Shown here: positions 1 to 64,000 of the stretch, piece after piece
Position numbering within the stretch: position 1 is the stretch's first letter
How the letters are laid out: the number at the start of each line of letters is the position of its first letter
Source: a virus
Lineage: Duplodnaviria; Heunggongvirae; Uroviricota; Caudoviricetes
Length of the DNA stretch: 64,000 nt
Strand: one strand, 5' to 3'
Virus record (IMG/VR): IMGVR_UViG_2541047879_000001
Position numbers and translations under genes: made by a program
Notes under the pieces: model-generated
What the model saw: only the letters and a program-made list of their open reading frames with translations
Told to the model about the DNA's origin: nothing
The model's database searches: none

Positions 1-796
1 TCAGTTTGCGGATCAGCGCCTGGTCTGTGCCGAACGCTGCCGAGCCGGGGTTATATGACCAGCCCACATCCGGTGTCATGGTTCTGGTGCCATCTGAATA
101 TGTGGTCACCGGCATTTCTCTGACTTCTCCGGTCTGTTTATCCACGCCAGCCTCAACATTGCGGGTGGAGAGATGATCCTCACCGGATGAAACGGATAAC
201 CCCATTGCATCCAGACGGGCCTGAGACAATGGCCGCACACGGCAGCGACAGTTCCAGCCATTGGGCGGGTAGTGAGTATTCCAGAACGGATCATCATAGC
301 GGAATACCAGCCCGTTAAGGGCGGAATGTGCCGGGCGGGTGCGGCTGTCCATCACCGCCACATACTGCCAGAACGGATGCGTGTCCGTGTTGTTCATCAT
401 CTGCGTGTAACGCCCGGCATTGTAAGCCACACGGGTGTTCACGTTGTAAATCAGCGCCAGACGGCGGGGGCTGCCAAGCTGCACTTCTTCCGCGTTCCCT
501 GCACTGTCCACCACAATCTGCTTTCCCCACCATCCCAGCTTTTGCAGGCGGGGTGTCAGCGTGCGGATAAATGTTTTCTGTGAAATGCCCTCATCAACAG
601 CACGCTGCACTTCCGCCTGTAGTGTGGTCAGTACGTCCAGGCGTGCCACTTTTGCCGCCGTGAATGAACGGGCATGAACATCCGCGTCTGTTTCGAACCA
701 GTTCCAGCTGATATGCTCCCCTTTGGCGCGGAAGTATGCCACCGCCTCTTTTGAGGGAAGCGTGGCGGCATAACCTAAATCAATCCCCTGTGTCAT
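1..796 (-). CDS. Mu F-like head morphogenesis protein (partial, C-terminus beyond window start)
   Basis: Own reverse-strand translation from ATG 796-794: MTQGIDLGYAATLPSKEAVAYFRAKGEH... with ...RPAHSALNG...YPPNGWNCRCRV motif typical of the Mu F / SPP1 gp7 family; frame open to position 1; not in ORF track because it runs off the window. Confidence 0.7.
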   Translation of the reverse strand, partial: MTQGIDLGYAATLPSKEAVAYFRAKGEHISWNWFETDADVHARSFTAAKVARLDVLTTLQAEVQRAVDEGISQKTFIRTLTPRLQKLGWWGKQIVVDSAGNAEEVQLGSPRRLALIYNVNTRVAYNAGRYTQMMNNTDTHPFWQYVAVMDSRTRPAHSALNGLVFRYDDPFWNTHYPPNGWNCRCRVRPLSQARLDAMGLSVSSGEDHLSTRNVEAGVDKQTGEVREMPVTTYSDGTRTMTPDVGWSYNPGSAAFGTDQALIRKL

Positions 797-2378
797 CCAG
801 CATCCCCTTCATTTCCGCAGCGAACATGGCATCACTGAGCAGCGTCATCAGGCGGGAATCATCCATTTCACGATAAAGGGCAGGCAGGTCTGCCAGCGCA
901 TCCGCCAGCCCCCGCGTTCTGATGGCATCAATGACCGGCTCCAGTACCGGGTCGATGGCCTCCTGTAAGCGGCGGGCAGGCACCGCGTCCCCCATATCAT
1001 CCAGTTCATCACGCGGCGTGCTTTTCGCTTCCGGCAGTCTGGCTGACAGCGCCGTCTGCTCTGTTTTTTCCTGTTTTTCCGGTGGTGTTTCCCTGTCGGT
1101 CTGAGCCGGTTCATTGCCACTCTGACGGACACGGAATATGGCTTCACCGGGCGTGGGCTGCGGAATACCGGTCTGCTCCCGTATCCAGGGATCAGAAATA
1201 TCCATCCCCGTACTGAGCTGCATCACCGCACTGGTGATTTTGGTGATATCACCTGGTTCTTTGGTCTGGAAGCAGATACGTGGCAGACGGCGGATATCAA
1301 TAGTGTGCGTGGTGTTCAGGGCGTACAGCGGATACACCAGATCGCGGTTCAGGGTTGCAGCCAGCTGCCGTAAATCAGAATCCCTGATTTCCCGGCGCAC
1401 CTCGTTATGCACCTCACCCAGCGAGCGCGCGCCTTTGTCTCCGGCTTCCGTGGTCAGCGTGCCGCCGAGTATTGCTTTGGAGATGGAACGCTCCCCCCAC
1501 GAAATCATGGTTTCAAATGGATCGGCCTGACCGTTTGCTGCCGCCTGAAATTCCAGCGACATCCCGGCCGGGATGATCCCGCCTGTACGTCGCCCGATAT
1601 CCATCACCGCCCGCATCAGGGCGCTTTTCTGCTCCGGTGTTGCCCCGGACGGGTATTTCCCGACCTTCATCGGCAGTCCGTACACCTCCAGAAATTCGGC
1701 CAGATCGCGCACGGAATAGTTTTTGAAAATGAACGGCCAGATAAGCGTCCTGACAAGCCCCGTTGCGCCACCGTAACCGGTCCGTGAACGTGACTGATGC
1801 ACTATCCAGCCAAAAGGCTGAAACGCCACCCCGGCATGGCTGCCGTCACGCAGCCGCAGTTCGCTCAAATCATCCGGGTTAAGGCAGAAATGCCCGCTGT
1901 CACGCCAGCGGATGGCGCGGATGATGTGCATTTTACCGAGCATCCCGTGCTCAATTTCCATGCAGGAATAGCCCTTCAGGATGGCATCCGTGGCGTCAAA
2001 CAGCATGGCATCAAACCAGTCTGCGGAATGCAGATATTCGTCGAGCATTTCCGCGTCCTTTTTCTCATTCGCGCTGGCGTTCGGTGGCGGCTCAATACTC
2101 CATGGCACCCCCTGAATGGCAAGACGTCGCTTGCCCAGCTCCGCAAAAAGGTGGGTGTCCTTTTCTTCAATGTCAGCCGCCAGATCGGACTGGGCAATCA
2201 GGTCGCCACGTTCAGCCCCCCGAAGGCACTGCGCCGCCCGGTTCGGGGTGATACCCGAGGCGGGATGCTCAACATAACGGCTGGCAATCTGCGGAATATC
2301 CAGCGCGGTACTCTGCATCTCCGGGTCAAAGGAGAGAGGTTTTCCGTCAAGATCAATTATGCGTCCCACTACCAGCAC
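780..2378 (-). CDS. Portal protein (Mu gp29/H-like, DUF935 family)
   Basis: 532-aa ORF; N-terminus GRIIDLDGKP and overall similarity to Mu-like portal proteins; sits between terminase large subunit and F as in Mu. Confidence 0.8.
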   Translation of the reverse strand: MLVVGRIIDLDGKPLSFDPEMQSTALDIPQIASRYVEHPASGITPNRAAQCLRGAERGDLIAQSDLAADIEEKDTHLFAELGKRRLAIQGVPWSIEPPPNASANEKKDAEMLDEYLHSADWFDAMLFDATDAILKGYSCMEIEHGMLGKMHIIRAIRWRDSGHFCLNPDDLSELRLRDGSHAGVAFQPFGWIVHQSRSRTGYGGATGLVRTLIWPFIFKNYSVRDLAEFLEVYGLPMKVGKYPSGATPEQKSALMRAVMDIGRRTGGIIPAGMSLEFQAAANGQADPFETMISWGERSISKAILGGTLTTEAGDKGARSLGEVHNEVRREIRDSDLRQLAATLNRDLVYPLYALNTTHTIDIRRLPRICFQTKEPGDITKITSAVMQLSTGMDISDPWIREQTGIPQPTPGEAIFRVRQSGNEPAQTDRETPPEKQEKTEQTALSARLPEAKSTPRDELDDMGDAVPARRLQEAIDPVLEPVIDAIRTRGLADALADLPALYREMDDSRLMTLLSDAMFAAEMKGMLDDTGD

Positions 2379-4033
2379 CCCCGTTCAAATTCATGATATG
2401 CCTCATCGTCATCACGATAACCGCCCTCCATTGCCCGCGACCGCTCCGGCAGCGCCTGACAGGCTGATTCATCCAGGATGAATCCCTCCATGTATGACGC
2501 CCGGTTTGCCATACAGAGTGCCACGGCAAAATCACCATGGCGGCGGGCGTTCGCAGCCGTTGCGTTCTGGTCCTTCGTGCGCCCCTTGTCGATTTGCGGG
2601 ATACCATTCACCACCTTCACATGGCGCAAATCATCAAGCGTGGTCTGATGGCGGGCGACGAGGATATTCTGATCTTCAAACTCGGCTTTCAGTTTTGGCA
2701 TCCACTCGCCGTACCACTTCGGCGACAACATCACGCAGTCGATGATGTCCGGGCCAAAGGCCAGCAGTGCGGCTTCTGCCAGATAGCCGCCGTTACCGGT
2801 GGCGTCGAACGCCGCACCGACCAGCGCCGGAACGCGGGTCAGGATGTACATCATCACCTGTTCCTGCTGGGCATACGGCAGGTTGCGCAGCTCCACGCGA
2901 AACACCTCGCGCTTTGCCAGGGATTCGGTGATTTCCAGCAGCACAAAGCAGGACAGGTCACCGGTGCGGGCAAAGTCTTCCCCGAAGCTGAAGCGGGAAC
3001 GGGGATTTAATTTCTCTAAAAGCGGTTTTAAATGTTCTTCACACCAGGTTAAAACTTCCGATTCACGCAGCCATGCGGCACGGCTGATGAAGTTGTCCGG
3101 GGCTTCAAACGTCAGAATCGGGATGTCGCGGATCATCGCCATTTCAATAAGCGCGTGAGGAATATAGGCACCGCCGGATTTTTTCGGGATACAGCCGTAT
3201 TCCTCGTCGGCATCCTCACGGGTCGGGGCGTTTTTGTAGAGATCATCACGCCATTTCTGCTCGCTTTCCGGTGACCATTCCTGATCGGTGACGTAACAGA
3301 TACGACGGTACAGCCCGTCCGCAATGGCATCATCCAGGGTTATGCGGTGGACGCTGTAATCCTTGCGCCCCTCGCGGGCTTCCTGAATGTACTGATTAAA
3401 CAGATTATCGACGCCGTTATGCGTGGAGATAATACGCACGCGCGCGCCCCACATAGTGAGCGCCATTGCCGCCTTGAGAAGCTCATCCAGTGACTCGTGG
3501 AACGCGGCTTCATCAATCACCACATCCCCCTGAAGGCCGCGCAGGTTTGACGGACGGGAAGACAGTGCCTGAATTTTGAATCCACTGTTCGGAAAGCGGA
3601 TCATGTAGGTCAGAATTTCTTCTTTTTTATCCCGATCCCAGAAGGTCTGCTCATACACATCAGCATCCGCCAGCTGGTTAAAGGCGCGGGAGAACAGGGC
3701 GCAGGCAGAAATATATTCCAGCGCCATCTCCTGCTTTGATCCCACATAAAACACATTGCGGCCACCACGACGCTTCGGTTTTGCAGCAGTAATGACGTTA
3801 CGCCCGGCTTCCGCCCAGGTAAGACCGGTGCGGCGGGATTTTTCCGCAATGCAGACCTGACTTTCATCCTCAAACCAGCGGGCCTGATAATCCAGAAACA
3901 CCGGCATATCACCGGGCAAATCAAGTCTGTCCGGCACATCCACGCCCAGCAGGGCTTTTTCACCGGACAGATCAATTTTGCGGGGAGGCGTCATTTGTAT
4001 CAGTGAAGGAGACGTTTCTTTGGCTTTGTTCAT
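2369..4033 (-). CDS. Terminase large subunit (Mu gp28-like)
   Basis: 554-aa ORF directly upstream of the portal gene with 10-nt overlap; ATPase/nuclease-sized; Mu gene order. Confidence 0.75.
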   Translation of the reverse strand: MNKAKETSPSLIQMTPPRKIDLSGEKALLGVDVPDRLDLPGDMPVFLDYQARWFEDESQVCIAEKSRRTGLTWAEAGRNVITAAKPKRRGGRNVFYVGSKQEMALEYISACALFSRAFNQLADADVYEQTFWDRDKKEEILTYMIRFPNSGFKIQALSSRPSNLRGLQGDVVIDEAAFHESLDELLKAAMALTMWGARVRIISTHNGVDNLFNQYIQEAREGRKDYSVHRITLDDAIADGLYRRICYVTDQEWSPESEQKWRDDLYKNAPTREDADEEYGCIPKKSGGAYIPHALIEMAMIRDIPILTFEAPDNFISRAAWLRESEVLTWCEEHLKPLLEKLNPRSRFSFGEDFARTGDLSCFVLLEITESLAKREVFRVELRNLPYAQQEQVMMYILTRVPALVGAAFDATGNGGYLAEAALLAFGPDIIDCVMLSPKWYGEWMPKLKAEFEDQNILVARHQTTLDDLRHVKVVNGIPQIDKGRTKDQNATAANARRHGDFAVALCMANRASYMEGFILDESACQALPERSRAMEGGYRDDDEAYHEFERGCW

Positions 4034-4281
4034 CAGGCTTTACCTGTCAGAATGCTTTTGATTCGGAACTCAAGCTCTTCAGTCATCACGTCCACGCCAC
4101 TCAACTCATCAGTGACAGCCTCTGCCAGCAGCGAATGCAGTTGTTCCAGGGATATTTCCCCGGCAATGCTGAGTTCAGTCAACTCACGACACGCTTTTAT
4201 GGTTTCAGGAGGTAACTGTGTTGCAAGACTGAATGCCTTCTGATGAGCACTACTCATCAGTGAGCGGTTATCTGTTACCAC
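4033..4281 (-). CDS. Small phage protein sharing a C-terminal motif with the upstream DUF3486-like protein
   Basis: 82-aa ORF ending ...AVTDELSGVDVMTEELEFRIKSILTGKA, paralogous to the C-terminus of the 193-aa protein at 4292-4873. Confidence 0.5.
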   Translation of the reverse strand: MVTDNRSLMSSAHQKAFSLATQLPPETIKACRELTELSIAGEISLEQLHSLLAEAVTDELSGVDVMTEELEFRIKSILTGKA

Positions 4282-4291
4282 GATTCACCTC

Positions 4292-4873
4292 CTACGCCTT
4301 ACCAAGCAGCATCTGCCTGATACGGAATTCTATCTGCTCGCTCATGCCATCCACGCCGCGCAACTCGTCGGTGACGGCGTTCGCCATCTCTTCAGCAAAT
4401 GCGGCCCGGATTTCTTTTTCACGCTTAATGCTGCGCTCGGCGGCACTTTCCGCACGCTGTGCCGACAGGAGGATGTCCTTAATAAGGCGCATATCCACAT
4501 CGCTGTCGCTGTTCAGGGATTCGGTGGCAGCACGCAGACGGCGGTACATCAGGGCGCGGGACATTTCCAGAATCAGTGCCGTGGTTTCACCGGTCGGCTT
4601 GTCCCCCAGTTCGGCCATCATGGCTTTTGTCTGCTCGCGTAAATCACGCAGGTTACGGGCAATCAGCTCATTACGGGAGGCCTCCCGGCTGATGGCCGCC
4701 GGTGAAAGCTGCTGCTCTTCCGGCAGACCCGCCTCACGGATCAGGCGGTTGATTTCCTCGCGGATCTGGACCTGCGTCAGGCGTTTTTCACGCAGCATTT
4801 CCAGCAGCGGCTTACGGATGCTGTCGGGGAGCAAATCCACCTTGCGTACACGGCCACGCGTTGGCTTATCCAT
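4292..4873 (-). CDS. Mu gp27-like protein (DUF3486-like; putative terminase small subunit)
   Basis: 193-aa ORF immediately upstream of terminase large subunit; N-terminal basic/HTH-like region; Mu synteny. Confidence 0.55.
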   Translation of the reverse strand: MDKPTRGRVRKVDLLPDSIRKPLLEMLREKRLTQVQIREEINRLIREAGLPEEQQLSPAAISREASRNELIARNLRDLREQTKAMMAELGDKPTGETTALILEMSRALMYRRLRAATESLNSDSDVDMRLIKDILLSAQRAESAAERSIKREKEIRAAFAEEMANAVTDELRGVDGMSEQIEFRIRQMLLGKA

Positions 4874-4875
4874 CG

Positions 4876-5166
4876 TTACCCCCTTGCGCGTGGTTTCTTC
4901 ACACCCGGAACGGTGGCGCGGCCTTCCGCCACATCCTGACCCCGGCCGGTCAGTTCAACGATGAAATAACCGTTAACAAGCGTGCGCTTACGCACCAGTC
5001 CCTGCTCGGCAAGCCAGGCAATATGGGTATGCACGGTGTCGCGGGACACGCGGTGGCCGTAATCATCCAGGCAGTCCTGAAGCACGGATTCGCCCAGTTC
5101 GCCGTTGTAATCCGCCAGCGACCGCAGAATGACAAGACGCTGATCTTCAGTAATGAAATCACTCAT
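4876..5166 (-). CDS. Mu gp26-like phage protein
   Basis: 96-aa ORF in operon, position equivalent to Mu gp26. Confidence 0.45.
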   Translation of the reverse strand: MSDFITEDQRLVILRSLADYNGELGESVLQDCLDDYGHRVSRDTVHTHIAWLAEQGLVRKRTLVNGYFIVELTGRGQDVAEGRATVPGVKKPRARG

Positions 5167-5470
5167 TGTGTTTTTTCCTTACAGCCTGCTCCAGCAGCAG
5201 TTCGTTCTGGTGGGAGACGGATTTCAGGGTGGCATTGGTGGCCTTAAGCTCACCGCGCAGGGTGGTGATTTCGATATTGAGTCTGTTCACCTCCTGCTGC
5301 GTGGGCAGGCCGGAAATCCGGCTCTCCACCCGCTCAACCCGGTCGGAGAGTTTTTCAAAGGCCTCGCGGGGGACAAAGGTTTTGCGCATCAGCGCCATAA
5401 AGATCCCCCCGGCCGTGGCCGTTGCCGACAGGATCGGCACGACATAATCTTTAACGATGCTGATCCACAT
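5159..5470 (-). CDS. Small membrane/coiled-coil phage protein (Mu gp25-like)
   Basis: 103-aa ORF with N-terminal hydrophobic segment (ILSATATAGGIFMALM) followed by coiled-coil-like sequence. Confidence 0.45.
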   Translation of the reverse strand: MWISIVKDYVVPILSATATAGGIFMALMRKTFVPREAFEKLSDRVERVESRISGLPTQQEVNRLNIEITTLRGELKATNATLKSVSHQNELLLEQAVRKKHNE

Positions 5471-5678
5471 GACCGGCCTCCATGATGCTCTGGCAGTTCA
5501 CACAACGGATGGCATCCGGCACGGCAACCAGACGGGCGGCCGGAATGTCACCCCCGCAGTCTGCGCATACACGCCTGCCCGGAGTATCCTCCACCCGGCA
5601 CTTACGTGTCAGCCGGTCACAAAGGGCGCGTTCTGTTGCCCGCTCCATGACTGCCTGAGCACAATCTGAATCATCCAT
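5451..5678 (-). CDS. TraR/DksA-family C4 zinc-finger protein
   Basis: CADCGGDIPAARL...CVNC motif; start chosen at ATG 5678 (MDDSDCAQ...) preceded by AAGGA; the track ORF extends to 5744. Confidence 0.6.
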   Translation of the reverse strand: MDDSDCAQAVMERATERALCDRLTRKCRVEDTPGRRVCADCGGDIPAARLVAVPDAIRCVNCQSIMEAGHVDQHR

Positions 5679-5688
5679 ACCTTTTTCC

Positions 5689-6060
5689 TTACTTCGTCTT
5701 TCCTGCCGGAACAGCAGACGTTCCGGCCATATCAGTAAATTCATGCTGTCGCCGTACCTCCAGACGGCGGATGCTGGCCTTGTCCACGTTGCAGTTCTTA
5801 ATCACCGCCAGCAGTTGCAGGTTGTAAGTGACCGATGCGCCAAACGTGAACGGCTGCGGCACAGAAGGGACCAGACAGTCAGCCAGCCATTCAGCGGGGA
5901 TCGGCACCGGCTTCACCGGCACGTATTTCACAGACGGCCCGCCGCACCCGGTCAGCCACATCATCAGGCACAGGAACAGCGGCCGCAGGCACCGTTGCCA
6001 GCGACCGGCGGACAATGCTCTGCTGTTCCTCGCTGTGCTGCATGTTCTGCTGTTTTTCAT
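5689..6060 (-). CDS. Putative o-spanin (Rz1-like outer-membrane lipoprotein)
   Basis: Frame overlapping the 3' end of the i-spanin candidate; basic n-region, hydrophobic core and lipobox LTGC, proline-rich mature part; start uncertain (6060 or 5964). Confidence 0.4.
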   Translation of the reverse strand: MKNSRTCSTARNSRALSAGRWQRCLRPLFLCLMMWLTGCGGPSVKYVPVKPVPIPAEWLADCLVPSVPQPFTFGASVTYNLQLLAVIKNCNVDKASIRRLEVRRQHEFTDMAGTSAVPAGKTK

Positions 6061-6241
6061 TCGTGGCCGCCTTACTGATTTGTGAAATGAGTTGCAGGGT
6101 GCGTTGCTGGTTTGCCAGCACCAGACGGGCTTCGTCCCGTTCACGCACAAGCACATGATTATTGTCCTCAAGGCGCTGCGTCTTCTGGTGCATTCCCCAT
6201 ACCACGGCAGCCAGCACACTCATCACCCCCAGCGCCGCCAT
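5891..6241 (-). CDS. Putative i-spanin (Rz-like)
   Basis: Start at ATG 6241 preceded by GGAGG 4 nt upstream; N-terminal TM segment MAALGVMSVLAAVVW then coiled-coil-like periplasmic region; downstream of endolysin. Confidence 0.45.
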   Translation of the reverse strand: MAALGVMSVLAAVVWGMHQKTQRLEDNNHVLVRERDEARLVLANQQRTLQLISQISKAATNEKQQNMQHSEEQQSIVRRSLATVPAAAVPVPDDVADRVRRAVCEIRAGEAGADPR

Positions 6242-6353
6242 ACAGCCTCCGGCAATCAGGGCTGGTAAGGGATTATTCACCGCAGCCACAGCACACCCCG
6301 CAGCACCACAACAGCACACAGCAGCGCAATCATGAGCGGTCGCCAGAAACGGT

Positions 6354-6854
6354 TCAGACTTTCGGCAAGTCGTAACGACATAACCATTCATCCGCCGAAC
6401 GGCGGGCCTCAAGACCGGGGAGTTTCACCCCCTTTGAATAAATCCAGCGGATATACTGCTTACAGGACGCGGGCATCTGCCCGGCATTGATAAGGCGCAG
6501 GAGCGTGGAGTTGCGAAAGTTCGTTTCACCGGCCCAGAAAATCCAGGAGGCCAACGCCACCGTCTGACCACGGGTAAGCGGCACCTGAACATGACGATCG
6601 ATAGCCGCAAAGGCCCATTTCATGTCCTTTTCCAGCAGCTCCAGACACTCTTCATCAGTTTTTGTCATCCCCGGTTTCACATCCGGGCCGGTATGGCCGT
6701 AACAGATGGTGGGGGTGCCGGTGGGATCAATGTACGTGGTGTTTTCTTTCCCTTCCCAGTAGCCGGTGTAGTGCGTGGCAATGGTGAACGTCCCGGCTCC
6801 GGCCAGAACAAGGGCAATCAGCTTTTTACGCAGGGGTGCGGGGAGTTTTGGCAT
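6354..6854 (-). CDS. SAR endolysin (phage lysozyme, GH24-like)
   Basis: 166 aa; N-terminal signal-anchor-release-like segment LIALVLAGAGTFTIA and catalytic region TICYGHTG resembling phage 21 R-type lysozymes. Confidence 0.8.
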   Translation of the reverse strand: MPKLPAPLRKKLIALVLAGAGTFTIATHYTGYWEGKENTTYIDPTGTPTICYGHTGPDVKPGMTKTDEECLELLEKDMKWAFAAIDRHVQVPLTRGQTVALASWIFWAGETNFRNSTLLRLINAGQMPASCKQYIRWIYSKGVKLPGLEARRSADEWLCRYDLPKV

Positions 6855-6925
6855 TGTTACGCTGTCTCATGGTGTTCTCTGAGTCAGCGTAACCGTGGGA
6901 AAAAGTGGGCAGGATTTGCGGAATA

Positions 6926-7348
6926 TCAGAAAAGCCGGGGCTGCGTGCGTTCCTGATGCAGGCGGCGCTGGTTACGGATAACGGAGTAAATCTGCGTCTC
7001 TGACATCTGGTAGTGGCGGCGCAGGGTTTCAATTTTTTCGCCCTGGCTCCAGCGGGAAAAAATCTCATTATTGCGCAGTTCGGTGAAAAGGGATTCACCG
7101 ACCGGGAGATAATAACCACGCCCGCCCATGTACCCGGCCTGTGCGGCCGCAACTTTACGGGCAAGCATTCCCGCCTGAGCAGGTTCAATCCCCTGACGGT
7201 GCAGTTCAGCACTGATCACATCAACCAGGTCCCGCAGCGTGCCGGGCCAGTTCTTTTTCAGCTCATCATCAGGAATATCATCCAGACGGTCAATCAGCGC
7301 GTGCAGCTGTTCGCTGTCACCAAACATGCTCATCTGTGTTTCAGCCAT
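6926..7348 (-). CDS. Mor/C-family transcriptional activator
   Basis: 140 aa; C-terminal HTH region IETLRRHYQMSETQIYSVIRNQRR resembles Mu Mor/C; located between GemA-like gene and lysis genes. Confidence 0.7.
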   Translation of the reverse strand: MAETQMSMFGDSEQLHALIDRLDDIPDDELKKNWPGTLRDLVDVISAELHRQGIEPAQAGMLARKVAAAQAGYMGGRGYYLPVGESLFTELRNNEIFSRWSQGEKIETLRRHYQMSETQIYSVIRNQRRLHQERTQPRLF

Positions 7349-7418
7349 ACCCGCCTCCGGTCATCATTACACAGGGCAAGTTTAAAATAAAAATCCCGCG
7401 CTGTGGCGGGATTTGGAG

Positions 7419-7931
7419 TTAACGGGGGAATGATTTTTCATACAGCCTGCAAACGCGCTCATAACTTATCACTGTACGCGCTGACATCCCCAGCACATCC
7501 AGCATTTTGCGGCGGTGCCAGCGTTTGAGACGCTCCAGCACATCAGAGGCCAGTGCGGGGTGTTGCTCCAGCCACTGCCAGTTAGCCACACCTTCACCGC
7601 CGTTCTGCGCGGCCGTCTGCGATTTCACCCAGCGGTTAATGGCGTTTTCCCCGCCATCAGCGATAAAGCCCTGCCGGTGCATCACTTTCCAGATGGCGCG
7701 AATTTTGGCGGTCACCGTCCCCGGTTTTAAGGCCCGGTTAACCGGCTTCTGACGCACTTTAAAACCGCGTTTTTTGAAAACATCCAGCACGCGGGATAAC
7801 TCATCCGGTGACATATCCCGGCAACTGGGTTTGCCGGTGGCTGCCAGTAGTACGGATGTGTAGGTCTCATGGTCAAGCTGTAGATCGCGTTTTGCGACAT
7901 GTATTAAGGTAATCAGGGAAGCGCGATTCAT
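7419..7931 (-). CDS. GemA-like protein (Mu gp16 family)
   Basis: 170-aa ORF immediately upstream of the Mor-like gene, Mu synteny. Confidence 0.55.
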   Translation of the reverse strand: MNRASLITLIHVAKRDLQLDHETYTSVLLAATGKPSCRDMSPDELSRVLDVFKKRGFKVRQKPVNRALKPGTVTAKIRAIWKVMHRQGFIADGGENAINRWVKSQTAAQNGGEGVANWQWLEQHPALASDVLERLKRWHRRKMLDVLGMSARTVISYERVCRLYEKSFPR

Positions 7932-7995
7932 TATCGTGTCTCCGTAACAACAGGCGGCATGGCAACGCCGCCCGGATAAAACTAAAGGTATCGAT

Positions 7996-8406
7996 ATGAA
8001 AATAGATTACGATGAAGTATTAAGTATTCTCACAACTTTTCAGGATGCTGAAACACCTTTCCTTACACTACAGGATCTGGGCATGGCTGAGGCAGAAGGA
8101 GAGGAAAAGGATAAAAAAGTTTTTCATCTTATGCTTCTCGCTGATAATGGCTCAATTGTTAATGGTGATATGCAGTCAGAAACACCCAAATATATTGGTT
8201 TCTTTTTCCATTCTCTGGGCGTTGGTTTCAGAAACACGCCCATTATGCTTACCCAGCAGGGGCATGATTTAGCTAACGCCCTGAGAAAAAAACCAATCCT
8301 TGAAAGAATCAAAAAGGAGTTTACAGACGCACCATTTGATCTAATTAAAGAAGTTACCAAATCAATGTTAACCAGGTTCGTCAAAGAACGTATTGGGATT
8401 GACTGA
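7996..8406 (+). CDS. Hypothetical protein (AT-rich, opposite strand to surrounding operon)
   Basis: 136-aa ORF, ATG start; only plus-strand gene inside the minus-strand Mu-like operon; visibly lower GC. Confidence 0.45.
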   Translation: MKIDYDEVLSILTTFQDAETPFLTLQDLGMAEAEGEEKDKKVFHLMLLADNGSIVNGDMQSETPKYIGFFFHSLGVGFRNTPIMLTQQGHDLANALRKKPILERIKKEFTDAPFDLIKEVTKSMLTRFVKERIGID

Positions 8407-8676
8407 ACAACTTAATTCAGCCAGTAATCGCAGGGCGGCGACAGCCGCCTGCTTGTCACTTCTTTTAGCTATTTCCGCAAGAGTATGCACAATCCATAAC
8501 GGACTTAACGCCACGGCTGAATCCAGAATCATGTCATCCATAATAATTTCTGGCATATCCCGCTTGTCACATTCTTTATCCATAAAAGAAACGAATTTCT
8601 CTGCATCTTCCGGTTTCATGCCTCCGGCGATAAGGATTTTGCGATATTCATAAGACGATCTTAATTCAATACTCAT
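8368..8676 (-). CDS. Hypothetical protein
   Basis: 102-aa ORF convergent with and overlapping 7996-8406 by 39 bp. Confidence 0.4.
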   Translation of the reverse strand: MSIELRSSYEYRKILIAGGMKPEDAEKFVSFMDKECDKRDMPEIIMDDMILDSAVALSPLWIVHTLAEIAKRSDKQAAVAALRLLAELSCSVNPNTFFDEPG

Positions 8677-8691
8677 TATTCACCTGCCTGC

Positions 8692-9084
8692 TTAATCTGT
8701 TTCCAGTGCTTTGCTACGGGCTATAGCCTCACATTCAAAAAATACCGACTCCGGCACGCGCTCTTTTAATTCACGAACAAGGAAATCATTAACGCGTTCA
8801 TGACGTCTTATATTTCTTTCCTTTTCCTCCTGGCGCAATACAGCAAGGCGGTATTCAACAGCCCGGCGTTGTTTCTGAAAGACAGCCAGTGCTTTTCTGG
8901 CAGCATTACGCCATGCATCATCGCCACATGGTGCGTATTCAAGCTGAAATTTAATCTCTTCAATAGTTTCTTTGATTTTTGCCAGCAAGCTAAGACAGTC
9001 GCTTATTGTCTCCAGCTTTTCATTATCAATATAACTTCTCACGCATTCACCTCCCGTAATTCCGGTAAAGCCGAAATATGACAC
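8692..9084 (-). CDS. Hypothetical protein
   Basis: 130-aa ORF in accessory block; charged coiled-coil-like C-terminus. Confidence 0.4.
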   Translation of the reverse strand: MSYFGFTGITGGECVRSYIDNEKLETISDCLSLLAKIKETIEEIKFQLEYAPCGDDAWRNAARKALAVFQKQRRAVEYRLAVLRQEEKERNIRRHERVNDFLVRELKERVPESVFFECEAIARSKALETD

Positions 9085-9368
9085 CAGTGCGTCACCTGTC
9101 CGTCTTCATCTTCAAGGCAGGCTCCGGTTTCTTCATCAACAAAAAAGCCTTCATACCCCATATGGCCGATGCGCAGCTCCTGACGGTGACCATACTGAAC
9201 AATCAGCACGACAGCCTCCATATCAGGTGGGAAAGCATCATTCAGTGAATGCCAGGGATAACCGCGTAAATCCCCGAAATAAACACCGGTCAGCGTTCCG
9301 CCACAGAGCGGCATTCCGGCGGCACACACAAGAGGTTCATCTGATTCAACAAATAAGGTCGTTATCAT
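9039..9368 (-). CDS. Hypothetical protein
   Basis: 109-aa ORF, translationally coupled to upstream gene (ATGA overlap at 9365-9368). Confidence 0.4.
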   Translation of the reverse strand: MITTLFVESDEPLVCAAGMPLCGGTLTGVYFGDLRGYPWHSLNDAFPPDMEAVVLIVQYGHRQELRIGHMGYEGFFVDEETGACLEDEDGQVTHWCHISALPELREVNA

Positions 9369-9916
9369 GGCGTTAACTCCCGTAATACAGCGTCCTCGGC
9401 AGTCCGGCGACGGTAATAAACTGCGTGAGCAGAATGTTCAGATATTCCAAACTTTTCGCCAATTTCCCGGAATGACAGACGGCGTGGGTAATCGGAATCA
9501 CGCAGCGCACGTATAAGACGTACATCATCATCAGATATGCGCGTGCCGGGGCGTAACTCTCCGCACTTTGTTAATCCAGCACCAATCATTCCTGCCCGAC
9601 ATCTGACAGAATCTTTATTACGTCCGAGATATTCTCCCATTTGCTGGCAGGTCATTGTTCTGGCATTTTTTCGAATAAACTTATCTTCATCAGGTGTAAA
9701 TCTTGGGTGTTTATATTTCAGTAACTCCGGGTATGAACTGCGCAATACACCAGTCCGGTTATATACAGCCCAGACAGTTCTTTTTATTCTGGCAGCAATA
9801 TCCTTAACCGGGGTGGATGAATAAAGCGCAATCAGTAGCGCATCTTCTTCAGGTGTCCACGCGCGGACATGAGCGGGTGTACGACCTTTTCGCCCCATGT
9901 GTTGTAAAATCATCAT
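9365..9916 (-). CDS. Putative DNA-binding protein with two Myb/SANT-like repeats
   Basis: 183 aa; repeats RAWTPEEDALLIALY...IAARIKRTVWAVYNR and PRFTPDEDKFIRKN...MGEYLGRNKDSVRCR fit the W/F-T-P-E/D-E-D Myb pattern; C-terminal HTH-like segment. Confidence 0.5.
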   Translation of the reverse strand: MMILQHMGRKGRTPAHVRAWTPEEDALLIALYSSTPVKDIAARIKRTVWAVYNRTGVLRSSYPELLKYKHPRFTPDEDKFIRKNARTMTCQQMGEYLGRNKDSVRCRAGMIGAGLTKCGELRPGTRISDDDVRLIRALRDSDYPRRLSFREIGEKFGISEHSAHAVYYRRRTAEDAVLRELTP

Positions 9917-9919
9917 ACA

Positions 9920-10435
9920 TCACCCCCTGACTCGCTTTTCGGCAGCATAAAACTCATCAGACAGAATTTCGGTCATTTTCCGTTTTGCGGAATCATCTTC
10001 GCACTGAAGATAAATCACATTGTCAACGCAGAACCAGTTCACGGGACCATACAATATTGCTGAGAAGTCAATACCCAGCCAGAACAACAGGGCATCGGTT
10101 CTGGCATACGTGACGGGCGAATATTCACGCCACAGACTGTTCAGTTCATCAGAGGCAACACGCAGGGCTTTAGGGATACGTGATGTGCGCGGTGTGCAGC
10201 TCCAGCCATTCGACGCAGTCGGTTTTCGCCATAAGTCGCGATGAAAAGGATATTTGTCCTCCGTAAAACGCAGTCCCTTAAAACAAAAACCACTGATACT
10301 GAATTCAAATACCGACCGGCACGCAACATTCAGCACGGCCTCAAGGCGTTTCGCCTCATCTTTTACCGTCTGGCAGTCCTGCTGGTATTTTTGCCACGCA
10401 GCCAGCGCGGAAGGGTTTGATGTTTTAAAGAACAT
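9920..10435 (-). CDS. Hypothetical protein
   Basis: 171-aa ORF in Mu-like accessory (semi-essential) region. Confidence 0.45.
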   Translation of the reverse strand: MFFKTSNPSALAAWQKYQQDCQTVKDEAKRLEAVLNVACRSVFEFSISGFCFKGLRFTEDKYPFHRDLWRKPTASNGWSCTPRTSRIPKALRVASDELNSLWREYSPVTYARTDALLFWLGIDFSAILYGPVNWFCVDNVIYLQCEDDSAKRKMTEILSDEFYAAEKRVRG

Positions 10436-10968
10436 TACGCCACCTCCGCAGATATCCCGGCAGGCGCTGCTGTCCGGTCAACAATCAGGTAGCGCAGAAC
10501 ACGCGCGGTGATATTCCAGCCGCTTAAACCGCAGATGATGACACCCAGGCGAATGTCGATATACGCCATCACAAACTGGGGCACGCCTTCTTTCATGGCC
10601 TGCTCATCAACTTCAGCCACCACATAAACGGTTTCACAGGTCAGAACGCCCTGAGCAAATTCCCACGCCATCGACGGAATATCATGCCCCTCAATCCATG
10701 GCAGGGATTTTCTGAAGCTGCACCACTGAACATCATCAGCCGCAGATTCCTGTCTGCATTTGCGACGAATCGGCTGCACCGGGCGGGGACGCGGAATATC
10801 ATAAAAACCGTTACATTCCGTCAGCACCCCGGCATCAACCGCATCACGCAGAAAATAAACCATGGAGGATGGCGGCATATTCATTTTTTCAGCCAGTACG
10901 CCGCAGGTCAGACGCCCGTAAATACTCAGCCAGTTTTTAACCCCTTCAAGCACTTTTGCATCAATCAT
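10435..10968 (-). CDS. Hypothetical protein (possible winged-helix N-terminus)
   Basis: 177-aa ORF; start overlaps upstream stop. Confidence 0.45.
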   Translation of the reverse strand: MIDAKVLEGVKNWLSIYGRLTCGVLAEKMNMPPSSMVYFLRDAVDAGVLTECNGFYDIPRPRPVQPIRRKCRQESAADDVQWCSFRKSLPWIEGHDIPSMAWEFAQGVLTCETVYVVAEVDEQAMKEGVPQFVMAYIDIRLGVIICGLSGWNITARVLRYLIVDRTAAPAGISAEVA

Positions 10969-10971
10969 GAA

Positions 10972-11514
10972 TTATTCCTCCGTCAGCGCCACATATTCAG
11001 AATGTTTAATTTCCTGGCATTCTTCAGGAATACATCCGTTTATTTCCCTGCCATAAGCGCCCACTTTAAACACCACGCACAGGGCATCACGGGAGAACGA
11101 AGGGGTCCACCAGGAGTCCGTGTTAAACATGGAGGGGATTCTCATTACCCCCAGCTTTTCACAGAGCCAGACAAGGAAATCAGGACGCTTTCTTAACTCG
11201 CGTTCAGCGGCTTCAATCATTGCGGCAATCGCCGGTCCTTCAGGGCATGACTCATCAGGTCTGGCTATAAAGCACTGTCCGCCACCGATAAAAGCCACAT
11301 CATCGCGCTTACGCCAGCCCGCAGGCAGAGCACCGGCAAAATAAAACTCACTGATTCTGTCCATGGCGAACGGCTTTAAGCGCAATCCGGCAGCGCCTGT
11401 ATTTTTCAGTAATGTCCGAAGAATACTGTTGCGTAGCGGTAAAACAGCCTGTTGATATTTGGTGAAATATTTATTTGTCTGCACACGGTCTAATTTGAAA
11501 TAAAAATATGCCAT
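10972..11514 (-). CDS. Hypothetical protein
   Basis: 180-aa ORF downstream of Gam-like gene. Confidence 0.45.
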   Translation of the reverse strand: MAYFYFKLDRVQTNKYFTKYQQAVLPLRNSILRTLLKNTGAAGLRLKPFAMDRISEFYFAGALPAGWRKRDDVAFIGGGQCFIARPDESCPEGPAIAAMIEAAERELRKRPDFLVWLCEKLGVMRIPSMFNTDSWWTPSFSRDALCVVFKVGAYGREINGCIPEECQEIKHSEYVALTEE

Positions 11515-11611
11515 ATTTCCGATTCCTTATTTTCAGCTTTCAGGCGCAAGCAGTCCCCTGACGCGAGCGCCATAATTAAAATGAAGTGATATTTAAATAA
11601 TTAATGCGGTG

Positions 11612-12142
11612 TTATTTATTCAGTCCGGCATCCTGTTCAAAAGGCTCGACATAAAAACTTTCAGCGCCTTTATTCACCTTTATACCGGCAATGCCTTTCA
11701 CCGCATCCGGCTCCGCCAGGACGGCTTCCTTGTTCACTTCCTCTTTCGTGCGGATGAATCGCTCAAGCCCCATACGGCGCAGCGTGTCAATCACACCTTC
11801 CACATCACGGCTGACGCTGCATGATGGCGTTCCCAGCCGCCATGACACCGTTCCGGTGGTCAGATTGGCAGTTTTGGTTTTGCCGCCGTTCGTCAGCTCA
11901 TCACGGTTGGTTTTACACCAGTCCTGAATCCCTTTAAAAAGCACTTTGATTTGCTTTTTAAGATTTTCAATCTGCGGCGTATAACGGGCGGTGATTTCTG
12001 CCACTTCATCATTCATCGCCGTTTCCAGGCGCAGCGCCTCTCGCTGAATATCGCCCAGGGTGCGGATATCGCGGCTGACTTCTTCGCGGGTCTGCGGTGC
12101 GGCCTCGGCTACAGCCTTTAATTTTGTAACGCGTTTTGCCAT
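11612..12142 (-). CDS. gam: Gam-like host-nuclease inhibitor (Mu Gam family, DNA end-binding)
   Basis: 176 aa; strong similarity to Mu Gam across the whole length (e.g. RLETAMND..., CKTNRDELTNGGKTKTANL, RFIRTKEEVNKEA). Confidence 0.85.
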   Translation of the reverse strand: MAKRVTKLKAVAEAAPQTREEVSRDIRTLGDIQREALRLETAMNDEVAEITARYTPQIENLKKQIKVLFKGIQDWCKTNRDELTNGGKTKTANLTTGTVSWRLGTPSCSVSRDVEGVIDTLRRMGLERFIRTKEEVNKEAVLAEPDAVKGIAGIKVNKGAESFYVEPFEQDAGLNK

Positions 12143-12153
12143 TTTGTTTTTCC

Positions 12154-12474
12154 TTATTGCAATGTATCTGGTGCGTTCTGCAAGGAGCGGCGCTCAATGC
12201 TGCTTTTCACCCCCAGAGCCTGCATGGAACCCTGAAGTTCATCTGTCAGAAACTGAATAATTGTGGGGCTGTGATATTTAAGAATTTGCGCATAAACATC
12301 ACATGGGCCTGTCGGTCTGTTCTCCGTATCACGTTCGATTTTTACAGTGGCAGTAACCCCCTCCGTGATTTCCTGACTATCATTACCGGCTGGCTTTACT
12401 TCATGCATTACGTGGTTAAATTCAAAAATAACGCGTACTTTGCTCATGGAATTACCCCTGCTGATTAAATTCAT
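12154..12474 (-). CDS. Hypothetical small protein (paralogous N-terminus with 12452-12724)
   Basis: 106 aa, starts MSKVRVIFEF. Confidence 0.4.
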   Translation of the reverse strand: MNLISRGNSMSKVRVIFEFNHVMHEVKPAGNDSQEITEGVTATVKIERDTENRPTGPCDVYAQILKYHSPTIIQFLTDELQGSMQALGVKSSIERRSLQNAPDTLQ

Positions 12475-12724
12475 TACCGTTAATAACCCCGGAAGCCATG
12501 CCCCTGTCTTTCATGAATGCACTGGCTTTCATTGCCACAAGCTCTGCGAAGTTTCTGCTTTCCGCGAGCATAACCCCCCCAAAAATCATGGCGGGTCCAT
12601 CACCTTTCTGCTTTATCCCGGTTGAACGTATGTCCAGACTTACCCCCATGCGCACTGTTCCATCAGCGTTTTTATGGATAACGTGCTCCTTATATTCGAA
12701 AATAATGTGTACGACTTTACTCAT
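12452..12724 (-). CDS. Hypothetical small protein
   Basis: 90 aa, starts MSKVVHIIFEY. Confidence 0.4.
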   Translation of the reverse strand: MSKVVHIIFEYKEHVIHKNADGTVRMGVSLDIRSTGIKQKGDGPAMIFGGVMLAESRNFAELVAMKASAFMKDRGMASGVINGNEFNQQG

Positions 12725-13002
12725 CCTCTGGTCCTCGTTCTGTTTGGATAACTGACCCGGCGTCTGACCTCACGGCAGAACCGAATCATGGCATTAAAGG
12801 CTTCTTCCTCCGTCACCGCTTCCGGTATCCCCGGAACCAGTAACTGCTCCTGTTCATCACGTCCATGACGCGCCATAACCTCAATCACATGCCGTACCGT
12901 GGCAGGCTTTCCGGCAACTATCGGCAATGCACCTTCCGGCAGGACGTAACCAAACTCAATAAGACCACTCGACCACGCCCATGCAATGAGATTTTTTTTC
13001 AC
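12721..13002 (-). CDS. Hypothetical small early protein
   Basis: 93-aa ORF, coupled (overlapping stop/start) in early operon. Confidence 0.35.
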   Translation of the reverse strand: MKKNLIAWAWSSGLIEFGYVLPEGALPIVAGKPATVRHVIEVMARHGRDEQEQLLVPGIPEAVTEEEAFNAMIRFCREVRRRVSYPNRTRTRG

Positions 13003-13003
13003 C

Positions 13004-13270
13004 TCACACCTCCCAGTAAACCGTGCAGCCGCTGATGCGGGTGGCCTTCACACGGCGGCGCAGGCCGTTGGTCTGTATGGTGATTTCAATTTCACCGGTT
13101 CCCTGCACGTTGCCTACCGGCGGCGTGGTTTTCAGTGCAAAACGTTGCGGATAGCGCTTACTGCGTTCCAGTACCGCACCGGCAAGTTCGGTCAGACGGC
13201 GCGCGCTGTTCAGGGAGTCGAATAAATTCATTTTGTTACCGCAGGATTGCATATTCATATAACACCTCAT
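13004..13270 (-). CDS. Hypothetical small early protein
   Basis: 88-aa ORF in tightly packed operon. Confidence 0.35.
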   Translation of the reverse strand: MRCYMNMQSCGNKMNLFDSLNSARRLTELAGAVLERSKRYPQRFALKTTPPVGNVQGTGEIEITIQTNGLRRRVKATRISGCTVYWEV

Positions 13271-13498
13271 TTAGCTGACTTGTTTCGCACCAACAGAACG
13301 GCATATTCCGCTGTAAACTTCTGTCGCACCTTCGCGATCAAGTCCGGCAGATATCACCATTCGTGTGCGGTCATTAAATTCAAAAAGTAAATCGCCACAT
13401 TCTTTATTTTCGGCCAGTGAAATCACCTTCACGTTATCGAAATTAACCAGGTAAAAGCGTCCGTAAATATCAGGAATATTAAATACCGCCATAATCAC
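13271..13498 (-). CDS. Hypothetical small early protein
   Basis: 75-aa ORF directly downstream of B-like gene. Confidence 0.35.
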   Translation of the reverse strand: MIMAVFNIPDIYGRFYLVNFDNVKVISLAENKECGDLLFEFNDRTRMVISAGLDREGATEVYSGICRSVGAKQVS

Positions 13499-14436
13499 AC
13501 CTGTGAGAGTAATTCAGGGTTGGTATAAACCTCTTTAAAGGCCGCATTAATATGTTTTTCTGTCAGCGCCGCGCCTTCACCGCTGGCGGTGAGCCACGCC
13601 TGGTTAAGCGTATGTGTCAGAACGCGTAACGCTCCCGGCTTTTCAGCGATAGCCTGCATGACGGCCAGCTCGGCCTCACCACTGATCCCCCACGCCATGG
13701 CAATGGCCAGCACATCCGCCTTTTTGGCCTTGCGAAGTTGTTTTGTACGGGCAAGACGGCTGAACAGGCGCGATAAATCATCAAAGGCGCGGCGTCCACC
13801 TTTAAACAATCCGCGCGGGTTACCAATAAGCACCATCCCGATCCCCGTGGCGTCCTGAATTGCCCGGAGTTGCTCCAGACCGTCAATACCAAGATGATCC
13901 GCCTCATCCACAATCACCAGTCCACGCGTTCCCATCAGGCGACGGCGGATGGCGCGGGATAATGCCCCTTTGTTCGCGCGGGTGTAATCAATCCCCAGCG
14001 CATCGGCCAGCTCCAGCAGACACTCCGTGACGCTGGAGTGCGCGGGTGACAGGGTGATCATCCAGGTGTTTGGTTGCTCCTGGCAGTAATTACGGGCAGT
14101 GGCCGTTTTACCCACACCCGGTACGCCCACAATAACGTTAATACAGCCCATCAGGCGAACCGCCTGAAACAGTGCGCGCAGCTCCTGGACTGTCTGAGTT
14201 TCCACAAACTGCGGCGGTTCCGGCAGTGCGCTTTGTTTATTCCAGTTCTCATACCAGGAGCGCAGGGAAGCAGCCACAGCAGCGTTATCGCCTTTATATT
14301 TTCCCTTACGGAAAGCCGATAATGTGCCGTCGGAAATTCCCGCCTCTCTGGCGATGGCATACTGCGTCAGTACGCCGCCATCAATAAGTTCATCAATGGT
14401 CTTGATTACATCGTTAATATCGGTCATATTATTCAC
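13495..14436 (-). CDS. MuB-like transposition ATPase (target DNA activator B)
   Basis: 313 aa; Walker A GVPGVGKT; near-colinear similarity to Mu B (PEPPQFVETQTV..., GLVIVDEADHLG...). Confidence 0.85.
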   Translation of the reverse strand: MNNMTDINDVIKTIDELIDGGVLTQYAIAREAGISDGTLSAFRKGKYKGDNAAVAASLRSWYENWNKQSALPEPPQFVETQTVQELRALFQAVRLMGCINVIVGVPGVGKTATARNYCQEQPNTWMITLSPAHSSVTECLLELADALGIDYTRANKGALSRAIRRRLMGTRGLVIVDEADHLGIDGLEQLRAIQDATGIGMVLIGNPRGLFKGGRRAFDDLSRLFSRLARTKQLRKAKKADVLAIAMAWGISGEAELAVMQAIAEKPGALRVLTHTLNQAWLTASGEGAALTEKHINAAFKEVYTNPELLSQV

Positions 14437-14509
14437 CTCGCTTGAGACAGCATTCTCCGAGACTGAAACCTCAAATAACCTGAGTCACCCCTCGGGTTAT
14501 TTTTTTATT

Positions 14510-16600
14510 TCAGGCCAGCGGATCACTTTCTTTTAATTTCGCTTCGAGCAACTGCAATCCCCGCTGGAAATTACGCTCGTATTCTTCATCAGGTTCATCG
14601 TCAGCGACCGGTTGCTGAACGGTCACCGTATTACCCACAGGGCGGTATATGTTTTCCAGCCAGGGCTCCTGCGGCTTGTGCTCCAGCACGTTGACAACCT
14701 CATCCTCGGCATCACGGATTTTTTCCTCTGCGCGTTTACGCATGCCTTTAAGGCGCTGCTGCTGTTTGTAGTATTCCGCGCTGACAGGGAAGGCTTCGCG
14801 TTTATTGCCGTCCCATACCGCCTCGCAAATCACGCTGCCATCCGGGCGGCGCACGGTAATTCGTTCGGCATCATGAATGTCATAGCTGATAAGTACCTTA
14901 CGGCCATGCTCGTCACGCAGCTCGGGCGCGTAGTAAATATTATTCAGCCAGCGTATTTCACAGCGTCTTACAGGGCGCTCCACCATCGGCCGGAACATAT
15001 CCCGCAGTTCAACATCGGACAGCCATTCAATTTCCGTGTCCTCTTCCGCCAGGCGTTTTTTTCTGAACTCCGCCGGGCTGTAATGTTTACCGTTCGGCTT
15101 CATGGGTAATTCATCGTGCGGCCGGTTGTTGTACCACTCAACACCGTCACGAATGGCATCAATCAGTTCAGACCAGGACGGTAAATCACGCATCGCTGAC
15201 TGCTGCCGGGCGTTCAGCCGTTTGCCCTGTTGCAGGGCACTGAATGCCGAGCGTAAATCGCGGTTGGTTTTACGTAACGTCTCGCGATCTGCTCCTTTCC
15301 CGAAATAGGTGCGGTATTTACGGGCTATGCGCATCGGTAATGTGCGGTTAAGCCGTTCGATAATGCCCCGTCCCTGCGGATTACCGGCAATCCCTGTCGG
15401 GTGATTAATCCCCAGTCGTGGCAGTATCCCCACAATCTCCTTATCCAGGACGTCGGCGGTTTCCCCGGAGCCATTATCCGAGTAATACAGAAACGGTTTG
15501 CCATGATGGCGAATACCGTGCTGTATGGCACCGGCTACGGCGAAAACATTTTCAGCCAGGTCAAGGCTCCAGCCCACCACAAAGCGCGTGCCACCGTCGA
15601 TAACAAAGGTCACTTCCGGTGCGAATGGCCGCCCGTGAACCGGGTGCGCGCATTTCAGCTTCATGCCGTGACCGTCACCAATCCAGACATAATTCACCGG
15701 CATTCTGGACCAGTCGCGGCGCGTGAATCCCTCAAGCTGACGGTATTCACTGCCAGTTACCCGGCCTTTTTGTTTCACCACTTCCGGCAGTTTCTTCATT
15801 GCGCGGCGAATGGTGTCATAAGAGGGCATGATATCGAGCATATAAGGCTCATCAGCGTGCCGGTGCTGCCATTCAGCAACAAAATCCTCGTAAGCCTCGG
15901 TCATTGGTCGGCCGTTTGACTGGCGATACTGCGCCAGAAATTCGGGCAGCCAGTTAATATCTTCGGCTTTTATTTCCTGGCGTTTACCCGGTGCCAGTAA
16001 AAGCAGGCGTTCAGCGGCGTTCTGTGCCTTGTTAAAGGCCGCAATCCAGCGTTTCAGCGTGATTTCACTCAACGCGCGGCTGTTTCCCTTTTTGGCGTTC
16101 GCCGTCTCAACCATTGCCACAATGCGCTCGTCCAGTTGTGATCGTGCCAGGCTGTTAACGAGGAACCGGATAGCCTTAGCGCAACTAAAGCCGGGTTGTT
16201 GCGCGATTTTCAGCACCTCGCTGACGATCGCTATTCGTGCCTCTGCCACTTTACGTTGGTTTTCAGTCAGGGCATTGAGGCGTTCGACCATCAGTTGGGG
16301 TGATCCGCGATATGCCTCCACCGCATCAACCACGGCAGGTGAGCGTCTGGCCTTTGTCACCACCGGAGCCGGTGATTCATCGGCTTTTTGCGTCATCAGT
16401 TGCAGGGCGTAGCGTTCACGTAATGCCTGCTGCGTCACTTCAGGTAAACAGTCGATGCTGTATTCAGTTGCTTTAGAGCCTGAGCGACGACGGGAACAAC
16501 AGCTTTTCCCTTGTACGTAACGTTGTAATGCCTGGCGAATACCTTTTGTTGTAGCAGGCATTCCGGGCGCGCCAATCAGTTCTTTTGCAATGACATACAT
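14510..16600 (-). CDS. MuA-like DDE transposase
   Basis: 696-aa ORF between ner-like and B-like genes; size and position of Mu transposase A. Confidence 0.85.
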   Translation of the reverse strand: MYVIAKELIGAPGMPATTKGIRQALQRYVQGKSCCSRRRSGSKATEYSIDCLPEVTQQALRERYALQLMTQKADESPAPVVTKARRSPAVVDAVEAYRGSPQLMVERLNALTENQRKVAEARIAIVSEVLKIAQQPGFSCAKAIRFLVNSLARSQLDERIVAMVETANAKKGNSRALSEITLKRWIAAFNKAQNAAERLLLLAPGKRQEIKAEDINWLPEFLAQYRQSNGRPMTEAYEDFVAEWQHRHADEPYMLDIMPSYDTIRRAMKKLPEVVKQKGRVTGSEYRQLEGFTRRDWSRMPVNYVWIGDGHGMKLKCAHPVHGRPFAPEVTFVIDGGTRFVVGWSLDLAENVFAVAGAIQHGIRHHGKPFLYYSDNGSGETADVLDKEIVGILPRLGINHPTGIAGNPQGRGIIERLNRTLPMRIARKYRTYFGKGADRETLRKTNRDLRSAFSALQQGKRLNARQQSAMRDLPSWSELIDAIRDGVEWYNNRPHDELPMKPNGKHYSPAEFRKKRLAEEDTEIEWLSDVELRDMFRPMVERPVRRCEIRWLNNIYYAPELRDEHGRKVLISYDIHDAERITVRRPDGSVICEAVWDGNKREAFPVSAEYYKQQQRLKGMRKRAEEKIRDAEDEVVNVLEHKPQEPWLENIYRPVGNTVTVQQPVADDEPDEEYERNFQRGLQLLEAKLKESDPLA

Positions 16601-16601
16601 A

Positions 16602-16850
16602 TCATGACGCCTTTCTCATATAGCTCTTAACCTGGTATCGACTGGGCCAGATTTCTTCAGGTGATACCCCAAGAGCATCAGCAATTATTTGCTGATACGG
16701 TCGGCAAGGAGTACGTAATACGCTTTTCAGCGAATCCCTGCTGTAACCAGCCTTTAAAGATAAAGAGCGCAGTGATAAGCCAGCCATGTGTAAGCGCGCC
16801 TTGATGATTTCAGGCGGCCAATCGTGATCTGAAACTTCTCTTCTACTCAT
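16602..16850 (-). CDS. ner: Ner-like DNA-binding protein (Ner/Nlp family)
   Basis: 82 aa; C-terminal IIADALGVSPEEIWPSRYQ matches the Ner signature. Confidence 0.8.
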   Translation of the reverse strand: MSRREVSDHDWPPEIIKARLHMAGLSLRSLSLKAGYSRDSLKSVLRTPCRPYQQIIADALGVSPEEIWPSRYQVKSYMRKAS

Positions 16851-17041
16851 ACTTCCTCTATTCTAAAAAGTTACCCGCGCGGATATTCGTGCGGATATCT
16901 GTACGGGTAAATAATGCATCACCAAAAATACCAAATCAAGGTATTTTTGGTATTTTTGGCTAATTTTTGCTTTTATCCTTATTTTTCAATTGGATAAATA
17001 GAAAGAAACCTTTCCTTAGAAAAGCACCAAGAGGTATCTTT
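16851..17041. promoter_or_regulatory. Divergent early/repressor promoter-operator region between ner-like and c-like genes
   Basis: AT-rich 190-bp intergenic region with palindrome CCAAAAATACC (16922-16932) / GGTATTTTTGG (16940-16950) plus an extra direct copy TATTTTTGG. Confidence 0.4.
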
Positions 17042-17572
17042 ATGTCGCAGGGAAAAGAACCTGTTATTGAACGTATTGGAATGCTTACAAAGCGCTACCC
17101 TTCAAGAAGTGCAGCTGCCAGAGCGTGGGGAATCAATATCAACACATTAAACAGCTATTTCAAGGGAGGACAAACACAACCAGCCCCCAGAGAAAGTATC
17201 CTTATACGAATTTCTGAAAGTGAAGGCGTTAGTCTTGAGTGGCTTAAAGAGGGCAAGGGTGAATTACCAAACGATATTGGTATTTATGGTAATTTTGGTT
17301 GTTCTGGTGATAAGGGAGATCAGCTTACACAGATGCTTTCATTCCTTACGAAAGACGAACGAGAACAGTTAACCAATCTCCTTGCTCGCAAAGGTGTAGA
17401 GACGGTTCTGACACTGCTGAATAAAGAAAACCAGGATTTATTACAACTAGAAGGCAGGAAGCGCCTGGCTGCGTTGATGATTGTAGATATGCCAGACGAT
17501 TGCGTCAGAGAGATTTTGGAAAAAACCGAGACAAGTAGGCAATCAAATCCGGTAGAATCTAAAGCGGGTTAG
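17042..17572 (+). CDS. Phage repressor (Mu c-like, HTH DNA-binding)
   Basis: Start at ATG 17042 (MSQGKEP...) with AAGAGG 7 nt upstream; divergent from ner/A/B as in Mu; track ORF starts further upstream at 16967. Confidence 0.6.
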   Translation: MSQGKEPVIERIGMLTKRYPSRSAAARAWGININTLNSYFKGGQTQPAPRESILIRISESEGVSLEWLKEGKGELPNDIGIYGNFGCSGDKGDQLTQMLSFLTKDEREQLTNLLARKGVETVLTLLNKENQDLLQLEGRKRLAALMIVDMPDDCVREILEKTETSRQSNPVESKAG

Positions 17573-17764
17573 TTTGGCGAGGCTGGCCCGTATGTTAGTT
17601 GCCATATAGATTTAATGAAGTTTTAAACGCTTTAAAAAGTTGAGATCGCAGTATCAAAAGTTTTGCCGATTTTAGAATAAACGATTAATTATTGCACAAT
17701 CGATATCAAATAGACTTTAAGCGCTCATCCAGACATCACCTGTTTTATTTCAGTATCTTACAGG

Positions 17765-17822
17765 TGATTTCACCTCCTTTCACTAAAACCCTCGTTGGTA
17801 TCAAATGATTCACCTGGTTACA
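17765..17822. repeat. Prophage left end with transposase-binding-site-like repeats
   Basis: TGATTTCACC (17765-17774) and TGATTCACC (17806-17814), resembling the Mu A-site core TGNTTCAY, within 60 bp of the junction; dbpA reading frame resumes at ~17823. Confidence 0.5.
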
Positions 17823-18330
17823 CGGTAGCGCCCGTGTACTGGTTGCTACTGATGTTGCTGCGCGTGGTCTGGATATTAAATCGCTTGAGCTGGTGGTGAA
17901 CTTTGAGCTGGCGTGGGACCCTGAAGTTCATGTACATCGCATCGGTCGTACAGCTCGTGCAGGAAATAGCGGTCTGGCGATCAGTTTCTGTGCTCCGGAA
18001 GAAGCACAGCGGGCCAATATCATTTCTGACATGTTGCAGATAAAACTTAACTGGCAAACGCCGCCAGCTAATAGTTCCATTGTGCCGCTGGAAGCAGAAA
18101 TGGCAACGTTGTGTATCGATGGCGGGAAAAAAGCCAAAATGCGCCCGGGTGATGTATTAGGTGCACTGACAGGAGATATCGGGCTTGATGGCGCAGATAT
18201 TGGCAAAATCGCCGTGCATCCGGCGCATGTCTATGTCGCGGTCCGTCAGGCTGTTGCTCATAAAGCATGGAAACAGTTACAGGGCGGGAAGATTAAAGGA
18301 AAAACGTGCCGGGTGCGGTTATTAAAATAA
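17823..18330 (+). pseudogene. dbpA: dbpA 3' fragment (ATP-dependent RNA helicase DbpA), disrupted by the Mu-like prophage
   Basis: Translation [46 protein letters not shown]...CRVRLLK equals the DbpA C-terminal ~170 aa; no N-terminal part upstream. Confidence 0.85.
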
Positions 18331-18378
18331 TGAAATGTTGAATTGCCGGGTGCAAGAGTAAACATCTTATTCGGGATT

Positions 18379-18451
18379 GCCGGATGCGACGCTGGCCGCG
18401 TCTTATCCGGCCTCCATAAGAGTAGCCCGATACGCTTGCGCATCGGGCGCT
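18379..18451. repeat. REP-type extragenic palindromes between dbpA and ttcA
   Basis: GCCGGATGCGACGCTGGCCGCGTCTTATCCGGCC followed by a second palindrome GCCCGATACGCTTGCGCATCGGGC. Confidence 0.5.
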
Positions 18452-18458
18452 ATCCTGG

Positions 18459-19394
18459 TTATTTCACTTCAACCACATTCAGTCGTAACTCATCCAACTG
18501 ATTTTCATCTTCTTCTGGCTGCCAGCCCGCCGGTTGTAGTGGGATCTCTTCGCGATCAAACGCCAGATCACCCCCGTTAACCACTTCAGAACCGTGGGTA
18601 ATGCCTTTAAAATCGAACAGGTTGGTATCGCACAGATGCGACGGCACCACATTCTGCATCGCGCTGAACATCGTCTCGATACGCCCTGGATAACGTTTAT
18701 CCCAGTCACGCAACATGTCAGCAATCACCTGACGTTGCAGGTTAGGCTGTGAACCGCACAGGTTGCACGGAATAATCGGGAACGCTTTTGCATCGGCAAA
18801 TCGCTGAATATCTTTCTCGCGGCAGTAGGCCAGCGGACGAATAACGATATGTTTGCCATCATCGCTCATCAGTTTCGGAGGCATACCTTTCATCTTGCCG
18901 CCGTAGAACATATTTAAGAACAACGTTTGCAGGATATCGTCACGATGGTGACCCAACGCGATCTTCGTCGCCCCCAGTTCCGTTGCGGTACGATAAAGGA
19001 TACCGCGACGAAGGCGAGAACACAGTGAGCAAGTGGTTTTGCCCTCTGGAATCTTCTCTTTCACGATACCGTAAGTATTCTCTTCAACAATCTTGTACTC
19101 AACGCCCAGCTTTTCAAGATACTCGGGCAGAACGTGTTCCGGGAAGCCCGGTTGCTTTTGATCGAGGTTAACAGCCACCAGCGAAAAATTGATTGGCGCG
19201 CTTTGCTGCAAATTGCGCAGAATCTCCAGCATGGTATAGCTGTCTTTACCCCCGGAGAGGCAAACCATGATGCGATCGCCTTCTTCAATCATATTGAAGT
19301 CAGCAATGGCTTCGCCCACGTTACGACGCAGACGTTTTTGTAATTTGTTCAGGTTGTATTGTTCTTTCTTTGTAATTTGTTGATTTTCTTGCAT
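18459..19394 (-). CDS. ttcA: tRNA 2-thiocytidine biosynthesis protein TtcA
   Basis: 311 aa, SGGKDS PP-loop and CxxC motifs; full-length match to E. coli TtcA. Confidence 0.9.
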
Positions 19395-19445
19395 TATTTC
19401 AGTTCTCTGGTACTAAATGGGGCAAATTGGGGGCAAACTTTGCAA

Positions 19446-20681
19446 CTACGATAACCGCGCATTCAACATGGCTATCTGTTCGTCGTTCATGTCATCAATC
19501 CACATACCGTAAATTTCATACACCATCTGCGCAGTTTCATGCCCCATTTGGCTGGCTATAAATGCCGGGTTCGCTCCTGCCGTCAACAGCCAGCAGGCAA
19601 AAGTATGCCGCGTATGGTACGGATTACGGCGGCGAATACCAGCACGTTTTACTGCTGCATTCCACCTTGCCCCCAAACTGCTTACCGAGTAATAAGGTTT
19701 TTGTTTTCCGTTACACACCCTGGGCATGAAAACAAAATGCAGTTTTTGCTTTTCGGTTCTGCCGTACTCCCGATGATAAAAGGTGATTTCGCTTTTGCGA
19801 TGATGCCCGGTCAGTTTGTATTGCTCCTTCAGTGCTTCAAGAGCAGGCTGCAGTAGTGTTACTGTTCGGATCCCGGCATTTGTTTTTGGGGGACCGAACA
19901 TATCAAGTATCGTCAGGTTTCTTCTGACATTCACTATTCCCTTTTCGAGATCCACATCCTCCCACGCCAGAGCTGCCAGTTCCCCGTGACGAAGTCCTGA
20001 GTAAACGGCAAATTTCCACAAGTTCTGGCTCTGTCCTTTTTCACTTTCCATTAATGCATTGAATTCTGTTTTAGATAACGGATCAGGCTTTATTCTGTTT
20101 CGCTGTAATTTTTTTACTCCTTCAAATGGTTTGGTTGATATAAATCCCGACTGATACGCAAAACGCAACAGCGAACAGAGCAGGGCGATATAGTTATCAA
20201 CTGTGCGCACGGTTCTTCCTTTTTTGTTGGATCTTGGATTATCCAGGTAAAGCGTTTCTCCATGCAGCAGTTCATTCCGGTAGTTTAAGATATCGCTATA
20301 ACGAATATGTGATATCGGGGTACTTTCACAAATTATTATTCTGAGTGTTTTTAATTGTGATTTCGTTTTCTTCATTGTGTTTGTTGTTAACTCTGTCTCT
20401 TTAATTTTTGTCCAGATATCACAAAGCTCTCCGAACGTTTTTATGACTCTCGTTGTCACCATTTTTGCCCCAGTGCTGGACTGGGGAAAACGTCTTAAAT
20501 ACTCAAATTCACCGGAGTTTATTTCATGAACTATCAGCGCTCTTAAATTTCCGGCCTTTTTAATATTACTGTTTGTAATCTCCCAGCCTTTTAATGTTTC
20601 CCGACATCGTTTTCCTCGAAACATGAACCAGATGCGAATGTATCTACCTCTAATCTCGACACCTGTTGGTAATTTAGACAT
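19446..20681 (-). CDS. intR: Prophage integrase (tyrosine recombinase)
   Basis: 411 aa; C-terminal catalytic region with R...HTRHTFA...Y motifs; adjacent to ttcA as in Rac. Confidence 0.85.
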   Translation of the reverse strand: MSKLPTGVEIRGRYIRIWFMFRGKRCRETLKGWEITNSNIKKAGNLRALIVHEINSGEFEYLRRFPQSSTGAKMVTTRVIKTFGELCDIWTKIKETELTTNTMKKTKSQLKTLRIIICESTPISHIRYSDILNYRNELLHGETLYLDNPRSNKKGRTVRTVDNYIALLCSLLRFAYQSGFISTKPFEGVKKLQRNRIKPDPLSKTEFNALMESEKGQSQNLWKFAVYSGLRHGELAALAWEDVDLEKGIVNVRRNLTILDMFGPPKTNAGIRTVTLLQPALEALKEQYKLTGHHRKSEITFYHREYGRTEKQKLHFVFMPRVCNGKQKPYYSVSSLGARWNAAVKRAGIRRRNPYHTRHTFACWLLTAGANPAFIASQMGHETAQMVYEIYGMWIDDMNDEQIAMLNARLS

Positions 20682-20682
20682 A

Positions 20683-20898
20683 TCATGAGTCTTTGATAAA
20701 CTGATTTATCTTTGGATAGTTGTACCAGATAATCCCTCGTTTGCTGTCTGGCTTACCTAAAGGAGATACTCGTTTGAAGTGGAAGCCCTCCACCCAACAG
20801 TTCTGGCGGTATGCTTCAATTTGTCTGGCCCCCAGACCAGTGCGAAGCATCAGGCCGTATTCAACCATCCACTCTTCATTAAAGATTACTTGTGCCAT
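20683..20898 (-). CDS. Excisionase-like protein (YdaQ/XisR-like)
   Basis: Start chosen at [10 protein letters not shown]...; directly upstream of integrase. Confidence 0.6.
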
Positions 20899-20976
20899 CG
20901 CATCACCTCTGGCAGGCGCCAATGTTAGACTGAAATTGACGCCCGATGTTGATTATTAATAATCAGCTATGAAGTT

Positions 20977-21186
20977 TTAATTTGAATACAATGCAATTCT
21001 CGAGGACTGAAGTTTCTCGCAATTAAAATTTATCAGTTTTACTTTCTGCTCTCTGGAAACGCCTGCTTCTTTTTTACCTGAGAGCATTTTTTCGTATTCT
21101 GATTTCGTTAGTTTAGATTTTGAATATCTTGTCCAGTTAGTAGGAGTGCCACCTTCCTTTTCAATAGTGGCGGTAATTTTATACAT
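20977..21186 (-). CDS. Small Rac protein (YdaC-like)
   Basis: Start chosen at MYKITATIEKEGG...; 69 aa. Confidence 0.4.
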   Translation of the reverse strand: MYKITATIEKEGGTPTNWTRYSKSKLTKSEYEKMLSGKKEAGVSREQKVKLINFNCEKLQSSRIALYSN

Positions 21187-21373
21187 GAACACCTCCATTA
21201 TTATTTCCAGTGGTTCGTTTATTCCATCTTTCGAGTGCTTCTTTTTCACTTCCACCATAACCGGTTCGGGATTCGCATCCGTTACACTTCGCTCGGTAAT
21301 ATCCTGAAATGGCTTTCACCGTTACTGATGGACAACCACAAAATGGACATGGTTTAACATTGTCATATCTCAT
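21179..21373 (-). CDS. ralR: Restriction alleviation protein (RalR/Lar-like)
   Basis: 64 aa from MRYDNVKPCPFCGCPS...CNGCESRTG; zinc-ribbon motifs; upstream of recT. Confidence 0.6.
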   Translation of the reverse strand: MRYDNVKPCPFCGCPSVTVKAISGYYRAKCNGCESRTGYGGSEKEALERWNKRTTGNNNGGVHV

Positions 21374-21429
21374 AATTTTTCTCATAAAAAATATTTCAAG
21401 TTGGCGGTGCATTACACCGCCAGGCTGAA

Positions 21430-22239
21430 TTATTCCTCTGAATTATCGATTACACTGTATTCCCCGGTTAATACAGAGGAATCTGCAGGATCGATTGTCA
21501 GTGGTTCCTTTTCATCCATTGATACTGCACGCTGGATCTCAATTGATACGGGCAGATATTTGAACAGGCGACGAATAGCCGTTTTCTTTGCCATTTCTTC
21601 CCAGTGAGTTACCCACGGCCCGTTATTACCAGCTTTACTCAGGCTGCGCACCAGCTCAATCTGTTTGCGCGTCATAACTTCAAACTGAGTACCTCCGTCT
21701 TTCAGTCTTGCGACAGCATAGACGTGGGTAACCGGGGCATCTTCGTTTTCTCCCGGGCGGTGTATTAACTTTTCATCAAGGCCAAATTCGAAGCTAAACT
21801 CGTCACCTTCACGGACAACACGGGCTGACAGGCTGGCGATTTGACCAGAACGGCGAGCCAGATCAATCATGCCGCGATAGCCAATGATTAGCTGAACGTT
21901 CTTTTTACCGCTCTTTTCGTTTTTATTACCAAAAGGCAGTAAATATGCATGACCGAGGGCGCTACCTGGCTCAAGTCCGAGCTGTGAACACTGTACGATC
22001 GCACTGACAAAACTCATAGTGTCACAGTTTCCTAACGCCGGAACTTTACGAATTTCTGTGGTGGCGATACGGATCATACGTTCAGCCGTCATATGGCGTG
22101 GAAGAGCTGCTGCCAGTTGCTCTTTCATTGATGGCTGGTTAATAAAACTAATCACGTCGCTATTTTTAACTGCTGCTGGTGCACGGTTTCCCTGAGTTTT
22201 TTGCAGATCGGCTTTTGCGATTGGTGGTTGCTTAGTCAT
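21430..22239 (-). CDS. recT: RecT single-strand annealing recombinase
   Basis: 269 aa from [13 protein letters not shown]...; full-length match to E. coli RecT. Confidence 0.85.
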
Positions 22240-24832
22240 TTGCATATTCCTTAGCCCAGCGGGGCAGTGATAATGTCTTAATAGCTGGCCATTCATCGGT
22301 ATTCAGGCAGTCAGACAGGGTTCGCAGATTGCGGTGATATTCCTGTTGACCTGCCAGTTTTGCTTCTTCGCCCATCATGAAAATTTCAACCGGATAACGT
22401 CCGCATTCAATAGTTGTGCTGGCAACCAGAAAAACGAAAGTTGGCTGCACTCCAAACTGTGCTTCATAACCGTCACTGTAGAATGCATCCTGAACGTGAT
22501 AGCGGTAGTCGTAATAAGCGGTTTTGAATCGTTGAATATCCGCCGTAGTTTTCACGTCCATGATCCAGTGAAATTCAGGGATAATTTTGTCCGGACGGCA
22601 CCGACACAAAATTCCTGTTTCAGGATCTTCCCAGTAAATTGATGATTCAGCGTGTCCGGCGCTTTCAACAAGCCATTGCCCCAGCGGCAAAGCCATAACG
22701 CTTTGATACATGAGTTCAATTTTCCGGCCTTCTTCCGCAGTGATAACCGTTTTTCCTGTGCTTGCGCATTCCATCAGAAACGCTTTCTCTTCTTCTTTTC
22801 CGGCGTTTGTACGGCGGTTAAATTCAGGTGCTACGATAAAGCGGTTACTGAATTCTTCCGGTTCAAGTACCCGGCAGTGGAAAGCAGTTCCTAAATCGAG
22901 CGTTTTTGTCTTTGTGGTGTCCACGGGGGCATTTTTACGCCACAAATATAGTGCCGGAGTATCAGCAATGTCATCGAGCTGAGACTTACTGATACCGGGA
23001 CCCGCGTGGTAATTCTCATTCGAAATTCCGTAATAAATACCTGGCTCTATGTCTTCTACGATTACGGGATCTGCGACTTCGCCAGTTTCATCACTGCAAT
23101 CGCGATGCGGATCGCTGCCAGCATTCTCATTGTGCGGATGTTCAGCGCCTTCCATTTCCTCCGGATCATTTTCCTTAGCTTCAACCTGACTCTCTTCAGC
23201 GAATGTTTCCTGGTATGTTGCGTCGCCCATCACCGCACCACAGTCAGGGCAGTTATCCCCGCCAGTCTGGCCGCAGGCATTGCAGGCTATTTCCGGTTCC
23301 TGTTGCACTACTGGCTCAGGTTGATTCATATCTGGGCTGGTTTTTTCCGTTTCTGGCTGGTTCTGGTACACACAATCGCGAGTCTGGATCCCCTTTACCC
23401 ATTTCGGATCGTTCGGGTCGCTAATTCCGTCAACAAATTCACCACGTGATGCAGCAAGCAATTTATCGGCATCGACAGGATTTTTTGATGGAATGTTTTT
23501 CCGGGCTTCATGGAGTTCTGCCCGCAGTTCCTGATATTTCGCATCAACAGAATTTACCTGTGACTGAGCATCCAGCGGCTGCGTGTCCTGATGATGTTCA
23601 GTTGCGTCCGGTTCCATTGTTTCAGCCTCTCCCTGTTCAACTGCCGTTGTTCCAGATGGTTGCGGTTTTTCTTCATCATCCTGTTTTCCTTCTTCTGTTA
23701 CTCGCTGCGGCATCGGGGCAGAGGAGCGACCGCAGGCAATATCCACGATTTCCGGATCAGGGTTGGCATGATCGGTTTCAGTCAGTACTTTGTTCAGATA
23801 TTCAGTGACGTGCGCGGGGATGACCTCGATCCCAATTGGTGCTTCTTTTACGGACGCAACCACGATGGCGCGGGAATAATCCAGCCCGCCAGGCATGGTG
23901 ATGAATTTGTCGCGGAAAACAGAAAAGGGCGGTTTATTTTCAGCGATAATTTCCTCAATGCGTTTAGCGTGTGCCGGATGAAGGTTATAGATGTCCAGAT
24001 CCATTGAACGGGCCAGTACGCCAGTGGCTACGTCGCGCGCCAGTGACGTCAGATCGTGTACGAAACTTTCGCCGCGATCGGTGAGGTTTCCGCCGCCAGC
24101 ATTAGCACCGGAAGCCGTGCGAGTGATGTGTGAAACACGATTACCCTTCATCCACTCTTTTGTCAGCAGTCCTCGATCGGTGTAGTCAGCGTTCAGGTAT
24201 GCTTCGAAAAAAGCAGTTATCAGTCCCAGGTTTGAATTACCAGGATTAGGGAAAACTTTGTCAGTGTCACGAACCAGTTTGTGGAGTTCGCGAATTTCCA
24301 GCGGGTCGAGCAGGCTGGTTTTGTGGGAAACAGCCAGGGCAGTAACAGCCGGTAGTTCTTCAGCCCGAGCAATGTGTAATGCCTGGAGTCCGTCGCGTGA
24401 AACGTGCGTTACCGGTTTTTCGCTGCCGTGTTGAGCAAGCCAACGAATGGGCAGTTCCTGGCCAGAAATTGGGAGTAGCATATTCTCCTCAATCTCAGTC
24501 ATGTCTTCGCCGTTGACGTTGGTATTGCCTTGATAGTGAGCGTTGTCTGGTGCTGCTCCCGGTTTTAGTTCCCATGTCATGGAGTCTTTGCTGAGTTGAT
24601 AGCGTTCACTCCAGGTAAAATCGATCTCACCTTCAGCGGGCAGGTCATTAACGACAGGAAAATTCGTGGCAACAGCTTTAAAATAGCTGCTCAGTTTTTT
24701 ACCTGACTTAACGATCAGGTAGTCCAGAGTGGCACAGGTCGATTCAAAATCGTTGCTTGCCCACAGGACGACGTCAGGTTCACCGGATGATTTTTTCGCT
24801 TTCCGTAACAGGAAGAGTGGTTTTGTGCTCAT
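22232..24832 (-). CDS. recE: RecE exonuclease VIII
   Basis: 866-aa ORF overlapping recT start; length and sequence match RecE. Confidence 0.85.
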
Positions 24833-24933
24833 TGTTTTTTAACCTCAACTCAGATTAAAATTCGTTTTGTTCAGTGAATGATCTTGCCGGATACACACTG
24901 TTCATAGCCTGCGCCATACGCAGGCTATTTCTT

Positions 24934-25209
24934 TCAGATTTCACCTTTTAATTTCATTGCAATTAGAGTTGCCAGAAATTCGGCTTTTTTTTCTGCGGGC
25001 AGATTCTTTCCGATATGCACCAGGCACATTTTTTTGACACCTTCATCAAGTGTTTTTACGTTGCCTGATGGACCATCGATATCAACCACAGTGAATGGGG
25101 TTTCTTTATTTTCTGTTTTAATTACGTAGCCAATGCGCTTTCCTTCCAGATTCACCTCGTGAACAATGTCATCGGTAGTTACAACAGTGGCTTCATAATT
25201 GGTAATCAT
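24934..25209 (-). CDS. racC: RacC-like protein
   Basis: 91 aa from MITNYEATVVTTDD... Confidence 0.5.
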   Translation of the reverse strand: MITNYEATVVTTDDIVHEVNLEGKRIGYVIKTENKETPFTVVDIDGPSGNVKTLDEGVKKMCLVHIGKNLPAEKKAEFLATLIAMKLKGEI

Positions 25210-25453
25210 GTTTTTCTCCTTAATTAAGGTTGAGCGAATACCTGCCATTTCTGGCATAAATTCAGTTTCGAATAGTCAATTAATTAAAGTTCATGTGCCA
25301 TCTGGTCTTTTTCGGCACAAGCTTCACTGCAATATTTTCTCGGTTCGTCTTTTGATAAAATCCCGTGCATGAAGTGAAGCATTCTTTCAATAGCTTTGCT
25401 TTCTTCAACGTCTTTTTTGCAAAGGTGGTAAGCACATTTTATTTTCTTAGTCA

Positions 25454-25675
25454 TCACCATGACTCCGCCTTTACAGGTAAACCATCACGACCGAGGAAGA
25501 CTTTAATCATGCGGTCAGTAATGCATGTTTTTGTGGTCAGGTTACGAATATATAGTTTTCGCTTTTTAATATTGTTTGCCGAGGCAATATATGTCCGGCC
25601 TTCATGAAGAACATAATCGCCAGGAGTCACACACTGACGTGGTATTTCATCAGTTCCGAAGTGATGTGCAATCAT
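25454..25675 (-). CDS. kilR: KilR-like cell-division inhibitor
   Basis: 73 aa from [29 protein letters not shown]... Confidence 0.55.
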
Positions 25676-26116
25676 AATTATCTCCATTTTTACAAATGAA
25701 CTTTGTTGATGCGGTGCCTGGTGCCTCCAGGTGACTGCAACCAGTTAACAATTACAGTCGGCTTTCCCACCCAAACCAATAAGGACTAACATGACTTTTA
25801 ACTGTGCCACGTGCGCTTAGCCGCATTCACCGCATCACAAAATTCACTTTAAAAAGGGCGGACATCAGCCGAACTTCAAGAAAAAAACTGATGCCGCCAG
25901 GACTACACACAGCAATGTCGTTATTTACAACCGGAGGCGCACTCCCACCATTTAAATTTAACAGACAAGACCGACTCTTTATGGATATCGGAAATGCGCC
26001 TTCGTGTTGTGCCCGGTTTTATTTCACCACCTCCGGGCTTCGGTGGTCTCGGCTATACCCCTACAGCGAGAGCTTGTGTTAACATTTCAATACCCTTACA
26101 GTTGAGAGTTATTGAT

Positions 26117-26605
26117 ATGTTGGATGTATTTACTCCATTGTTGAAACTTTTTGCTAACGAGCCACTCGAAAGACTTATGTATACGATTATCATTTTTGGT
26201 CTCACTCTCTGGCTGATACCGAAAGAGTTTACTGTCGCATTCAATGCTTATACTGAAATACCTTGGCTCTTTCAGATTATCGTTTTTGCCTTTTCTTTCG
26301 TGGTCGCCATTTCCTTCTCAAGATTGCGAGCACATATTCAAAAGCATTATTCATTACTACCAGAGCAACGAGTATTGCTTCGTTTATCTGAGAAAGAAAT
26401 CGCTGTATTTAAAGATTTCCTTAAAACAGGAAATCTTATTATCACTTCTCCTTGCCGTAACCCGGTTATGAAAAAATTAGAACGGAAGGGCATCATTCAA
26501 CATCAGAGTGATAGCGCAAACTGTTCTTATTATCTCGTCACCGAAAAATACTCCCATTTTATGAAGTTATTCTGGAACAGCAGGAGTAGACGTTTTAATC
26601 GTTAG
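26117..26605 (+). CDS. sieB: Superinfection exclusion protein B
   Basis: 162 aa from MLDVFTPLLKLFANEPLE...; two hydrophobic segments; the track ORF starts further upstream at 25994. Confidence 0.75.
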   Translation: MLDVFTPLLKLFANEPLERLMYTIIIFGLTLWLIPKEFTVAFNAYTEIPWLFQIIVFAFSFVVAISFSRLRAHIQKHYSLLPEQRVLLRLSEKEIAVFKDFLKTGNLIITSPCRNPVMKKLERKGIIQHQSDSANCSYYLVTEKYSHFMKLFWNSRSRRFNR

Positions 26606-26757
26606 CTTACTGTGTGCTTCTCCAACCATCGGCGCGCACCAGTTTCGGTTTTAAATGTTTTGCTTTTGGTATACGTCATGGCAGTGAACGTTCCATCCTG
26701 GTTGGGGAACACGCCGCACACCAGGGATTCGTTGTTGACGAGGTCGATTTTTTGCAT
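26602..26757 (-). CDS. Small protein (YdaF/YdaG-region, 51 aa)
   Basis: Own translation MQKIDLVNNESLVCGVFPNQDGTFTAMTYTKSKTFKTETGARRWLEKHTVS; below track size cutoff. Confidence 0.3.
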   Translation of the reverse strand: MQKIDLVNNESLVCGVFPNQDGTFTAMTYTKSKTFKTETGARRWLEKHTVS

Positions 26758-26767
26758 TTTGCGAATC

Positions 26768-26902
26768 TCACATCTTGTAGCTACGTATAGCGACTTCTGC
26801 CTGCCAGAGATCCCAGTCGTTGCTGCGTAAAGCCTGCACAGCCTGGTTGTAAGTGATACCGCAACAATCCATCAAATACTGAACTACTTCGTAATGCACC
26901 AT
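26768..26902 (-). CDS. Small protein (YdaG-like, 44 aa)
   Basis: Own translation MVHYEVVQYLMDCCGITYNQAVQALRSNDWDLWQAEVAIRSYKM; below track size cutoff. Confidence 0.35.
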   Translation of the reverse strand: MVHYEVVQYLMDCCGITYNQAVQALRSNDWDLWQAEVAIRSYKM

Positions 26903-26934
26903 CTTATCTATCCCCTTAACGCCGGGTGGCGGAA

Positions 26935-27090
26935 CTAACTGCTGCACTGCAAAATTTGAATCCCGCCGTCATGTTCATACGCCTCGGGCTGGCTACTTAA
27001 CCCCTGACCACTGCCTGGTAACTCGAAGTATTGCCCGGCGTTCTGTGGGGCGGGGTGGGTTGGTAGGTATATAATGTACTTTGTGTTCAT
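26935..27090 (-). CDS. Small protein (51 aa)
   Basis: MNTKYIIYLPTHPAPQNAGQYFELPGSGQGLSS... within 72-aa track ORF. Confidence 0.3.
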   Translation of the reverse strand: MNTKYIIYLPTHPAPQNAGQYFELPGSGQGLSSQPEAYEHDGGIQILQCSS

Positions 27091-27189
27091 CATTGTAAAG
27101 TACTTTAAGTACCTTTTATGTATAAAAAAATGAGACGGGATAAAGTGAAGCACAAACCCGGAGGGGGACGCTACCGGATTTATGCTGGT

Positions 27190-27609
27190 TTAAGAGGCTT
27201 TTTGTTTTTTCTTTCGTGCTAACTCTTCGTAAATTGCATTGTACTTCTGTTTTTTCTCCTCAAGAGTTTTTAAAAGTTCATCTGTCTCACTGTCAGGGAG
27301 CTCGTCCAGAAGGTCAATGATGATTTTTTGTCTTGGATTTAACTCCTGATAGAAACGTATCTGTCCACTTTCTTCTGTATCCTCTCCCAAAAGATAGGTT
27401 GGTGTTGTTCCAATGAGTGTTGCTAATTCCCTTAATTTCTCTCGGCGAGGAATTGTTTCACCATTAAACCATTTGCTAACCGCTTTTGGTGTTAATTTCA
27501 TTCGACGGGCAATTTCTGCCTGCCTTCCATGTTGTTCATAACCAGCGTTTTCACAGGCTAGCGCAAGCCTACTGGCGAACTCTTTACGCGCTTTATCTTC
27601 ATGAACCAT
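27190..27609 (-). CDS. racR: Prophage repressor (RacR-like, CI-type HTH)
   Basis: 139 aa with HTH (RRMKLTPKAVSKWFNGETIP); divergent from ydaS-like gene. Confidence 0.65.
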   Translation of the reverse strand: MVHEDKARKEFASRLALACENAGYEQHGRQAEIARRMKLTPKAVSKWFNGETIPRREKLRELATLIGTTPTYLLGEDTEESGQIRFYQELNPRQKIIIDLLDELPDSETDELLKTLEEKKQKYNAIYEELARKKKQKAS

Positions 27610-27688
27610 AAGTTCAATGATATTCGCTCTTGAATGTACTGTCAGTTCTGTTATAGCATGTACTCAAAGTTCACATTGTGAGGATGAT

Positions 27689-27943
27689 ATGAACCAGAAA
27701 ACACTTGAAGATGTAATCAAAACTGTTCGCGTTTCTGTTGTGGCCGACGTTTGTGGTGTCAGCCAAAGAGCAATCTACAAATGGATGGATAACGGAAAAT
27801 TGCCTCGCACAGAATATACCGGCGAAACAAATTACGCTGAAAAAATCGCTCATGCATCAAACGGATTATTTTCTGCCGATGCAATTTTAACTATTGGCAG
27901 AAATAAAACTACTACGAAAAAGCTGATGGGAGTTGATTCATGA
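27689..27943 (+). CDS. ydaS: Cro-like HTH regulator (YdaS-like)
   Basis: Start at ATG 27689 (MNQKTLEDV...) with HTH DVCGVSQRAIYKWMDNGKLP; divergent from racR. Confidence 0.65.
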   Translation: MNQKTLEDVIKTVRVSVVADVCGVSQRAIYKWMDNGKLPRTEYTGETNYAEKIAHASNGLFSADAILTIGRNKTTTKKLMGVDS

Positions 27944-28362
27944 AAATCAAGCATGAGCACATCGAATCAGTGTTGTTAGCCCTGGCAGCCGAAAAAGGGC
28001 AGGCGTGGGTCGCTAACGCAATTACTGAAGAATATCTGCGCCAGGGGGGCGGCGAATTGCCCCTGGTACCAGGCAAGGACTGGAACAATCAGCAGAATAT
28101 CTATCATCGTTGGTTGAAAGGTGAAACGAATGCGCAAAGGGAAAAAATTCAGAAACTGATCCCTGCGGTTCTGGCAATTCTTCCTCGCGAGCTGCGTCAC
28201 CGACTCTGCATCTTCGATACCCTGGAACGCCGTGCATTACTGGCGGCACAGGATGCACTGAGTACGGCAATTGATGCGCATGATGATGCAGTCCAGGCCG
28301 TTTACCGTAAAGCACATTTCAGCGGCGGCGGTTCTCCTAGCGATTCTGTCGTAGTGCATTGA
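27940..28362 (+). CDS. ydaT: YdaT-like protein (CII-position regulator)
   Basis: 140-aa ORF overlapping ydaS stop (ATGA). Confidence 0.6.
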   Translation: MKIKHEHIESVLLALAAEKGQAWVANAITEEYLRQGGGELPLVPGKDWNNQQNIYHRWLKGETNAQREKIQKLIPAVLAILPRELRHRLCIFDTLERRALLAAQDALSTAIDAHDDAVQAVYRKAHFSGGGSPSDSVVVH

Positions 28363-28406
28363 TTGAAATTAATCGTACCGAACTGTTTTGTTCGGTATCA
28401 GTTAAA

Positions 28407-28827
28407 TGTAACGCTGCGAGCGTTACAAGGTGAAAACAAATGGCTTCAAACTGGATAAAGCTCGAAGTTATTACGCCGGATAAGCCGGAAATATTCAGGC
28501 TTGCTGAGATTCTGAATATTGATCCAGATGCCGCATTAGGGAAAGTCATTCGCTTCTGGGCATGGGCGGATCAACAAATGATAGACGGTAACGCAGAGTG
28601 TAACGCTCGAGGCGTTACAAAAAGTGCAATAGACCGTATCACTTTTATGGCTGGTTTTGCTGATGCGTTAATTCAGGTTGGATGGCTGGTCGAAAGTGAT
28701 GGAGTGCTTTCACTACCAAACTTTGAGCGTCATAACGGAAAAAGCTCGAAAAAACGGGCGGTTACAAACGAGAGAGTTACAAAAATACGCGAACTGAAGC
28801 GAAAAGGTAACGCTGCCAGCGTTACAC
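28407..28827. repeat. Three copies of a 21-bp palindrome TGTAACGC-N5-GCGTTACA (candidate iterons/ori or operator sites)
   Basis: Copies at 28407-28427, 28599-28619 and 28807-28827 plus half-sites GTAACGC (28589) and GTTACA repeats (28761-28783); one copy upstream of and two within the ydaU-like gene. Confidence 0.5.
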
Positions 28828-29228
28828 AAACGGATCAAAAAGCGTTACCAGAGGAAGAGGAAGAGGAAGATATAAATACTGATCTCCCCCTAAATCCCCC
28901 TCGGCAAAAACGAGCGTCTAAACAATTCGAGCCGGAGGCCATTGCTCTGCCCGACTGGTTGCCAGAAACACTCTGGAATGAGTGGGTCCAGTTCAGGCAG
29001 GCATTGCGAAAACCGATTCGAACGGAGCAGGGCGCTAACGGGGCGATACGGGAACTGGAAAAATTCCGCCAGCAGGGTTTTACCCCTGAGCAGGTGATTC
29101 GACACAGCATCGCCAATGAATACCAGGGCTTGTTCGCGCCGAAAAGTGTTCGGCCTGAGACGTTGCTCCGACAGGTTAACACTGTCTCGTTTCCGGACAG
29201 TGCGATCCCGCCAGGCTTCAGGGGGTAA
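28440..29228 (+). CDS. ydaU: Replication protein (YdaU-like, lambda O-position)
   Basis: 262-aa ORF upstream of the DnaC-like gene; contains the palindromic repeats. Confidence 0.6.
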   Translation: MASNWIKLEVITPDKPEIFRLAEILNIDPDAALGKVIRFWAWADQQMIDGNAECNARGVTKSAIDRITFMAGFADALIQVGWLVESDGVLSLPNFERHNGKSSKKRAVTNERVTKIRELKRKGNAASVTQTDQKALPEEEEEEDINTDLPLNPPRQKRASKQFEPEAIALPDWLPETLWNEWVQFRQALRKPIRTEQGANGAIRELEKFRQQGFTPEQVIRHSIANEYQGLFAPKSVRPETLLRQVNTVSFPDSAIPPGFRG

Positions 29229-29234
29229 CTGACC

Positions 29235-29981
29235 ATGAAAAATATTGCGACAGGCGGCGTTCTGGAACGTATCCGCAGACTGGCCCCGCCACATGTAACC
29301 GCGCCATTCAGGACGGTGGCGGAGTGGCGCGAGTGGCAACTTGCAGAAGGCCAGAAACGTTGCGAGGAGATCAATCGCCAGAATCGTCAGTTGCGGGTGG
29401 AAAAAATTCTGAATCGCTCCGGCATCCAGCCGTTGCACCGCAAATGCTCGTTTTCGAATTACCAGGTGCAGAACGACGGCCAGCGATACGCGTTGAGCCA
29501 GGCGAAATCCATCGCCGATGAACTGATGGTCGGGTGTACAAATTTTGCGTTTAGCGGAAAACCTGGTACCGGAAAAAACCATCTGGCGGCGGCTATCGGG
29601 AATCGCCTGCTGAAAAACGGTCAGACAGTGATTGTGGTTACCGTGGCTGATGTTATGAGTGCTCTACACGCCAGCTATGACGACGGGCAATCAGGCGAAA
29701 AATTTTTGCGGGAACTGTGCGAAGTGGATCTGCTGGTTCTTGATGAAATTGGCATTCAGCGCGAGACAAAAAACGAGCAGGTGGTACTGCACCAGATTGT
29801 TGATCGCCGGACAGCGTCGATCCGCAGCGTGGGGATGCTGACAAACCTGAACTATGAGGCCATGAAAACATTGCTCGGCGAGAGGATTATGGATCGGATG
29901 ACCATGAACGGCGGGCGATGGGTGAATTTTAACTGGGAGAGCTGGCGCCCGAATGTTGGTCAGCCAGGAATTGAGAAGTAA
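29235..29981 (+). CDS. ydaV: DnaC/IstB-like AAA+ helicase loader (YdaV-like)
   Basis: 248 aa; Walker A GKPGTGKNHLAAAIG and Walker B LLVLDEIG. Confidence 0.8.
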   Translation: MKNIATGGVLERIRRLAPPHVTAPFRTVAEWREWQLAEGQKRCEEINRQNRQLRVEKILNRSGIQPLHRKCSFSNYQVQNDGQRYALSQAKSIADELMVGCTNFAFSGKPGTGKNHLAAAIGNRLLKNGQTVIVVTVADVMSALHASYDDGQSGEKFLRELCEVDLLVLDEIGIQRETKNEQVVLHQIVDRRTASIRSVGMLTNLNYEAMKTLLGERIMDRMTMNGGRWVNFNWESWRPNVGQPGIEK

Positions 29982-30003
29982 TTTTTACCGGGAGGAAATT
30001 TTA

Positions 30004-30729
30004 ATGGAGACCGTTTTTGACGCACTGAAAGCAATGGGAAAAGCCTCTTCCCAGGAAGTGGCAGCACGTCTGGGAATGACCCGGGATGAGGCGATTAACG
30101 AGCTGTGGAAACTGAAGCGTCGTGGGGAAGCTGATAACAAGGGCCCGATGTGGTGGTTGACTCAAACCGACGAAAACGCATCTGTAGCACAGGCTTCTAA
30201 AGTGACAGCGCAAATGCTGATCGAGGCGATTGAACAGCATGGCCCTAAAGCGGCTGATGAACTTGCACTGATATTCAGAATTACTTCCCGCAGGGTGAAC
30301 TCATCGCTGGCTATGGCCATCAGCAAAGGTCGTCTGATTCGCGTAAATCAGAACGGTAAATTTCGTTACTGCCTGCCGGACGGTAATTTACCAGCAGAGC
30401 CGAAAGTTGTATCGGTAGTGAAAACACCTGGTAAAGGCTTTCCTCAGCCAGCCGGTGTTGCGTTACCAGTACAGGAAGCGGCAACACAGGAAGAAATTAA
30501 AACAGATACTGTGGGGGACATTGTGCAGTCACTACCATCGTTCACTGAAACGCGAGCCAATGACCTGATTATACCATCGCTGCAAATGGCAAACCGCGAA
30601 CTGCGCCGGGCGAAAAGTTATGTCCAGAAGTGGGAGCGAGTCTGCGCCGCGCTGCGTGAGCTGAACAAGCACCAGGATATTGTCCGTCAGATTGTCGATT
30701 CCTCCAGTCGTATTGTGTCGGAAAAGTGA
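30004..30729 (+). CDS. Hypothetical protein (YdaW-position, winged-helix-like N-terminus)
   Basis: Start at ATG 30004 (METVFDALKAMGK...). Confidence 0.5.
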   Translation: METVFDALKAMGKASSQEVAARLGMTRDEAINELWKLKRRGEADNKGPMWWLTQTDENASVAQASKVTAQMLIEAIEQHGPKAADELALIFRITSRRVNSSLAMAISKGRLIRVNQNGKFRYCLPDGNLPAEPKVVSVVKTPGKGFPQPAGVALPVQEAATQEEIKTDTVGDIVQSLPSFTETRANDLIIPSLQMANRELRRAKSYVQKWERVCAALRELNKHQDIVRQIVDSSSRIVSEK

Positions 30730-30745
30730 TTCCTGGGGAGGGCTT

Positions 30746-31168
30746 ATGGCAAAAGTATTTACACAGGAAGAGCGAGAAAAAATTAAAGGGCAGATTGTTG
30801 ATCTTGTACGCCAGAGCGGGCGAGAGACGTTACGACAACTGGAAGCTAAAACGGGGGCGACAAGATATCTGATAAGCGCTCTTGCTAGGGAGTTGGTTGC
30901 GAATGGTGATGTATACAACTCTGGCTATGGGTTATTTCCGTCTGAGCAGGCACGTCAAGACTGGCAAAACGCCCGCAAAAAACTATCGAGGGCAAAGGTG
31001 AAGAAACCAGTTGTGGTTGATCTGGACCTTATTTGGTCATTACCAGACGGAGAAATACGTCGCTACGACAGGCGTCTGAACATAATTTGCCGTGAGTGCC
31101 GGAAGAGTGAAGTTATGCAGCGTGTATTAGCATTCTATCAGGGAAATGTTCGGTATTTATTGAAGTGA
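30746..31168 (+). CDS. Hypothetical protein
   Basis: Start at ATG 30746 (MAKVFTQEEREK...); 140 aa. Confidence 0.45.
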   Translation: MAKVFTQEEREKIKGQIVDLVRQSGRETLRQLEAKTGATRYLISALARELVANGDVYNSGYGLFPSEQARQDWQNARKKLSRAKVKKPVVVDLDLIWSLPDGEIRRYDRRLNIICRECRKSEVMQRVLAFYQGNVRYLLK

Positions 31169-31377
31169 CGAGATTAAAGACCATTAATTCATATGTGAAT
31201 TGACAGTTTCATGGCACAGGATACGGCTAGCGTGGTTGTCTGTTTTGTGCCAGGGGCGGGCCTAACTAAGTTCACACAACATTGATTATTGAAGATTAGG
31301 TCAGAAATAAATAGGTTATTTTGATAATTTAGTTACGTTAGAATGCCGCAGTGTACAAAGTAAAAATGAGGAATAAT

Positions 31378-32739
31378 ATGACTCGGAGTGAAATAAACGT
31401 CTGGGATAAGAGACGAGGCACCAATAGTCATCGTGTGGAGGAGATTCGATCTGAAGCTCAGCACGACCTTTCTCGACTGATTCACTCGTCTGCTTTCAGA
31501 CGATTGCAATCCAAAACACAGGTTCTTGGTCTGGGTGAAAGTGATTTCTACCGCACACGACTGACTCATTCTATGGAAGTCGCACAAATCGGTTCAGGTC
31601 TTCTTGCTAAGCTGAAAATAAAATATAAAGGTAAAGAGCAAGAGCAATTTTTACCAGATAACGATCTTATGCAGGCAGTATGTCTCGCACATGATATTGG
31701 ACATCCTCCATTTGGTCACGGCGGTGAGGTAGCTCTTAACTACTGTATGCAGGATTACGGTGGTTTTGAAGGAAACGGTCAGACACTTCGCATTCTCTCG
31801 AAACTAGATAAGTATACCGTTGAACACGGACTCGATCCTACACGCAGACTTCTGCTAGGCATACTGAAATATCCGGTTAAATACTCGGATCTAGTGGTTA
31901 CAAAAGACAGAATCCCGGCCACTATCGGATCGCCGAACTGGCTCTTTAAGTCATCTGATTTTAAACCTCCAAAATGCTATCTAGATTCAGAATGCGATGT
32001 TGTAGAATTTGCTCTTTCACCATTTACTGAACAGGATCGGAGGCTTTTTACTTCCGTTGAAGATGGTCAAACTAAATCCGATCATAAAAAAGCTTCTTAT
32101 AAAGCTCTCGATACAACCATCATGGATCTTGCCGATGAAATTTCGTATTCGCTGCACGATTTGGAGGATGCTATTTCTCTCGGAATGGTGACACGAGAAA
32201 TGTGGATGGAGCATTTCAGTGAATATGAAACCCTATTTACTAACTGCCATGGAGAAACATTTTCCGCAACATGTGAATCTGTCGCGGATAGCCTTTTTGG
32301 TGAAAGTTACAAGAGAAAAGAGTGCATCGGGATGCTGGTTCACCTGATGATTACAAGCGTTGAGCTTATTACAAAGAATCCAGCATTCGAATGTGGCATG
32401 CTCAAATATAATGCGGTCCTTCCGGAAGCGGTCGAAGCACTACGGTTGAAAATTTTCAAACTGGTCAAAAATAAAGTAATTAAGCATGAAAATGTACAGC
32501 AGCTTGAATTCAAGGGACAAAAGTTGATTGTTGAGCTTTTCGGTGTGCTGGCTAACGATCCGTGTCGGTTTCTACCGGCATCAACGAGGGAAATTTACGA
32601 GCGGCAGACTAGCTTGGACGAGAAGGCTGGTATGCGAGTCATTTGCGACTATGTTTCAGGGATGACTGATGACTATGCAACAAAGCTTTATGAGAAGATC
32701 CTTATTCCACGCAAAGGGTCTATTTTTGACCATCTCTAA
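31378..32739 (+). CDS. HD-domain dGTP triphosphohydrolase-like protein (Dgt family); candidate antiphage dNTP-depletion enzyme
   Basis: N-terminal SSAFRRLQSKTQV...RLTHSMEVAQIG and HD motif VCLAHDIGHPPFGHGGE matching dGTPase family; start at ATG 31378 with GAGGA 5 nt upstream; AT-rich gene in accessory island. Confidence 0.8.
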   Translation: MTRSEINVWDKRRGTNSHRVEEIRSEAQHDLSRLIHSSAFRRLQSKTQVLGLGESDFYRTRLTHSMEVAQIGSGLLAKLKIKYKGKEQEQFLPDNDLMQAVCLAHDIGHPPFGHGGEVALNYCMQDYGGFEGNGQTLRILSKLDKYTVEHGLDPTRRLLLGILKYPVKYSDLVVTKDRIPATIGSPNWLFKSSDFKPPKCYLDSECDVVEFALSPFTEQDRRLFTSVEDGQTKSDHKKASYKALDTTIMDLADEISYSLHDLEDAISLGMVTREMWMEHFSEYETLFTNCHGETFSATCESVADSLFGESYKRKECIGMLVHLMITSVELITKNPAFECGMLKYNAVLPEAVEALRLKIFKLVKNKVIKHENVQQLEFKGQKLIVELFGVLANDPCRFLPASTREIYERQTSLDEKAGMRVICDYVSGMTDDYATKLYEKILIPRKGSIFDHL

Positions 32740-33149
32740 TGCGGCAAGAATGATGCTCTGAGTTCAATTGACCTATAAACATTAACCAAGGCATCTACCA
32801 GGGGGATATCAAATCCCCCCATTCTGAATTTGTTCGTGCAGAATCGGTGAACGTTCTCATCTGAGCGTTAAACGCCAATAATCGTTGATCTACATTGATC
32901 ATTAATACACCTTAATACCATTAGCGTCTTACTCCGTTATGAGAACAAACGCGAACTGACCTGCCCCCAGTATTAGTGACCTTCAGCTACGGTAACTTGT
33001 CCGCTTCGTGCCAGAAGCGGACATCCATAGAGAAATAAGCGATCAGTTCTTAAATTTGTTGTGATTTTTTGATTTTTTTGTATTCGCAAAGGGATTTGTG
33101 TTGGTTGTATAATTACCTAATATTCATACAGTTGAATGGGAGATGTGGG

Positions 33150-34043
33150 ATGAAGTTCTCGTACAGACATGGTTTTGATCCTGAGTATAATAAAAAGCCG
33201 ATACGGGAAGATGCTCCAGAGTGGCTTCGCTCTTTATTTTTTGTAACTGTCCTCGATAATTTTTTGTACATTGATGGTGATAGCCGCATTACGAATGATG
33301 AGAACAAGCCGTTGGGTATTAAGGCTTTGATCGAGCGACTTTGCGCAGAGAATGGTCAAGAAACAGATCATGAGGATTTCGATTCATGGTACTGCTATGA
33401 TGCTTTGAAAGCGCGTTTGCAACATATGCGTTGGTTTCAATTTTATGATGCTGTTGAGATTATCGGAGATCTATTAAGAAAAAGAGATGTAGAAAGAGGC
33501 CATACTTGGGGTAAGAAGGCATTAGAAGACATTACTTTTACATCATATCGTCAGAAATTGAACGAGTTATTCGCATCTCGAAATATTGACTGGAAAATGA
33601 ATTCTGCTGGTAGGTTAGAAACACCACTACCAAATGAATTAGAACAAAAAATCGATGAAACTAACAACTTATTGCAAGACCAGTTTGAACCTGCAAGGAG
33701 GCACTATGTGAAAGCCCGGGCTTTTGCATTAGGTGCGCATAAGGATCCAGAAAATTCCATAAAAGAATCAATAAGTGCAATAGAAAGCATGTGTCGGACT
33801 TATTATCCTTCAGCCTCAACCTTGGGCGATGTATTAAAACTGATGAGAAAAGAAAACACTATCTCACCTATGCTTTTAACGGTGATAGAGAAATTTTACG
33901 CTTATACAAATGCAGAGCCAGCAGTAAGACATGGTAGCAACAAGGTTTCTTCTGTCTTGGAATACGATGCTGAATTCGTGTTGCATATATCAGCAGCATT
34001 TATTAGAACAATAATACAAAGAAAAGCTGTTTTGGATAACTAA
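33150..34043 (+). CDS. Hypothetical protein, possibly Abi-like (helical, contains Rx6H motif RAFALGAH)
   Basis: Start at ATG 33150 (MKFSYRHGFDPEY...) preceded by candidate -10 TATAAT (33108-33113); AT-rich; domain assignment unverified. Confidence 0.5.
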   Translation: MKFSYRHGFDPEYNKKPIREDAPEWLRSLFFVTVLDNFLYIDGDSRITNDENKPLGIKALIERLCAENGQETDHEDFDSWYCYDALKARLQHMRWFQFYDAVEIIGDLLRKRDVERGHTWGKKALEDITFTSYRQKLNELFASRNIDWKMNSAGRLETPLPNELEQKIDETNNLLQDQFEPARRHYVKARAFALGAHKDPENSIKESISAIESMCRTYYPSASTLGDVLKLMRKENTISPMLLTVIEKFYAYTNAEPAVRHGSNKVSSVLEYDAEFVLHISAAFIRTIIQRKAVLDN

Positions 34044-34283
34044 GTCAGACTTACAGCCAACTGACTGTCTCTTATTATTCAAAACATAATAATGTTAGGT
34101 CCGCTTATCGCACATCAGGGACAACCATACTCAAATCTCCCACATTGCAGGAGATTTGAGTGTGAACACGTCACCGTGGAACAAAGACTGTATCATCGGT
34201 CAAAAAAGACCTGGTTATCTAGCAAAAACTTTTAACATACCAACAAACTTAATTTATTTAAATGCTATTAATACAACTAATGT

Positions 34284-35510
34284 TTAAAATATATATTTTA
34301 TATCAACCCAATTTTTAGCATTATTGTCAACTAAAGTAACGCTATGTCCATGACTTGAATTTATAGCATCGATTACTGATTGTGATGGGTGTCCATGTGA
34401 ATGACCATCCGACTGAGCTATAAACAAAACATTATCAAAATCCGCAATTATTTTTTGATTGAAATTTAATTCCGAACCATGATGAGGTAATGTCATCACC
34501 CTTACCGTTTTAATCACTTTTGAATAGAATTCAGCCCATTTATTATAATACAATGATGTATTAAGCTTTGAGTCACCTGTTAATAAAACAGATCTAATTC
34601 CTTTATCTCTATCAAAGAGAAAATGTCGCTCAACCCGACTATTTCTAAAACTAAACCACTCACGAGAAGGCTCATTAACAATTTTCATCTCAGCTTCTTG
34701 ATTATTAATAATCAAGAGATTGATTGATATTACATTATGATCGCCAGCAAGTTTTAAATAACACTCGCGTAATTTCTTTCTTTCCCCCGTGCTAGTTAAT
34801 ATTTTAAGCATTTTTTTCTTACTTAACTCAGTAAAACCATTTTCTATTAACTGCTGACTGAAAATTTCAATTTTCTTACGTGAACGGGGCGGTATCCAAG
34901 AAATAAATGACATTAGTGTATCAGTTTTGTTTTCCCCAATCCTTTTAACCAACCAACGGTTACATTCAACATCTCCTTTGGAGTCAGATATTTTCATTGG
35001 TAAGCTTACAGCGCTATCCTTAATGTTTTCACTATTAAATATAGGAGGGTCAAAATTATCATCAATATCACAGGGGTAAAGCAAAGATATATCTGCCTCA
35101 GGCAACCTTGATTTTATCCATTTGACAGGATCAATGAGAAATTCCATAAAAAGACCTGACGTAGAATTAGAGCATAGCTCCGATGCAATTAAGTAATAGC
35201 TATCATGGATATCTAGGTATGGTAATACAACCTTGCGTATTTTGTTATCTACAAGCTGACATAAATGGTCAAATCCATTTATATGGTCTGAATCCAAATG
35301 AGAGATGTATACCACATCAATATATTTCTCATCAATATTAAAGAGAGATTTAGCCACATCCATCTCCCTACGCAACGCATTTAATTGGTCACTTCCGCAG
35401 TCATACACATAACTGTAAAGCAAACTACCATCCCTTCCCCTCAGTCCGCCTAAACTAAATCCACCCTGGCCAACGGGAAACAATCTTTTATGAAATACTT
35501 CTCCGCTCAT
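34284..35510 (-). CDS. Standalone metallo-beta-lactamase-fold hydrolase (ComEC/Rec2-type MBL domain, putative nuclease)
   Basis: 408 aa; motifs PVGQGG, HLDSDHINGF (HxDxDH-type metal site) and LPHHGS characteristic of the ComEC-type MBL domain; no TM segments; AT-rich. Confidence 0.7.
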   Translation of the reverse strand: MSGEVFHKRLFPVGQGGFSLGGLRGRDGSLLYSYVYDCGSDQLNALRREMDVAKSLFNIDEKYIDVVYISHLDSDHINGFDHLCQLVDNKIRKVVLPYLDIHDSYYLIASELCSNSTSGLFMEFLIDPVKWIKSRLPEADISLLYPCDIDDNFDPPIFNSENIKDSAVSLPMKISDSKGDVECNRWLVKRIGENKTDTLMSFISWIPPRSRKKIEIFSQQLIENGFTELSKKKMLKILTSTGERKKLRECYLKLAGDHNVISINLLIINNQEAEMKIVNEPSREWFSFRNSRVERHFLFDRDKGIRSVLLTGDSKLNTSLYYNKWAEFYSKVIKTVRVMTLPHHGSELNFNQKIIADFDNVLFIAQSDGHSHGHPSQSVIDAINSSHGHSVTLVDNNAKNWVDIKYIF

Positions 35511-36224
35511 ATATCCTTCTTACACCCTAACGTGATCATAAAATTGTCTTAAAGTTAAGTTTAAAGCTAAAAAGTCACAGCTCATTCCAACTCGTGAGCA
35601 ATAGGAATGTATATTCAATCAGTTAGAGGATCAACCCGATTTTCTCTAATGAGATTTCGCAACGCAGTACGAACAGCAGCTACTTCTGCCATCTCATTAA
35701 CAACCACACTGGACTACAATCCCCTAAGTTCTACAGACTGTAACCATATCCTCTTCACAGAAATAATCTGATTAATGCTGAAGGTCATCTTTCTCGACGC
35801 GAATGTATGACATAACAACCTCAGTTAATTATCTTTCGATAGAAAAATACCTTCACAAAAGGTTTAAGCAACCCATCACAAGACAACACGCTAAGCTTGC
35901 CTTGTAAGCGTCCTGCTTAACCGAACAGTTCGCTTTCAGAGGATCTCCGGAGAACAGCTCCGATGCCTTATAAGGCCAATGCTCGCTCCTCGCTCACTGC
36001 GGACCTAAGGTTTGGTCAGCTTGTTCGCACTCTGCCAAAAGCGGGAGTTACTCCCATTCGGTGTTAATCAATGTAGAGCAGATCAATCAACGACAAAGAA
36101 AATGAGAGGCATATCACTACTCATATGAAAATTATTGTAGTAAAGTGAGCCGTAAGTTCATCATTTATAAATCATATAGCATATATGTTATATCAATTTT
36201 AATTTAAATGGCAGAATAATTACC

Positions 36225-36929
36225 ATGGAAAAAATTAAAACTCCTTGTCCATATTGTAAAGGTGAAAAAAATTGCCACATAATAGGCCATAAAAAAAGAG
36301 AATGGAGTGAGGATGATGGGGGCAACTATTTTTGGGCTGAAAGTGAATACAAATTATTAGAGTGTATGGGGTGCGACGGAATATTTACATATATTAAATC
36401 CCGTCACAGTGAAGATTACGACATTGAAAGAGATGAGTCAGGCTATGATTGTATGGTATATAACTATCATATATCAACATATCCCACTCAAGAGCAAGAA
36501 GAGATTAGACCAACTTGGTTTGGTGAGACATTAAACAAAGATCGTCAGCTGTATGTAATAATGAACGAAATGTACATCGCATTTCAAAATAAATCATTCA
36601 TTTTAGCGGCGATTGGACTTAGAACTATTTTTGACAGAACAGTTGAGGTTCTAAATATTCATCCAGGATATACATTAGGCCAGAAGGTTGACATTCTTAA
36701 AGAGGAAGGTTTTATTGGGGAAACAGAAAGGAGCCAACTTAAAATTGTAACCGAAGCTGGCAACTCAGCTGCACACAGGACATGGGCACCGAACGAAACT
36801 GAATTTAAATCGCTTTTGGTAATTATAGAAAATTTTGTAATGCGAACAATACTAAAAAATGAGGATATATTTAAGATTACAGAAAAATTACCTGCGAAAT
36901 ATCCAAGACCTCCCAAAAAGCAAGAATAA
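36225..36929 (+). CDS. Zinc-ribbon / DUF4145-like (HEPN-superfamily-like) protein
   Basis: 234 aa; N-terminal CPYC...CMGC zinc ribbon; C-terminal AAIGLRTIFDRTVE...GNSAAHRTW resembling DUF4145; AT-rich. Confidence 0.6.
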   Translation: MEKIKTPCPYCKGEKNCHIIGHKKREWSEDDGGNYFWAESEYKLLECMGCDGIFTYIKSRHSEDYDIERDESGYDCMVYNYHISTYPTQEQEEIRPTWFGETLNKDRQLYVIMNEMYIAFQNKSFILAAIGLRTIFDRTVEVLNIHPGYTLGQKVDILKEEGFIGETERSQLKIVTEAGNSAAHRTWAPNETEFKSLLVIIENFVMRTILKNEDIFKITEKLPAKYPRPPKKQE

Positions 36930-37367
36930 TGTACGTAAGTGTAAATAGAGCTAAGAGATTATATATTGACTCTGGTTATCTCTATTAGCACATGCTTTTT
37001 GTAATGCCTTAACTGATTATTTAAACTCCTGTCAGCTTTTCGCTCAAAGCGGACTAAAGTGTTGGCTTGTGACTGACTTAGCGCATTTAAGGAAGTGGTG
37101 GTGGTGACGGGGTGTTGTGTCCCATTTCCACAGAATAAATCAGAGAAACTATAGCGGCTGTAATGGCAATCTATGGTCTTGCTATTGCTCTTATGGATCA
37201 CCTTTCTGATTGATTTCATATTGGCGAGGTAACGGGAGTTAAGTAGAATAGCTGCGGGTGCTTGAGGCTGTCTGCCTCGGGCATGAACACCAAAGGCAGA
37301 TAGAGAAAAGCCCCAGTTAACATTACGCGTCCGGCAAGACGCTTAACATTAATCTGAGGCCACATCT

Positions 37368-37616
37368 ATGCTTTGCATACGTAGATTAGCCTCTTACCGA
37401 CCAAAAGGTCAAGGAGAAGCAGGCTATGAAGCAGCAAAAGGCGATGTTAATCACCCTGATCGTCATCTGTTTAACCGTTATAGTGACGGTACTGGTAACG
37501 AGGAAAGACCTCTGCGAGGTACGAATCCGAACCGACCAGACGGAGGTCGCTGTCTTCACAGCTTACGAACTTGGGGAGTAAGAGGACCAGCGGGGAGAAA
37601 TCCCCGCAACCTCTGA
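37368..37616 (+). CDS. mok: mok-like overlapping reading frame of hok locus
   Basis: 82-aa frame starting 58 nt upstream of hok and overlapping it in another frame, as in hok/sok loci. Confidence 0.45.
   Translation: MLCIRRLASYRPKGQGEAGYEAAKGDVNHPDRHLFNRYSDGTGNEERPLRGTNPNRPDGGRCLHSLRTWGVRGPAGRNPRNL
37426..37581 (+). CDS. hok: Hok/Gef-family type I toxin
   Basis: Own translation MKQQKAMLITLIVICLTVIVTVLVTRKDLCEVRIRTDQTEVAVFTAYELGE (51 aa, below track cutoff), near-identical to E. coli Hok proteins; SD AAGGAG upstream; 3' hairpin GCGGGGA-GAAA-TCCCCGC at 37590-37607. Confidence 0.85.
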   Translation: MKQQKAMLITLIVICLTVIVTVLVTRKDLCEVRIRTDQTEVAVFTAYELGE

Positions 37617-38044
37617 TGTATTATGCATCCTCAACGCAGCCACAGTTAACCTGATTGGCGGGTTTACTTCATCTGTAAATATTTTTATAAAAATAATGCC
37701 CACGCACAGCATAAAACAAAAAGTATTACAGATAAAAAAGGAACGTAATGTACAGATTTGTTGTTTTCCATATTTACTCACCTTAATATGATTAACCCTG
37801 ATAGGGCTGTTATTTCAGCGGTTTTCAAATGAGATATTATGGTGATCTGACAAATTTGCATAACATTAAAATTTAATTTGTTTAACCGCTTTTAATAATA
37901 AGCGTTGTTTGTATCCCAGCAATCTGTTGTTTGGTTTTTATTCCATTAAGGTGGGGGCTTTACACTGGAACCAGTTTATTTATACTTTATACGTCAGCCT
38001 GAACAACTGGCATCTGCTGCACTGCGCCATCGAGAGATTGAGAA

Positions 38045-38644
38045 ATGGCGCATATACAACTGGTCAAACAAACTTCTTCTGGTTTACTTCTCCCGGCGAC
38101 GCCGGAGAGTTGCGATTTTCTGCATCAAATCAAAATAGGTGAGTGGATACACGCAGACTTTAAGCGTGTGCGTAACTACGCATTCCACAAGCGTTTTTTC
38201 AAACTCCTGCAACTGGGATTCGATTACTGGACTCCGGTCGGTGGGGCGATCACGCCTCGCGAACGAGAACTGCTGTCTGGTTTCGTTGATTACCTGTGCG
38301 AATCAGTTGGTCGGGAACACACGCCAGCCCTGAGTGATGCCGCAGAGCAATACCTTAACACCGTTGCGACTCGTAGAACCCGGGATACGGCGTTGCTAAA
38401 GTCGTTTGAGGCTTTCCGCGAGTGGGTAACCATTCAGGCCGGATTTTACACCGAGCATATTTATCCGGACGGTAGCCGTGGGCGTCGGGCAAAATCCATC
38501 GCTTTTGCGAATATGGACGAAGTCGAGTTTCAGCAGGTTTATAAATCTGTACTGAATGTGCTGTGGAACTGGATTCTGTTCCGTAAATTCTCCTCTCAGG
38601 AGGAAGTTGAAAATGTGGCCGCACAACTACTGGAGTTTGCGTAA
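38045..38644 (+). CDS. Nin-region protein (DUF1367-like)
   Basis: 199-aa ORF upstream of ybcO-like and Q-like genes; family assignment from memory of similar prophage proteins. Confidence 0.5.
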   Translation: MAHIQLVKQTSSGLLLPATPESCDFLHQIKIGEWIHADFKRVRNYAFHKRFFKLLQLGFDYWTPVGGAITPRERELLSGFVDYLCESVGREHTPALSDAAEQYLNTVATRRTRDTALLKSFEAFREWVTIQAGFYTEHIYPDGSRGRRAKSIAFANMDEVEFQQVYKSVLNVLWNWILFRKFSSQEEVENVAAQLLEFA

Positions 38645-38934
38645 TGGTGAATTTACGTAAAGCGGCTAAAGGCCAGATGTGCCAGATCAGAATCCCTGGC
38701 TACTGCAATCACAATCCCGAAACCTCTGTGCTGGCGCATTACAGGCTGGCGGGGACGTGCGGAACAGCGACAAAACCACACGATATGCAGGCGGCGATAG
38801 CCTGTAGCTCATGCCACGATCTAATCGACGGGCGGGTAAAAACCAGCGATTACACCAAAGAAGAATTGCGCCTGATGCATGCTGAAGGGGTTTTTCGCAC
38901 ACAAGAAATCTGGAGAAAGAAAGGTCATTTATGA
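38644..38934 (+). CDS. YbcO-like putative nuclease (DUF1364)
   Basis: 96 aa; MxxLRKAAKGQMCQIRIPGYCNHNPETSVLAHYRL...ACSSCHD closely resembles DLP12 YbcO. Confidence 0.65.
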   Translation: MVNLRKAAKGQMCQIRIPGYCNHNPETSVLAHYRLAGTCGTATKPHDMQAAIACSSCHDLIDGRVKTSDYTKEELRLMHAEGVFRTQEIWRKKGHL

Positions 38935-39473
38935 TTTACCCAACGAATACAGGAAAAAGCGGAGAACACCTTCGCCTCACCACGCTGGAAAGTGTCTGGA
39001 TTCAGGGAAAACTACGTATGTGGGGGCGCTGGTCGTATATTGGCGGTGGCAGGTCAGGGAATATGTTCAATCAGTTGTTGGCATCCAAAAAACTGACGAA
39101 AACAGCCATTAATGAAGCCCTGCGCAGAATGAAAAAAGCGGGAATAGAGAAAGCTGAGCTGGAAGCGTTTTTGCGAGAGATGATCAACGGCAAGCAAAAG
39201 AGCTGGCTGGCGCATTGTACTGATGCAGAGGCGTTATGTATTGATCGAGTCATAAGTGAGGTGCTGGCAGAGCATCCAGGATTGATTTGCATTCTCCGGC
39301 AACGCTATGAAGGGCGGGGGATGACTAAGCGCAAAATGGCTGAATTGCTAAATGATGCACACCCAGAGTGGTGTTTTAGCACATGCGAAAAACGGATTGC
39401 TAATTGGTTAGCTGTTGCTGAGTATGCCCTATATATTCCCATGCGTGAATCATTTGCTGAGAAAATGGCTTGA
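38931..39473 (+). CDS. Putative late-gene antiterminator Q
   Basis: 180-aa ORF at the Q position (after nin genes, before terminator and lysis cassette); cysteine-containing C-terminal half; assignment mainly positional. Confidence 0.5.
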   Translation: MIYPTNTGKSGEHLRLTTLESVWIQGKLRMWGRWSYIGGGRSGNMFNQLLASKKLTKTAINEALRRMKKAGIEKAELEAFLREMINGKQKSWLAHCTDAEALCIDRVISEVLAEHPGLICILRQRYEGRGMTKRKMAELLNDAHPEWCFSTCEKRIANWLAVAEYALYIPMRESFAEKMA

Positions 39474-39552
39474 TTTCTTACGTATAAACTGCTTCAATTT
39501 TGCTATGCTTCGCAAAGCTGTATCGCGAGGCGGATTGCAGACATGGACATCG

Positions 39553-39581
39553 TAAAAAAACCGCTTAATGCGGTTTTTTTA
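39553..39581 (+). terminator. Intrinsic terminator-like hairpin downstream of Q
   Basis: AAAAAAACCGC-TTAAT-GCGGTTTTTTT: GC stem flanked by A-tract and T-tract. Confidence 0.55.
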
Positions 39582-39902
39582 CGTCAGGAAAGCAGGGGAG
39601 AATGCTGCTAGTTGGGCAACTGGTCTTTCTGCTCCAAATTATAACAGAGACCAGTTATAGTTTCGGTGCTGTGTTTTTTTTACAATATTGTGATAACACA
39701 TTGCTGGCGGGAGTTTTGATATTTCTTGGCAGGGGCTGATGATGCGTTATCCTGATGTCGTCAACTCATATAAAATGAGATGAGAGATCATTGCAGGGTG
39801 GTTTGTAATTCGCTGTTTAGCGGGACAATATGTTGTCTGATACAAGACACCCGACGCCTCAGATTACTATAATAAAGACGAAGCATCCTTTGTATTGACC
39901 AA

Positions 39903-39927
39903 CCGCCTGTTTAGGCGGTTCTTTTTG
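39903..39927 (+). terminator. Intrinsic terminator (candidate tR')
   Basis: CCGCCT-GTTT-AGGCGG followed by TTCTTTTT. Confidence 0.5.
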
Positions 39928-40458
39928 GGCTGGTTTATTGTATGCCAAATGATTATTAAAAAGGTTGTGTTAATAACAAAACCCGAAATAATATGCCTGC
40001 ATATTTTTATCTTGCTTATATTCTGCATATTGTGCATAGCAGGCTCATCCCTGCAATCAAAACTGTATGATGAGTATTTTTTGTTTTCCTTTTTTCCAGT
40101 CATCTGATGATGACCTGCTTCTTTTTAATCCGGATCGACATCAGTTTTTTAAGATAATTCCTGCGAGTTATATGCATAAATACCACAAACTCCGCATTTT
40201 ATGTGGTTGGGAGTTGCCGGGCGCGCAGTGAGTTTGCTAAGAAAACTCCTGCATGGTGAATCCCCCTGTGCGGTGGGGTGATACCATTAACCTTTTCTGT
40301 CGCCGACAGGTATCACGAACATTTTGTTCACCGGGAGGCACCCGGCACCATGCACTTCAATAGATTCTCTCCACATTATGGATATTCTTTCAGAATATCC
40401 CACGCAGACTTTGTGTAAATGTTAACAAATGTGCGTTTTATTTGATCTGATTCGCTGT

Positions 40459-40488
40459 TTGAGCGTCCAAAACAACGGTATATATAAT
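40459..40488 (+). promoter_or_regulatory. Candidate sigma70 promoter of TolA-like moron
   Basis: -35 TTGAGC (40459-40464), 18-bp spacer, -10 TATAAT (40483-40488), ~30 nt before start codon 40518. Confidence 0.45.
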
Positions 40489-40517
40489 CCTTTACTATAT
40501 GACATATGTGAGGAAAA

Positions 40518-40946
40518 ATGGGTTTTCGTAGCGCATCAATTCTTACGTTGATTATTAGTGGGATTATTATCGGGTGCACTGATGCTGTATCGACAAATTA
40601 TCATGACCGTACATCATATTACTCCGATAAAGCAATAGAGACACAGTATGTGAGTTCATCTGAACGTACTTCTGATGTTAGTGAGGATATCCGTCTGTAT
40701 GCCCATCAAATCAAGAGCGCCATCGAAAAACAGTTCGGGGATGCGAGTAAGTATTCAGGAAAAGAGTGTACACTGAGAATGCATATGGCCCCGAATGGCC
40801 TTCTACTGGAGGTTAAAAGAGAAAGTGGAGACCTCGATTTATGTCGTGAAGCGATGAATGCGATAAAGAATGCTGATATACCTGCCCCCCCTTCGCCGGA
40901 AGTATATAAAGTATTTCAAAATGGGGTGCTGGATTTTAAACCCTGA
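40518..40946 (+). CDS. Lipoprotein with TolA C-terminal domain III-like fold
   Basis: 142 aa; signal peptide with lipobox IIGC; C-terminus YAHQIKSAIEKQFGDASKYSGKECTLRMHMAPNGLLLEVKRESGDLDLCREAMNAIKNADIPAPPSPEVYKVFQNGVLDFKP aligns closely with the E. coli TolA C-terminal domain. Confidence 0.7.
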   Translation: MGFRSASILTLIISGIIIGCTDAVSTNYHDRTSYYSDKAIETQYVSSSERTSDVSEDIRLYAHQIKSAIEKQFGDASKYSGKECTLRMHMAPNGLLLEVKRESGDLDLCREAMNAIKNADIPAPPSPEVYKVFQNGVLDFKP

Positions 40947-41096
40947 TATTTATTGTTTTGTAATAAACGGTTTCGGCTTAGGTTTGTTCTGACACAGCTA
41001 CGGCACTGAGCTAAATTTAGCGGATAGTCAGCTCTGAGCCAGTGGCGGACGTAACAACTACTATTGCTGAGATTTTAATGGATTGAGGAGCAAGAA

Positions 41097-41492
41097 GTGG
41101 GATTAAAGAAAATCGTTATGTTGACTTTTTGGGTCGGTTTTGTTGCGGGATGCACACCTTTACACCCTTCAGATTGCCACAAAACTACTGCTACAGGTAG
41201 TTGCAGTTCAGGACGCTGGGATGATCAGGATGAATGGGGGGCGCAAGCGCGGGGAATCAGAGCTGCAATTAATGCCAAACTTGATGAGCCGCATAACTGG
41301 AAAGGGAAAAAATGCAGGTTGCATATGGAATTCTCTCAGGATGGCACGGCGTTAAAAATATCTACCAGTAACGGTGATAAAGCCTATTGCGAAGCGATAA
41401 AGTCCGCAGCTCATAAAGCCAAATTTCCGGCCTTCAACAATCCGGAAGTCTACAGAGATTTTCAGAAATCTGGCTTTGACATGCGAGGTTAG
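41097..41492 (+). CDS. Second TolA domain III-like lipoprotein (divergent paralogue)
   Basis: 131 aa; GTG start with GAGGAG SD; lipobox VAGC; C-terminus KKCRLHMEFSQDGTALKISTSNGDKAYCEAIKSAAHKAKFPAFNNPEVYRDFQKSGFD follows the same pattern. Confidence 0.6.
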   Translation: MGLKKIVMLTFWVGFVAGCTPLHPSDCHKTTATGSCSSGRWDDQDEWGAQARGIRAAINAKLDEPHNWKGKKCRLHMEFSQDGTALKISTSNGDKAYCEAIKSAAHKAKFPAFNNPEVYRDFQKSGFDMRG

Positions 41493-41617
41493 CTCTTCAA
41501 TTACTATATCTCATTCATAGCAAACTGACAGATTTGATGATGTTCTATATACGAAACCTGTGATGTCAAGTCTGAGCTAATACAAATAAACATAATATCA
41601 GAGAAATACATTTTATT

Positions 41618-41641
41618 AGCTCGCTACGGCGAGCTTTTTAT
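41618..41641 (+). terminator. Intrinsic terminator closing the moron, upstream of holin
   Basis: AGCTCGC-TACG-GCGAGCT followed by TTTTTA. Confidence 0.55.
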
Positions 41642-41743
41642 ATTGCATCGTCTCCAGCATATATATCAATTAAGGCTCTGATTGATGTGTCTGAAAGCCT
41701 ACACATAATAACTATGCCATCCGTTCCGTGCGGAGGTGAGGCT

Positions 41744-41959
41744 ATGAAATCCATGGACAAAATTTCAACAGGCATTGCCTACGGCACCTCCGCAGGCAGT
41801 GCTGGCTACTGGTTTTTACAGTTGCTCGATAGAGTAACTCCGTCACAGTGGGCTGCAATCGGTGTGCTGGGTAGTCTGGTATTTGGCCTGCTGACGTACC
41901 TGACAAACCTTTATTTCAAGATTAAAGAAGATAAGCGCAAGGCTGCGAGAGGTGAATAA
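41744..41959 (+). CDS. Class II holin / pinholin (S21-like)
   Basis: 71 aa from [28 protein letters not shown]...; dual-start MKSM motif; two TM segments. Confidence 0.8.
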
Positions 41960-42456
41960 TGCCTCCATCATTACGAAAAGTCGTTGCTGCTGCTATTGGT
42001 GGCGGAGCAATTGCTATAGCATCAGTGTTAATCACTGGCCCAAGTGGTAACGATGGTCTGGAAGGTGTCAGCTACATACCATACAAAGATATTGTTGGTG
42101 TATGGACTGTATGTCACGGGCATACAGGAAAAGACATCATGCTCGGTAAAACGTATACCAAAGCAGAATGCAAAACACTCTTGAATAAAGACCTTGCCAC
42201 GGTCGCCAGACAAATTAACCCGTACATCAAAGTCGATATACCGGAAACAACGCGCGGCGCTCTTTACTCATTCGTTTACAACGTGGGTGCTGGCAATTTC
42301 AGAACATCGACGCTTCTTCGCAAAATAAACCAGGGCGATATCAAAGGCGCATGTGATCAGCTACGTCGCTGGACATATGCTGGCGGTAAGCAATGGAAAG
42401 GTCTCATGACTCGTCGTGAGATTGAGCGTGAAATCTGTTTGTGGGGTCAGCAATGA
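41959..42456 (+). CDS. SAR endolysin (R21-like lysozyme)
   Basis: 165 aa; N-terminal SAR domain [18 protein letters not shown] and catalytic region closely matching phage 21 R. Confidence 0.85.
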
Positions 42457-42917
42457 ACAGAGTAACCGCGATTATCTCCGCTCTGGTTATCTGCATCGTC
42501 GTCTGCCTGTCATGGGGTGTTAATCATTACCGTGATAACGCCATCGCCTACAAAGAACAGCGCGACAAAAATGCCAGAGAACTGAAGCTGGCGAACGCGG
42601 CAATTACTGACATGCAGATGCGTCAGCGTGATGTTGCTGCGCTCGATGCAAAATACACGAAGGAGTTAGCTGATGCGAAAGCTGAAAATGATGTTCTGCG
42701 TGATGATGTTGCCGCTGGTCGTCGTCGGTTGCACATCAAAGCAGTCTGTCAGTCAGTGCGTGAAGCCACCACCGCCTCCGGCGTGGATAATGCAGCCTCC
42801 CCCCGACTGGCAGACACCGCTGAACGGGATTATTTCACCCTCCGGGAACGACTGGTAATGATGCAGGCCCAACTTGAAGGTGCTCAGCAATACATAACCG
42901 AGCAGTGTTTAAAGTAA
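42453..42917 (+). CDS. i-spanin Rz
   Basis: N-terminal TM ([14 protein letters not shown]) and coiled-coil periplasmic domain; contains embedded Rz1 frame. Confidence 0.7.
42673..42858 (+). CDS. o-spanin Rz1 (embedded lipoprotein)
   Basis: 61 aa in +1 frame inside Rz; lipobox VVGC; proline-rich mature peptide [16 protein letters not shown]. Confidence 0.7.
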
Positions 42918-43054
42918 AATCTTAACTACAATATGATTCATTTTGATGATTGTTTCATAAGGAACAGTGAAGTAAGATCTAAGAGGAGTTAAATTTTATA
43001 CAGTATAATCATAATATTGCAGCAAGGTGGTTATAATTGAAAGAATATTTAGAT

Positions 43055-44512
43055 ATGAATACATCTCATGTAAGAGTTGTTACTCATATGTGTGGGTTCC
43101 TGGTTTGGCTCTATAGTCTTTCAATGTTGCCACCAATGGTTGTAGCATTGTTTTATAAAGAAAAAAGCCTGTTCGTTTTCTTTATAACTTTCGTTATATT
43201 TTTTTGCATTGGTGGCGGAGCGTGGTATACAACTAAGAAATCTGGCATTCAATTACGTACCCGTGATGGGTTTATTATAATTGTAATGTTTTGGATTTTG
43301 TTTTCTGTTATTAGTGCATTCCCTTTATGGATTGACTCAGAACTTAATTTAACGTTCATTGATGCTCTGTTTGAAGGGGTTTCTGGAATAACAACAACAG
43401 GAGCAACTGTAATTGATGATGTTAGTTCATTACCTCGGGCATATTTGTACTATCGGTCACAGTTAAATTTTATAGGTGGTTTAGGAGTTATTGTTCTGGC
43501 GGTTGCTGTATTGCCATTATTGGGTATTGGTGGTGCAAAGCTTTATCAGTCAGAAATGCCGGGGCCATTTAAGGATGACAAACTCACTCCCCGCCTGGCC
43601 GATACGTCACGGACACTGTGGATAACTTATTCTTTATTAGGTATTGCTTGTATTGTCTGTTATAGACTTGCAGGAATGCCTTTGTTTGATGCTATTTGTC
43701 ACGGGATTTCCACAGTTTCGCTTGGTGGTTTCTCAACTCATAGCGAGAGTATCGGATATTTTAATAACTATTTGGTTGAGCTGGTGGCTGGTTCTTTTTC
43801 CCTGCTATCGGCTTTCAACTTCACTCTTTGGTATATTGTTATTAGCAGGAAAACGATAAAACCTTTAATCAGAGATATTGAACTTCGTTTCTTTCTGTTA
43901 ATAGCCTTAGGGGTGATCATTGTTACCTCTTTCCAGGTCTGGCATATAGGTATGTATGACTTGCATGGAAGTTTTATTCATTCGTTTTTTCTTGCCAGCT
44001 CCATGCTCACTGATAATGGTTTAGCTACGCAGGATTATGCAAGTTGGCCCACGCACACGATAGTGTTTTTGCTGTTGTCAAGTTTCTTTGGGGGATGTAT
44101 AGGTTCAACTTGTGGTGGAATTAAGTCACTTCGATTTCTTATACTTTTCAAACAAAGCAAACACGAGATAAATCAGCTTTCTCATCCCAGAGCGTTGTTG
44201 AGTGTAAATGTAGGAGGGAAGATAGTTACAGATCGTGTAATGAGGTCTGTATGGAGTTTCTTTTTTCTTTATACTCTCTTCACGGTGTTTTTTATACTGG
44301 TGTTAAATGGTATGGGATATGATTTTCTTACATCATTTGCAACAGTGGCTGCATGTATTAATAATATGGGATTAGGTTTTGGGGCTACTGCATCGTCATT
44401 CGGAGTGCTTAATGACATTGCAAAATGTTTAATGTGCATAGCTATGATTCTTGGTCGCCTTGAAATTTATCCTGTTATTATATTGTTTTCAGGTTTTTTT
44501 TGGCGCTCCTAA
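43055..44512 (+). CDS. trkG: Trk-system potassium uptake protein TrkG
   Basis: 485 aa from MNTSHVRVVTHM...; multi-TM TrkH-family protein matching Rac trkG; AT-rich cargo gene. Confidence 0.85.
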   Translation: MNTSHVRVVTHMCGFLVWLYSLSMLPPMVVALFYKEKSLFVFFITFVIFFCIGGGAWYTTKKSGIQLRTRDGFIIIVMFWILFSVISAFPLWIDSELNLTFIDALFEGVSGITTTGATVIDDVSSLPRAYLYYRSQLNFIGGLGVIVLAVAVLPLLGIGGAKLYQSEMPGPFKDDKLTPRLADTSRTLWITYSLLGIACIVCYRLAGMPLFDAICHGISTVSLGGFSTHSESIGYFNNYLVELVAGSFSLLSAFNFTLWYIVISRKTIKPLIRDIELRFFLLIALGVIIVTSFQVWHIGMYDLHGSFIHSFFLASSMLTDNGLATQDYASWPTHTIVFLLLSSFFGGCIGSTCGGIKSLRFLILFKQSKHEINQLSHPRALLSVNVGGKIVTDRVMRSVWSFFFLYTLFTVFFILVLNGMGYDFLTSFATVAACINNMGLGFGATASSFGVLNDIAKCLMCIAMILGRLEIYPVIILFSGFFWRS

Positions 44513-44649
44513 TATATGGCTGATTTATAATTGTGAGTTTAATATTATGTTGACTCACTCATTGATCCAATACCTAACTTTACCAGCAACCCCTCCGTCC
44601 CCAGTAGCACTGGCTGCTGGGGTGCGTTTTATTCATAAAGCAAGGCTGT

Positions 44650-45441
44650 ATGAGCGAGAAATTAAAGATAGTCTATCGCCCATTACAAGAATTGTCACCG
44701 TATGCGCACAACGCCAGGACGCACAGCCCTGAGCAGGTGGCACAACTGGTAGAAAGTATTAAGCAATTCGGCTGGACTAATCCGGTGCTGATTGACGAAA
44801 AGGGCGAAATTATTGCGGGTCACGGTCGTGTTATGGCGGCTGAAATGCTCAAAATGGATTCTGTTCCGGTCATTGTTCTGTCTGGCCTGACGGATGAGCA
44901 GAAAAAGGCGTACCGCCTGGCAGATAATCGCCTGCCGATGAATGCTGGCTGGGATGAAGATCTGTTGCGGATGGAGCTGTCGGACCTAATCAATGCTGAT
45001 TTTGATGTCTCCCTGACAGGCTTCATCCCGACAGAAATTGATGAACTGTTGACGGATGTTTTGCCCGGTACAGGAAATGAGGAGGAGCCGTATACGACGA
45101 AAATTGATACGCCTGTTTATGAGCCGTCGGGCGGTAAACCGGATATCAGTGAACTGTACGACGATACGAAAACTCAGGAGCTGATCAGCCGGATACGTTC
45201 GGCGTCCCTTGAGCCTGATATTGAGAAATTCCTCCTGTGTGCGGCAGAACGTCACACGGTGTTTAATTTCAGCAGAATTGCGGACTATTACGCTCACGCC
45301 CCCTCTGAAATTCAGTGTTTTTTCGAGGAGTCGGCGCTGGTGATCATTGATTATCAGCAGGCTATTGAAAATGGATTTGTCCGGATGACGCAGCGCATGG
45401 TGGAGATCATGCATGGTGGTGAGGAGGAGGAATATGCGTGA
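44650..45441 (+). CDS. ParB-like nuclease domain protein (intact YnaK-like)
   Basis: 263 aa; N-terminal ParB/sulfiredoxin-like motif ...PVLIDEKGEIIAGHGRVMAA... Confidence 0.7.
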   Translation: MSEKLKIVYRPLQELSPYAHNARTHSPEQVAQLVESIKQFGWTNPVLIDEKGEIIAGHGRVMAAEMLKMDSVPVIVLSGLTDEQKKAYRLADNRLPMNAGWDEDLLRMELSDLINADFDVSLTGFIPTEIDELLTDVLPGTGNEEEPYTTKIDTPVYEPSGGKPDISELYDDTKTQELISRIRSASLEPDIEKFLLCAAERHTVFNFSRIADYYAHAPSEIQCFFEESALVIIDYQQAIENGFVRMTQRMVEIMHGGEEEEYA

Positions 45442-46366
45442 TGATTTTTGCGCCTTTATTCTGACTCACGGGCGACCGGACAAAGTTCTGACTTACCGGA
45501 CGTTGCGTCGTGCTGGCTATACCGGGAAAATTTTTATCGTTGTTGATGATGAAGATAAGACACGGAATCAGTACATGGCTGAATTTGGTGAACAGGTGCT
45601 GGTGTTTTCCAAAGCCGATATCGCCAGTCGTTTTGACGAAGCCGATAATTTCTGTGACCGCCGCTCAATTTTTTACGCCCGTAATGCCTGTTTCGACCTG
45701 GCAAAACTGGTCGGGTGTAAATACTTCATTCAGCTCGATGATGATTATCACGAGTTCCAGTTTCGGGTGGATCGCAACTATGACCAGGCCTATTTTCCGA
45801 TAAGGAAACTGGATGCGATCCTTTCTGAAATGCTGGCGTACTACGAATCAATACCTGCTCTTTCCATCGCTATGTCGCAGGGCGGGGATTTTCTTGGTGA
45901 CAATGGCGGCCATGCTTCGTGGGTGAAACGCAAGGCAATGAACAGCTTTATCTGTTCGGTTGATCGACCGTTCTCATTCATGGGGCGCATTAACGAGGAT
46001 GTGAATACGTACACGAATCTCGGTCGCTGTGGTGAATTGTTTATGACGATCGGTGCTGTCCAGTTAGGGCAGAAACAGACGCAGAAAAACAGCGGCGGAA
46101 TGACCGAGCTGTATCTGGATTCCGGAACCTACGTTAAAAGTTTTTACTCCGTCATGTATGCGCCGTCGTGCGTAAAAATCTCACTGATGGGTGCCAGCCA
46201 TAAACGCATTCACCATCAGGTCACCTGGAACAACGCTGCAGTAAAAATCCTTCACGAAAAATACAGGAAGAAGACACCCTGCATATCAATGGGGGTGACA
46301 AATGATTCCGTATTCGAAAGTCGAGTCTCTGGCAGCGTGCCGGATGACTGCACAACAAATCGCTGA
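45434..46366 (+). CDS. Hypothetical protein (YdaY-position), function unknown
   Basis: Start at ATG 45434 with GGAGGAGG SD; 310 aa; the N-terminal beta-alpha-beta with DDED loosely recalls a GT-A-like fold (unverified). Confidence 0.45.
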   Translation: MRDDFCAFILTHGRPDKVLTYRTLRRAGYTGKIFIVVDDEDKTRNQYMAEFGEQVLVFSKADIASRFDEADNFCDRRSIFYARNACFDLAKLVGCKYFIQLDDDYHEFQFRVDRNYDQAYFPIRKLDAILSEMLAYYESIPALSIAMSQGGDFLGDNGGHASWVKRKAMNSFICSVDRPFSFMGRINEDVNTYTNLGRCGELFMTIGAVQLGQKQTQKNSGGMTELYLDSGTYVKSFYSVMYAPSCVKISLMGASHKRIHHQVTWNNAAVKILHEKYRKKTPCISMGVTNDSVFESRVSGSVPDDCTTNR

Positions 46367-46553
46367 CGTTCTGGATGTTGATCTGAACCGACTGAAAGAA
46401 AATCGGGAAGCAATGACAGATTTTTATGCGGCCATCCGTAAGGGCAGAGCGAAAGGTGAAGCCGAGTTACGAGCGGCATTGTTTAAGCTTGCCAGAAAAG
46501 GGGATGCCTTTGCTCTGCGCGAACTACTCAGGGTGGATAAAAATCAGGACTAA
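46302..46553 (+). CDS. Small hypothetical protein upstream of terminase
   Basis: 83-aa ORF with SD GGGGGTGA; HTH-like segment. Confidence 0.35.
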   Translation: MIPYSKVESLAACRMTAQQIADVLDVDLNRLKENREAMTDFYAAIRKGRAKGEAELRAALFKLARKGDAFALRELLRVDKNQD

Positions 46554-46556
46554 CTG

Positions 46557-47651
46557 ATGAGCAGACCGGACTGGGGGGCGTTGCAGCAGGAGTATATTGC
46601 TGAATACACCCGCTCCGGTATATCTCCGGTGGCATGGTGTGAAGCAAGGGGACTGAATTACGCAACAGCCCGTCGTTACATCAAAAAAACTCCGAAAAAT
46701 GCGCAGACAGAAATGTGCAAAACTGCGCAAAAAAGTGCGCAGAAAAAATCTGCGCAGACTGCACAAAAGCGGAACGAAAAATCTCAGGAAAAAAAGCCAG
46801 TATTCGATGCGGGCCTGAATGAGGGCGACGCGGAGGAATTTTCGTTCTGTCCCGATGAATTCGGCATTTCTGACCAGCAGGCTAAGTTTGCGATGCTTGT
46901 TGCTCAGGGTAAAAAGCCGACAGAGGCGTACCGACTAGCCGGTTATGAGGGGCAAGGTGCGACAGCTAACAGCAACGCCAGTCGTATGCTTAGAAATGCC
47001 AGGGTTTTTCGCGCTATCAGCTACTTCCGCAATCAGTACCAGAAACGCTATACCGCAGACCTGGATTTACTAGTGAGTCAGTTGATGGCTATTGTCCTGG
47101 CCGACCCCAATCAGCTTGCACAATTTCGCCGTGTTAACTGCCGTTATTGCTGGGGCGAGAATCATCTCTACCAGTGGCGCGATATAGCAGAATTCGACAA
47201 GGCAGCGGCGCAGGCTTCCAGAGATGGCAAACCCGAACCGGAATATGGAGGCCTCGGCTTTGTTGATAACGCCATACCCAATCCGGACTGCCCGAAGTGC
47301 TGCGGTGAGGGAACGGGACAGCTTTATATGGCTGATACCACTCTGCTTGATGGGGATGCGCGGCAATTATATGCAGGGGCAAAATTCGGAAAATTCGGCG
47401 TTGAGATCCTGCTGGAGGATAAGGCTGCCGCCCGGCGTGAATTGTTGCGTTTGTTTTCTGCTGGCGGGGCTTTATGTGCAGATAAACGGCTACAGGAACT
47501 GGAAATTGAACGGCGCAGAATGGAAAACCAGAAGCTGCGCAAAGAGATCGAAACGGTGGAAGATAATGAACATCCCCAGCCTGTGGCGATCAATATTAAT
47601 GTGGTTGATGCCAGAGTAAGGAGTGATGAAGATGATCTCTCCGACGCTTAA
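46557..47651 (+). CDS. Putative terminase small subunit
   Basis: 364 aa directly upstream of terminase large subunit; N-terminal HTH-like region, basic linker, C-terminal coiled coil. Confidence 0.55.
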   Translation: MSRPDWGALQQEYIAEYTRSGISPVAWCEARGLNYATARRYIKKTPKNAQTEMCKTAQKSAQKKSAQTAQKRNEKSQEKKPVFDAGLNEGDAEEFSFCPDEFGISDQQAKFAMLVAQGKKPTEAYRLAGYEGQGATANSNASRMLRNARVFRAISYFRNQYQKRYTADLDLLVSQLMAIVLADPNQLAQFRRVNCRYCWGENHLYQWRDIAEFDKAAAQASRDGKPEPEYGGLGFVDNAIPNPDCPKCCGEGTGQLYMADTTLLDGDARQLYAGAKFGKFGVEILLEDKAAARRELLRLFSAGGALCADKRLQELEIERRRMENQKLRKEIETVEDNEHPQPVAININVVDARVRSDEDDLSDA

Positions 47652-48933
47652 TGTGCCTCAGGCGCGATTTCTTTCAATGCCCCATAAATTTAAAGCCTAT
47701 ATTGCTGGTTTTGGCTCGGGCAAAACATGGGTTGGGTGTGGCGGCATATGCAAGGGGATTTGGGAGCATCCAGGTATAAATCAGGGATATTTTGCGCCAA
47801 CGTATCCCCAAATTCGCGATATTTTTTACCCTACAGTGGAAGAAGTTGCTGCTGACTGGGGATTGAACGTAAAAATTAATGAGGGAAATAAAGAGGTTCA
47901 CTTTTATTACGGACGCCAGTATCGGGGAACCACTATCTGCAGATCGATGGAGAAGCCACAAACGATCGTCGGTTTCAAAATTGGTAATGCGTTGGTGGAT
48001 GAACTGGACATTTTGCCGAAGGAAAAAGCCAGAACGGCGTGGCGCAAGATAATTGCACGTATGCGTTATAAGATTGATGGACTTCGCAACGGTATTGACG
48101 TTACAACCACGCCGGAAGGATTCAAATTTGTCTACGAGCAGTTTGTTAAAGCCGTGCGTGAAAAAACAGAGCTGGCCTCACTGTATGGTCTGGTGCAGGC
48201 ATCTACTTTCGATAATGAAAAGAACCTGCCAGCAGATTACATTCCTTCGCTTCTTGAATCATACCCTCCAGAGCTGATTAAAGCCTATCTTCGAGGACAG
48301 TTTACTAACCTGACAAGTGGTACTGTTTACCATCAGTTTGACCGGAAACTGAATAATTGCGAAGAAGTGGAGCAGCCAGGGGAGCCGATTTATATTGGGA
48401 TGGATTTTAACGTTGGAAAGATGGCGGGAATCGTCCATGTGCTGCGTTTGGGGCTTCCATGTGCGGTAACTGAAATCATCAATGCCTACGATACGCCGGA
48501 TATGATCCGCATCATTAAAGAACGCTTCTGGCTGTATGATGGGAATGATTACCGGAAAGTGAGGGAAATTTATATTTATCCAGATGCTTCCGGGGATTCC
48601 AGAAAATCAAGTAACGCAAGTACGACGGATATAGCCCAGCTTAAGCAGGCTGGTTTTAACGTTGTGGTGAACAGCTCGAACCCGCCAGTAAAAGATCGCG
48701 TTAACTCAATGAATGCAATGTTCTGCAATGCCAATGGTGAGCGTCGCTATAAAGTTAATGTGAAGCGTTGCCCGTTATATGCCGAATCTCTGGAGCAACA
48801 GGTCTGGGATGAGAAGGGGGAGCCTGATAAAAAATCTGGCAATGATCACCCGAATGATGCCGGAGGTTATTTCATCGTTAAGCAATTCCCTATTGTCAAA
48901 CCGACCGGAAGAGTCACATCACTTCGGATTTAA
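47626..48933 (+). CDS. Terminase large subunit
   Basis: Walker A GFGSGKT near N-terminus, acidic nuclease motifs downstream; AAGGAG SD; start 47626 or 47632. Confidence 0.75.
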   Translation: MKMISPTLNVPQARFLSMPHKFKAYIAGFGSGKTWVGCGGICKGIWEHPGINQGYFAPTYPQIRDIFYPTVEEVAADWGLNVKINEGNKEVHFYYGRQYRGTTICRSMEKPQTIVGFKIGNALVDELDILPKEKARTAWRKIIARMRYKIDGLRNGIDVTTTPEGFKFVYEQFVKAVREKTELASLYGLVQASTFDNEKNLPADYIPSLLESYPPELIKAYLRGQFTNLTSGTVYHQFDRKLNNCEEVEQPGEPIYIGMDFNVGKMAGIVHVLRLGLPCAVTEIINAYDTPDMIRIIKERFWLYDGNDYRKVREIYIYPDASGDSRKSSNASTTDIAQLKQAGFNVVVNSSNPPVKDRVNSMNAMFCNANGERRYKVNVKRCPLYAESLEQQVWDEKGEPDKKSGNDHPNDAGGYFIVKQFPIVKPTGRVTSLRI

Positions 48934-48935
48934 TT

Positions 48936-50342
48936 ATGGCTGATATATCAACACCCAACCTCGACTATAACGATATGCTGGAGGCGTGGGATATTAACGA
49001 CGCACTGATGGGCGGTACGCTTGAAATGCGCAGGCAGGGGGAAAATTATCTCCCAAAATGGCCTAACGAAGATGAAGACGCTTATAAAAAACGCCTGTCT
49101 GTGGCTACGCTACTTCCTGTGTATGAAGAAAGCATCAAGCAAAATATTGGGCGCATATTTGCAGAGCCGACAGTATTGAGTGAGGAAACGCCGGCAAAAA
49201 TCAGGGAATATGCAGAAAATATCGACATGGAGGGGAGCCGACTGGATGTGTGGGCGCAGCAATTTTTCAGCCTCGCATTTCAGTATGGTGTGGCACATGC
49301 GCTGGTGGACTATCCACGAACGGATATGAAAGAGATTCGTACAAAAGCCGATGAAAACGCGACCGGTGGTCGTCCGTACGTTACGATGCTGAATCCACGC
49401 CAGGTTATTGGATGGAAATCGAAAGTTGAAAAAGGGAAAGTTGTTCTCACTGATTTGCGTATAAAAGAGGTCATCATTATTGATGGTGATGATTTCGGGC
49501 AGAAGAAGGTGGAGCAGATCCGCCATATTATGCCCCGTCGAGTTGAAATTTATCGACGTAGCGAAGGCACTAATGGCGAATCTGTCTGGACGCTTCATGA
49601 GTCATGGAATACCAGCCGTGATGATATTCCTCTGGTAACACTGTACACGAAGAAAACAGGATTTATGCGTGGTACACCGCCATTGCTTAATCTTGGCTTG
49701 CTGAATATCAAGCACTGGCAAAGCCAGAGCGAGCAGGACAATATTCTTCATGTTACCCGCGTTCCATTGCTGGTGGCCTACGGGCTGGACAGGAATGAAG
49801 AACTGACGGTTGGTGCATCCACCGCTACGATTTTTGAGGACAGAACAAAAAATGGCCTCGAATATGTTGAACATAGTGGCGCAGCGATAGAATCTGGCGA
49901 AACATCACTTGAGAAGCTGGAAAATCAGATGCGTCATGCCGGCGCTAAACTTCTGCGTGCTGAAAATACATCCACCAAATCTGTTGATCAGACTAATGAA
50001 GAGCGAATGCAGGAAAACTCGCCGCTTTATACAATGGCGAACTCCCTCGAAGATGCCCTCGATAATATTCTCCAGATAATGGCGGAATGGATCGGAGAGA
50101 GTTGCGGTGGCAATGTGGATGTGCGCACTGAACTGGATGTATCTGCCCAGGTGTTTGACTCATCCTCCGCGCTGGCTGTTCAGTCATTGCGTCAGGGCGG
50201 TGATATACGTCAGATTGATGCGGTTCGGGTGTTGCAGGCGTTGAAATTTATCGATCAGGATTCCCGTCCAGAGGAAGTGATCGATGAATTAAAAAATCAG
50301 AGTGTAATGCTGATGGAAATCAATGATGCAAACCGTGAATGA
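48936..50342 (+). CDS. Portal protein
   Basis: 468-aa ORF immediately after terminase large subunit; packaging-module synteny. Confidence 0.65.
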   Translation: MADISTPNLDYNDMLEAWDINDALMGGTLEMRRQGENYLPKWPNEDEDAYKKRLSVATLLPVYEESIKQNIGRIFAEPTVLSEETPAKIREYAENIDMEGSRLDVWAQQFFSLAFQYGVAHALVDYPRTDMKEIRTKADENATGGRPYVTMLNPRQVIGWKSKVEKGKVVLTDLRIKEVIIIDGDDFGQKKVEQIRHIMPRRVEIYRRSEGTNGESVWTLHESWNTSRDDIPLVTLYTKKTGFMRGTPPLLNLGLLNIKHWQSQSEQDNILHVTRVPLLVAYGLDRNEELTVGASTATIFEDRTKNGLEYVEHSGAAIESGETSLEKLENQMRHAGAKLLRAENTSTKSVDQTNEERMQENSPLYTMANSLEDALDNILQIMAEWIGESCGGNVDVRTELDVSAQVFDSSSALAVQSLRQGGDIRQIDAVRVLQALKFIDQDSRPEEVIDELKNQSVMLMEINDANRE

Positions 50343-51438
50343 ACGGCTGCGTGATGAATCAATTGCTCATGCAGTCTGGATATCCCGCTATAGCACTGGC
50401 GTGGCTGCCAGAATGGTGAAAATACTGAATGACAGCGATGCGGAACTTACTGCTCGCCTGCTGATAGCACTGGACAGCCTCGATCCAGGTAATTTTACCG
50501 TTAAGCGCCTGGAGTCACTTCTGGCGAGCGTCAGAAAGGTTAACCGCACTGCTATTAACAGCATGTTTACCAGTCTCTCCGGAGAGCTGAACGAGCTGGC
50601 AATTTATGAGGCTGGTTATCAGTTAAGTCTGTTTGATTCTATGCTACCTGATTTTGTTGCTGATGTTCACCCTCTGGTTGGTATCTCTCCTGATGCACTT
50701 TATGCCGCTGCAATGGCGCGACCATTCCAGGGACGACTGCTCAGTGAGTGGGCCTCAGATCTTGAGGCGGATCGGCTCAGACGCATAACAAATACAGTGC
50801 GTCAGGGTTTTTTGCTGGGGGATACCAATGAGCAGATCGCAAGAAAAATTCGGGGACATGTCAGTAAGGGATTTCAGGATGGTGCATTGCAGATGAGCCG
50901 GGCTAATGCGGCCAGCATTGCAAAAACAGCGGTTGGACATCTTGCTGCTACTGCCCGTGAGAGTTTTGCCAGCGCGAATAATGATTTGATTAAGGGTAAG
51001 CAATGGTTATCAACGCTTGATAATCGTACTACGCCACAATGTCGAATCAGGGATCGCCTCAAATATACGCTGAATAATAAACCTGTAGGTCACAGCGTGC
51101 CTTATTTGCAGGGGCCGGGAAAAATTCATTTCTGCTGCCGCTCAACGGAAACGTTCATTCTGAAATCAGCGAAGGAACTGGGTATTGATGTTCGCGATAT
51201 TTCCCCGGCTGAGCGGGCCAGCATGGATGGCGTGGTGGCCGGAGATACAACCTACAGGGAATGGTTTTTGCGTCAGCCTTACACCAGACAAAAACAGATT
51301 GTGGGGGAAACCCGAGCAAAGCTGATTCGGGATGGTGGTATGTCGCCAGATGAATTTTACACCGATAAAGGCGAATGGCTGACGCTGAAGCAGCTCCGTG
51401 AGCGTGATGCACAGGTATTCAGAAAAGCAGGGATTTAA
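50323..51438 (+). CDS. Head morphogenesis protein (Mu F / SPP1 gp7-like domain)
   Basis: 371 aa; motif TTPQCRIRDRL...HSVPYLQGPGKIHFCCRS matches the Mu F family signature. Confidence 0.6.
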   Translation: MMQTVNERLRDESIAHAVWISRYSTGVAARMVKILNDSDAELTARLLIALDSLDPGNFTVKRLESLLASVRKVNRTAINSMFTSLSGELNELAIYEAGYQLSLFDSMLPDFVADVHPLVGISPDALYAAAMARPFQGRLLSEWASDLEADRLRRITNTVRQGFLLGDTNEQIARKIRGHVSKGFQDGALQMSRANAASIAKTAVGHLAATARESFASANNDLIKGKQWLSTLDNRTTPQCRIRDRLKYTLNNKPVGHSVPYLQGPGKIHFCCRSTETFILKSAKELGIDVRDISPAERASMDGVVAGDTTYREWFLRQPYTRQKQIVGETRAKLIRDGGMSPDEFYTDKGEWLTLKQLRERDAQVFRKAGI

Positions 51439-51542
51439 ATAAATCATTTATTACAACAGGCTACCTTCGGGTGGCCTTTTTTATTGCTGCGATCCGGATG
51501 GTGAGCAGCGTAACTGTCGGAAGACTTAAACCAGGTACTAAT

Positions 51543-52307
51543 ATGAAACTGAAAACGGTCGAGATTAACGGAAAACAATACGCAGAAATTGATACTGCTG
51601 GCCTGCCAGTTTATGTGCACGACGATGGTAAAGAAATTGGCTTCGATGCACCGCTGGCGACAAAAAAAATTACAGAGCTTAATGGCGAGGCAAAAAATCA
51701 TCGCCTGGCTAAAGAAGCTGCAGAGGAAAAACTGGCTAAGTTTGCCGCTATCGAAGACCCGAAGAAGGCGATCGAGGCACTGGAAATGCTGTCAAAAATC
51801 GACCAGAAAAAGCTGCTCGATGCGGGACAGGTTGACCAGGTTAAGGCAGAAATTACGAAAAATTTTCAGCAGCAATTAGATGAAGAAAAGCAACGCTCTC
51901 AGATGCTGGAGAAGCAGCTTTACGATTCTATGATTGGCGGTAGTTTTGCGGGTTCAAAATATATTGCCGATAAAATTGCGATCCCGGCAGATTTATTACA
52001 AGCCCGCTTCGGGCAGGCATTCAAAGTGGAAGAAGGGAGGATCGTTGCTTATGACGCTTCCGGCAACAAAATTTATTCCCGCGCGAAGCCTGGCGAACTG
52101 GCGCAGTTTGATGAGGCGCTGGAGTTCCTTGTCGAAAATTACCCTCAGAAAGACTACATCCTGAAAGCCAGTGGCAACAATGGCGGCGGCTCCCGTCCGA
52201 CACAGCATGATATTGGTCAGAAAACGATGAAACGCTCTGCTTTTGATGCACTGGATGTTGCAGGTAAGCAAAACGCATTGAAAGACGGTATCACAATCGT
52301 TGATTAA
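51543..52307 (+). CDS. Putative scaffolding/head protein
   Basis: Start at ATG 51543 (MKLKTVEINGK...); charged, coiled-coil-rich; located between morphogenesis and capsid genes. Confidence 0.5.
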   Translation: MKLKTVEINGKQYAEIDTAGLPVYVHDDGKEIGFDAPLATKKITELNGEAKNHRLAKEAAEEKLAKFAAIEDPKKAIEALEMLSKIDQKKLLDAGQVDQVKAEITKNFQQQLDEEKQRSQMLEKQLYDSMIGGSFAGSKYIADKIAIPADLLQARFGQAFKVEEGRIVAYDASGNKIYSRAKPGELAQFDEALEFLVENYPQKDYILKASGNNGGGSRPTQHDIGQKTMKRSAFDALDVAGKQNALKDGITIVD

Positions 52308-52405
52308 CACATTTGTCAGCTTCCGGATGGGAGCTGGTGTCAGGGCTGGATAGCTCATTACTCCATCTATTCACAATTACGCAAATTTTTAAGGAATATT
52401 TAATT

Positions 52406-53545
52406 ATGGCTGGAAATACCCTGACCGGGTTGATCCCGACTATTTATACCGCCCTGGATGTTGTATCCCGTGAGCAGGTAGGTTTTATCCCTGCGGTAGC
52501 AAAAAACGCAAAAGCTGACGCCGCAGCAAAAGATCAGACGGTAACCGCGCCAGTTGCGCCTGAGGCGAAAACCGAAGATATCGTACCGGGGCCGTCAGCT
52601 CCGAATACCGGTGATCAAAATATTGGCACTGTTGATGTAAAAATTACTAAATCCAAAATGGCACCGGTTAAATGGAATGGTGAAGAACAACTGGCTCTTG
52701 GCCCTTCAGGGACTTACAACACCATTCTGGCTGATCAGTTCAAGCAGGCTTTTCGCGCCCTTGCAAACGAGGTTGAGGCTGATCTTGGTGCGTTGTATTT
52801 CGGTGCTTCCCGCGCCGTGGGAACCGCAGGGACAACGCCGTTTGGTGTTAAAGATGATCTTTCTGATGCTGCTCTGGCTCGTCAGGTTCTGGAGGATAAC
52901 GGCGCACCGACAACCGATCTGCAGATGGTGCTTGGCTCCACTGCCATTGCTAATTTGCGCGGAAAACAGTCTGTATTGTTTAAAGTGAATGAATCCGGCA
53001 CTGAACAGCTACTGCGTGAGGGCGTGTTGGGGCGTCTGGAGGGATTCAATATTCACAGTTCGGCAGGTGTGAAACGAGCGCCAAAGGTTGCTGCAACTGG
53101 TTATCTCGTGAATGGAGAGAAAAAAGAAGGCGATGTTCTTATTTCCATTGATACTGGTTCGGGGAGTATTTCTGCAGGTCAGATTGTTACGTTCGCTGGT
53201 GATCCGAATCAGTATGTTGTGGCAGCAGCGACCAGCAATCTGATTACTCTTGCAGCGCCCGGACTGCGTCAGGATCTGGCCGATGATACTGCCATCACAG
53301 TTGTTGGGGCCTTTACGGCAAATATGGCGTTTGATCGCAACGCGTTTCTGCTGGCATCCCGTACTCCGGCAATGCCGGAAGGTGGCGATAATGCTGATGA
53401 TGTAATGAATGTTACGGACCCGATTTCAGGGATTACGTTCCAGATTGCACTGTATCGTCAGTATCGCCAGGTGCGCTATGAAGTTGGACTGGCATGGGGT
53501 GTTTCATCAGTGAAGCCGGCACATGGTTGTCTGATTCTTGGTTAA
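52406..53545 (+). CDS. Putative major capsid protein
   Basis: Start at ATG 52406 with AAGGA SD; 380 aa; followed by strong terminator; position in head module. Confidence 0.55.
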   Translation: MAGNTLTGLIPTIYTALDVVSREQVGFIPAVAKNAKADAAAKDQTVTAPVAPEAKTEDIVPGPSAPNTGDQNIGTVDVKITKSKMAPVKWNGEEQLALGPSGTYNTILADQFKQAFRALANEVEADLGALYFGASRAVGTAGTTPFGVKDDLSDAALARQVLEDNGAPTTDLQMVLGSTAIANLRGKQSVLFKVNESGTEQLLREGVLGRLEGFNIHSSAGVKRAPKVAATGYLVNGEKKEGDVLISIDTGSGSISAGQIVTFAGDPNQYVVAAATSNLITLAAPGLRQDLADDTAITVVGAFTANMAFDRNAFLLASRTPAMPEGGDNADDVMNVTDPISGITFQIALYRQYRQVRYEVGLAWGVSSVKPAHGCLILG

Positions 53546-53553
53546 ACATTCAA

Positions 53554-53576
53554 ACGGGGCTTCGGCCCCATTTTTA
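53554..53576 (+). terminator. Intrinsic terminator after capsid gene
   Basis: GGGGC-TTCG-GCCCC followed by ATTTTT. Confidence 0.6.
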
Positions 53577-53587
53577 ATGGGGGGCAT

Positions 53588-53764
53588 ATGGCCGGATTAA
53601 CTAAAGAGCAAAGAGCACAGCGTGAAGCCGCACAAAAAACGCAAATTGAGTTAGTGGTTATGGTGACCGATTATCAGATGTTTCCCGGCGCACCAACTAT
53701 CGCTAATGTTCATCCTGATGAAGTTGACAACTGGAAGGCTATGGGCTGGAAAACTCAGGAGTAA
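53588..53764 (+). CDS. Small hypothetical head-module protein (58 aa)
   Basis: Own translation MAGLTKEQRAQREAAQKTQIELVVMVTDYQMF...; fills gap between capsid and next gene. Confidence 0.3.
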   Translation: MAGLTKEQRAQREAAQKTQIELVVMVTDYQMFPGAPTIANVHPDEVDNWKAMGWKTQE

Positions 53765-53767
53765 CAC

Positions 53768-54163
53768 ATGATCACTTACGTGACCTGTGATGACGTTGAT
53801 AATGCGTTTGGGAACGCCTGGACGAGTGAGAACGCTAAAAATAAAGCTGTTTTAATGGCTAATGCCTGGCTTAATGGCTTCAACCTGAAAATTAACCCAT
53901 CCCGTATTCCGGAAGAGGTAAAACTTGCGGGAGCATATGCAGCCAGAATTGCCTCATTCGGTAAGTTGTTTCAGCAGAAAAATGATTCTGGCGTTGTTAT
54001 CAGTAAAGCCGTGTCGGCTGACGGGGTCAGTGTATCGAAATCATTTTCTGAGTTGCCAGCAAACAGCACTGCATTGCTTGAACCCGATTTACAGCTTGCG
54101 ATAGCACTGCTGAAACCGTACGGACTTAGTCGCTCACAAGTCAGGGTTGTGAGGGGGGGATAA
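53768..54163 (+). CDS. Putative head-tail connector/head completion protein
   Basis: 131-aa ORF in tightly coupled structural operon. Confidence 0.45.
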   Translation: MITYVTCDDVDNAFGNAWTSENAKNKAVLMANAWLNGFNLKINPSRIPEEVKLAGAYAARIASFGKLFQQKNDSGVVISKAVSADGVSVSKSFSELPANSTALLEPDLQLAIALLKPYGLSRSQVRVVRGG

Positions 54164-54546
54164 TGGGGCTTCGTGAAGAGATTCAGTCAGAGGTTGCCGC
54201 TGCTTTTGATGAGGATTTAACGGACGCCGTGAGTGATTTTTCTGGTTCTTACGTTACGCACCGGCACTGGGATCCTGTGACGGAAACTGGCGGCGAATCC
54301 ACCGCAATCTATACCGGGCGAGGCGTGTTGACACGTTATAAGCTGGGCAGAATTGATGGGATTAATATTTTGCATGGTGACCTTAAATTAACCGCTCTGG
54401 TATGCGAGGTTACGGATAAACCAGCTGTCGACCATATTATTGAGATTTATGATCCTGTATCAAGGCAGTTACAACGATACGAGGTAATTACAGCAAGTGT
54501 AGATCCTTCCGCATCAGTTTACTCTATCCAGTTAAGGAGAGCGTAA
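54163..54546 (+). CDS. Putative head-tail joining protein
   Basis: 127-aa ORF, overlapping stop/start. Confidence 0.45.
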   Translation: MGLREEIQSEVAAAFDEDLTDAVSDFSGSYVTHRHWDPVTETGGESTAIYTGRGVLTRYKLGRIDGINILHGDLKLTALVCEVTDKPAVDHIIEIYDPVSRQLQRYEVITASVDPSASVYSIQLRRA

Positions 54547-54927
54547 ATGGCAAAGGCATGGGATATAGAACCGTCAATATTTGCCGGGATGATTGAGGAA
54601 GATGTAGGGCTGAAGATTCGCTACATCGCTATTCAGATTCTTACTGCTATTGATATTGCTGCTCCGGTTGATACCGGACGTTTCAGAAATAACAACCTGG
54701 TGTCGTTACAGCATCCCGATTTTGGTATATCTGATAACGTGGATCCGAACGGTACGATTGCTGTTCAGCGTGGGATCGGGGTTATTTCGAAAGCTGCAAA
54801 TTACGGAGTTATTTATATCCAGAATAACCTTCCTTATGCAGAGGCTCTTGAAAACGGTCATTCACAACAAGCGCCAACTGGCGTGTATGCCAACGCTTTT
54901 CATGGTGTTTTACAGGCTTACAAATGA
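54547..54927 (+). CDS. Putative tail completion/neck protein
   Basis: 126-aa ORF in operon. Confidence 0.45.
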   Translation: MAKAWDIEPSIFAGMIEEDVGLKIRYIAIQILTAIDIAAPVDTGRFRNNNLVSLQHPDFGISDNVDPNGTIAVQRGIGVISKAANYGVIYIQNNLPYAEALENGHSQQAPTGVYANAFHGVLQAYK

Positions 54928-55316
54928 CGTTTACTGAAATCAGAAATACGGTTATTTCCAGAATGACGGCACAGACGATTATTGATGGAAAAGACGTATT
55001 GTATCCGAACGCGCCAACGTTCGATCCTTCCGGTAAGTTAATCTGGGCGCGGTTAAGTAATATTCCCGGGCAGGCTGGAGTTAATGAAATTGGCGCGGGG
55101 CCGATTGTTTATCGCACGGGGATAATCATTATTCAGTTATTTGTCCCCGCAGGTTCTGGTTCAAAACTCATTACTGAGACAGCCGATAAATTGCGGGAAC
55201 TGTTTGAGTTTCAGGATGACGATCGTCTCAGTTACCAGGCTGTTTCCTCAATAGCCGTTGGCGAAAAGAATGGCTGGTTCCAGCTTAATCTTCAAATTCC
55301 ATATCGCGCGCTCTAG
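54924..55316 (+). CDS. Putative tail terminator/neck protein
   Basis: 130-aa ORF in operon. Confidence 0.45.
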   Translation: MTFTEIRNTVISRMTAQTIIDGKDVLYPNAPTFDPSGKLIWARLSNIPGQAGVNEIGAGPIVYRTGIIIIQLFVPAGSGSKLITETADKLRELFEFQDDDRLSYQAVSSIAVGEKNGWFQLNLQIPYRAL

Positions 55317-55342
55317 CGCAATTAATGACATAGGAGGCTCCT

Positions 55343-56305
55343 GTGAGTTCAGGTGCAAAGGTTATCTCGGCATTTATCCGGGAGACGGTTGCAGGCACTA
55401 CGCCAGCAAGTGGTGACTGGAGTTTATTAAAACGCACAAGCTGGGGAGTAAAACCCACCCAGAATAAAGGCGAAAATAATGAGATTGGTGGCTCCCGGAT
55501 GGCTCAGGGGGCGACGCCTGGCACTGTGGATGTCGGCGGTGATGTTGGTACCAAATTTCGCTGGGGTCAACATGATGATTTTCTTGCATCCTGTTTCGGC
55601 GCGGAATGGTCAGGCGATTCTCTGACAATGGGGAATGAGCGAATAACATTTTCTCTGGCGACCTATGCGTCCGATGTCGGAATTGCCTCTGTCGTCAGAG
55701 GAGCGCAGGTTGGCTCATGGAAAATGCAGATCCCTAACGACGGCGATATTACAGTGACCGTAACCTTTGCCGGACTGGACTGGGAATCAAAGGCCGATGA
55801 TACGAATTTTATCAAAGGCGAACCTGTGGATAGTGCAGGAAAGCTACGTTATTCGTTTAAGGAGGTTTCAGCAGTAAGCCTGAATGGTGTTGCCGGAGGT
55901 AACGGTTTTTGTATCGACAGTTTTGATATTCAGTTCGATAACAAACTCCAGACACAGCGTTGTATCGGGACTGGCTCGCCTTATGCAGGAGCAAATATTC
56001 CGACTACTTTTACACCGTCCGGTACGGTGACGCTTTCATGGTCTAAAGCCGCGTGGGAAATCTGGAGTAAAACACTGACTGGAGAAACAGTTCCGTTCAG
56101 CTTCACGCTTTCGAATGGAGAGGGGGCATACACTTTCAGTTTCCCGAAGGTTCAGGTGTCAGGTGAATGGCCTGATGGGGGTAATAGCGACATTATCCAG
56201 GTTCAATTGAGCATTACCGCAGCAGATGAAGCACCTACGATAACCAGAAAAAAAAATTCCCCGGCTGCCGTGATCGCAAAAGCCAGTGCTGAGGCGATTA
56301 GTTGA
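55343..56305 (+). CDS. Putative major tail (tube) protein
   Basis: 320 aa, GTG start with AGGAGG SD; position before chaperone G/GT and tape measure. Confidence 0.6.
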   Translation: MSSGAKVISAFIRETVAGTTPASGDWSLLKRTSWGVKPTQNKGENNEIGGSRMAQGATPGTVDVGGDVGTKFRWGQHDDFLASCFGAEWSGDSLTMGNERITFSLATYASDVGIASVVRGAQVGSWKMQIPNDGDITVTVTFAGLDWESKADDTNFIKGEPVDSAGKLRYSFKEVSAVSLNGVAGGNGFCIDSFDIQFDNKLQTQRCIGTGSPYAGANIPTTFTPSGTVTLSWSKAAWEIWSKTLTGETVPFSFTLSNGEGAYTFSFPKVQVSGEWPDGGNSDIIQVQLSITAADEAPTITRKKNSPAAVIAKASAEAIS

Positions 56306-56353
56306 TTTTCCGTTATTCCTCCTGTGGTACTGCCCTACAGGGGGACGCATTGA

Positions 56354-56815
56354 ATGAGGTTATGGATGTTTATTCTTAATCAGAAAATTATCATTGGTGG
56401 AGAACGCTGGTTTACGCCAATGAAGGACTTAAAACCTGTAGACGGGTTAAAACTGTTGGTGGCAAGCAGCGATAACGATCAGTATCGCTCCCGTAATGCA
56501 TTAATCCGTCGCCACATTGAGAAAATGGATGCCAGTTTGCACGTCGGAACGAAGGAGTTTGATATTTCAAAGGTTTCCGAGGTGGATTCTGTTGATGATT
56601 TACTCATTGATAATGCCGCTCGTTATCTGCTGAAAGACTGGAAAGGGGTTGGTGAACTGGTTAATGGTGTTGAGGTTGCACTGGAATATACGGCAGAACG
56701 AGGGATCGCGCTGCTTAAGCAGAATCCAGAGTTGTACTGGCAGATCCTTGCAGAAGCAGCCAGCATCGCCCAGGGTAAAGAGCAGCAGAAGCAGGATACG
56801 ATAAAAAAGCCATAG
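56354..56815 (+). CDS. Tail assembly chaperone G
   Basis: ORF ending just after slippery heptamer A AAA AAG; position before tape measure; start uncertain (56354/56366/56420). Confidence 0.55.
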   Translation: MRLWMFILNQKIIIGGERWFTPMKDLKPVDGLKLLVASSDNDQYRSRNALIRRHIEKMDASLHVGTKEFDISKVSEVDSVDDLLIDNAARYLLKDWKGVGELVNGVEVALEYTAERGIALLKQNPELYWQILAEAASIAQGKEQQKQDTIKKP

Positions 56816-57123
56816 CTGCCCAGCGGTGGTTATCGGAGTTCGGGGGAGAAAGGGGGGAAAAGGCAAGATGGAAGCGAGAAAAACTCAGGTTGCCACCGAT
56901 ACCGGAACCAGAAATAGACCCGGTGCTTAAGGAGTTGTTGTACGCCTATTCGGTAATATCCCGTGCCCGACGTTATGCTGGAATGGCTGGGGTGCCTTTG
57001 CCTTTATCTCTGACAGAGATAAATGAATATTTAGCCACTCATCCGGTATTGATTGAGCGCGATGAATTTGAAGCAGTGATCTTTGCACTGGATGACCAGT
57101 ATTTTCAGGAGCAGTGTGTGTAG
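56803..57123 (+). CDS. T segment of tail assembly chaperone GT (reached by -1 frameshift)
   Basis: -1 frame open from 56779 to 57123, overlapping end of G; slippery site A AAA AAG at 56803-56809. Confidence 0.5.
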   Translation, partial: KKAIAAQRWLSEFGGERGEKARWKREKLRLPPIPEPEIDPVLKELLYAYSVISRARRYAGMAGVPLPLSLTEINEYLATHPVLIERDEFEAVIFALDDQYFQEQCV

Positions 57124-57243
57124 TTGTTAATTACGTACACTCTGTTACAGAGATGTGATGGTGTCTTTAATTAAATCGATGATGCTCCTGGAGAAAAGCA
57201 TTGCGTGACCTCGTAATCGCTATATCTACTATTATGTCGCCTG

Positions 57244-57270
57244 AAACCCACTTCGCGGTGGGTTTTTTGT
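57244..57270 (+). terminator. Terminator-like hairpin between GT and tape measure gene
   Basis: AAACCCAC-TTCGCG-GTGGGTTT followed by TTTTGTTG. Confidence 0.45.
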
Positions 57271-57288
57271 TGTCAGGAGTTTTAATAA

Positions 57289-60200
57289 ATGGCAGAGCAA
57301 ACCTCGCGTCTCGCAATAATTATTGATAGCACTGGAGCGAAAAATAATGCTGACAATCTGACCTCCTCATTAGTCAAAATGACGCAGGCTGGGGAAACTG
57401 CTGCAAATAGCGCAGGGAAAGTGACTAAGGCAACAGAAGATGAGAAGAACGCGCTCGCAAAATTAAAAGCAGCTATTGATCCAGTTGGTGCCGCAATTGA
57501 TACTGTCGGTCGACGCTATTCTGAATTAAAGAAATTTTTCGATAAAGGGCTTATTGATAAAGAAGAATATGAATTTCTTGTCCGTAAACTTAATGAAACC
57601 ACAGAGGAATTGAGCGGGGTTGCGCAAGCGCAGAGAGAAGCCGAGAAGGCCGGAAAACTTGCTGCCACCCAGCAGGAAGCGCAGGCTCAGGCCTTTCAAA
57701 GAATGCTGGACAAGATCGACCCTCTGGCTGCGGCGCTAAGAAATCTTGAACAACAGCATGATGAACTTAATGCTGCGTTTGCATCCGGGAAAATAAATGG
57801 TTCTCAGTTTGAGAATTATAGCCGAAAAATACAGGAAACACGGCGAGAGCTTACCGGAGAGGCTCAGGCAGAGCGAGAAGCAGCAAAAGCGCATGATGAA
57901 CAGGTTGTTGCTTTGCAACGTCTGATTGCTCAACTTGATCCTGTCGGAACTGCTTTTAATCGTCTGGTAGAACAACAGAAACAGCTCAATGAAGCAAAAG
58001 CTAAGGGGATGCTTTCTCCTGAAATGTATGAGGAGCTTTCTGGAAAACTTCGTGCTATGCGGAGTGAGCTTGAGGTTACTCAATCACAATTAAGCAAAAC
58101 CGGAATGTCGGCAAAACAAACGGCTTTTGCTATGCGCATGTTGCCTGCACAAATGACGGATATTGTTGTTGGGTTGTCCACTGGTCAGTCGCCATTTATG
58201 GTGTTAATGCAGCAGGGCGGCCAGCTAAAAGATATGTTCGGTGGGATTGGCCCGGCGATCAAAGGTGTAGGTTCTTATGTGCTGGGATTAATTAATCCTT
58301 TTACCCTGGCCGCAGCAGCCGTTGGGGTCTTAGGACTGGCTTACTATAAAGGCTCTCAGGAGCAGGACGAATTTAATAAATCTCTTATTCTTACCGGAAA
58401 TCAGTTGGGGACAACCAGCGGGCAATTGGGCGATATAGCTCAACGTGCCGGGAATGCGGCTGATTCGACAACTGGTGCTGCGGCGGCAGTATTAAATCAG
58501 CTTGTGCGTTCGGGAAAGGTAGCGAGCAGTTCGCTGGAGCAAGTGACGACAGCGATAGTAAAAACGAGCGAAGTAACAGGAATATCAACCGAACAACTGG
58601 TTAATGACTTCAATGAAATTGCAAAGGATCCTGTCAGTGCCATATCAAAACTTAATGATCAGTACCATTTTCTGACACTTGCGACTTATAACCAGATTAA
58701 GGCGCTACAGGATGAAGGGAACCAGCAGGAGGCCGCCCGCATTGCGACAGAAGAATACTCATCCTCAATGATCCAGCGCACCAACCAGATTAAAGAAAAT
58801 CTTGGTTATCTTGAGACTGCATGGAAAGCTGTCGCAGACTCCGCAAAATGGGCATGGGATTCCATGCTGGATATTGGCCGTGAGGCCTCCCTTGATCAAA
58901 AAATCTCAGATGTTCTCCGTCAAATTGATGAAATAGAAAAAAATACCCGACCCGGAGTTTTCGGGTTAGGTGGCATTGGAGATGGCGGAGCTCAAAATAA
59001 AAGGCTGGCACGATTAAAGCAGCAATTGGGCGTACTTCAAGCAGAAAAAATTGCTCAGGACGTACTAAATTCATCAATAAACGATTACAACAAGCGACAA
59101 CAGGAAGGAATTGAACTCAGACAGAGAGCAGATGCCTTTTCAAAACAATATCAGACCCGGGAGCAGCAGAGAGCTAGTGAACTTGCAAAACTGGAAAAGC
59201 TAAAGAATCAGTATTCAAAGGAAGAATATAATAATCTTATCGCTCAAATAAATGAGCGTTATAAAGATCCAAAGCAACCAAAGGCGAAAGGTTATTCTGA
59301 TGATGCAGCCCAACGAATGATTGATCATCTGAATCAACAGAATGCGTTACTAAGTTCACAAGCTGAGTTGACCGTTAAATTAAGTTCCTCTGAACAGGAA
59401 CTGGTTAAGTGGCGTCAGCGGATTGCCGACCTAGAGTCACGACCATCATCGAAATTAACCCAGGATCAGAAATCGCTTCTCTTCCACCGGGAAGAAATAA
59501 CCGCGTTGATGGAGAAAAATGTTGCGATTGAAAAGAATAACAGGCTAATCAAGGAATCCGCCGAAATAACAGCATGGCGTGATTCATTGCAGGCTTCGAT
59601 TGATAATCGTCAGCAGGGGTATGATATTCAGATTGCTGGTTATGGGGTTGGCGATAAAAATCAGCAACGCCAGCAGGAATTACTGCGGATTGAACATGGA
59701 TATAACAATCAGCGTCTGCAACTTGAACGTGACTATGCAGATAAATCCCGTGGAATGTCAGATCATGTTTTTCAAGAGAAAATGCAGGCTCTGAATGATG
59801 CTCTGGAACGGGAAAAAGAAATTGTCAGACAGAAAAACGAGCAACTCGATATTCAGGCAGGAGACTGGGTTAGTGGTGCCTCCCAGGGATTCAATAACTG
59901 GCTGGATGACACTAAGGATATCAGTGAGCAGATAAAATCAACCACGACTCAGATGTTTGATGGGATGACCGATGCGCTGGGTGATTTTGTCACGACAGGC
60001 AAGGCAAATTTTCGTTCTTTCGCTACTTCCGTGATTTCGGATCTTAGTCGAATGGCATTAAAGGCTTCAATTACTGGGATTTTCGACAGCATTAGTAACA
60101 GTTCTTCTGGGGGGATTTTAGGAACTATCGGGAGTGCTATTAGTAAATTTATTCCGAATGCAAAGGGCGGTGTTTATGAGTCTCCGTCATTGAGCACGTA

Positions 60201-60522
60201 TTCGAACGGTATTTATGATTCCCCGCAATTTTTTGCTTTTGCAAAAGGGGCTGGTGTTTTTGGTGAGTCTGGACCGGAAGCCATTATGCCATTAACACGA
60301 ACTTCCGATGGTTCTCTTGGTGTCAGAGCTATTAATAGTAAAAGTGGTAATGGAGGCGGAGATATTACCTATGCCCCTGTATACCAAATCACTATTCAAA
60401 ATGACGGCCAGAATGGAGAGATTGGCCCTCAGGCAATAAAAGCACTTATGGGGATGGTTGATCAGCGGGTGCAGGGCAATCTGTTAAATATGCGACGTGA
60501 TGGGGGAATATTAAGTGGCTAA
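57289..60522 (+). CDS. Tail tape measure protein
   Basis: 1077 aa, long coiled-coil N-terminal half, hydrophobic/Gly-rich C-terminal part; AGGAG SD. Confidence 0.85.
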
Positions 60523-60853
60523 TACGGAAGAATTTCACTGGTTACCAGAGGATGGAATGAAAACAGAAAATAAACCATCGATAAAAACTGTAAGATTTGG
60601 CGATGGTTATGAGCAACGAAGTCCAAATGGACTTAATCATTCTCTGCGCGTTTTCACCTGTGATTTCAAAGTTGAGGCGAATGAACGTGATTCATTTGAA
60701 AAATTTTTAGCCCGGCATGAAGGCTATAAATCTTTTTTTTGGCGCCCGCCGGGTATTAACAGAAAAATCAGAGTGGTGTGTCGAACGTGGTCAGCGACAG
60801 AACATATCACCTATACAGATTTTTCGTGTCAGTTTGACGAAGTGGTGATCTGA
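60515..60853 (+). CDS. Minor tail protein M (lambda M-like)
   Basis: [10 protein letters not shown] and [13 protein letters not shown] match lambda gpM; alternative start ATG 60557. Confidence 0.7.
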
Positions 60854-61551
60854 TGCAGGACATACAACAGGAAACGCTGAATGAATGCATTCGTGCGGAG
60901 CAGTCGGCCAGCGTGGTGCTCTGGGAAATCGACCTGACCGAGGTAGGCGGGGATCGCTACTTTTTCTGTAATGAGCAGAACGAAAAAGGTGAGTCTGTCA
61001 CCTGGCAGAGTCGGCAGTATCAGGCCTATCCCATTCAGGGGAGTGGATTTGAGATGAACGGCAAGGGCAGTGCTGCCCGTCCGACACTGACGGTCTCTAA
61101 CCTGCACGGCATGATCACCGGGATGGCGGAAGATCTGCAGAGTCTGGTCGGCGGAACGGTGGTCCGGCGTAAGGTTTACGCCCGCTTTCTGGATGCGGTG
61201 AACTTCGTCAACGGAAACAGCGAAGCCGATCCGGAGCAGGAGGTGATCAGCCGCTGGCGCATCGAGCAGTGCAGCGAACTGAGCGCGGTCAGTGCCTCTT
61301 TTGTACTGTCCACGCCGACTGAAACGGATGGCGCTGTTTTTCCGGGACGAATCATGCTGGCCAACACCTGCACCTGGACCTATCGCGGCGATGAGTGCGG
61401 TTATAGCGGTCCGGCTGTCGCGGATGAATATGACCAGCCAACGTCCGATATCACGAAGGATAAATGCAGCAAATGCCTGAGTGGCTGTAAGTTCCGCAAT
61501 AATGTCGGCAACTTTGGCGGCTTCCTTTCCATTAACAAACTTTCGCAGTAA
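60853..61551 (+). CDS. Minor tail protein L (lambda L-like)
   Basis: 232 aa, near-identical to lambda gpL ([12 protein letters not shown]...FLSINKLSQ). Confidence 0.8.
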   Translation: MQDIQQETLNECIRAEQSASVVLWEIDLTEVGGDRYFFCNEQNEKGESVTWQSRQYQAYPIQGSGFEMNGKGSAARPTLTVSNLHGMITGMAEDLQSLVGGTVVRRKVYARFLDAVNFVNGNSEADPEQEVISRWRIEQCSELSAVSASFVLSTPTETDGAVFPGRIMLANTCTWTYRGDECGYSGPAVADEYDQPTSDITKDKCSKCLSGCKFRNNVGNFGGFLSINKLSQ

Positions 61552-61556
61552 ATCCC

Positions 61557-62300
61557 ATGACAGAGACAGAATCAGCGATTCTGGCGCACGCCCGGCGATG
61601 TGCGCCAGCGGAGTCGTGCGGCTTCGTGGTGAGAACGCCGGAGGAGGAAAGATATTTTCCCTGCGTGAATATCTCCGGTGAACCGGAGGATTATTTCCGG
61701 ATGTCGCCGGAGGACTGGCTGCAGGCCAAAATGCAGGGTGAGATTGTGGCGCTGGTCCACAGTCACCCCGGTGGTCTGCCCTGGCTGAGTGAGGCCGACC
61801 GGCGGCTGCAGGTGCAGAGTGATTTGCCGTGGTGGCTGGTCTGCCGGGGGGCGATTCACAAATTCCGCTGTGTGCCGCATCTCACCGGGCGGCGCTTTGA
61901 GCACGGGGTGACGGACTGTTACACGCTGTTCCGGGACGCTTACCATCTGGCGGGGATTGAGATGCCGGATTTTCATCGCGAGGATGACTGGTGGCGTCAC
62001 GGTCAGAATCTCTATCTGGATAATCTGGAGGCCACAGGGCTGTATCAGGTGCCGTTGTCAGCGGCGCAGCCGGGCGATGTGCTGCTGTGCTGTTTTGGTT
62101 CATCGGTGCCGAATCATGCCGCTATTTACTGCGGCGACGGCGAGCTGCTGCACCATATTCCTGAACAACTGAGCAAACGAGAGAGGTATACCGACAAATG
62201 GCAGCGACGCACACACTCCCTCTGGCGTCACCGGGCATGGCACGCATCTGCCTTTACGGGGATTTACAACGATTTGGCCGCCGCATCGACCTTCGAGTGA
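61557..62300 (+). CDS. Tail assembly protein K (lambda K-like, JAB/MPN + NlpC/P60)
   Basis: MTETESAILAHARRCAPAESCGFVV... matches lambda gpK. Confidence 0.8.
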   Translation: MTETESAILAHARRCAPAESCGFVVRTPEEERYFPCVNISGEPEDYFRMSPEDWLQAKMQGEIVALVHSHPGGLPWLSEADRRLQVQSDLPWWLVCRGAIHKFRCVPHLTGRRFEHGVTDCYTLFRDAYHLAGIEMPDFHREDDWWRHGQNLYLDNLEATGLYQVPLSAAQPGDVLLCCFGSSVPNHAAIYCGDGELLHHIPEQLSKRERYTDKWQRRTHSLWRHRAWHASAFTGIYNDLAAASTFE

Positions 62301-62869
62301 AAACGGGGTCCGAAGCCATCCGGGCGCTGGCCATGCAGATCCCGGCATTTCGTCAGAAACTGAGCGACGGCTGGTATCAGGTACGGATTGCCGGGCGGGA
62401 CGTCAGCACGTCCGGGTTGACGGCGCAGTTACATGAGACTCTGCCTGATGGCGCTGTGATTCATATTGTTCCCAGAGTCGCCGGGGCCAAGTCAGGTGGC
62501 GTATTCCAGATTGTTCTGGGGGCTGCCGCCATTGCCGGATCATTCTTTACTGCCGGAGCCACCCTTGCAGCATGGGGGGCAGCCATTGGGGCCGGTGGTA
62601 TGACCGGTATCCTGTTTTCTCTCGGTGCCAGTATGGTGCTCGGTGGTGTGGCGCAGATGCTGGCACCGAAAGCCAGGACGCCCACGGCAGCAAGTACAGA
62701 TAACGGCAAACAGAACACCTATTTCTCCTCACTGGATAACATGGTTGCCCAGGGCAATGTTCTGCCCGTTCTGTACGGTGAAATGCGCGTGGGGTCGCGG
62801 GTGGTCTCTCAGGAGATCAGCACGGCAGACGAAGGGGATGGTGGTCAGGTTGTGGTGATTGGTCGCTGA
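62198..62869 (+). CDS. Tail assembly protein I (lambda I-like)
   Basis: 223 aa, near-identical to lambda gpI. Confidence 0.75.
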   Translation: MAATHTLPLASPGMARICLYGDLQRFGRRIDLRVKTGSEAIRALAMQIPAFRQKLSDGWYQVRIAGRDVSTSGLTAQLHETLPDGAVIHIVPRVAGAKSGGVFQIVLGAAAIAGSFFTAGATLAAWGAAIGAGGMTGILFSLGASMVLGGVAQMLAPKARTPTAASTDNGKQNTYFSSLDNMVAQGNVLPVLYGEMRVGSRVVSQEISTADEGDGGQVVVIGR

Positions 62870-62928
62870 TGAAAAACGTTTATGTGAAACCGCCTCCGGG
62901 CGGTTTTGTCGTTTATGGAGCGTGAGGA

Positions 62929-64000
62929 ATGGGTAAAGGCAGCAGTAAGGGGCATACCCCGCGCGAAGCGAAGGACAACCTGAAATCATCCCAGATGCTG
63001 AGCGTGATAGACGCCATCAGTGAAGGGCCGGTTGAAGGTCCGGTGGACGGATTAAAAAGTGTGCTGCTGAACAGTACGCCGGTGCTGGACAGTGAGGGGA
63101 ATACCAACATCTCCGGCGTCACGGTGGTGTTCCGGACCGGTGAGCAGGAGCAGACACCGCCGGAGGGATTTGAATCCTCCGGCTCCGAGACGGTGCTGGG
63201 TACGGAAGTGAAGTACGACACGCCGATTACCCGGACCATCACGTCGGCAAACATCGACCGTCTGCGCTTTACCTTCGGTGTGCAGGCACTGGTGGAAACC
63301 ACCTCAAAGGGGGACCGGAATCCGTCGGAAGTCCGCCTGCTGGTTCAGATACAGCGTAACGGTGGCTGGGTGACGGAAAAAGACATCACCATTAAGGGCA
63401 AAACCACCTCGCAGTATCTGGCCTCGGTGGTGGTGGGTAACCTGCCGCCGCGCCCGTTCAATATACGGATGCGCAGGATGACGCCGGACAGCACCACAGA
63501 CCAGCTGCAGAACAAAACGCTCTGGTCGTCATACACCGAAATCATCGATGTGAAACAGTGCTACCCGAACACGGCACTGGTCGGCGTGCAGGTGGACTCG
63601 GAGCAGTTCGGCAGCCAGCAGGTGAGCCGTAATTATCATCTGCGCGGGCGCATTCTGCAGGTGCCGTCGAACTATAACCCGCAGACGCGGCAATACAGCG
63701 GTATCTGGGACGGAACGTTTAAGCCGGCATACAGCAACAACCCGGCCTGGTGTCTGTGGGATATGCTGACCCACCCGCGCTACGGCATGGGGAAACGTCT
63801 TGGTGCGGCGGATGTGGACAAATGGGCGCTGTATGTCATCGGCCAGCATTGCGATCAGTCGGTGCCGGACGGTTTTGGCGGCACGGAGCCGCGCATCACC
63901 TGTAATGCGTACCTGACCACACAGCGCAAGGCGTGGGATGTGCTCAGTGATTTCTGCTCGGCGATGCGCTGTATGCCGGTATGGAACGGGCAGACGCTGA
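62929..64000 (+). CDS. Tail tip host-specificity protein J (partial, continues beyond window)
   Basis: Own translation MGKGSSKGHTPREAKDNLKSSQMLSVIDAISEGPVEGPVDGLKS... matches lambda gpJ N-terminus; no stop before window end, hence absent from the ORF track. Confidence 0.85.
   Translation, partial: MGKGSSKGHTPREAKDNLKSSQMLSVIDAISEGPVEGPVDGLKSVLLNSTPVLDSEGNTNISGVTVVFRTGEQEQTPPEGFESSGSETVLGTEVKYDTPITRTITSANIDRLRFTFGVQALVETTSKGDRNPSEVRLLVQIQRNGGWVTEKDITIKGKTTSQYLASVVVGNLPPRPFNIRMRRMTPDSTTDQLQNKTLWSSYTEIIDVKQCYPNTALVGVQVDSEQFGSQQVSRNYHLRGRILQVPSNYNPQTRQYSGIWDGTFKPAYSNNPAWCLWDMLTHPRYGMGKRLGAADVDKWALYVIGQHCDQSVPDGFGGTEPRITCNAYLTTQRKAWDVLSDFCSAMRCMPVWNGQTL

Follow-up and report, generated by a model that had tools for sequence, protein, structure and literature searches.

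The 64,000-nt stretch of DNA analysed here (the window) enters dbpA, the gene for a DEAD-box helicase specific for 23S rRNA, in mid-frame and directly beside phage genes, which raises the question of what broke this gene and by which route. The initial annotation, made from the letters alone, proposed a Mu-like transposable prophage sitting inside dbpA, with its left end near 17820 and the dbpA frame resuming at once. As shown in Table 1, a Mu gene set occupies the phage side, the phage ends at 17822 and dbpA runs from 17823, in agreement with that proposal.

Comparison with uninterrupted K-12 dbpA gave ~99% identity from nt 867 to the stop codon, window 17823-18330 corresponding to nt 867-1374 of the 1374-nt gene. 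The fragment therefore begins at the last base of codon 289 and comprises motif V onward together with the C-terminal RNA-binding domain, with two amino-acid differences from K-12 (IVPLE versus IATLE). The gene is whole in K-12 (b1343) and is split here after nt 870; given that CGGT is dbpA nt 867-870, the break lies at codon 289/290. A blastn search of the whole window with K-12 dbpA nt 1-869 gave no match, as expected from the annotation that no 5' part is present. The K-12 neighbourhood is otherwise kept, with ttcA and then a Rac-type integrase (intR) downstream. This Rac-type prophage lies 1.6 kb from the Mu-like prophage, at its fixed site beside ttcA. The flank from 17823 to 42000 is 99.9% identical to strains with intact dbpA, and intact dbpA carries a single CGGT at the insertion point.

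The phage side of the junction was placed by comparison with other genomes. In over 200 further E. coli genomes, matches to a 2-kb junction query end at query positions 1023-1034 (window 17822-17833), and past the phage end those genomes carry unrelated genes (~230 complete genomes). The phage sequence opens, in minus-strand orientation, with TGTAACCAGGTGAATCATTTGATACC..., its terminal base being window 17822, and 11 independent left ends all start TGTAACC after a variable base. Elsewhere the same left end adjoins ypdB, citF, rhsD, nadB, sorM, tail genes and others. The same end beside unrelated genes in ~230 genomes is what is expected of transposition, which upholds the earlier suggestion that insertion within a coding sequence fits random Mu-type transposition.

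Table 1. Features of the prophage, its left end and the interrupted dbpA gene (window coordinates).
Feature	Position	Strand	Basis
Prophage, left ~45%	1..17822	-	93-100% nt identity to prophages annotated Mu-like; Pfam domains of Mu genes
Head-morphogenesis (gpF-like) gene, 5' part	1..796	-	Position of annotated gene in JE86-ST02; cut by window start
Mu-type portal	780..2378	-	PF06074 Portal_Mu, E 4e-93
Large terminase, 554 aa	2369..4033	-	78% DNA identity to annotated terminase large subunit genes of Pseudomonas Mu-like phages
Endolysin	6354..6854	-	PF00959, E 1e-36
Mor middle-gene activator	6926..7348	-	PF08765, E 7e-31
GemA/gp16	7419..7931	-	PF06252, E 6e-28
Gam host-nuclease inhibitor	11612..12142	-	PF07352, E 7e-42
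MuB-like AAA+ transposition ATPase	13495..14436	-	PF09077 Phage-MuB_C (E 8e-25), AAA_22
MuA-like DDE transposase, 696 aa	14510..16600	-	PF09299 Mu-transpos_C (2e-17) and PF02316 Mu DNA-binding domain, above cut-offs
Ner-like early regulator, 82 aa	16602..16850	-	PF13693 HTH_35, E 2.5e-19
Repressor-position gene, 176 aa	17042..17572	+	Position equivalent to Mu c; transcribed towards phage end and dbpA'
Candidate site L3, core (TTTGATAY, TTTGATAC)	17651..17658	-	Position 165 from end
Candidate site L2, core (TTTGATAY, TTTGATAT)	17703..17710	-	Position 113 from end
Palindrome GGTGATTTCACC holding second TGATT(T)CAC motif (17765-17773)	17763..17774	.	Left end only
Candidate site L1, core (TTTGATAY, TTTGATAC)	17798..17805	-	Positions 18-25 from end; same word at same distance at right terminus
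First TGATT(T)CAC motif (TGATTCAC)	17806..17813	+	Overlaps or abuts L1; no right-end counterpart
Phage left terminus, 5'-TGTAACC	17816..17822	-	Identity to other genomes ends there
CGGT, downstream copy of 4-bp target-site duplication (dbpA nt 867-870)	17823..17826	+	Single CGGT in intact dbpA
dbpA 3' fragment	17823..18330	+	Alignment to K-12, translation, PF03880 DbpA domain

The DNA at window 1-17822, taken along the minus strand, belongs to a Mu-like prophage of Sp18 type and makes up its left part. Sp18 itself, also Mu-like, was originally reported from E. coli O157:H7 Sakai. The whole element measures ~39-40 kb in relatives, the remainder lying upstream of the window, and the window's phage part is 93-100% identical at the nucleotide level to ~230 E. 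coli prophages. Its gene order is that of Sakai Sp18 and of Sp18-like 'Mu-like phages' from STEC. Over the window's 17.8 kb their identity ranges from 93% (LC727881, in which the Mu-like insert Mu_JNE082796 covers 96% of the phage part) to 100% (JKHS016, identical over the left 16.9 kb), and they have identical termini, TGTAACC...GCGCTATA, with 4-bp duplications. The window prophage differs from them only by its site in dbpA and by the usual mosaic differences, such as that from JKHS016 in the window's opening 905 bp, over which the JKHS016 copy is rearranged. In the literature Sp18 is described as intact, packaged, not circularised and variable in location (PMC2669165, PMC7430833, PMC10132054); packaging of its DNA without circularisation was reported in PMC2669165, and the variable chromosomal locations of Sp18-like prophages include sites within genes and within other prophages (PMC2669165, PMC10132054). 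The element is an already known type of prophage. The window holds a full-length ORF for every gene annotated in relatives, and given that no gene in this part is broken, the copy may still be active.

The prophage shares with Mu the order repressor, ner, A, B, gam, mor, lysis and head. Its MuB-like ATPase is 48% identical to Mu B over 300 aa, in contrast to the transposase, which is collinear with Mu A over its full length (E 9e-11) at just 22% identity. At the DNA level no identity to Mu is detectable outside the portal/F region, and the sole match to D108 and SfMu is 570-590 bp at 72% identity. The transposase core was matched weakly, as rve/retroviral-integrase-like, and aligns with the DNGS...ER of RSV integrase; D309, D375 and E415 are its putative catalytic residues. 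PF02914, which we take to be Pfam's Mu transposase core family, gave no reported match in the transposase even at E<=5. The 554-aa large terminase had no Pfam match. Given that the 176-aa protein likewise had no significant Pfam match, its predicted repressor function follows from its position; an identical protein adjoins Ner and MuA in many genomes. Beside the right end is a Mom-like protein, with a cluster representative 96% identical. In the broad sense the element is therefore of the Mu kind, with a MuA-type DDE transposase, an adjacent MuB ATPase, repeated candidate end sites and many unrelated insertion sites, and it is of Sp18 type by nucleotide identity and collinearity, termini and 4-bp duplication. 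It does not belong to Mu proper (genus Muvirus), from which its type of duplication and termini set it apart, and neither Mu nor D108 is closely related to it in sequence.

The target-site duplication departs from the 5 bp anticipated in the initial annotation: it is 4 bp (CGGT). Complete family members, Sakai Sp18 included, provided seven end pairs, all with 4-bp duplications (TAAG, CATC, TTCG, GATA, CCCC, TAAA and ACCG), and a duplication of 5 bp is excluded in four of these, neither possible fifth base matching. The family termini are 5'-TGTAACCAGGTGAATCATTTGATACC ... CGCCGCGCTATA-3', of which the left was read in the window and the right in relatives and in a metagenome contig (UMCU01026389.1). 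The right terminus, ...CTATA, ends in TA rather than CA. Insertion is quasi-random with a short duplication in both Mu and Sp18-type phages, whereas Mu has a 5-bp duplication and TG...CA termini. The 4-bp stagger may be intrinsic to the transposase. Searchable papers held no statement of a 4-bp duplication in Sp18-type phages, and it was met with only in a single GenBank record, as a 4-bp 'duplication' feature given without explanation. From the weakly detected rve-like core, the 4-bp stagger and the TA right terminus, we put forward only tentatively, and with some doubt, that Sp18-type phages might be a mechanistic variant of Mu transposition.

We next consider the candidate transposase sites. 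TTTGATAY has 10 matches in the window, three of which lie within 155 bp at the left end in a single orientation. Measured from the termini, the word occurs at 18, 113 and 165 on the left and at 18, 40 and 75 on the right (the right end being that of relatives), giving three copies per end, inverted between the ends. This common motif would provide candidate transposase sites. Mu also has three sites per end, and the spacing of L1-L3 and R1-R3 is much as in Sp18-type ends, but the site sequence differs, being ...TTCAYT...CGAAA in Mu, whose left end was read for comparison. Six putative transposase sites are ascribed to Sp18 in one paper, which cites earlier work (PMC2628397). The two MuA-site-like motifs that had been noted within 60 bp of the end, TGATT(T)CAC, are both present (17806-17813 and 17765-17773) but are not common to both ends. 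The word does not occur within 290 bp of the right terminus, for which reason we rejected it as the end-shared motif, and its orientation relative to the terminus is opposite to that of similar words in Mu L1. Given both observations, its copies are probably not transposase sites common to the two ends.

The other end of the prophage lies upstream of the window, and the junction predicted there, GTTTTGCTAACGGT joined to TATAGCGCGGCG, has one verbatim occurrence, in the metagenome contig UMCU01026389.1. This contig runs from dbpA codons 1-290 through CGGT to the phage right end (...GCTAACGGT followed by TATAGCG). Its host part, 1687 bp of zntB-ynaL-dbpA 5', is 99.6% identical to strain S40, and its phage part, 3079 bp of right end, matches the JKHS016 prophage at 99.97% identity. 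The initial annotation had looked for the dbpA 5' portion and a matching 5-bp duplication at this junction. Both parts of the junction are found, in a sample other than the window's assembly, and the duplication is of 4 bp; the contrary outcome it had named, an upstream end lacking dbpA 5' sequence or a matching duplication, is not what this contig presents. The two CGGT copies of dbpA thus come from two different samples. The contig's sample must be of the same lineage as the window. The window junction also occurs in CP056613.1 (a sibling, at ~304.7 kb), SRR28511713, ERZ27275899 and ERZ28624211; it was absent from complete RefSeq E. coli, neither junction was found in GTDB species representatives or IMG/VR, and no single assembly was found to carry both. 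Given the identical junction in several assemblies, the insertion is inherited.

Together these data support, with a probability of roughly 0.92, a model where an ancestor of the present E. coli strain acquired a temperate, transposable Sp18-group phage, which entered dbpA at codon 289/290 by DDE transposition. There is a small chance that the prophage is instead rearranged or one-ended in this genome, a deletion, inversion or exchange between Mu-like copies having parted its left end from the 5' part of dbpA. The window stops inside the phage, many E. coli carry 2-5 copies of the same phage end, and the closest relative, JKHS016, has an internal inversion and deletion, which indicates that rearranged copies of such phages exist. 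Against this, a clean dbpA-CGGT-right-end junction exists for this type of phage, the window's ORFs are all intact and collinear with complete relatives, and no second phage end lies within the window.

It is less probable still that the contig and the window represent two independent insertions at a hot spot in dbpA, which would make the contig uninformative about the window genome. Mu-type transposases do have weak target preferences, and dbpA has been independently disrupted elsewhere by IS or frameshifts: the 145-aa DbpA C-terminal ORF has its only exact-protein match in an IS-disrupted dbpA (GCA_000193935.2), and matches to a 99-aa version are frameshifted or fragmentary dbpA contigs. However, the two junctions fit to the base, sharing the 4 bp and their orientation, the phage sequence on both sides is the same near-identical variant, and none of the ~230 other copies in complete genomes is in dbpA. 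Use of dbpA as the attachment site of a site-specific prophage, by analogy with the neighbouring Rac-type prophage and its fixed site, is the least credible reading and is refuted by how varied the insertion sites are, the same element being found at dozens of unrelated ones. Its flanks are variable 4-bp duplications rather than an att repeat, and MuA and MuB are present but no integrase was found, whether in the portion of the element inside the window or among complete relatives. Annotation of complete copies names just one recombinase, a 'recombinase family protein' of invertase type next to the tail-fibre region.

These data allow us to hypothesise how Sp18-type transposition into dbpA took place. 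Following the Mu paradigm, the MuA-like transposase would bind the three TTTGATAY-containing sites at each phage end, pair the ends and join both 3' ends to target DNA that the MuB-like ATPase has captured. The joining itself is across a 4-bp stagger and, once repaired, leaves CGGT on either side of the prophage; an unrearranged insertion would place ...GCTAACGGT joined to TATAGCGCGG ~22 kb upstream of the window. Split in two, dbpA has a 5' piece of residues 1-290 plus 36 codons read into the phage right end, and a 3' piece keeping motif V and all that follows. The 326-aa DbpA-phage fusion protein had no separate protein cluster. We also considered read-through from the repressor gene as a means of expressing the DbpA C-terminal domain; this is speculation, the terminator- and promoter-like matches in 16500-18500 being weak and not above chance. 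DbpA is dispensable in the laboratory and its gene non-essential, and the insertion was therefore probably near-neutral.

A prophage in dbpA is an ordinary event, of little importance beyond annotation. It explains the dbpA pseudogene in this lineage, for which the dbpA::Mu-like junction is a precise marker, seen in several isolates and metagenomes, and it means that a transposable phage, apparently intact and potentially mutagenic, is present in the strain. For the prediction of junctions of Sp18-type phages, 4 bp and TGTAACC...GCGCTATA are to be expected, and not the 5 bp and TG...CA of Mu. If the 4-bp/TA variant is truly undescribed, these phages would lend themselves to comparative work on the way in which the stagger is set by transpososome geometry.

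To define the left junction we compared a 2-kb junction query with other genomes. More than 200 of these match only to query position 1023-1034, after which they continue into unrelated genes (ypdB, citF, rhsD, nadB and others), and all 11 independent left ends start with TGTAACC behind a variable base. Together these data place the phage terminus at window position 17822. From 17823, the sequence is ~99% identical to K-12 dbpA from nt 867 through the stop at 18330 and is followed, as in K-12, by ttcA and then a Rac-type integrase. The stretch 17823-42000 is 99.9% identical to strains with an intact dbpA, such as S40, and sequence comparison found the 5' part of dbpA nowhere in the window. The initial annotation had proposed a Mu-like prophage inside dbpA, with its left end at ~17820, dbpA resuming at once and no 5' portion in the window; this is supported on each point, and the identity of the element, its exact end and the split of dbpA are now established.

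The upstream junction was predicted from the right ends of relatives as, in window orientation, GTTTTGCTAACGGT joined to TATAGCGCGGCG, with 0-2 extra bases allowed. Neither this junction nor that of the window was found in species-representative genomes or in IMG/VR. In the metagenome collection, the predicted junction occurs exactly once, without an extra base, in contig UMCU01026389.1. This contig carries 1687 bp of zntB-ynaL-dbpA (codons 1-290), 99.6% identical to S40, and 3079 bp of phage right end, 99.97% identical to the prophage of strain JKHS016, which is the same phage variant as that of the window. Although they come from separate assemblies, the contig and the window rebuild dbpA with CGGT (nt 867-870) duplicated, providing the dbpA 5' sequence and matching duplication proposed as a check on the insertion.

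The window junction recurs in GenBank CP056613.1, with 99.95% identity over 6.5 kb and every difference inside the phage, and in Logan and ENA assemblies of other samples, indicating that the insertion is inherited in a lineage. The Mu-like end lies 1.6 kb from the start of a Rac-type lambdoid prophage (window 19446-about 46000; intR, xis, recET, kilR, sieB). The cargo of the Rac-type prophage, going by the annotation of strain S40 (99.9% identical), comprises an anti-phage dGTPase, an MBL-fold hydrolase, DUF4145 and hok. The Logan assembly SRR28511713 has the identical Mu-dbpA junction without the Rac-type prophage beside ttcA, where it instead carries Usp and porin genes (compared with window 19387 onward); the neighbouring prophage is thus variable within the lineage.

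The expected 5-bp target-site duplication was not borne out. The right terminus, read in five complete relatives and then in Sakai Sp18, ends ...CGCCGCGCTATA-3', and the duplications in these six are all 4 bp (TAAG, CATC, TTCG, GATA, CCCC and TAAA), as is that annotated in GenBank record LC727881. A 4-bp duplication and TA right terminus were found in 7/7 Sp18-type end pairs, Sakai Sp18 included, in contrast to the 5-bp duplication and CA right terminus of Mu. The loci compared were window 17823-17826, JKHS016 (NZ_CP147059.1) 2199-2203 and 34160-34163, and relatives' sequence pieces L015, L016, L008/L009, L002/L007 and L028/L029. We found no paper discussing the 4-bp duplication of Sp18-type prophages; one GenBank record annotates it.

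Each phage end carries three inward-facing copies of TTTGATAY, at positions 18, 113 and 165 on the left and 18, 40 and 75 on the right, the first site lying in identical register at both termini. TTTGATAY occurs ten times in the window, and three of these matches lie within the 155 bp that hold the left-end sites (L1-L3). The spacing of the end sites resembles that of L1-L3 and R1-R3 in Mu. The two MuA-site-like motifs noted initially, TGATT(T)CAC at 17806-17813 and 17765-17773, are present, but occur at the left end only and are not a shared end motif; they run opposite in orientation to similar words of Mu L1. The former abuts candidate site L1 and the latter sits in a perfect palindrome, GGTGATTTCACC (17763-17774), between L1 and L2. 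Half-sites related to this palindrome, GGTGAA and GGTGAT, lie 9 and 83 bp from the terminus and occur in the left end only. A published comparison credits Sp18 with six putative transposase sites (PMC2628397).

Gene calls and domain matches show that window 1-17822, read on the minus strand, corresponds to the early and middle regions of a Mu-like phage, with a full-length ORF for every gene annotated in complete relatives.

Genes of the Mu-like phage part of the window
Feature	Position	Strand	Remark
Repressor-position gene	17042-17572	+	divergent from remaining phage genes
Ner-like HTH	16602-16850	-	
Transposase	14510-16600	-	696 aa; Mu N-terminal DNA-binding and Mu-transpos_C domains
MuB-like AAA+ ATPase	13495-14436	-	
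Gam	11612-12142	-	
GemA	7419-7931	-	
Mor	6926-7348	-	
Lysozyme	6354-6854	-	
Large terminase	2369-4033	-	
Mu-type portal	780-2378	-	
gpF-like head gene		-	start only; cut by window edge

The MuB protein is 48% identical to Mu B. The transposase shares just 22% identity with Mu A, yet aligns collinearly over its full length (E 9e-11). Its catalytic core matches rve only weakly; judging from alignment with the DNGS...ER motifs of RSV integrase, the putative catalytic residues are D309, D375 and E415. An inverted repeat with a 12-bp stem (ACCAAAAATACC...GGTATTTTTGGT; 16921-16962), inside the 116-bp Ner-repressor intergenic region, is a candidate operator. Next to it, the window differs from its sibling CP056613.1 by a substitution and a 2-base indel (16960-16962); a SNP at 15123 in the transposase gene is the sole further difference in 6.5 kb.

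The element belongs to the Sp18 group. Prophages 93-100% identical to its 17.8 kb occur in 228 of 5,426 complete E. coli genomes, and the LC727881 region annotated 'inserted Bacteriophage Mu-like phage' is 93% identical. Relatives show the diversity of its sites. The closest, in JKHS016, is 100.0% identical across window 906-17822 at another chromosomal site, and is internally rearranged. That copy (NZ_CP147059.1, 2204-34159) lies inside a JAB/RadC-like gene of an unrelated strain and is internally inverted and deleted, with truncated portal, tape-measure and protease genes. This suggests that one phage variant spread very recently and then decayed in the JKHS016 host. The gene closest to the right end encodes a Mom-family adenine-modification protein and is preceded by Com, whereas in strain 89-3156 a DNA cytosine methyltransferase takes its place, implying exchange of the anti-restriction module within the family (loci compared: UMCU01026389.1 1816-2553, right end of the same phage type, and L015 38705-39757). 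In two relatives (L008 14384-14463, L016 23063-23150), RefSeq annotates a 'tRNA-OTHER' flanked by the gpF-like gene and the virion-morphogenesis gene; its position is ~540 bp outside the window, upstream of its start. In published work, Sp18 is described as a Mu-like prophage that appears to be intact and has DNA that is packaged without being circularised; its relatives occupy strain-specific loci, some within other prophages (PMC2669165, PMC7430833, PMC10132054).

By analogy with Mu, the transposase would assemble on the six TTTGATAY sites and attach the 3' ends of the phage to target DNA bound by MuB, with a 4-bp stagger between the joining points; later repair would duplicate CGGT. On translation, the 5' dbpA piece is predicted to encode residues 1-290 followed by 36 codons from the phage, and the 3' piece keeps everything from motif V on, together with the RNA-binding domain of DbpA. 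Because ttcA and dbpA are transcribed towards each other, the insertion should have no polar effect. Deletion of dbpA is not known to cause a marked phenotype, which fits the independent dbpA breaks seen elsewhere. These include an IS3-family element ~10-20 codons downstream of the insertion site (GCA_000193935.2) and frameshifts leaving 276-316-aa and 144-aa fragments (L042, L045-L049); dbpA appears to be often lost in E. coli/Shigella-like genomes. Prophages of this kind are ordinary and already known, and the site occupied here, though new, is unremarkable. Only one feature is mildly unusual: the Sp18 group as a whole does not follow the 5-bp, TG...CA rule of Mu.

Follow-up and report, generated by a model that had tools for sequence, protein, structure and literature searches.

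Several described systems can serve as points of reference for the gene considered here, a DUF2513 gene that runs against the early operon of a Mu-like prophage and ends inside one of its genes. Phage morons, or lysogenic-conversion genes, form one such group and include bor and lom of lambda, old, tin and fun of P2, and gp15 of HK97. Like them, the DUF2513 gene is an optional single gene of lower GC, placed between conserved genes and opposite to the surrounding operon, bracketed by terminator-like hairpins and found in varied slots in unrelated phages. Unlike them, it has no recognisable promoter, and it is apparently ancient at its slot and repeatedly lost, not recently gained.

A further comparison is offered by Fc02, a Mu-like Pseudomonas phage in which genes on the repressor strand (olg1, olg2 and gene 10) overlap lytic genes and are transcribed in the lysogen, one of them giving superinfection exclusion (PMC9936078). 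Both cases involve a transposable phage with genes that lie opposite the lytic operon and overlap lytic-strand genes, and by analogy the DUF2513 gene might also be expressed in the lysogen. The Fc02 genes, however, sit beside the repressor at the left end, overlap extensively and encode unrelated proteins, whereas the DUF2513 gene lies next to gemA and shares only a 39-bp tail with its neighbor.

Toxin-antitoxin (TA) systems of types I and II share with the locus the presence of two small adjacent prophage genes, and 3' ends that converge and overlap are reminiscent of certain type I systems. The features of type II are nevertheless absent: the genes are convergent, co-occurrence is not obligate, and scans of both genes and their neighbors against Pfam, NCBIfam and PADLOC find no toxin, antitoxin or defense family (PADLOC gives no match for the 136-aa protein and a best E of 0.068 for the 102-aa one). 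With regard to type I, both products (102 and 136 aa) look soluble and belong to wide homologue families, and Rfam searched at a permissive E-value returns nothing relevant in 7000-9500.

At the level of the protein, the YjcQ (PF09639) winged-helix prophage proteins are related to DUF2513 (PF10711)/PHROG 585. The protein described here shares the length class of the DUF2513/PHROG 585 family (about 130-145 aa) and its winged-helix core; it differs in a sub-cutoff Pfam score and in carrying M84 and L92, and membership in the family says nothing on mechanism. PadR, MarR, TubR and STIV F93 stand further off, at about 15% identity and Foldseek E ~0.02, and differ in that the recognition helix of DUF2513 is acidic and its wing has no conserved basic character. 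No paper came up in literature searches for DUF2513, PF10711 or WP_000687317, nor any annotated homologue with a stated role, and a gene of this kind goes unmentioned in the SfMu paper.

The locus and its prophage

The window, by which we mean the whole stretch of 64,000 nucleotides that was analysed, is identical to the chromosome of Escherichia coli JKHS016 in sequence comparison. It contains a Mu-like prophage at about 900-17,600, whose early, middle and late genes lie on the minus strand in the order Ner-like HTH, transposase A, B, small early genes, Gam, more small genes, GemA, Mor, lysozyme and so on. The features around the gene pair are as follows.

6926-7348, minus strand: mor
7391-7414, minus strand: strong intrinsic-terminator-like site between gemA and mor, with a homologous site in lineage L036
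7419-7931, minus strand: gemA (gp16 family; Pfam GemA E 6e-28), divergent from the DUF2513 gene across a 64-bp spacer
7996-8406, plus strand: DUF2513-like/PHROG 585 gene, 136 aa, ATG start, pI 5.2
8368-8406: tail-to-tail overlap of the DUF2513 gene and the 102-aa gene, 39 bp
8368-8676, minus strand: PHROG 1988 early-operon gene (p102), 102 aa, ATG start
8692-9042, minus strand: PHROG 6158 early gene (p116), 116 aa as annotated, with an ORF that reaches a GTG at 9084
9039-9368: PHROG 6925 gene

An earlier note, made from the letters alone, had described a convergent pair with a 39-bp overlap, and this is confirmed by the ORF list and by RefSeq, which annotates both overlapping genes at the JKHS016 locus. 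Both ORFs are real genes. For the plus-strand ORF the evidence consists of a PHROG 585 match (E 7e-18), 256 homologue clusters, a structural model with pLDDT of 97 and dN/dS of 0.08-0.28 (see "Protein family, fold and selection"); for the minus-strand ORF it is a PHROG 1988 match with E 1e-38. Judged from sequence comparison, the convergent layout is not a chance overlap of ORFs, and it recurs in diverged lineages.

Two details of that first description need adjustment. It ended the region at 9084, which is the limit of the GTG-extended ORF of the third gene; RefSeq has this gene begin at 9042, in agreement with a PHROG 6158 match whose first aligned residue is 15. It also had every other gene except the repressor on the minus strand, which holds for about 900-17,600 and fails at 240-899, where plus-strand tail-gene fragments are found because the prophage has an internal inversion. 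The prophage is rearranged and probably defective. In its part of the prophage, the DUF2513 gene is the only one antisense to the early operon.

The observation of lower GC stands as well: the 400-bp interval 8001-8400 has a GC content of 0.388. Gene by gene, the values are 0.387 for DUF2513 (GC3 0.34), 0.424 for p102, 0.427 for the next gene (8692-9042), 0.548 for gemA and 0.556 for mor. The DUF2513 gene thus has the distinct base composition expected of a moron when set against gemA, within a low-GC block that is wider than the gene itself and takes in its neighbors p102 and p116 at 0.42-0.43. The PHROG 6158 gene belongs to this same low-GC variable block and is missing from variants V3 and V4.

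An optional gene in a mosaic slot

Our sample of 5,426 complete E. coli genomes contains the gemA region in 232, and only six of the 232 have the DUF2513 gene. The segment in these six carriers has an intact ORF and 99.8-100% DNA identity, as it does in several IMG/VR contigs. The commonest E. coli version of the prophage, that of strain 2013C-4081 (L002), was used as the comparison, and it departs from the window over one segment of interest.

7902-8431 (530 bp): segment differing from L002, with blastn breakpoints at 7901 and 8432; holds the DUF2513 gene

The L002 counterpart is 587 bp long and holds two small forward genes, PHROG 17269 and PHROG 2358. The 102-aa PHROG 1988 gene is present in both E. 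coli versions, which differ in it by no more than the last ~21 codons, since the version with DUF2513 has the frame enter the 3' end of that gene antisense. PHROG 1988 occurs without DUF2513 in L002, L084-L109 and L145-L151.

Among phages whose GemA proteins are 84-100% identical, the slot, bounded by the PHROG 6925 gene and by gemA, takes at least five forms, and others appear in more distant lineages.

Slot state: p116, p102 and the DUF2513 gene, the last reversed
Slot state: p116, p102, s65 and s98, forward
Slot state: s98 alone
Slot state: a 46-aa gene, a PHROG 6075 gene and a reversed 79-aa PHROG 32893 gene
Slot state: deletion derivative
Slot state in the more distant lineage L142: two forward genes
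Slot state in the more distant lineages L145-151: PHROG 1988 joined directly to gemA

PHROG 32893 is unrelated to DUF2513 and fills the same slot in sister phages (L082), likewise reversed and with a 20-bp tail overlap. The presence/absence polymorphism between syntenic phages that characterizes morons is therefore seen for the DUF2513 gene.

These comparisons bear out the proposal that the region between Gam and GemA is variable, and indeed it is mosaic. The further suggestion of an acquired cassette survives in part: the plus-strand gene is optional and lies in AT-rich DNA, but the pair is not a unit, since the 102-aa early-operon gene often occurs without its plus-strand neighbor. Comparison with other Mu-like prophages at the same position, which the earlier note had called for, shows DUF2513 to be optional there and the layout to recur across lineages. 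The DUF2513 gene is thus a stand-alone optional accessory gene at one slot, where the last of the variable early genes (PHROG 1988) meet gemA, and it forms an insertion/deletion polymorphism in several Mu-like lineages.

Recurrence and age of the reversed layout

Reversed DUF2513 homologues next to gemA or mor, with 31-54% identity, are found in Citrobacter, Edwardsiella, Pantoea and Kluyvera and in IMG/VR contigs; those whose tails meet PHROG 1988, in the first three genera and in metagenomic Mu-like prophages, span 34-54%. The homologues at 45-54% identity belong to Citrobacter braakii, Edwardsiella anguillarum, Pantoea rodasii and many contigs from IMG/VR and Logan, and these are antisense to gemA/mor, diverge from gemA over 30-71 bp and converge on a PHROG 1988 homologue. 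The tail overlap is 39 bp in most lineages (L003-L006, L012, L036-38, L042, L044 and L051-58), 30 bp in L007 and L039-41, and 18 bp in L017, L018, L059 and L065, while in some lineages the genes abut. In Kluyvera-type phages DUF2513 is still reversed, lying between gemA and mor, and has an 18-bp overlap with a different upstream gene that does not belong to PHROG 1988.

The layout is common to lineages whose GemA is only 45-67% identical, and traces of the gene can be recognised where it is no longer whole. L083 retains the last 19 DUF2513 codons and the upstream hairpin; L034/L077 have a frameshifted copy; and L145-151 have a PHROG 1988-gemA junction, yet keep the overlap-type C-terminal tail ELFNxExxFK. 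Remnants of this kind suggest that the insertion is old and its loss recurrent, and the siblings without DUF2513 look like deletion derivatives. Given this, and given the span of GemA divergence over which the layout extends, recent acquisition of the gene appears doubtful.

Beyond the Mu-like phages, a lambdoid Klebsiella phage carries a 30%-identical homologue, with the lysis genes on one side and terS on the other, a placement that fits moron behavior, and DUF2513 is found also alone in lambdoid and non-Mu contexts. The contexts of distant homologues in Alcanivorax and Microbulbifer are not Mu-like and give no functional clue.

The 39-bp overlap

The two overlapping frames share codon register, such that DUF2513 Leu125 (TTA) is the TAA stop of the 102-aa gene. 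The 102-aa PHROG 1988 protein is helical, has a conserved DKxAAVAAL motif and aligns with homologues at 26-82% identity. The C-terminal helix of DUF2513 is kept family-wide, including in members that overlap nothing, and the tail of PHROG 1988 varies between variants; it is this pairing of a conserved helix with a variable tail that points to read-through of the PHROG 1988 frame into an inserted gene. We infer that the overlap is a structural by-product, in which the PHROG 1988 frame would run antisense to the lysine-rich C-terminal helix until the TTA codon provides a stop.

Protein family, fold and selection

Assignment of the window protein to its family depends on which profile is asked. 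Pfam DUF2513 (PF10711) matches it with 23.6 bits and E 6.6e-5 over profile positions 1-96 of 100, which is under the 29.6-bit gathering cutoff. PHROG 585 matches at E 7.1e-18, with residues 1-134 aligned to profile positions 1-126 of 128, so that membership is full-length. An exhaustive profile search yields 256 clusters at E≤1e-3, nearly all of 125-150 aa, and 95 of the 124 homologues obtained with the profile of the window protein hit PF10711 with E<0.01, the best of them at 9e-15. At NCBI the identical protein goes under the name DUF2513. The window protein is best treated as belonging to a divergent DUF2513 subfamily, as far as profile comparison can tell. The alignment of 124 sequences was too diverse for the locus search, for which an 11-sequence alignment was used instead.

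An AlphaFold2 model built from the 124-member alignment reaches a pLDDT of 97.1. It has helices at 5-17 and 35-50, a four-stranded wing region at 54-85, and helices at 87-97, 99-108 and 114-133, which amounts to a winged helix (wHTH) followed by three C-terminal helices. Searches for relatives with known roles were less rewarding. Neither the window protein nor its family matches Pfam PadR or MarR, and conserved basic contact residues are absent; Foldseek against PDB and BFVD brings up MarR-like or unnamed structures, all of them weak matches (E at least 0.01); and sequence searches of PDB, with single proteins and with the 124-sequence profile, give only compositional or chance matches.

The family is acidic, with a median pI of 5.3 and 79% of members below pI 6. 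Residues 35-39, at the start of the putative recognition helix, are D/E in 30-59%, and position 50 is D/E in 99%; K/R never exceeds 25% at wing positions, and basic residues are concentrated in the C-terminal helix. In the model, then, the winged-helix fold is solid, and DNA binding is not a safe assumption. The top conserved motif, PxRLTxxGHDF (residues 82-92), is located after the wing. Here the window allele departs from the family at two positions, with Met84 in place of Arg (95%) and Leu92 in place of Phe (84%), and these changes may mean that the allele is functionally altered. Values of dN/dS in nine within-lineage pairs range from 0.08 to 0.28, which indicates that purifying selection maintains the DUF2513 gene.

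Hairpins and transcription signals

The DUF2513 gene is flanked by two hairpins, both of which resemble terminators.

7951-7974, minus strand: gemA-side hairpin of 10 bp including 2 G-U pairs, with UUGUUA continuing to 7945; ends 6 nt before the gemA Shine-Dalgarno
8430-8452 (core 8434-8449), plus strand: downstream hairpin GGCGGC-N4-GCCGCC inside the 102-aa gene (AAVAA codons); candidate DUF2513 terminator

On the gemA side, the 67-nt intergenic RNA folds at -20.4 kcal/mol. Homologous hairpins with U5-U8 runs are present in L083, L082, L036/37, L006 and L003, and those of L082, L036 (both strands) and L003 are scored as terminators by a scan tool. The window copy is a weakened version of a conserved terminator-like element with a degenerate U-run. 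Covariation is weak, with one compensatory pair, one change of G-C to G-U and a score barely above controls, and the hairpin is accordingly regarded as conserved and terminator-like but not as proven RNA structure. The early-strand hairpin separates gemA from backward genes of both families, DUF2513 and PHROG 32893. In variants with only forward genes gemA overlaps or abuts the gene before it, which accounts for their lack of a gemA-side hairpin. A terminator directly before gemA is present only where there is a reversed gene; mor itself is preceded by the strong terminator at 7414-7391.

The downstream hairpin starts 24 nt past the DUF2513 stop (28 nt for the core) and has a predicted energy of -16.3 kcal/mol, with a poor T-tail in the window copy. 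In L003 and L012 it is trailed by TTTTTAT, and the scan tool flags the L003 equivalent as a plus-strand terminator with a TTTATC tail. The hairpin is found also in phages without DUF2513, and it would appear to be largely a by-product of conserved Ala-Ala-Val-Ala-Ala codons. The 64-kb window has only three dyads of GGCGGC and GCCGCC, of which two flank the DUF2513 gene. A role of these two as recombination or operator sites was considered and not adopted, as the AAVAA codons account for the right-hand one, which occurs also in phages without the gene.

Within 220 nt upstream of DUF2513 in the window lineage, the best sigma-70-like promoter scores 6.2 against a background mean of 6.3. A promoter tool and a PWM, run over 16 lineages, gave no signal better than background in the window lineage and none conserved in position. 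Since the spacer is 30 bp in some lineages, any promoter for DUF2513 must fall within the gemA coding sequence there.

Proposed role and its alternatives

The likeliest reading, with about an even chance of being right, is that the DUF2513 gene, which encodes a folded winged-helix protein under purifying selection, is an independently expressed accessory ("moron") gene, probably made in the lysogen, whose product acts as a binding or regulatory factor. Being antisense to the Pe-driven early operon, as the repressor gene is, it would need transcription of its own, and the repressed prophage would be the obvious setting. The protein is thus most likely produced in the lysogen, a step suggested by orientation only. 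During lytic growth, convergent early transcription and the presence of ~370 nt of antisense RNA in the early transcript would probably shut the gene down, and the flanking terminator-like hairpins may insulate the antisense unit from gemA-mor and from the early genes. The product would be a small binding or regulatory factor, with a protein partner likelier than a classical operator because the family is acidic and has no conserved basic residues in the recognition helix and wing. A benefit to the lysogen, for example exclusion or modulation of other phages or mobile elements, is possible.

A bolder form of this proposal, speculative and decidedly unlikely as a whole, can also be envisioned. 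The junction upstream of gemA/mor in enterobacterial Mu-like phages might be a terminator-bracketed "antisense cargo bay" for lysogen-expressed genes of at least two unrelated families, DUF2513 and PHROG 32893. DUF2513 proteins would then be a new class of acidic winged-helix effectors that bind a competing-phage, defense or host protein, not DNA, and that are silenced by early transcription on induction.

The fold itself invites another reading, in which DUF2513 is a dimeric PadR/MarR-type winged-helix transcription factor that binds a dyad between gemA and its own gene and controls gemA-mor, and with it the early-to-middle switch or the stability of lysogeny. The dyad in question, GGCGGC-N8-GCCGCC, lies 22 nt upstream of the DUF2513 start codon and has counterparts in relatives, but it is missing from lineages with a 30-bp intergenic region and is followed on the early strand by a U-run, which makes it terminator-like. 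The same dyad accompanies the unrelated reversed gene of L082 and persists in L083 after deletion of DUF2513, and is therefore independent of the DUF2513 protein. That the gene always adjoins gemA or mor, divergently, and that the C-terminal helices of the modeled winged-helix protein could dimerise would suit a local regulator; the acidity of the family, the D/E-rich N-terminal half of the putative recognition helix and the lack of any conserved basic residue there or in the wing would not. The gene is also dispensable, many sister phages being without it. We consider a regulator of this kind unlikely.

Two further readings have each a slim chance of being correct. One sees DUF2513 as an anti-defense or host-takeover factor made during infection, a small acidic protein inhibiting a protein of the host or of a rival element. 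Its size, acidity and optional presence in variable accessory slots of two phage types agree with this, as does purifying selection on the gene, but a gene lying antisense within the early operon is badly placed to be expressed early in lytic growth. The gene has no co-directional partners and no Aca-like neighbor, libraries of defense-related proteins gave no match, and the family is without experimental precedent. The other, held to be just as improbable, takes the gene for a decaying hitch-hiker with no current function in the window prophage, which is internally inverted and probably defective. The E. coli allele carries R84M and F92L at conserved positions, and frameshifted and deleted copies exist elsewhere; against decay, the ORF is intact at 99.8-100% DNA identity in the six E. 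coli genomes and also in several IMG/VR contigs, and the family is under purifying selection.

Very improbable, finally, is the toxin-antitoxin-like function that the earlier note had suggested for the pair, whether as a TA or abortive-infection module working through two proteins or through antisense pairing of the 3' ends: the 3'-overlapping arrangement does recall some type I layouts, the overlap is kept across lineages and the DNA is low in GC, but the genes are convergent and not co-transcribed, and neither depends on the presence of its neighbor. Most E. coli relatives and L145-151 have PHROG 1988 alone; DUF2513 has a partner outside PHROG 1988 in Kluyvera-type phages, and no partner in lambdoid and non-Mu contexts. 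Neither a toxin or antitoxin domain nor a small hydrophobic peptide is found, and the 102-aa protein can exchange the tail that overlaps, the common variant having another.

Implications for Mu-like prophages

What the locus holds is an uncharacterised DUF-family accessory gene in a variable region of a prophage, with a recurrent antisense architecture. For now it counts as an accessory gene of the ordinary sort, and the toxin-antitoxin reading may be dropped. If the accessory gene we favor is indeed made in the lysogen, it would provide a compact case in which orientation alone ties an accessory gene to lysogeny in a transposable phage, and the position upstream of gemA/mor would be a slot where Mu-like prophages hold genes of benefit to the lysogen. 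DUF2513, which is widespread in gammaproteobacterial prophages, would then be a reasonable candidate for exclusion and anti-defense screens.

Flanks of the DUF2513 gene and the slot upstream of gemA

Only three occurrences of the pattern GGCGG-N(2-12)-CCGCC are found within the 64 kb window, and two of them, at 7953-7972 and 8434-8449, lie one on either side of the DUF2513 gene. The right-hand one falls at the position, 8432, where homology to the variant of the prophage that lacks the DUF2513 gene restarts.

The same slot upstream of gemA is occupied in sister phages by an unrelated, likewise reversed gene of PHROG 32893, as in the sister-phage locus L082:

L082 3191-3430, minus strand (gemA is on the plus strand in L082): PHROG 32893 gene, 79 aa

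The tails of this gene and of the early gene before it share 20 bp. On its other side it is set apart from gemA by a canonical terminator, GGCGGTG-N6-CACCGCC followed by a T6 run.

On the other side of gemA, between that gene and mor, lies a further terminator-like site:

7391-7414, minus strand: hairpin resembling a strong intrinsic terminator, with a 9-bp stem followed by TTTTTATTTT

The hairpin is also kept in the Citrobacter-type relative L036 (5410..5385), and it suggests that early-operon transcription in these phages does not simply read through into mor.

State and setting of the Mu-like prophage

Internal rearrangement of the Mu-like prophage is evident at window ~240-2369, where two gene fragments abut:

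~240-899, plus strand: tape-measure fragment
~903-2369, minus strand: portal (DUF935) fragment

Both lack their C-termini in the RefSeq annotation, and this arrangement fits an inversion with its breakpoints inside the tape-measure and portal genes; the prophage is therefore probably defective.

Its left end lies inside a truncated JAB/RadC (yeeS-like) gene (window ~17,040-18,700) belonging to a CP4-44-like island. Type IV toxin-antitoxin genes of this island are cbeA and a cbtA with a frameshift. The Mu-like element therefore seems to have entered the island by transposition.

A second, P22-like prophage occupies window ~25,000-61,000, beside sbcB/dacD. It carries sieB, O-antigen modification genes (gtrA/gtrB/glucosyltransferase plus acyltransferase) and a portal-capsid fusion deletion. 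Its lysis-terminase slot holds genes for a GIY-YIG nuclease and a DUF2560 protein; in the corresponding slot of Klebsiella phage ST846-OXA48phi9.2, a DUF2560 gene adjoins a DUF2513 homologue.

Residues of the E. coli/Shigella allele

In the E. coli/Shigella allele of the DUF2513 gene (7996-8406), residue 84 of the protein is Met where 95% of the family has Arg, and residue 92 is Leu where 84% has Phe; both positions belong to the most conserved motif, PxRLTxxGHDF. Judged from these substitutions, the function of the protein may have been altered or lost in the E. coli/Shigella lineage.

Follow-up and report, generated by a model that had tools for sequence, protein, structure and literature searches.

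The question raised by this locus is whether an open reading frame in a Mu-like prophage of Escherichia coli, predicted to encode two Myb/SANT-like repeats followed by a C-terminal HTH-like segment, truly encodes a protein of that kind, to which family such a protein belongs, and what it may do for the phage. The window, that is the whole stretch of DNA that was analysed (64,000 nucleotides of IMG/VR record IMGVR_UViG_2541047879_000001), begins inside this prophage, as judged by the order of the same-strand genes that surround the open reading frame.

Gene position and operon setting

Exactly one open reading frame (ORF) is found at 9365..9916 on the minus strand, as originally predicted. It is complete and encodes 183 amino acids, and its coordinates include the TGA stop codon. 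The product has a computed pI of 10.0 and a computed net charge of about +13. A Shine-Dalgarno sequence, AGGGGG (9923-9928, minus strand), can be read 6 nucleotides before the ATG at 9916 and overlaps the upstream gene at its end, the TGA stop codon of that gene being at 9920-9922. At the other end, the TGA of the Myb-repeat gene and the ATG of the next gene (9039-9368, PHROG 6925) form an ATGA overlap at 9365-9368 on the minus strand, which points to translational coupling of the Myb-repeat gene within the early operon. A search for a promoter-like site upstream of the gene found none.

The early operon is encoded on the minus strand and contains Mu transposase A (14510-16600), MuB (13495-14436), Gam (11612-12142) and a gene of PHROG 2260 (10972-11514), which has no Mu homologue and precedes the homologue of Mu_11 (10435-10968). 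The homologue of Mu_12 (gp12; 9920-10435) lies directly upstream of the Myb-repeat gene. Three small ORFs of PHROGs 6925, 6158 and 1988 are located downstream of it on the same strand, followed by GemA (7419-7931), Mor (6926-7348), and then the lysis and head genes. This early-operon position after the gp12 homologue places the gene in the accessory ("semi-essential") part of a Mu-like early operon, in agreement with the accessory location first proposed for it.

Several other features are found in this part of the operon. A terminator-like hairpin, rated strong (7391-7414, minus strand; a 9-bp stem with 5 GC pairs, and a T-run), sits in the 70-nucleotide gap between the stop of gemA (7419) and the start of mor (7348). 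The two genes overlap and share a transcript in Mu; mor of the window prophage may need read-through or a promoter of its own for expression. A 136-amino-acid ORF on the plus strand (7996-8406) opposes the early operon between the PHROG 1988 ORF and gemA. It belongs to PHROG 585, shows a DUF2513-like match of 23.6 bits, which is below the cut-off, and looks like an inserted moron; other small ORFs are found at this site in NZ_CP116067, which carries an identical Myb-repeat gene. Finally, the mechanically called ORF at 8692-9084 (minus strand, GTG start) overlaps the preceding ORF (9039-9368) by 46 nucleotides, and its true start probably lies further downstream, as its match to PHROG 6158 begins at its residue 15.

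Architecture of the protein and homology of its repeats

Structure prediction was performed with AlphaFold2 on an alignment of 33 full-length homologues. The model has a mean pLDDT of 88.8 and contains three three-helix units and a C-terminal helix. All segments described here are given in minus-strand coordinates. The N-terminal arm (residues 1-18; 9863..9916) is conserved, basic and rich in proline and glycine, with the consensus xMxLxPMGxPGxxPAHVR, and is predicted to be unstructured (pLDDT 55-74). Myb-like repeat 1 (residues 19-61; 9734..9862) starts with W20-TPEED and has helices at 22-31, 37-44 and 48-61. Myb-like repeat 2 (residues 73-110; 9587..9700) starts with F73-TPDED and has helices at 75-84, 90-97 and 101-110. 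A conserved linker (residues 111-125; 9542..9586) follows, in which K117 and G119 of the motif KCG[DE] are invariant. The third tri-helical HTH unit (residues 126-169; 9410..9541) has helices at 129-140, 149-156 and 160-169, and the protein ends with a conserved C-terminal helix (residues 170-183; 9368..9409; R-TAxDAxxRELLP). Across the 33-sequence alignment, the conserved elements are the first helices, the GR[TS] turn, helix 2 of the third unit, the KCG[DE] linker, and the C-terminal helix.

The starts of the first two repeats, W20-T-P-E-E-D and F73-T-P-D-E-D, are 53 residues apart, and the start of the third unit, I127-S-D-D-D-V, lies 54 residues beyond F73. Comparison of repeat 1 with repeat 2 within the single sequence gave only a weak signal (local score z 3.2, shuffle p about 0.01), and family profiles were therefore needed. 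For this purpose the repeats were cut out of the 33-sequence alignment and compared by profile-profile alignment with hhalign. Repeats 1 and 2 match over 42 columns (Prob 98.9%, P 1e-17), repeat 2 and the third unit over 35 columns (Prob 92%, P 6e-7), and repeat 1 and the third unit over 21 columns (Prob 88%, P 3.5e-6). The protein consists, then, of two clearly homologous repeats and a more distant third unit of the same kind. The repeat alignments, purifying selection on the gene as a whole (dN/dS 0.28-0.30 between alleles) and the presence of related copies in 71 of 5426 complete E. coli genomes together show a real gene with a real internal repeat rather than a chance pattern; three of these genomes carry an identical gene.

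Relationship to Myb and other helix-turn-helix families

The two repeats resemble Myb/SANT domains in several of the features that define them. In the AlphaFold2 model each is a three-helix unit of about 50 residues in which helices 2 and 3 form the HTH, and the two are mutually homologous and arranged in tandem with a spacing (W20 to F73) close to the Myb period of about 52 residues. When the family profile was searched against PDB sequences, the best five matches were all R2R3 regions of c-Myb, B-Myb or v-Myb (E 6e-8 to 1e-6), and the alignment to Myb R2R3 forms a single contiguous stretch with both repeats in register. Other HTH proteins in the same search were at least four orders of magnitude worse (Mos1 2.6e-3, NarL 9e-3, sigma 0.5), so that by this comparison the repeats are closer to Myb than to the other HTH classes. 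Together with the homology of the repeats to each other and their modelled fold, this bears out the prediction of two Myb/SANT-like repeats. The predicted C-terminal HTH-like segment is likewise seen, as the third tri-helical unit of the model, which gives only generic HTH matches (AsnC-type, HTH_10, sigma-70 region 4), all of them below cut-off.

The likeness is incomplete in the hydrophobic core. Myb repeats carry three spaced tryptophan or aromatic core residues, of which only the first is present here (W20, F73); the second and third tryptophan positions are occupied by aliphatic or polar residues in alignments with c-Myb. Of the sequence pattern that was first noticed, W/F-T-P-E/D-E-D at the start and a trailing W/Y, the repeat starts are therefore real, and the trailing aromatic residue is not found. 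Compared with R2R3 of c-Myb and B-Myb (PF00249; PDB 1H88, 1MSE, 1A5J), the phage repeats share the tandem arrangement of three-helix units of about 52 residues, the W-[ST]-x-E-E-D start and the GR[TS] ahead of helix 3. They differ in the aliphatic residues at the second and third core tryptophans and in a loop between helices 1 and 2 that is about 3 residues shorter, and the phage protein adds a third, non-Myb HTH and an N-terminal arm. The term Myb-like tri-helical HTH repeats is accurate for this protein, and the term canonical Myb domain is not.

The Pfam Myb_DNA-binding model (PF00249) scores 25.2 bits against a cut-off of 24.4, with an aligned stretch that covers residues 19-33 only, and among the 33 family members it matches 19 at E<=0.01, as compared to 22 for Sigma70_r4. 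No significant match was obtained with phmmer for the single protein against the PDB. Foldseek with the whole AlphaFold2 chain against the PDB gave none either (best E 0.05), presumably because small, flexibly linked domains do not superpose as one body. DNA-binding domains from the Tc3/Mos1 transposases, the archaeal protein Cbp2 (2LVS) and the Myb repeats of SNAPc4 are among the top Foldseek and hmmsearch matches. Like the phage protein, they possess tri-helical HTH modules on flexible linkers for an extended asymmetric site within one polypeptide; unlike them, the phage protein has no transposase or other domain and belongs to a different biological setting, and the matches are weak (Foldseek E at least 0.05).

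Membership in three other families was considered and rejected. The AsnC-type HTH reaches 19.8 bits against a cut-off of 27, is located C-terminally and is not accompanied by AsnC_trans_reg; the third unit does resemble an AsnC-type HTH, whereas the RAM/ligand-binding domain of the AsnC/Lrp family is missing and the architecture differs. For sigma-70 factors, Sigma70_r4 scores 12.1 bits against 24.1 and TIGR02937 12.2 against 42.9. Caulobacter GcrA (PDB 5YIU/5YIV) is similar at the generic tri-helical level; the Pfam GcrA model has no match in the phage protein, nor does the latter possess the C-terminal sigma-70-interacting CCCH zinc domain. No family was found among the NCBIfam profiles.

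Relationship to T5 D5 and abundance of the family

The protein matches PHROG 323 ("transcriptional regulator, D5-like") with an E value of 5.8e-52 over profile positions 82-256. The D5 protein of phage T5 (AAS77164) belongs to the same PHROG (E 1.2e-71, profile positions 3-270). Direct comparison of the family profile with T5 D5 by hhalign gave a Prob of 97.3% and an E value of 2.3e-11 over 163 columns, aligning residues 17-183 with D5 residues 71-251. This alignment spans all three units, including the repeat starts PWTPEQE and SFTPDEE, the GR-x motif and the third HTH, at a remote identity of about 23%. From this span, the window protein is a shortened homologue of T5 D5 that is without the first 70-80 residues of the latter. 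The full D5 architecture (255 amino acids) includes this N-terminal segment of about 70 residues, which is probably a fourth HTH-like unit and is absent in the window protein. Both proteins are expressed early in the phage cycle and contain no enzymatic domain. They differ in that D5 comes from a virulent phage, in which replication and late transcription are described as depending on it, whereas the window gene is itself an accessory cassette, found in temperate phages of the Mu-like and P2-like types.

The T5 GenBank record lists D5 as a protein that binds DNA, is needed for late transcription as well as for DNA replication, and takes part in shutoff. A 2026 preprint (PMC13405049) reports that D5 is the natural trigger, or activator, of a type IX retron (retron-Kva2), attributes this activation, from an AlphaFold3 model, to binding of the retron msDNA by the HTH of D5, and finds D5 mildly toxic in E. 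coli. Literature searches on Myb/SANT-like phage or prophage proteins returned nothing relevant and no report on the window protein or a close homologue.

Such repeats had been expected to be uncommon in bacteria and phages, which proved incorrect. An exhaustive search of the family profile against 1.84 billion cluster representatives gave 8170 proteins at E<=1e-3, and 27 phage structures in BFVD match at the same threshold, including three Goslar proteins, endonucleases and a vibriophage "D5 protein". In addition, PHROG 323 already contains D5, and the RefSeq name of the window protein is "SANT/Myb-like DNA-binding domain-containing protein", with some alleles named "AsnC family protein", a label that many homologues bear at NCBI as well. 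An annotation of the gene thus exists already, and its family, that of the T5 D5 relatives, is a large and known one among phages. Many of the 8170 proteins are long, and metagenomic proteins with 4-11 tandem copies of the Myb-like repeat number in the thousands. The metagenomic unit is about 48 residues in length (WTxEEDxxLxxxYxxxxxxEIAxxLGRSxxSVxxRAxxLGL), and some of the multi-repeat proteins are fused to a superfamily-2 helicase, one of which scores 140 bits in 7 stretches with the Pfam Myb model. Pfam divides these multi-repeat proteins among Myb and a dozen generic HTH families, and no dedicated family was seen. T5.108 (7546-10332 of the T5 locus compared), the helicase named "replication origin binding protein" of T5, is annotated with SANT/Myb IPR001005. 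It was rejected as a family member, as the D5-like family profile has no match in it (hhalign E 0.31), and any Myb-like unit there would be of a different lineage.

Distribution and genomic contexts

Only 17 phage records match the Myb-repeat protein. The gene always comes after the homologue of Mu gp12 in the Mu-like prophages of E. coli and Salmonella. An ORF of 108-109 amino acids (PHROG 6925) comes next in most of these loci and is absent from several loci with the 72%-identical allele described below; variable cargo follows, and then gemA-mor. No homologue was found in phage Mu itself, which has the small ORFs Mu_13, Mu_14 and Mu_54 at the equivalent position. Two Salmonella Mu-like prophages carry a dATP/dGTP pyrophosphohydrolase-like gene (PF04447) as cargo (loci 6040-6987 and 2624-3700), at a distance of two to three genes downstream from the Myb-like gene; the window prophage lacks it.

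Homologues with 38-46% identity are found in Salmonella P2-like prophages, again in the early operon. The gene order there is a D12-class adenine methyltransferase, usually a 109-amino-acid ORF, the homologue, and the replication gene A, with none or one gene in between. The neighbouring ORFs of about 109 amino acids in the Mu-like and P2-like contexts were considered as a conserved partner and are unrelated (BLASTP E 0.28). In nine P2-like loci, from Salmonella and viral contigs, the homologue lies 1-2 genes downstream of the D12-class N6-adenine methyltransferase, and in some of them it adjoins a C5-methylase or a PAPS-reductase-like gene. The homologue of Citrobacter phage Shae_phiSM is instead preceded by an ead/Ea22-like gene, and a scan of genome contigs added at least one locus, in Citrobacter murliniae. 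Common to these contexts are a temperate phage and early expression, at a position upstream of the late activators.

Proposed role

Taken together, the fold, the D5 homology and the operon position make it rather probable that this D5-like protein of three HTH modules is an accessory early binder of duplex DNA that modulates transcription or replication. That the protein binds DNA at all is very probable; that its main role is the modulation of transcription is a little short of an even bet. The first suggestion, a host-takeover or transcription factor, is plausible in view of the homology to T5 D5. The gene appears to have no promoter of its own and is translated from the long early Pe transcript (ner-A-B-...-gam-gp10/11/12 homologues-Myb-repeat gene-...-gemA-mor), so that its product is made early after induction or infection. 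The product is a small, very basic protein of three tandem three-helix HTH modules, two of them Myb-like and one related. As in R2R3 of c-Myb, each third helix may occupy the major groove of a DNA duplex, and one molecule would then cover an extended site of about two to three helical turns; major-groove reading of this kind by one polypeptide is likened also to that of the Tc3/Mos1 DNA-binding domains and Cbp2. As no enzymatic or effector domain is present, the protein would act by occupancy, and this occupancy may modulate the transcription programme of the phage, the host or both, as well as replication, by analogy with T5 D5. Its absence from Mu and its exchange as a mosaic cassette mark the function as accessory, outside the phage core.

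Some points count against this explanation. The homology to D5 is remote, the mechanism of D5 is itself poorly defined, and the extra N-terminal segment of D5 is missing from the window protein. Of the three core tryptophans of Myb, the second and third are not retained, and the whole-chain Foldseek search of the PDB gave no significant match. Moreover, SANT-type domains can bind proteins instead of DNA.

Allelic variation and alternative explanations

Two alleles are found in the E. coli Mu-like prophages. Their identity to each other is 72% (dS about 0.55-0.6), against 90-97% for the flanking genes, indicating that this mosaic cassette alone has been exchanged by recombination. The synonymous divergence between the alleles (dS 0.55-0.67) is similar in the third helices and in the rest of the protein. 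The amino acid differences are distributed very unevenly: 13 of 34 positions are identical in the third helices of the three units (dN/dS 0.75-0.96), as against 118 of 149 in the rest of the protein (dN/dS 0.18-0.19; Fisher p 9e-6 for the difference in identity). Across the 33 sequences of the family, too, the third helices are the least conserved of the structured elements. This pattern would be expected if the scaffold were kept while the DNA-reading surface changes, and since the divergence falls chiefly in the recognition helices it suggests that the alleles have different DNA targets. The high dN/dS of the third helices could also reflect relaxed constraint rather than changed specificity.

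The same pattern can be read as the mark of a conflict gene, whose product would silence competing mobile elements or host defence loci as an inter-phage or anti-defence binder, or would itself be sensed, as by type IX retrons, so that its helices take part in an arms race. A dN/dS near 1 confined to the three recognition helices, the mosaic allele between well-conserved flanks, an accessory position in two unrelated types of temperate phage, and the triggering of retron-Kva2 by T5 D5, reportedly via its HTH (PMC13405049), all fit this explanation. The dN/dS, however, does not exceed 1 and is estimated from 34 codons only, the retron link belongs to a distant homologue, and no anti-defence gene is known among the neighbours; the PADLOC defence models matched neither the Myb-repeat gene nor seven neighbouring genes. 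We regard a conflict gene as rather unlikely. A combined reading, in which the gene is a fast-evolving specificity cassette with recognition helices reshaped by conflict, either for allele-specific silencing or for escape from D5-sensing retrons (or, as a variant, a methyl-DNA reader working with phage Dam-like methyltransferases), is unlikely.

The position of the gene is also what would be expected of an accessory factor for replication or transposition, which would bind the phage ends, the origin or the target and aid Mu-like transposition and the gene-A rolling circle of P2-like phages. In both phage types the gene belongs to the replication operon, downstream of A, B and gam in the one and immediately upstream of gene A in the other, and a requirement for DNA replication is part of the annotation of T5 D5. 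Mu, D108-type and other studied transposable phages nevertheless replicate without the gene, as shown by the absence of a Mu homologue and the small number of matching phage records, and transposition and rolling-circle replication are not likely to share one specific cofactor. Such a role is improbable as the main function.

The GcrA-like fold and the methyltransferase next to the P2-like homologues jointly hint at a connection with DNA methylation. Here the protein would be a reader of methylated DNA that recognises N6-methyladenine sites with a GcrA-like HTH and couples methylation by a phage Dam-like methyltransferase to transcription. Mycobacteriophage matches that overlap methylase and HNH genes point in the same direction as the nine P2-like loci, but these nine represent one related lineage, so that the adjacency may be plain synteny. 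No methyltransferase is adjacent in the Mu-like context, including the window, or neighbours the homologue of Shae_phiSM, and the similarity to GcrA is of the generic tri-helical kind, with the sigma-interacting zinc domain absent. A methylated-DNA reader is accordingly considered very unlikely. Lastly, the retention of just one of the three Myb tryptophans could be taken to indicate a SANT-type module with a protein partner from host or phage, such as RNA polymerase or a nucleoid protein, which is most improbable for a strongly basic protein (pI 10) in which each of the third helices opens with a conserved GR[TS], as in Myb repeats that bind DNA, and whose homologue T5 D5 is annotated as DNA-binding in GenBank.

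Significance

Two database labels are corrected by the analysis. The label "AsnC family protein" is a misnomer for the family, and "SANT/Myb-like" is right but incomplete, since the protein is a three-module relative of T5 D5. The current understanding is otherwise unchanged, as repeats of the Myb-like HTH type occur commonly in proteins of phages and prokaryotes, and the one result that is mildly unexpected is that the allelic divergence is concentrated in the recognition helices. The analysis links T5 D5, the one family member with known biology, to an accessory gene that E. coli and Salmonella carry in Mu-like (Sp18-type) and P2-like prophages, and the concentration of allelic change in the recognition helices leads to a simple, testable prediction, namely that each allele would have a different DNA target.

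Follow-up and report, generated by a model that had tools for sequence, protein, structure and literature searches.

A variable-cargo interval of the Rac prophage with an anti-phage dGTPase family gene, three candidate single-gene defence units and hok/sok

Rac is among the most widespread prophages of Escherichia coli, and the K-12 copy is the one usually studied. The anti-phage dGTPase family has been described experimentally: dGTP is hydrolysed during infection and phage DNA replication is thereby starved; the defence family behind the NCBIfam model NF041026 and the PADLOC dGTPase model is reportedly that of Tal et al. from 2022. Defence hotspots are known in P2 and P4 prophages (Rousset et al. 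2022, PMC9122126; Vassallo et al. 2022, PMC9519451). Single proteins close to those discussed below include RAZR (PD-T7-4), a ring-activated zinc-finger RNase with the catalytic pair R146/H154 (PMC13017515), and proteins in which AbiJ-NTD4 precedes a helical C-terminal domain of AbiJ/Abi_C type, an architecture listed in the catalogue of Anantharaman et al. 2013 (PMC3710099). No description of the Rac site between DUF977 and DUF1367 as a hotspot was found in the searchable literature.

The window analysed here is a whole stretch of viral DNA of 64,000 nucleotides (IMGVR_UViG_2541047879_000001). It includes an island at 31169-37616 with five separate units (A to E), flanked by a DUF977 gene, the last of the Rac replication-side module, and by DUF1367, the first gene of the nin-like region, which is followed by DUF1364 and DUF1133. 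The features are:

30746-31168, plus strand: left flank, DUF977 family gene (Pfam DUF977, 4e-30; RefSeq CDS in strain S40)
31378-32739, plus strand: unit A, predicted anti-phage dGTPase with HD and HD_assoc domains (NCBIfam, PADLOC, Pfam)
33150-34043, plus strand: unit B, AbiJ-NTD4 protein and putative helical domain of Abi_C/AbiJ type at the C-terminus (PADLOC PDC-S32, Pfam AbiJ_NTD4)
34097-34211, plus strand: remnant of a small (200-aa) tyrosine-recombinase gene (nucleotide identity to intact genes)
34284-35510, minus strand: unit C, stand-alone ComEC-type metallo-beta-lactamase (MBL)-fold hydrolase, 408 aa (MBL fold and metal ligands)
36225-36929, plus strand: unit D, N-terminal Cys4 zinc ribbon and C-terminal DUF4145 (HEPN-fold), 234 aa (domain searches, structure model)
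37256-37616, plus strand: unit E, hok/mok/sok type I toxin-antitoxin (Rfam, Pfam, ORF list)
37256-37431: sok region (Rfam RF01794, 105.2 bits against a gathering score of 59)
37368-37616, plus strand: mok, ORF overlapping hok
37426-37581, plus strand: hok (Pfam HOK_GEF, 74.4 bits, 5e-21)
38045-38644, plus strand: right flank, DUF1367 gene (Pfam DUF1367, 6e-98)

The original prediction had placed five units in about 6.4 kb of low-GC DNA, and all of them are present at those coordinates. Its gene calls were also correct: a dGTPase (560 bits against the NCBIfam cut-off of 400), a possible Abi-like protein (AbiJ_NTD4 and PDC-S32 matches), a ComEC-type MBL hydrolase (MBL fold with the complete ligand set), a zinc-ribbon/DUF4145 protein (zinc ribbon and HEPN fold) and hok/mok/sok (HOK_GEF, an overlapping mok and an Rfam sok match above the gathering score). 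The GC content of the island is 0.391, compared to a window average of 0.478 (left flank 0.504, right flank 0.491). Of 288 sliding 6.4-kb intervals, no more than 8 reach so low a value, and the lowest of all begins at 31601, inside the island. The interval is missing from K-12 Rac, as had been proposed: the query 29235-39473 was matched by K-12 derivatives over its first 1,183 bases only, covering ydaV and a portion of DUF1627, after which their annotation continues with a lysis gene. A copy in strain S40 is 99.9% identical, and its RefSeq annotation agrees with the coordinates of the five units; the island lies in a full-length Rac prophage with structural genes. The units would be transcribed independently, to judge by their spacing and orientation only; promoter and terminator scans performed no better than chance.

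Among 5,426 complete E. coli genomes, only 9 have the island in full. A blastn comparison with further copies of Rac delimits a variable segment from ~31142-31264 to ~37657, limits which match the originally predicted island almost exactly; in copies with other cargo the DUF977 gene is kept at 84-87% identity and the right flank is kept from ~37658-37996 onward. Between DUF977 and DUF1367 or hok, at least 10 distinct cargo sets were found in other Rac copies, among them IteA/IteS (IteAS, carried by strain U1); TetR, adenosine deaminase, NTP pyrophosphatase and SIR2; Dcm, O-methyltransferase and ATPase; an ABC-three-component system; DUF262 with an AAA ATPase; an AAA ATPase with DUF4435; a nucleoid-associated protein; KilA-N; and QueH. 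Recognised defence systems at the site are IteA/IteS, SIR2, ABC-three-component, DUF262, AAA with DUF4435, dGTPase and PD-T7-1, all named by RefSeq annotation except PD-T7-1, which was tested in this analysis. Because other Rac copies carry different cargo between the same flanks, the DUF977-DUF1367 interval is a true variable-cargo hotspot, of the known kind of phage-borne defence hotspot. The comparison across Rac-like prophages had been suggested with the original prediction, and its outcome, fixed flanks with swapped contents rich in recognised defence systems, bears out the layout that was predicted. The IteAS-carrying Rac of strain U1 lacks hok/mok/sok, which is therefore itself cargo and does not belong to the fixed flank. 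Incomplete island copies in other genomes are IS3/IS1 deletion derivatives and not independent modules.

We consider it probable that Rac has here a recombinational hotspot occupied by four single-gene anti-phage units (B, C and D as candidates) and a hok/sok stabiliser. Accessory ('moron') cargo would be exchanged by recombination between DUF977 and DUF1367 while the flanks stay fixed, and unit E would stabilise the cargo by killing cells that lose the locus. Unit E resembles the hok/sok of plasmid R1 and the chromosomal hokD (a Hok/Gef toxin, an overlapping mok and a sok region), with no notable difference.

The units probably arrived separately: other mobile elements carry the dGTPase module, the gene for the MBL protein or that for the zinc-ribbon/HEPN protein on its own. 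The truncated integrase gene between units B and C would mark one junction. This remnant retains the upstream region, a palindrome with 12-bp arms (34129-34140 and 34150-34161), and a GTG start at 34162 followed by ~16 codons before the truncation. It shares 90-92% identity with the 5' end of intact integrase genes, 603 nt in length, at two loci (L006 and L007); the intact protein matches Pfam Phage_integrase with 69 bits. Related integrase copies are present in 794 of the 5,426 genomes (~15% of complete E. coli genomes), and the neighbours of intact copies include PD-T7-1, DS-38, DS-11 and dGTPase. The 200-aa tyrosine recombinase may be a marker, or even the mover, of small defence cassettes of a widespread class; its link to four validated defence genes makes it a possible vehicle for defence-gene movement.

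The truncated gene, together with the IS3, IS1 and IS421 insertions and deletions that hit the island in several genomes, would also suit decaying, horizontally acquired DNA without current function, a by-product of IS activity and recombination in a cryptic prophage. This is very improbable, as the five reading frames are all intact and 99-100% identical across nine unrelated isolates, their catalytic and metal-binding residues are invariant in distant homologues, and the Rac copy is full length, with its structural genes present.

Unit A is, by sequence, a member of the anti-phage dGTPase family, and we infer its activity from that membership. It matches NF041026 (antiphage_dGTPase) over its full length, as well as PRK05318 (557.6 bits, cut-off 383), the PADLOC dGTPase model (8.7e-145) and Pfam HD and HD_assoc (31.6 and 68.8 bits, respectively). 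By hydrolysing dGTP during infection it would starve phage DNA replication. The module including its own flanks spans ~31247-32957, and this stretch has a counterpart of 97% identity in a chromosomal defence island of E. coli 1303, where the dGTPase adjoins a type I R-M system and DarTG. Compared to its family, unit A is an ordinary member, with nothing notable besides Rac as its carrier.

Unit B is a candidate single-gene defence protein, judging from its domains. It matches PADLOC PDC-S32 (PDLC04997) at 5.8e-34 over its full length (residues 26-318 of the long ORF, model positions 5-280 of 285) and Pfam AbiJ_NTD4 with 33.9 bits, next to a cut-off of 34; PF18863 is precomputed for nearly all of 128 homologues and Abi_C (PF14355) for a few of them only. 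PDC-S32 is itself a computational candidate, given no description in the PADLOC output. Like AbiJ, the Lactococcus abortive infection protein, unit B combines an AbiJ-NTD4 N-terminus with a putative AbiJ/Abi_C-type C-terminus, but it matches no named AbiJ model in PADLOC. Its invariant residues are D199, E201, N202, K205, E206, S209, E212, R260 and H261, the last two being adjacent and not 4-6 residues apart as in Rx4-6H. The architecture suggests abortive infection, in which recognition of a phage component by the N-terminal domain would set free a HEPN-like toxin domain at the C-terminus.

Unit C has a ComEC-like MBL fold with all its metal ligands intact (HxDxDH, D, HH, H) and is ~140 residues longer than the 266-residue ComEC MBL domain chain. 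It would act as a phosphodiesterase with two metals, and most likely as a nuclease whose substrate is nucleic acid of the phage or the cell (substrate and trigger being deduced); the ~140 additional residues might gate this activity. Unlike ComEC, it is soluble and stands alone, without channel or OB domains; assignment as a ComEC/Rec2 competence protein was rejected (TIGR00361, 15.8 bits against a cut-off of 190, with the MBL part alone matching), as were assignments as Avs1a (31 bits, cut-off 420) and as 6A-MBL (23.7 bits, cut-off 220). LmuA-hydrolase and RTasMBL were likewise not matched above their family cut-offs, and PADLOC matches to MBL defence effectors were local only, covering 50-95 residues. 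Known MBL defence effectors are controlled by partner proteins, and these are absent at unit C: no STAND, SMC or RT gene adjoins it in the RefSeq annotation of the S40 copy, which sets it apart from Lamassu (LmuA-hydrolase), AVAST type 1 (Avs1a), 6A-MBL, DRT and DS-42.

That the MBL effectors of Lamassu, AVAST and DS-42 act with partner proteins could nevertheless favour neighbouring units working as multi-gene systems, either with B as the sensor and C as the effector, these genes being adjacent and convergent, or with C and D divergently co-regulated from their common 714-bp intergenic region. The distribution of homologues makes this most unlikely. Unit C occurs alone in prophages of Proteus (a lambdoid one, where it lies between Q and the lysis genes), Serratia (a P2-like one, at whose end it adjoins ogr) and Enterobacter (also at the end, with an AIPR gene as its neighbour). 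A further lone homologue, in Sphingobium, has an ABC-three-component system and a PLD-domain gene next to it, and in Pseudomonas the gene upstream of a homologue is unrelated to unit B. Unit D is likewise alone in P2-like prophages, at the Z/fun hotspot, and in an e14-like prophage, at its end; a 47% identical homologue of unit B abuts the portal gene of a P2-like prophage, and others, without further island units, are in Klebsiella and Dickeya. Moreover, the truncated integrase gene parts B from C.

Unit D resembles RAZR in being a single protein of ~220-234 aa with a Cys4 zinc ribbon, a linker and a DUF4145 HEPN-fold domain, carried on mobile elements. Its relatives comprise ~2,700 representatives of 50%-identity clusters at E <= 0.001 (279 at E <= 1e-30), and 25 related loci lie in viral contigs; neither unit C nor unit D had a tblastn match in 50,697 GenBank phage genomes. 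The N-terminal domain is beta-rich in the structure model, and each of its zinc-ribbon cysteines (C8, C11, C47, C50) recurs in 140-148 of 150 relatives. In the C-terminal domain H184 is invariant in 150 family representatives, within the motif (D/E)AG(S/N)AAAH-R-GW; R185, directly after it, is conserved in 145 of the 150, and R133/D137 are conserved on the first helix. Unlike RAZR, unit D has no counterpart of the R146/H154 pair, the histidine (H184) being kept: an arginine 4-9 residues upstream of it is present in one sequence of the 150. None of the PADLOC models matched unit D or its family (150 representatives), the library containing PD-T7-1, PD-T7-5 and, by assumption, PD-T7-4. Unit D was consequently rejected as a detectable PD-T7-4 member, with no defence HMM match and the canonical arginine missing. 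The original view that at least two genes have no described defence function needs qualifying: the zinc-ribbon/DUF4145 architecture does have a counterpart in RAZR/PD-T7-4, a family of which unit D is not detectably a member.

As in RAZR, the zinc ribbon might bind a phage protein and promote oligomerisation, activating the HEPN domain for RNA cleavage and translation arrest. This analogy is drawn from architecture and loses some certainty through the non-canonical catalytic motif; since the canonical HEPN arginine is missing in 149 of 150 sequences and no PADLOC model matches, RNase activity is not assured. Unit D would define a large clade with the RAZR architecture, a different zinc-ribbon domain and a non-canonical centre formed by H184-R185 and R133/D137; if true, this would imply either that a HEPN active site can be built in a new manner or that the protein acts non-enzymatically. 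Tentatively, and with rather less than even confidence, we propose units C and D as two never-validated anti-phage systems: the former a ComEC-like nuclease effector that acts by itself, with no need of a sensor partner, the latter a member of the RAZR-like clade.

A mixed-purpose moron island, in which the dGTPase alone defends the host, is an unlikely reading, if a less improbable one than decay or multi-gene systems; the MBL protein would then be a counter-defence or signalling-nucleotide phosphodiesterase protecting the induced prophage, like the anti-Pycsar Apyc1, and the HEPN-type proteins selfish, toxin-like addiction genes. Under the preferred reading of a defence hotspot, a swappable bay in an intact Rac would explain part of the strain-to-strain variation in phage sensitivity, and the interval from DUF977 to DUF1367 would offer a simple genomic address for mining new systems. 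Outside the PADLOC models searched lie two short, easily cloned single-gene candidates: unit C, as a lone ComEC-like MBL, and unit D, RAZR-like in its zinc ribbon and HEPN domain but with a non-canonical motif.

Among described systems, the P2 and P4 hotspots are the nearest to this locus: in both, a short AT-rich bay lies inside conserved phage flanks, and its contents vary among otherwise similar prophages and are rich in defence systems. P2-like prophages even carry homologues of unit B (beside the portal gene), unit C (beside ogr) and unit D (at the Z/fun locus). Unlike those hotspots, the bay described here belongs to a Rac-type lambdoid prophage, extends from the replication-side DUF977 to the nin-like DUF1367, and holds four or five units where one or two are typical of P2.

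The AT-rich cargo region at 31169-37616 of this Rac-type prophage contains the five units of the original prediction, which are seen both in the ORF list and in the RefSeq annotation of the copy present in E. coli S40 (99.9% identical to the island):

31378-32739, plus strand: unit A, dGTPase, 453 aa (ORF list and RefSeq annotation of the S40 copy)
33150-34043, plus strand: unit B, AbiJ-NTD4 protein, 297 aa (ORF list and RefSeq annotation of the S40 copy)
34284-35510, minus strand: unit C, ComEC-type MBL-fold protein, 408 aa (ORF list and RefSeq annotation of the S40 copy)
36225-36929, plus strand: unit D, zinc-ribbon/DUF4145 (HEPN) protein, 234 aa (ORF list and RefSeq annotation of the S40 copy)
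37426-37581: unit E, hok, inside the mok frame 37368-37616 (ORF list)
37256-37431: sok match of unit E (Rfam, 105 bits against a gathering score of 59)

The low GC content also held: 0.391 in the island, compared with a window average of 0.478 and 0.49-0.50 in the flanks, and the 6.4-kb segment with the lowest GC in the whole window falls within the island. Each unit may have its own putative promoter; the promoter and terminator scan of the island gave results no better than the shuffled expectation. The 86-aa minus-strand ORF at 36959-37219 matched no family.

According to the RefSeq annotation, S40 carries a full-length Rac prophage at ttcA, in which the island is preceded by intR, xisR, ralR, recET, kilR, sieB, repressors, ydaT-ydaV, DUF1627 and DUF977, and followed by DUF1367, DUF1364, DUF1133, lysis genes, trkG and structural genes. 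K-12 derivatives matched the flank-spanning query only in ydaV and part of DUF1627, after which a lysis gene comes next; the interval is therefore deleted in K-12 Rac, as had been proposed. Two small genes of this Rac, situated after DUF1133 and before the lysis cassette (40518-40946 and approximately 41118-41492; 29350-29778 and 29950-30324 in the S40 locus, L001), carry the annotation TolA or TolA C-terminal-domain protein. Filamentous phages and colicins use the C-terminal domain of TolA as their co-receptor, and the two gene products might therefore be decoys or exclusion factors.

The whole island was present in 9 of 5,426 complete E. coli genomes. Using a query spanning both flanks, other cargo was read between the same DUF977 and DUF1367 genes:

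Strain U1: IteA/IteS
Strain ET82: TetR, adenosine deaminase, NTP pyrophosphatase, SIR2
MB07011 and O157:H7 strains: Dcm, O-methyltransferase, ATPase
Genome match H23: ABC-three-component system
Other Rac copies: nucleoid-associated protein
Other Rac copies: DUF262 with AAA ATPase
Other Rac copies: AAA ATPase with DUF4435 (possibly PARIS-like, from its annotation)
Other Rac copies: DUF262 with TPR protein
Other Rac copies: KilA-N
Other Rac copies: QueH

Whether the cargo varies at a fixed site across Rac prophages, as anticipated, is thus answered by differing gene sets between the same flanking genes. Comparison with other Rac copies (blastn) placed the left boundary of the variable segment at approximately 31142-31264 and the right one at approximately 37658. 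The hok/sok genes are cargo and not flank, because they are wholly absent from the Rac carrying IteAS. The DUF977-to-hokD bay also exists in a different lambdoid prophage (strain WCHEC035125), where one cargo gene is PD-T7-1 (PADLOC, 7e-157).

Several side observations concern the site itself. The ET82 cargo (L008:2698-5771, the ET82 locus) consists of a divergent TetR regulator and an operon of adenosine deaminase, non-canonical purine NTP pyrophosphatase and SIR2, a nucleotide-centred combination that was matched to no named system. Approximately 125 bp upstream of hok/sok (37027-37153) recur at 82-86% identity in the L007 and L008 hotspots, whose cargo is otherwise different, and in L008 the segment is kept though the hok gene itself is missing; it could be the scar of a recombination event or have a regulatory role in the hok module. 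The island has been hit repeatedly by IS3, IS1A and IS421 (strains E1, 1919D3 and ET490, loci L013-L015; genome matches H134-H137), leaving in several genomes deletion remnants with the dGTPase only, units A-C only, or truncated D and hok only; these IS-mediated deletions also take out neighbouring Rac genes. Three partial islands (matches H10, H11 and H18) were considered as independent modules and ruled out, their annotation revealing IS3/IS1 truncations of the same island.

Units A and E were assigned to known families. Unit A carries HD and HD_assoc domains, and NCBIfam NF041026 matches it at 560 bits (cut-off 400), the PADLOC dGTPase model at 9e-145; by its sequence it belongs to the anti-phage dGTPase family and has no unusual features there. 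E. coli 1303 has a 97% identical copy of its module (31247-32957) on a chromosomal island, in the order small integrase gene, dGTPase module, and then type I R-M and DarTG genes.

For units B, C and D, folds and conserved residues were established. Their accessions did not occur among the DefensePredictor table rows covered, which carries no weight for or against them. Unit B gave a full-length match to PDC-S32, a PADLOC candidate (6e-34), and a match to Pfam AbiJ_NTD4 with a score at the cut-off; PF18863 was found in nearly all of its 128 homologue clusters, with Abi_C additionally in a few. Its architecture, AbiJ-NTD4 plus a probable AbiJ-type C-terminal domain, is one of those catalogued by Anantharaman et al. 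2013 (PMC3710099), and its invariant C-terminal residues are D199, E201, N202, K205, E206, S209, E212 and R260-H261, the last two being adjacent, in contrast to the usual Rx4-6H spacing of the AbiJ-type HEPN. A Pseudomonas aeruginosa homologue (47% identical) adjoins the portal gene of a P2-like prophage, a position corresponding to P2 hotspot 1 of Vassallo et al. (PMC9519451).

At least 375 homologue clusters were found for unit C; the MBL ligands H71, D75, H76, D313, H343, H344 and H374 do not vary among 62 diverse members, D73 being almost invariant as well, and the AlphaFold2 model is confident (pLDDT 86, pTM 0.89). Matches to LmuA-hydrolase, Avs1a, 6A-MBL, RTasMBL and ComEC were only local and far under the curated cut-offs. 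Unit C exceeds the ComEC MBL domain by approximately 140 residues. The DS-42 MBL protein was rejected as a counterpart, having just short motifs in common. Unit C, a putative nuclease, lacks a partner gene. Lone homologues occur in a Proteus lambdoid prophage, where Q and the lysis genes are the neighbours (82% identity), beside an AIPR gene at an Enterobacter prophage end (83%) and beside ogr at a Serratia P2-like prophage end (39%); others adjoin a PDC-S11 gene (Pseudomonas) or an ABC-three-component system and a PLD-domain gene (Sphingobium). That several island genes cooperate as multi-gene systems is less supported than a set of single-gene units: the gene upstream of the Pseudomonas unit-C homologue shows no similarity to unit B, and on that comparison a B-C partnership was discarded.

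The size of the unit-D family depended on the method: a word-indexed search gave only 16 clusters, whereas an exhaustive profile search gave 2,722 representatives at E <= 0.001 (279 at E <= 1e-30), and the best 150 of these 2,722 matches nearly all span almost the whole profile, most being approximately 230 aa. Unit D has the architecture described for RAZR (PD-T7-4; accession RRL46918.1 in Vassallo et al., PMC9519451), a validated abortive-infection RNase that is switched on by assembly of its zinc-finger domain around phage proteins of ring shape (PMC13017515). PADLOC gave no PD-T7-4 match for unit D or 149 relatives, the presence of that model being assumed from those of PD-T7-1 and PD-T7-5; and, unlike RAZR, just one of the 150 D-family sequences has an arginine upstream of the catalytic histidine. 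By these two features, HMM match and catalytic arginine, unit D would fall outside the PD-T7-4 family. Conserved in the alignment of the 150 representatives are H184 (150/150), R185 (145/150), R133 (150/150) and D137 (145/150), with the motif (D/E)AG(S/N)AAAH-R-GW around H184. The canonical Rx4-6H arginine is thus missing in 149/150, the clade having instead H184-R185 and the invariant R133 on the first helix; unit B (R260-H261) resembles it in the adjacent pair. Unit D is a putative RNase, for which the zinc ribbon might be the trigger route. Sequence searches of the PDB with unit D and two D-family profiles gave nothing relevant. DS-38 (DefensePredictor), another validated HEPN and zinc-finger protein, was rejected as the identity of unit D, its architecture being different (366 aa, C-terminal zinc finger). 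Close homologues of unit D occur singly: in a P2-like prophage at the Z/fun hotspot, flanked by genes for tail-fibre assembly and for the sheath, and in an e14-like prophage following pinE. Unit D matches phrog_1305, and relatives are encoded in 25 IMG/VR viral contigs. Neither unit C nor unit D had tblastn matches in GenBank phages. A counter-defence or addiction role for C and D has less support than defence.

The segment 34097-34211, which separates the stop codon of B from that of C, is 90-92% identical to the 5' part of a 603-nt tyrosine-recombinase gene, keeping its upstream region and first approximately 16 codons; a conserved palindrome with 12-bp arms lies directly before the GTG start and covers the ribosome-binding site of the gene. 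Related copies of this segment occur in 794 of 5,426 genomes (approximately 15% of complete E. coli), almost always where an integrase is annotated. The intact recombinase (L006:6050-6652, L007:6721-7323, L020:4554-5156 and L021:4554-5156 in the compared loci) has 200 aa and the Phage_integrase catalytic domain only. In every context inspected, one plasmid excepted, its neighbour is a validated defence gene (PD-T7-1; DS-38, in Nissle 1917; DS-11; anti-phage dGTPase), the four loci being mutually unrelated; PD-T7-4 often overlaps an integrase gene too (Vassallo et al., PMC9519451). The remnant, together with the neighbours of the intact copies, supports piecemeal assembly of the island and, by association, a defence role for the genes flanking the remnant. 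This recombinase may mark, or move, small defence cassettes.

The fixed DUF977/DUF1367 flanks with variable cargo, and the independent finding of each gene at other prophage moron sites, match the defence-hotspot layout originally proposed. The evidence favours most a Rac defence hotspot that carries an established system (A), a computational candidate (B), two candidates consisting of one gene each (C and D), and hok/sok as a stabiliser; B, C and D would protect against phage. A decaying, functionless island is less supported than this hotspot. No description of this Rac site was found in the searchable literature. Defence-gene hotspots are already well documented in P2 and P4 prophages (PMC9122126, PMC9519451), and the Rac site follows the same concept; its more novel parts are the D clade, whose HEPN centre is non-canonical, the ComEC-like MBL that has no partner, and the cassettes linked to an integrase.
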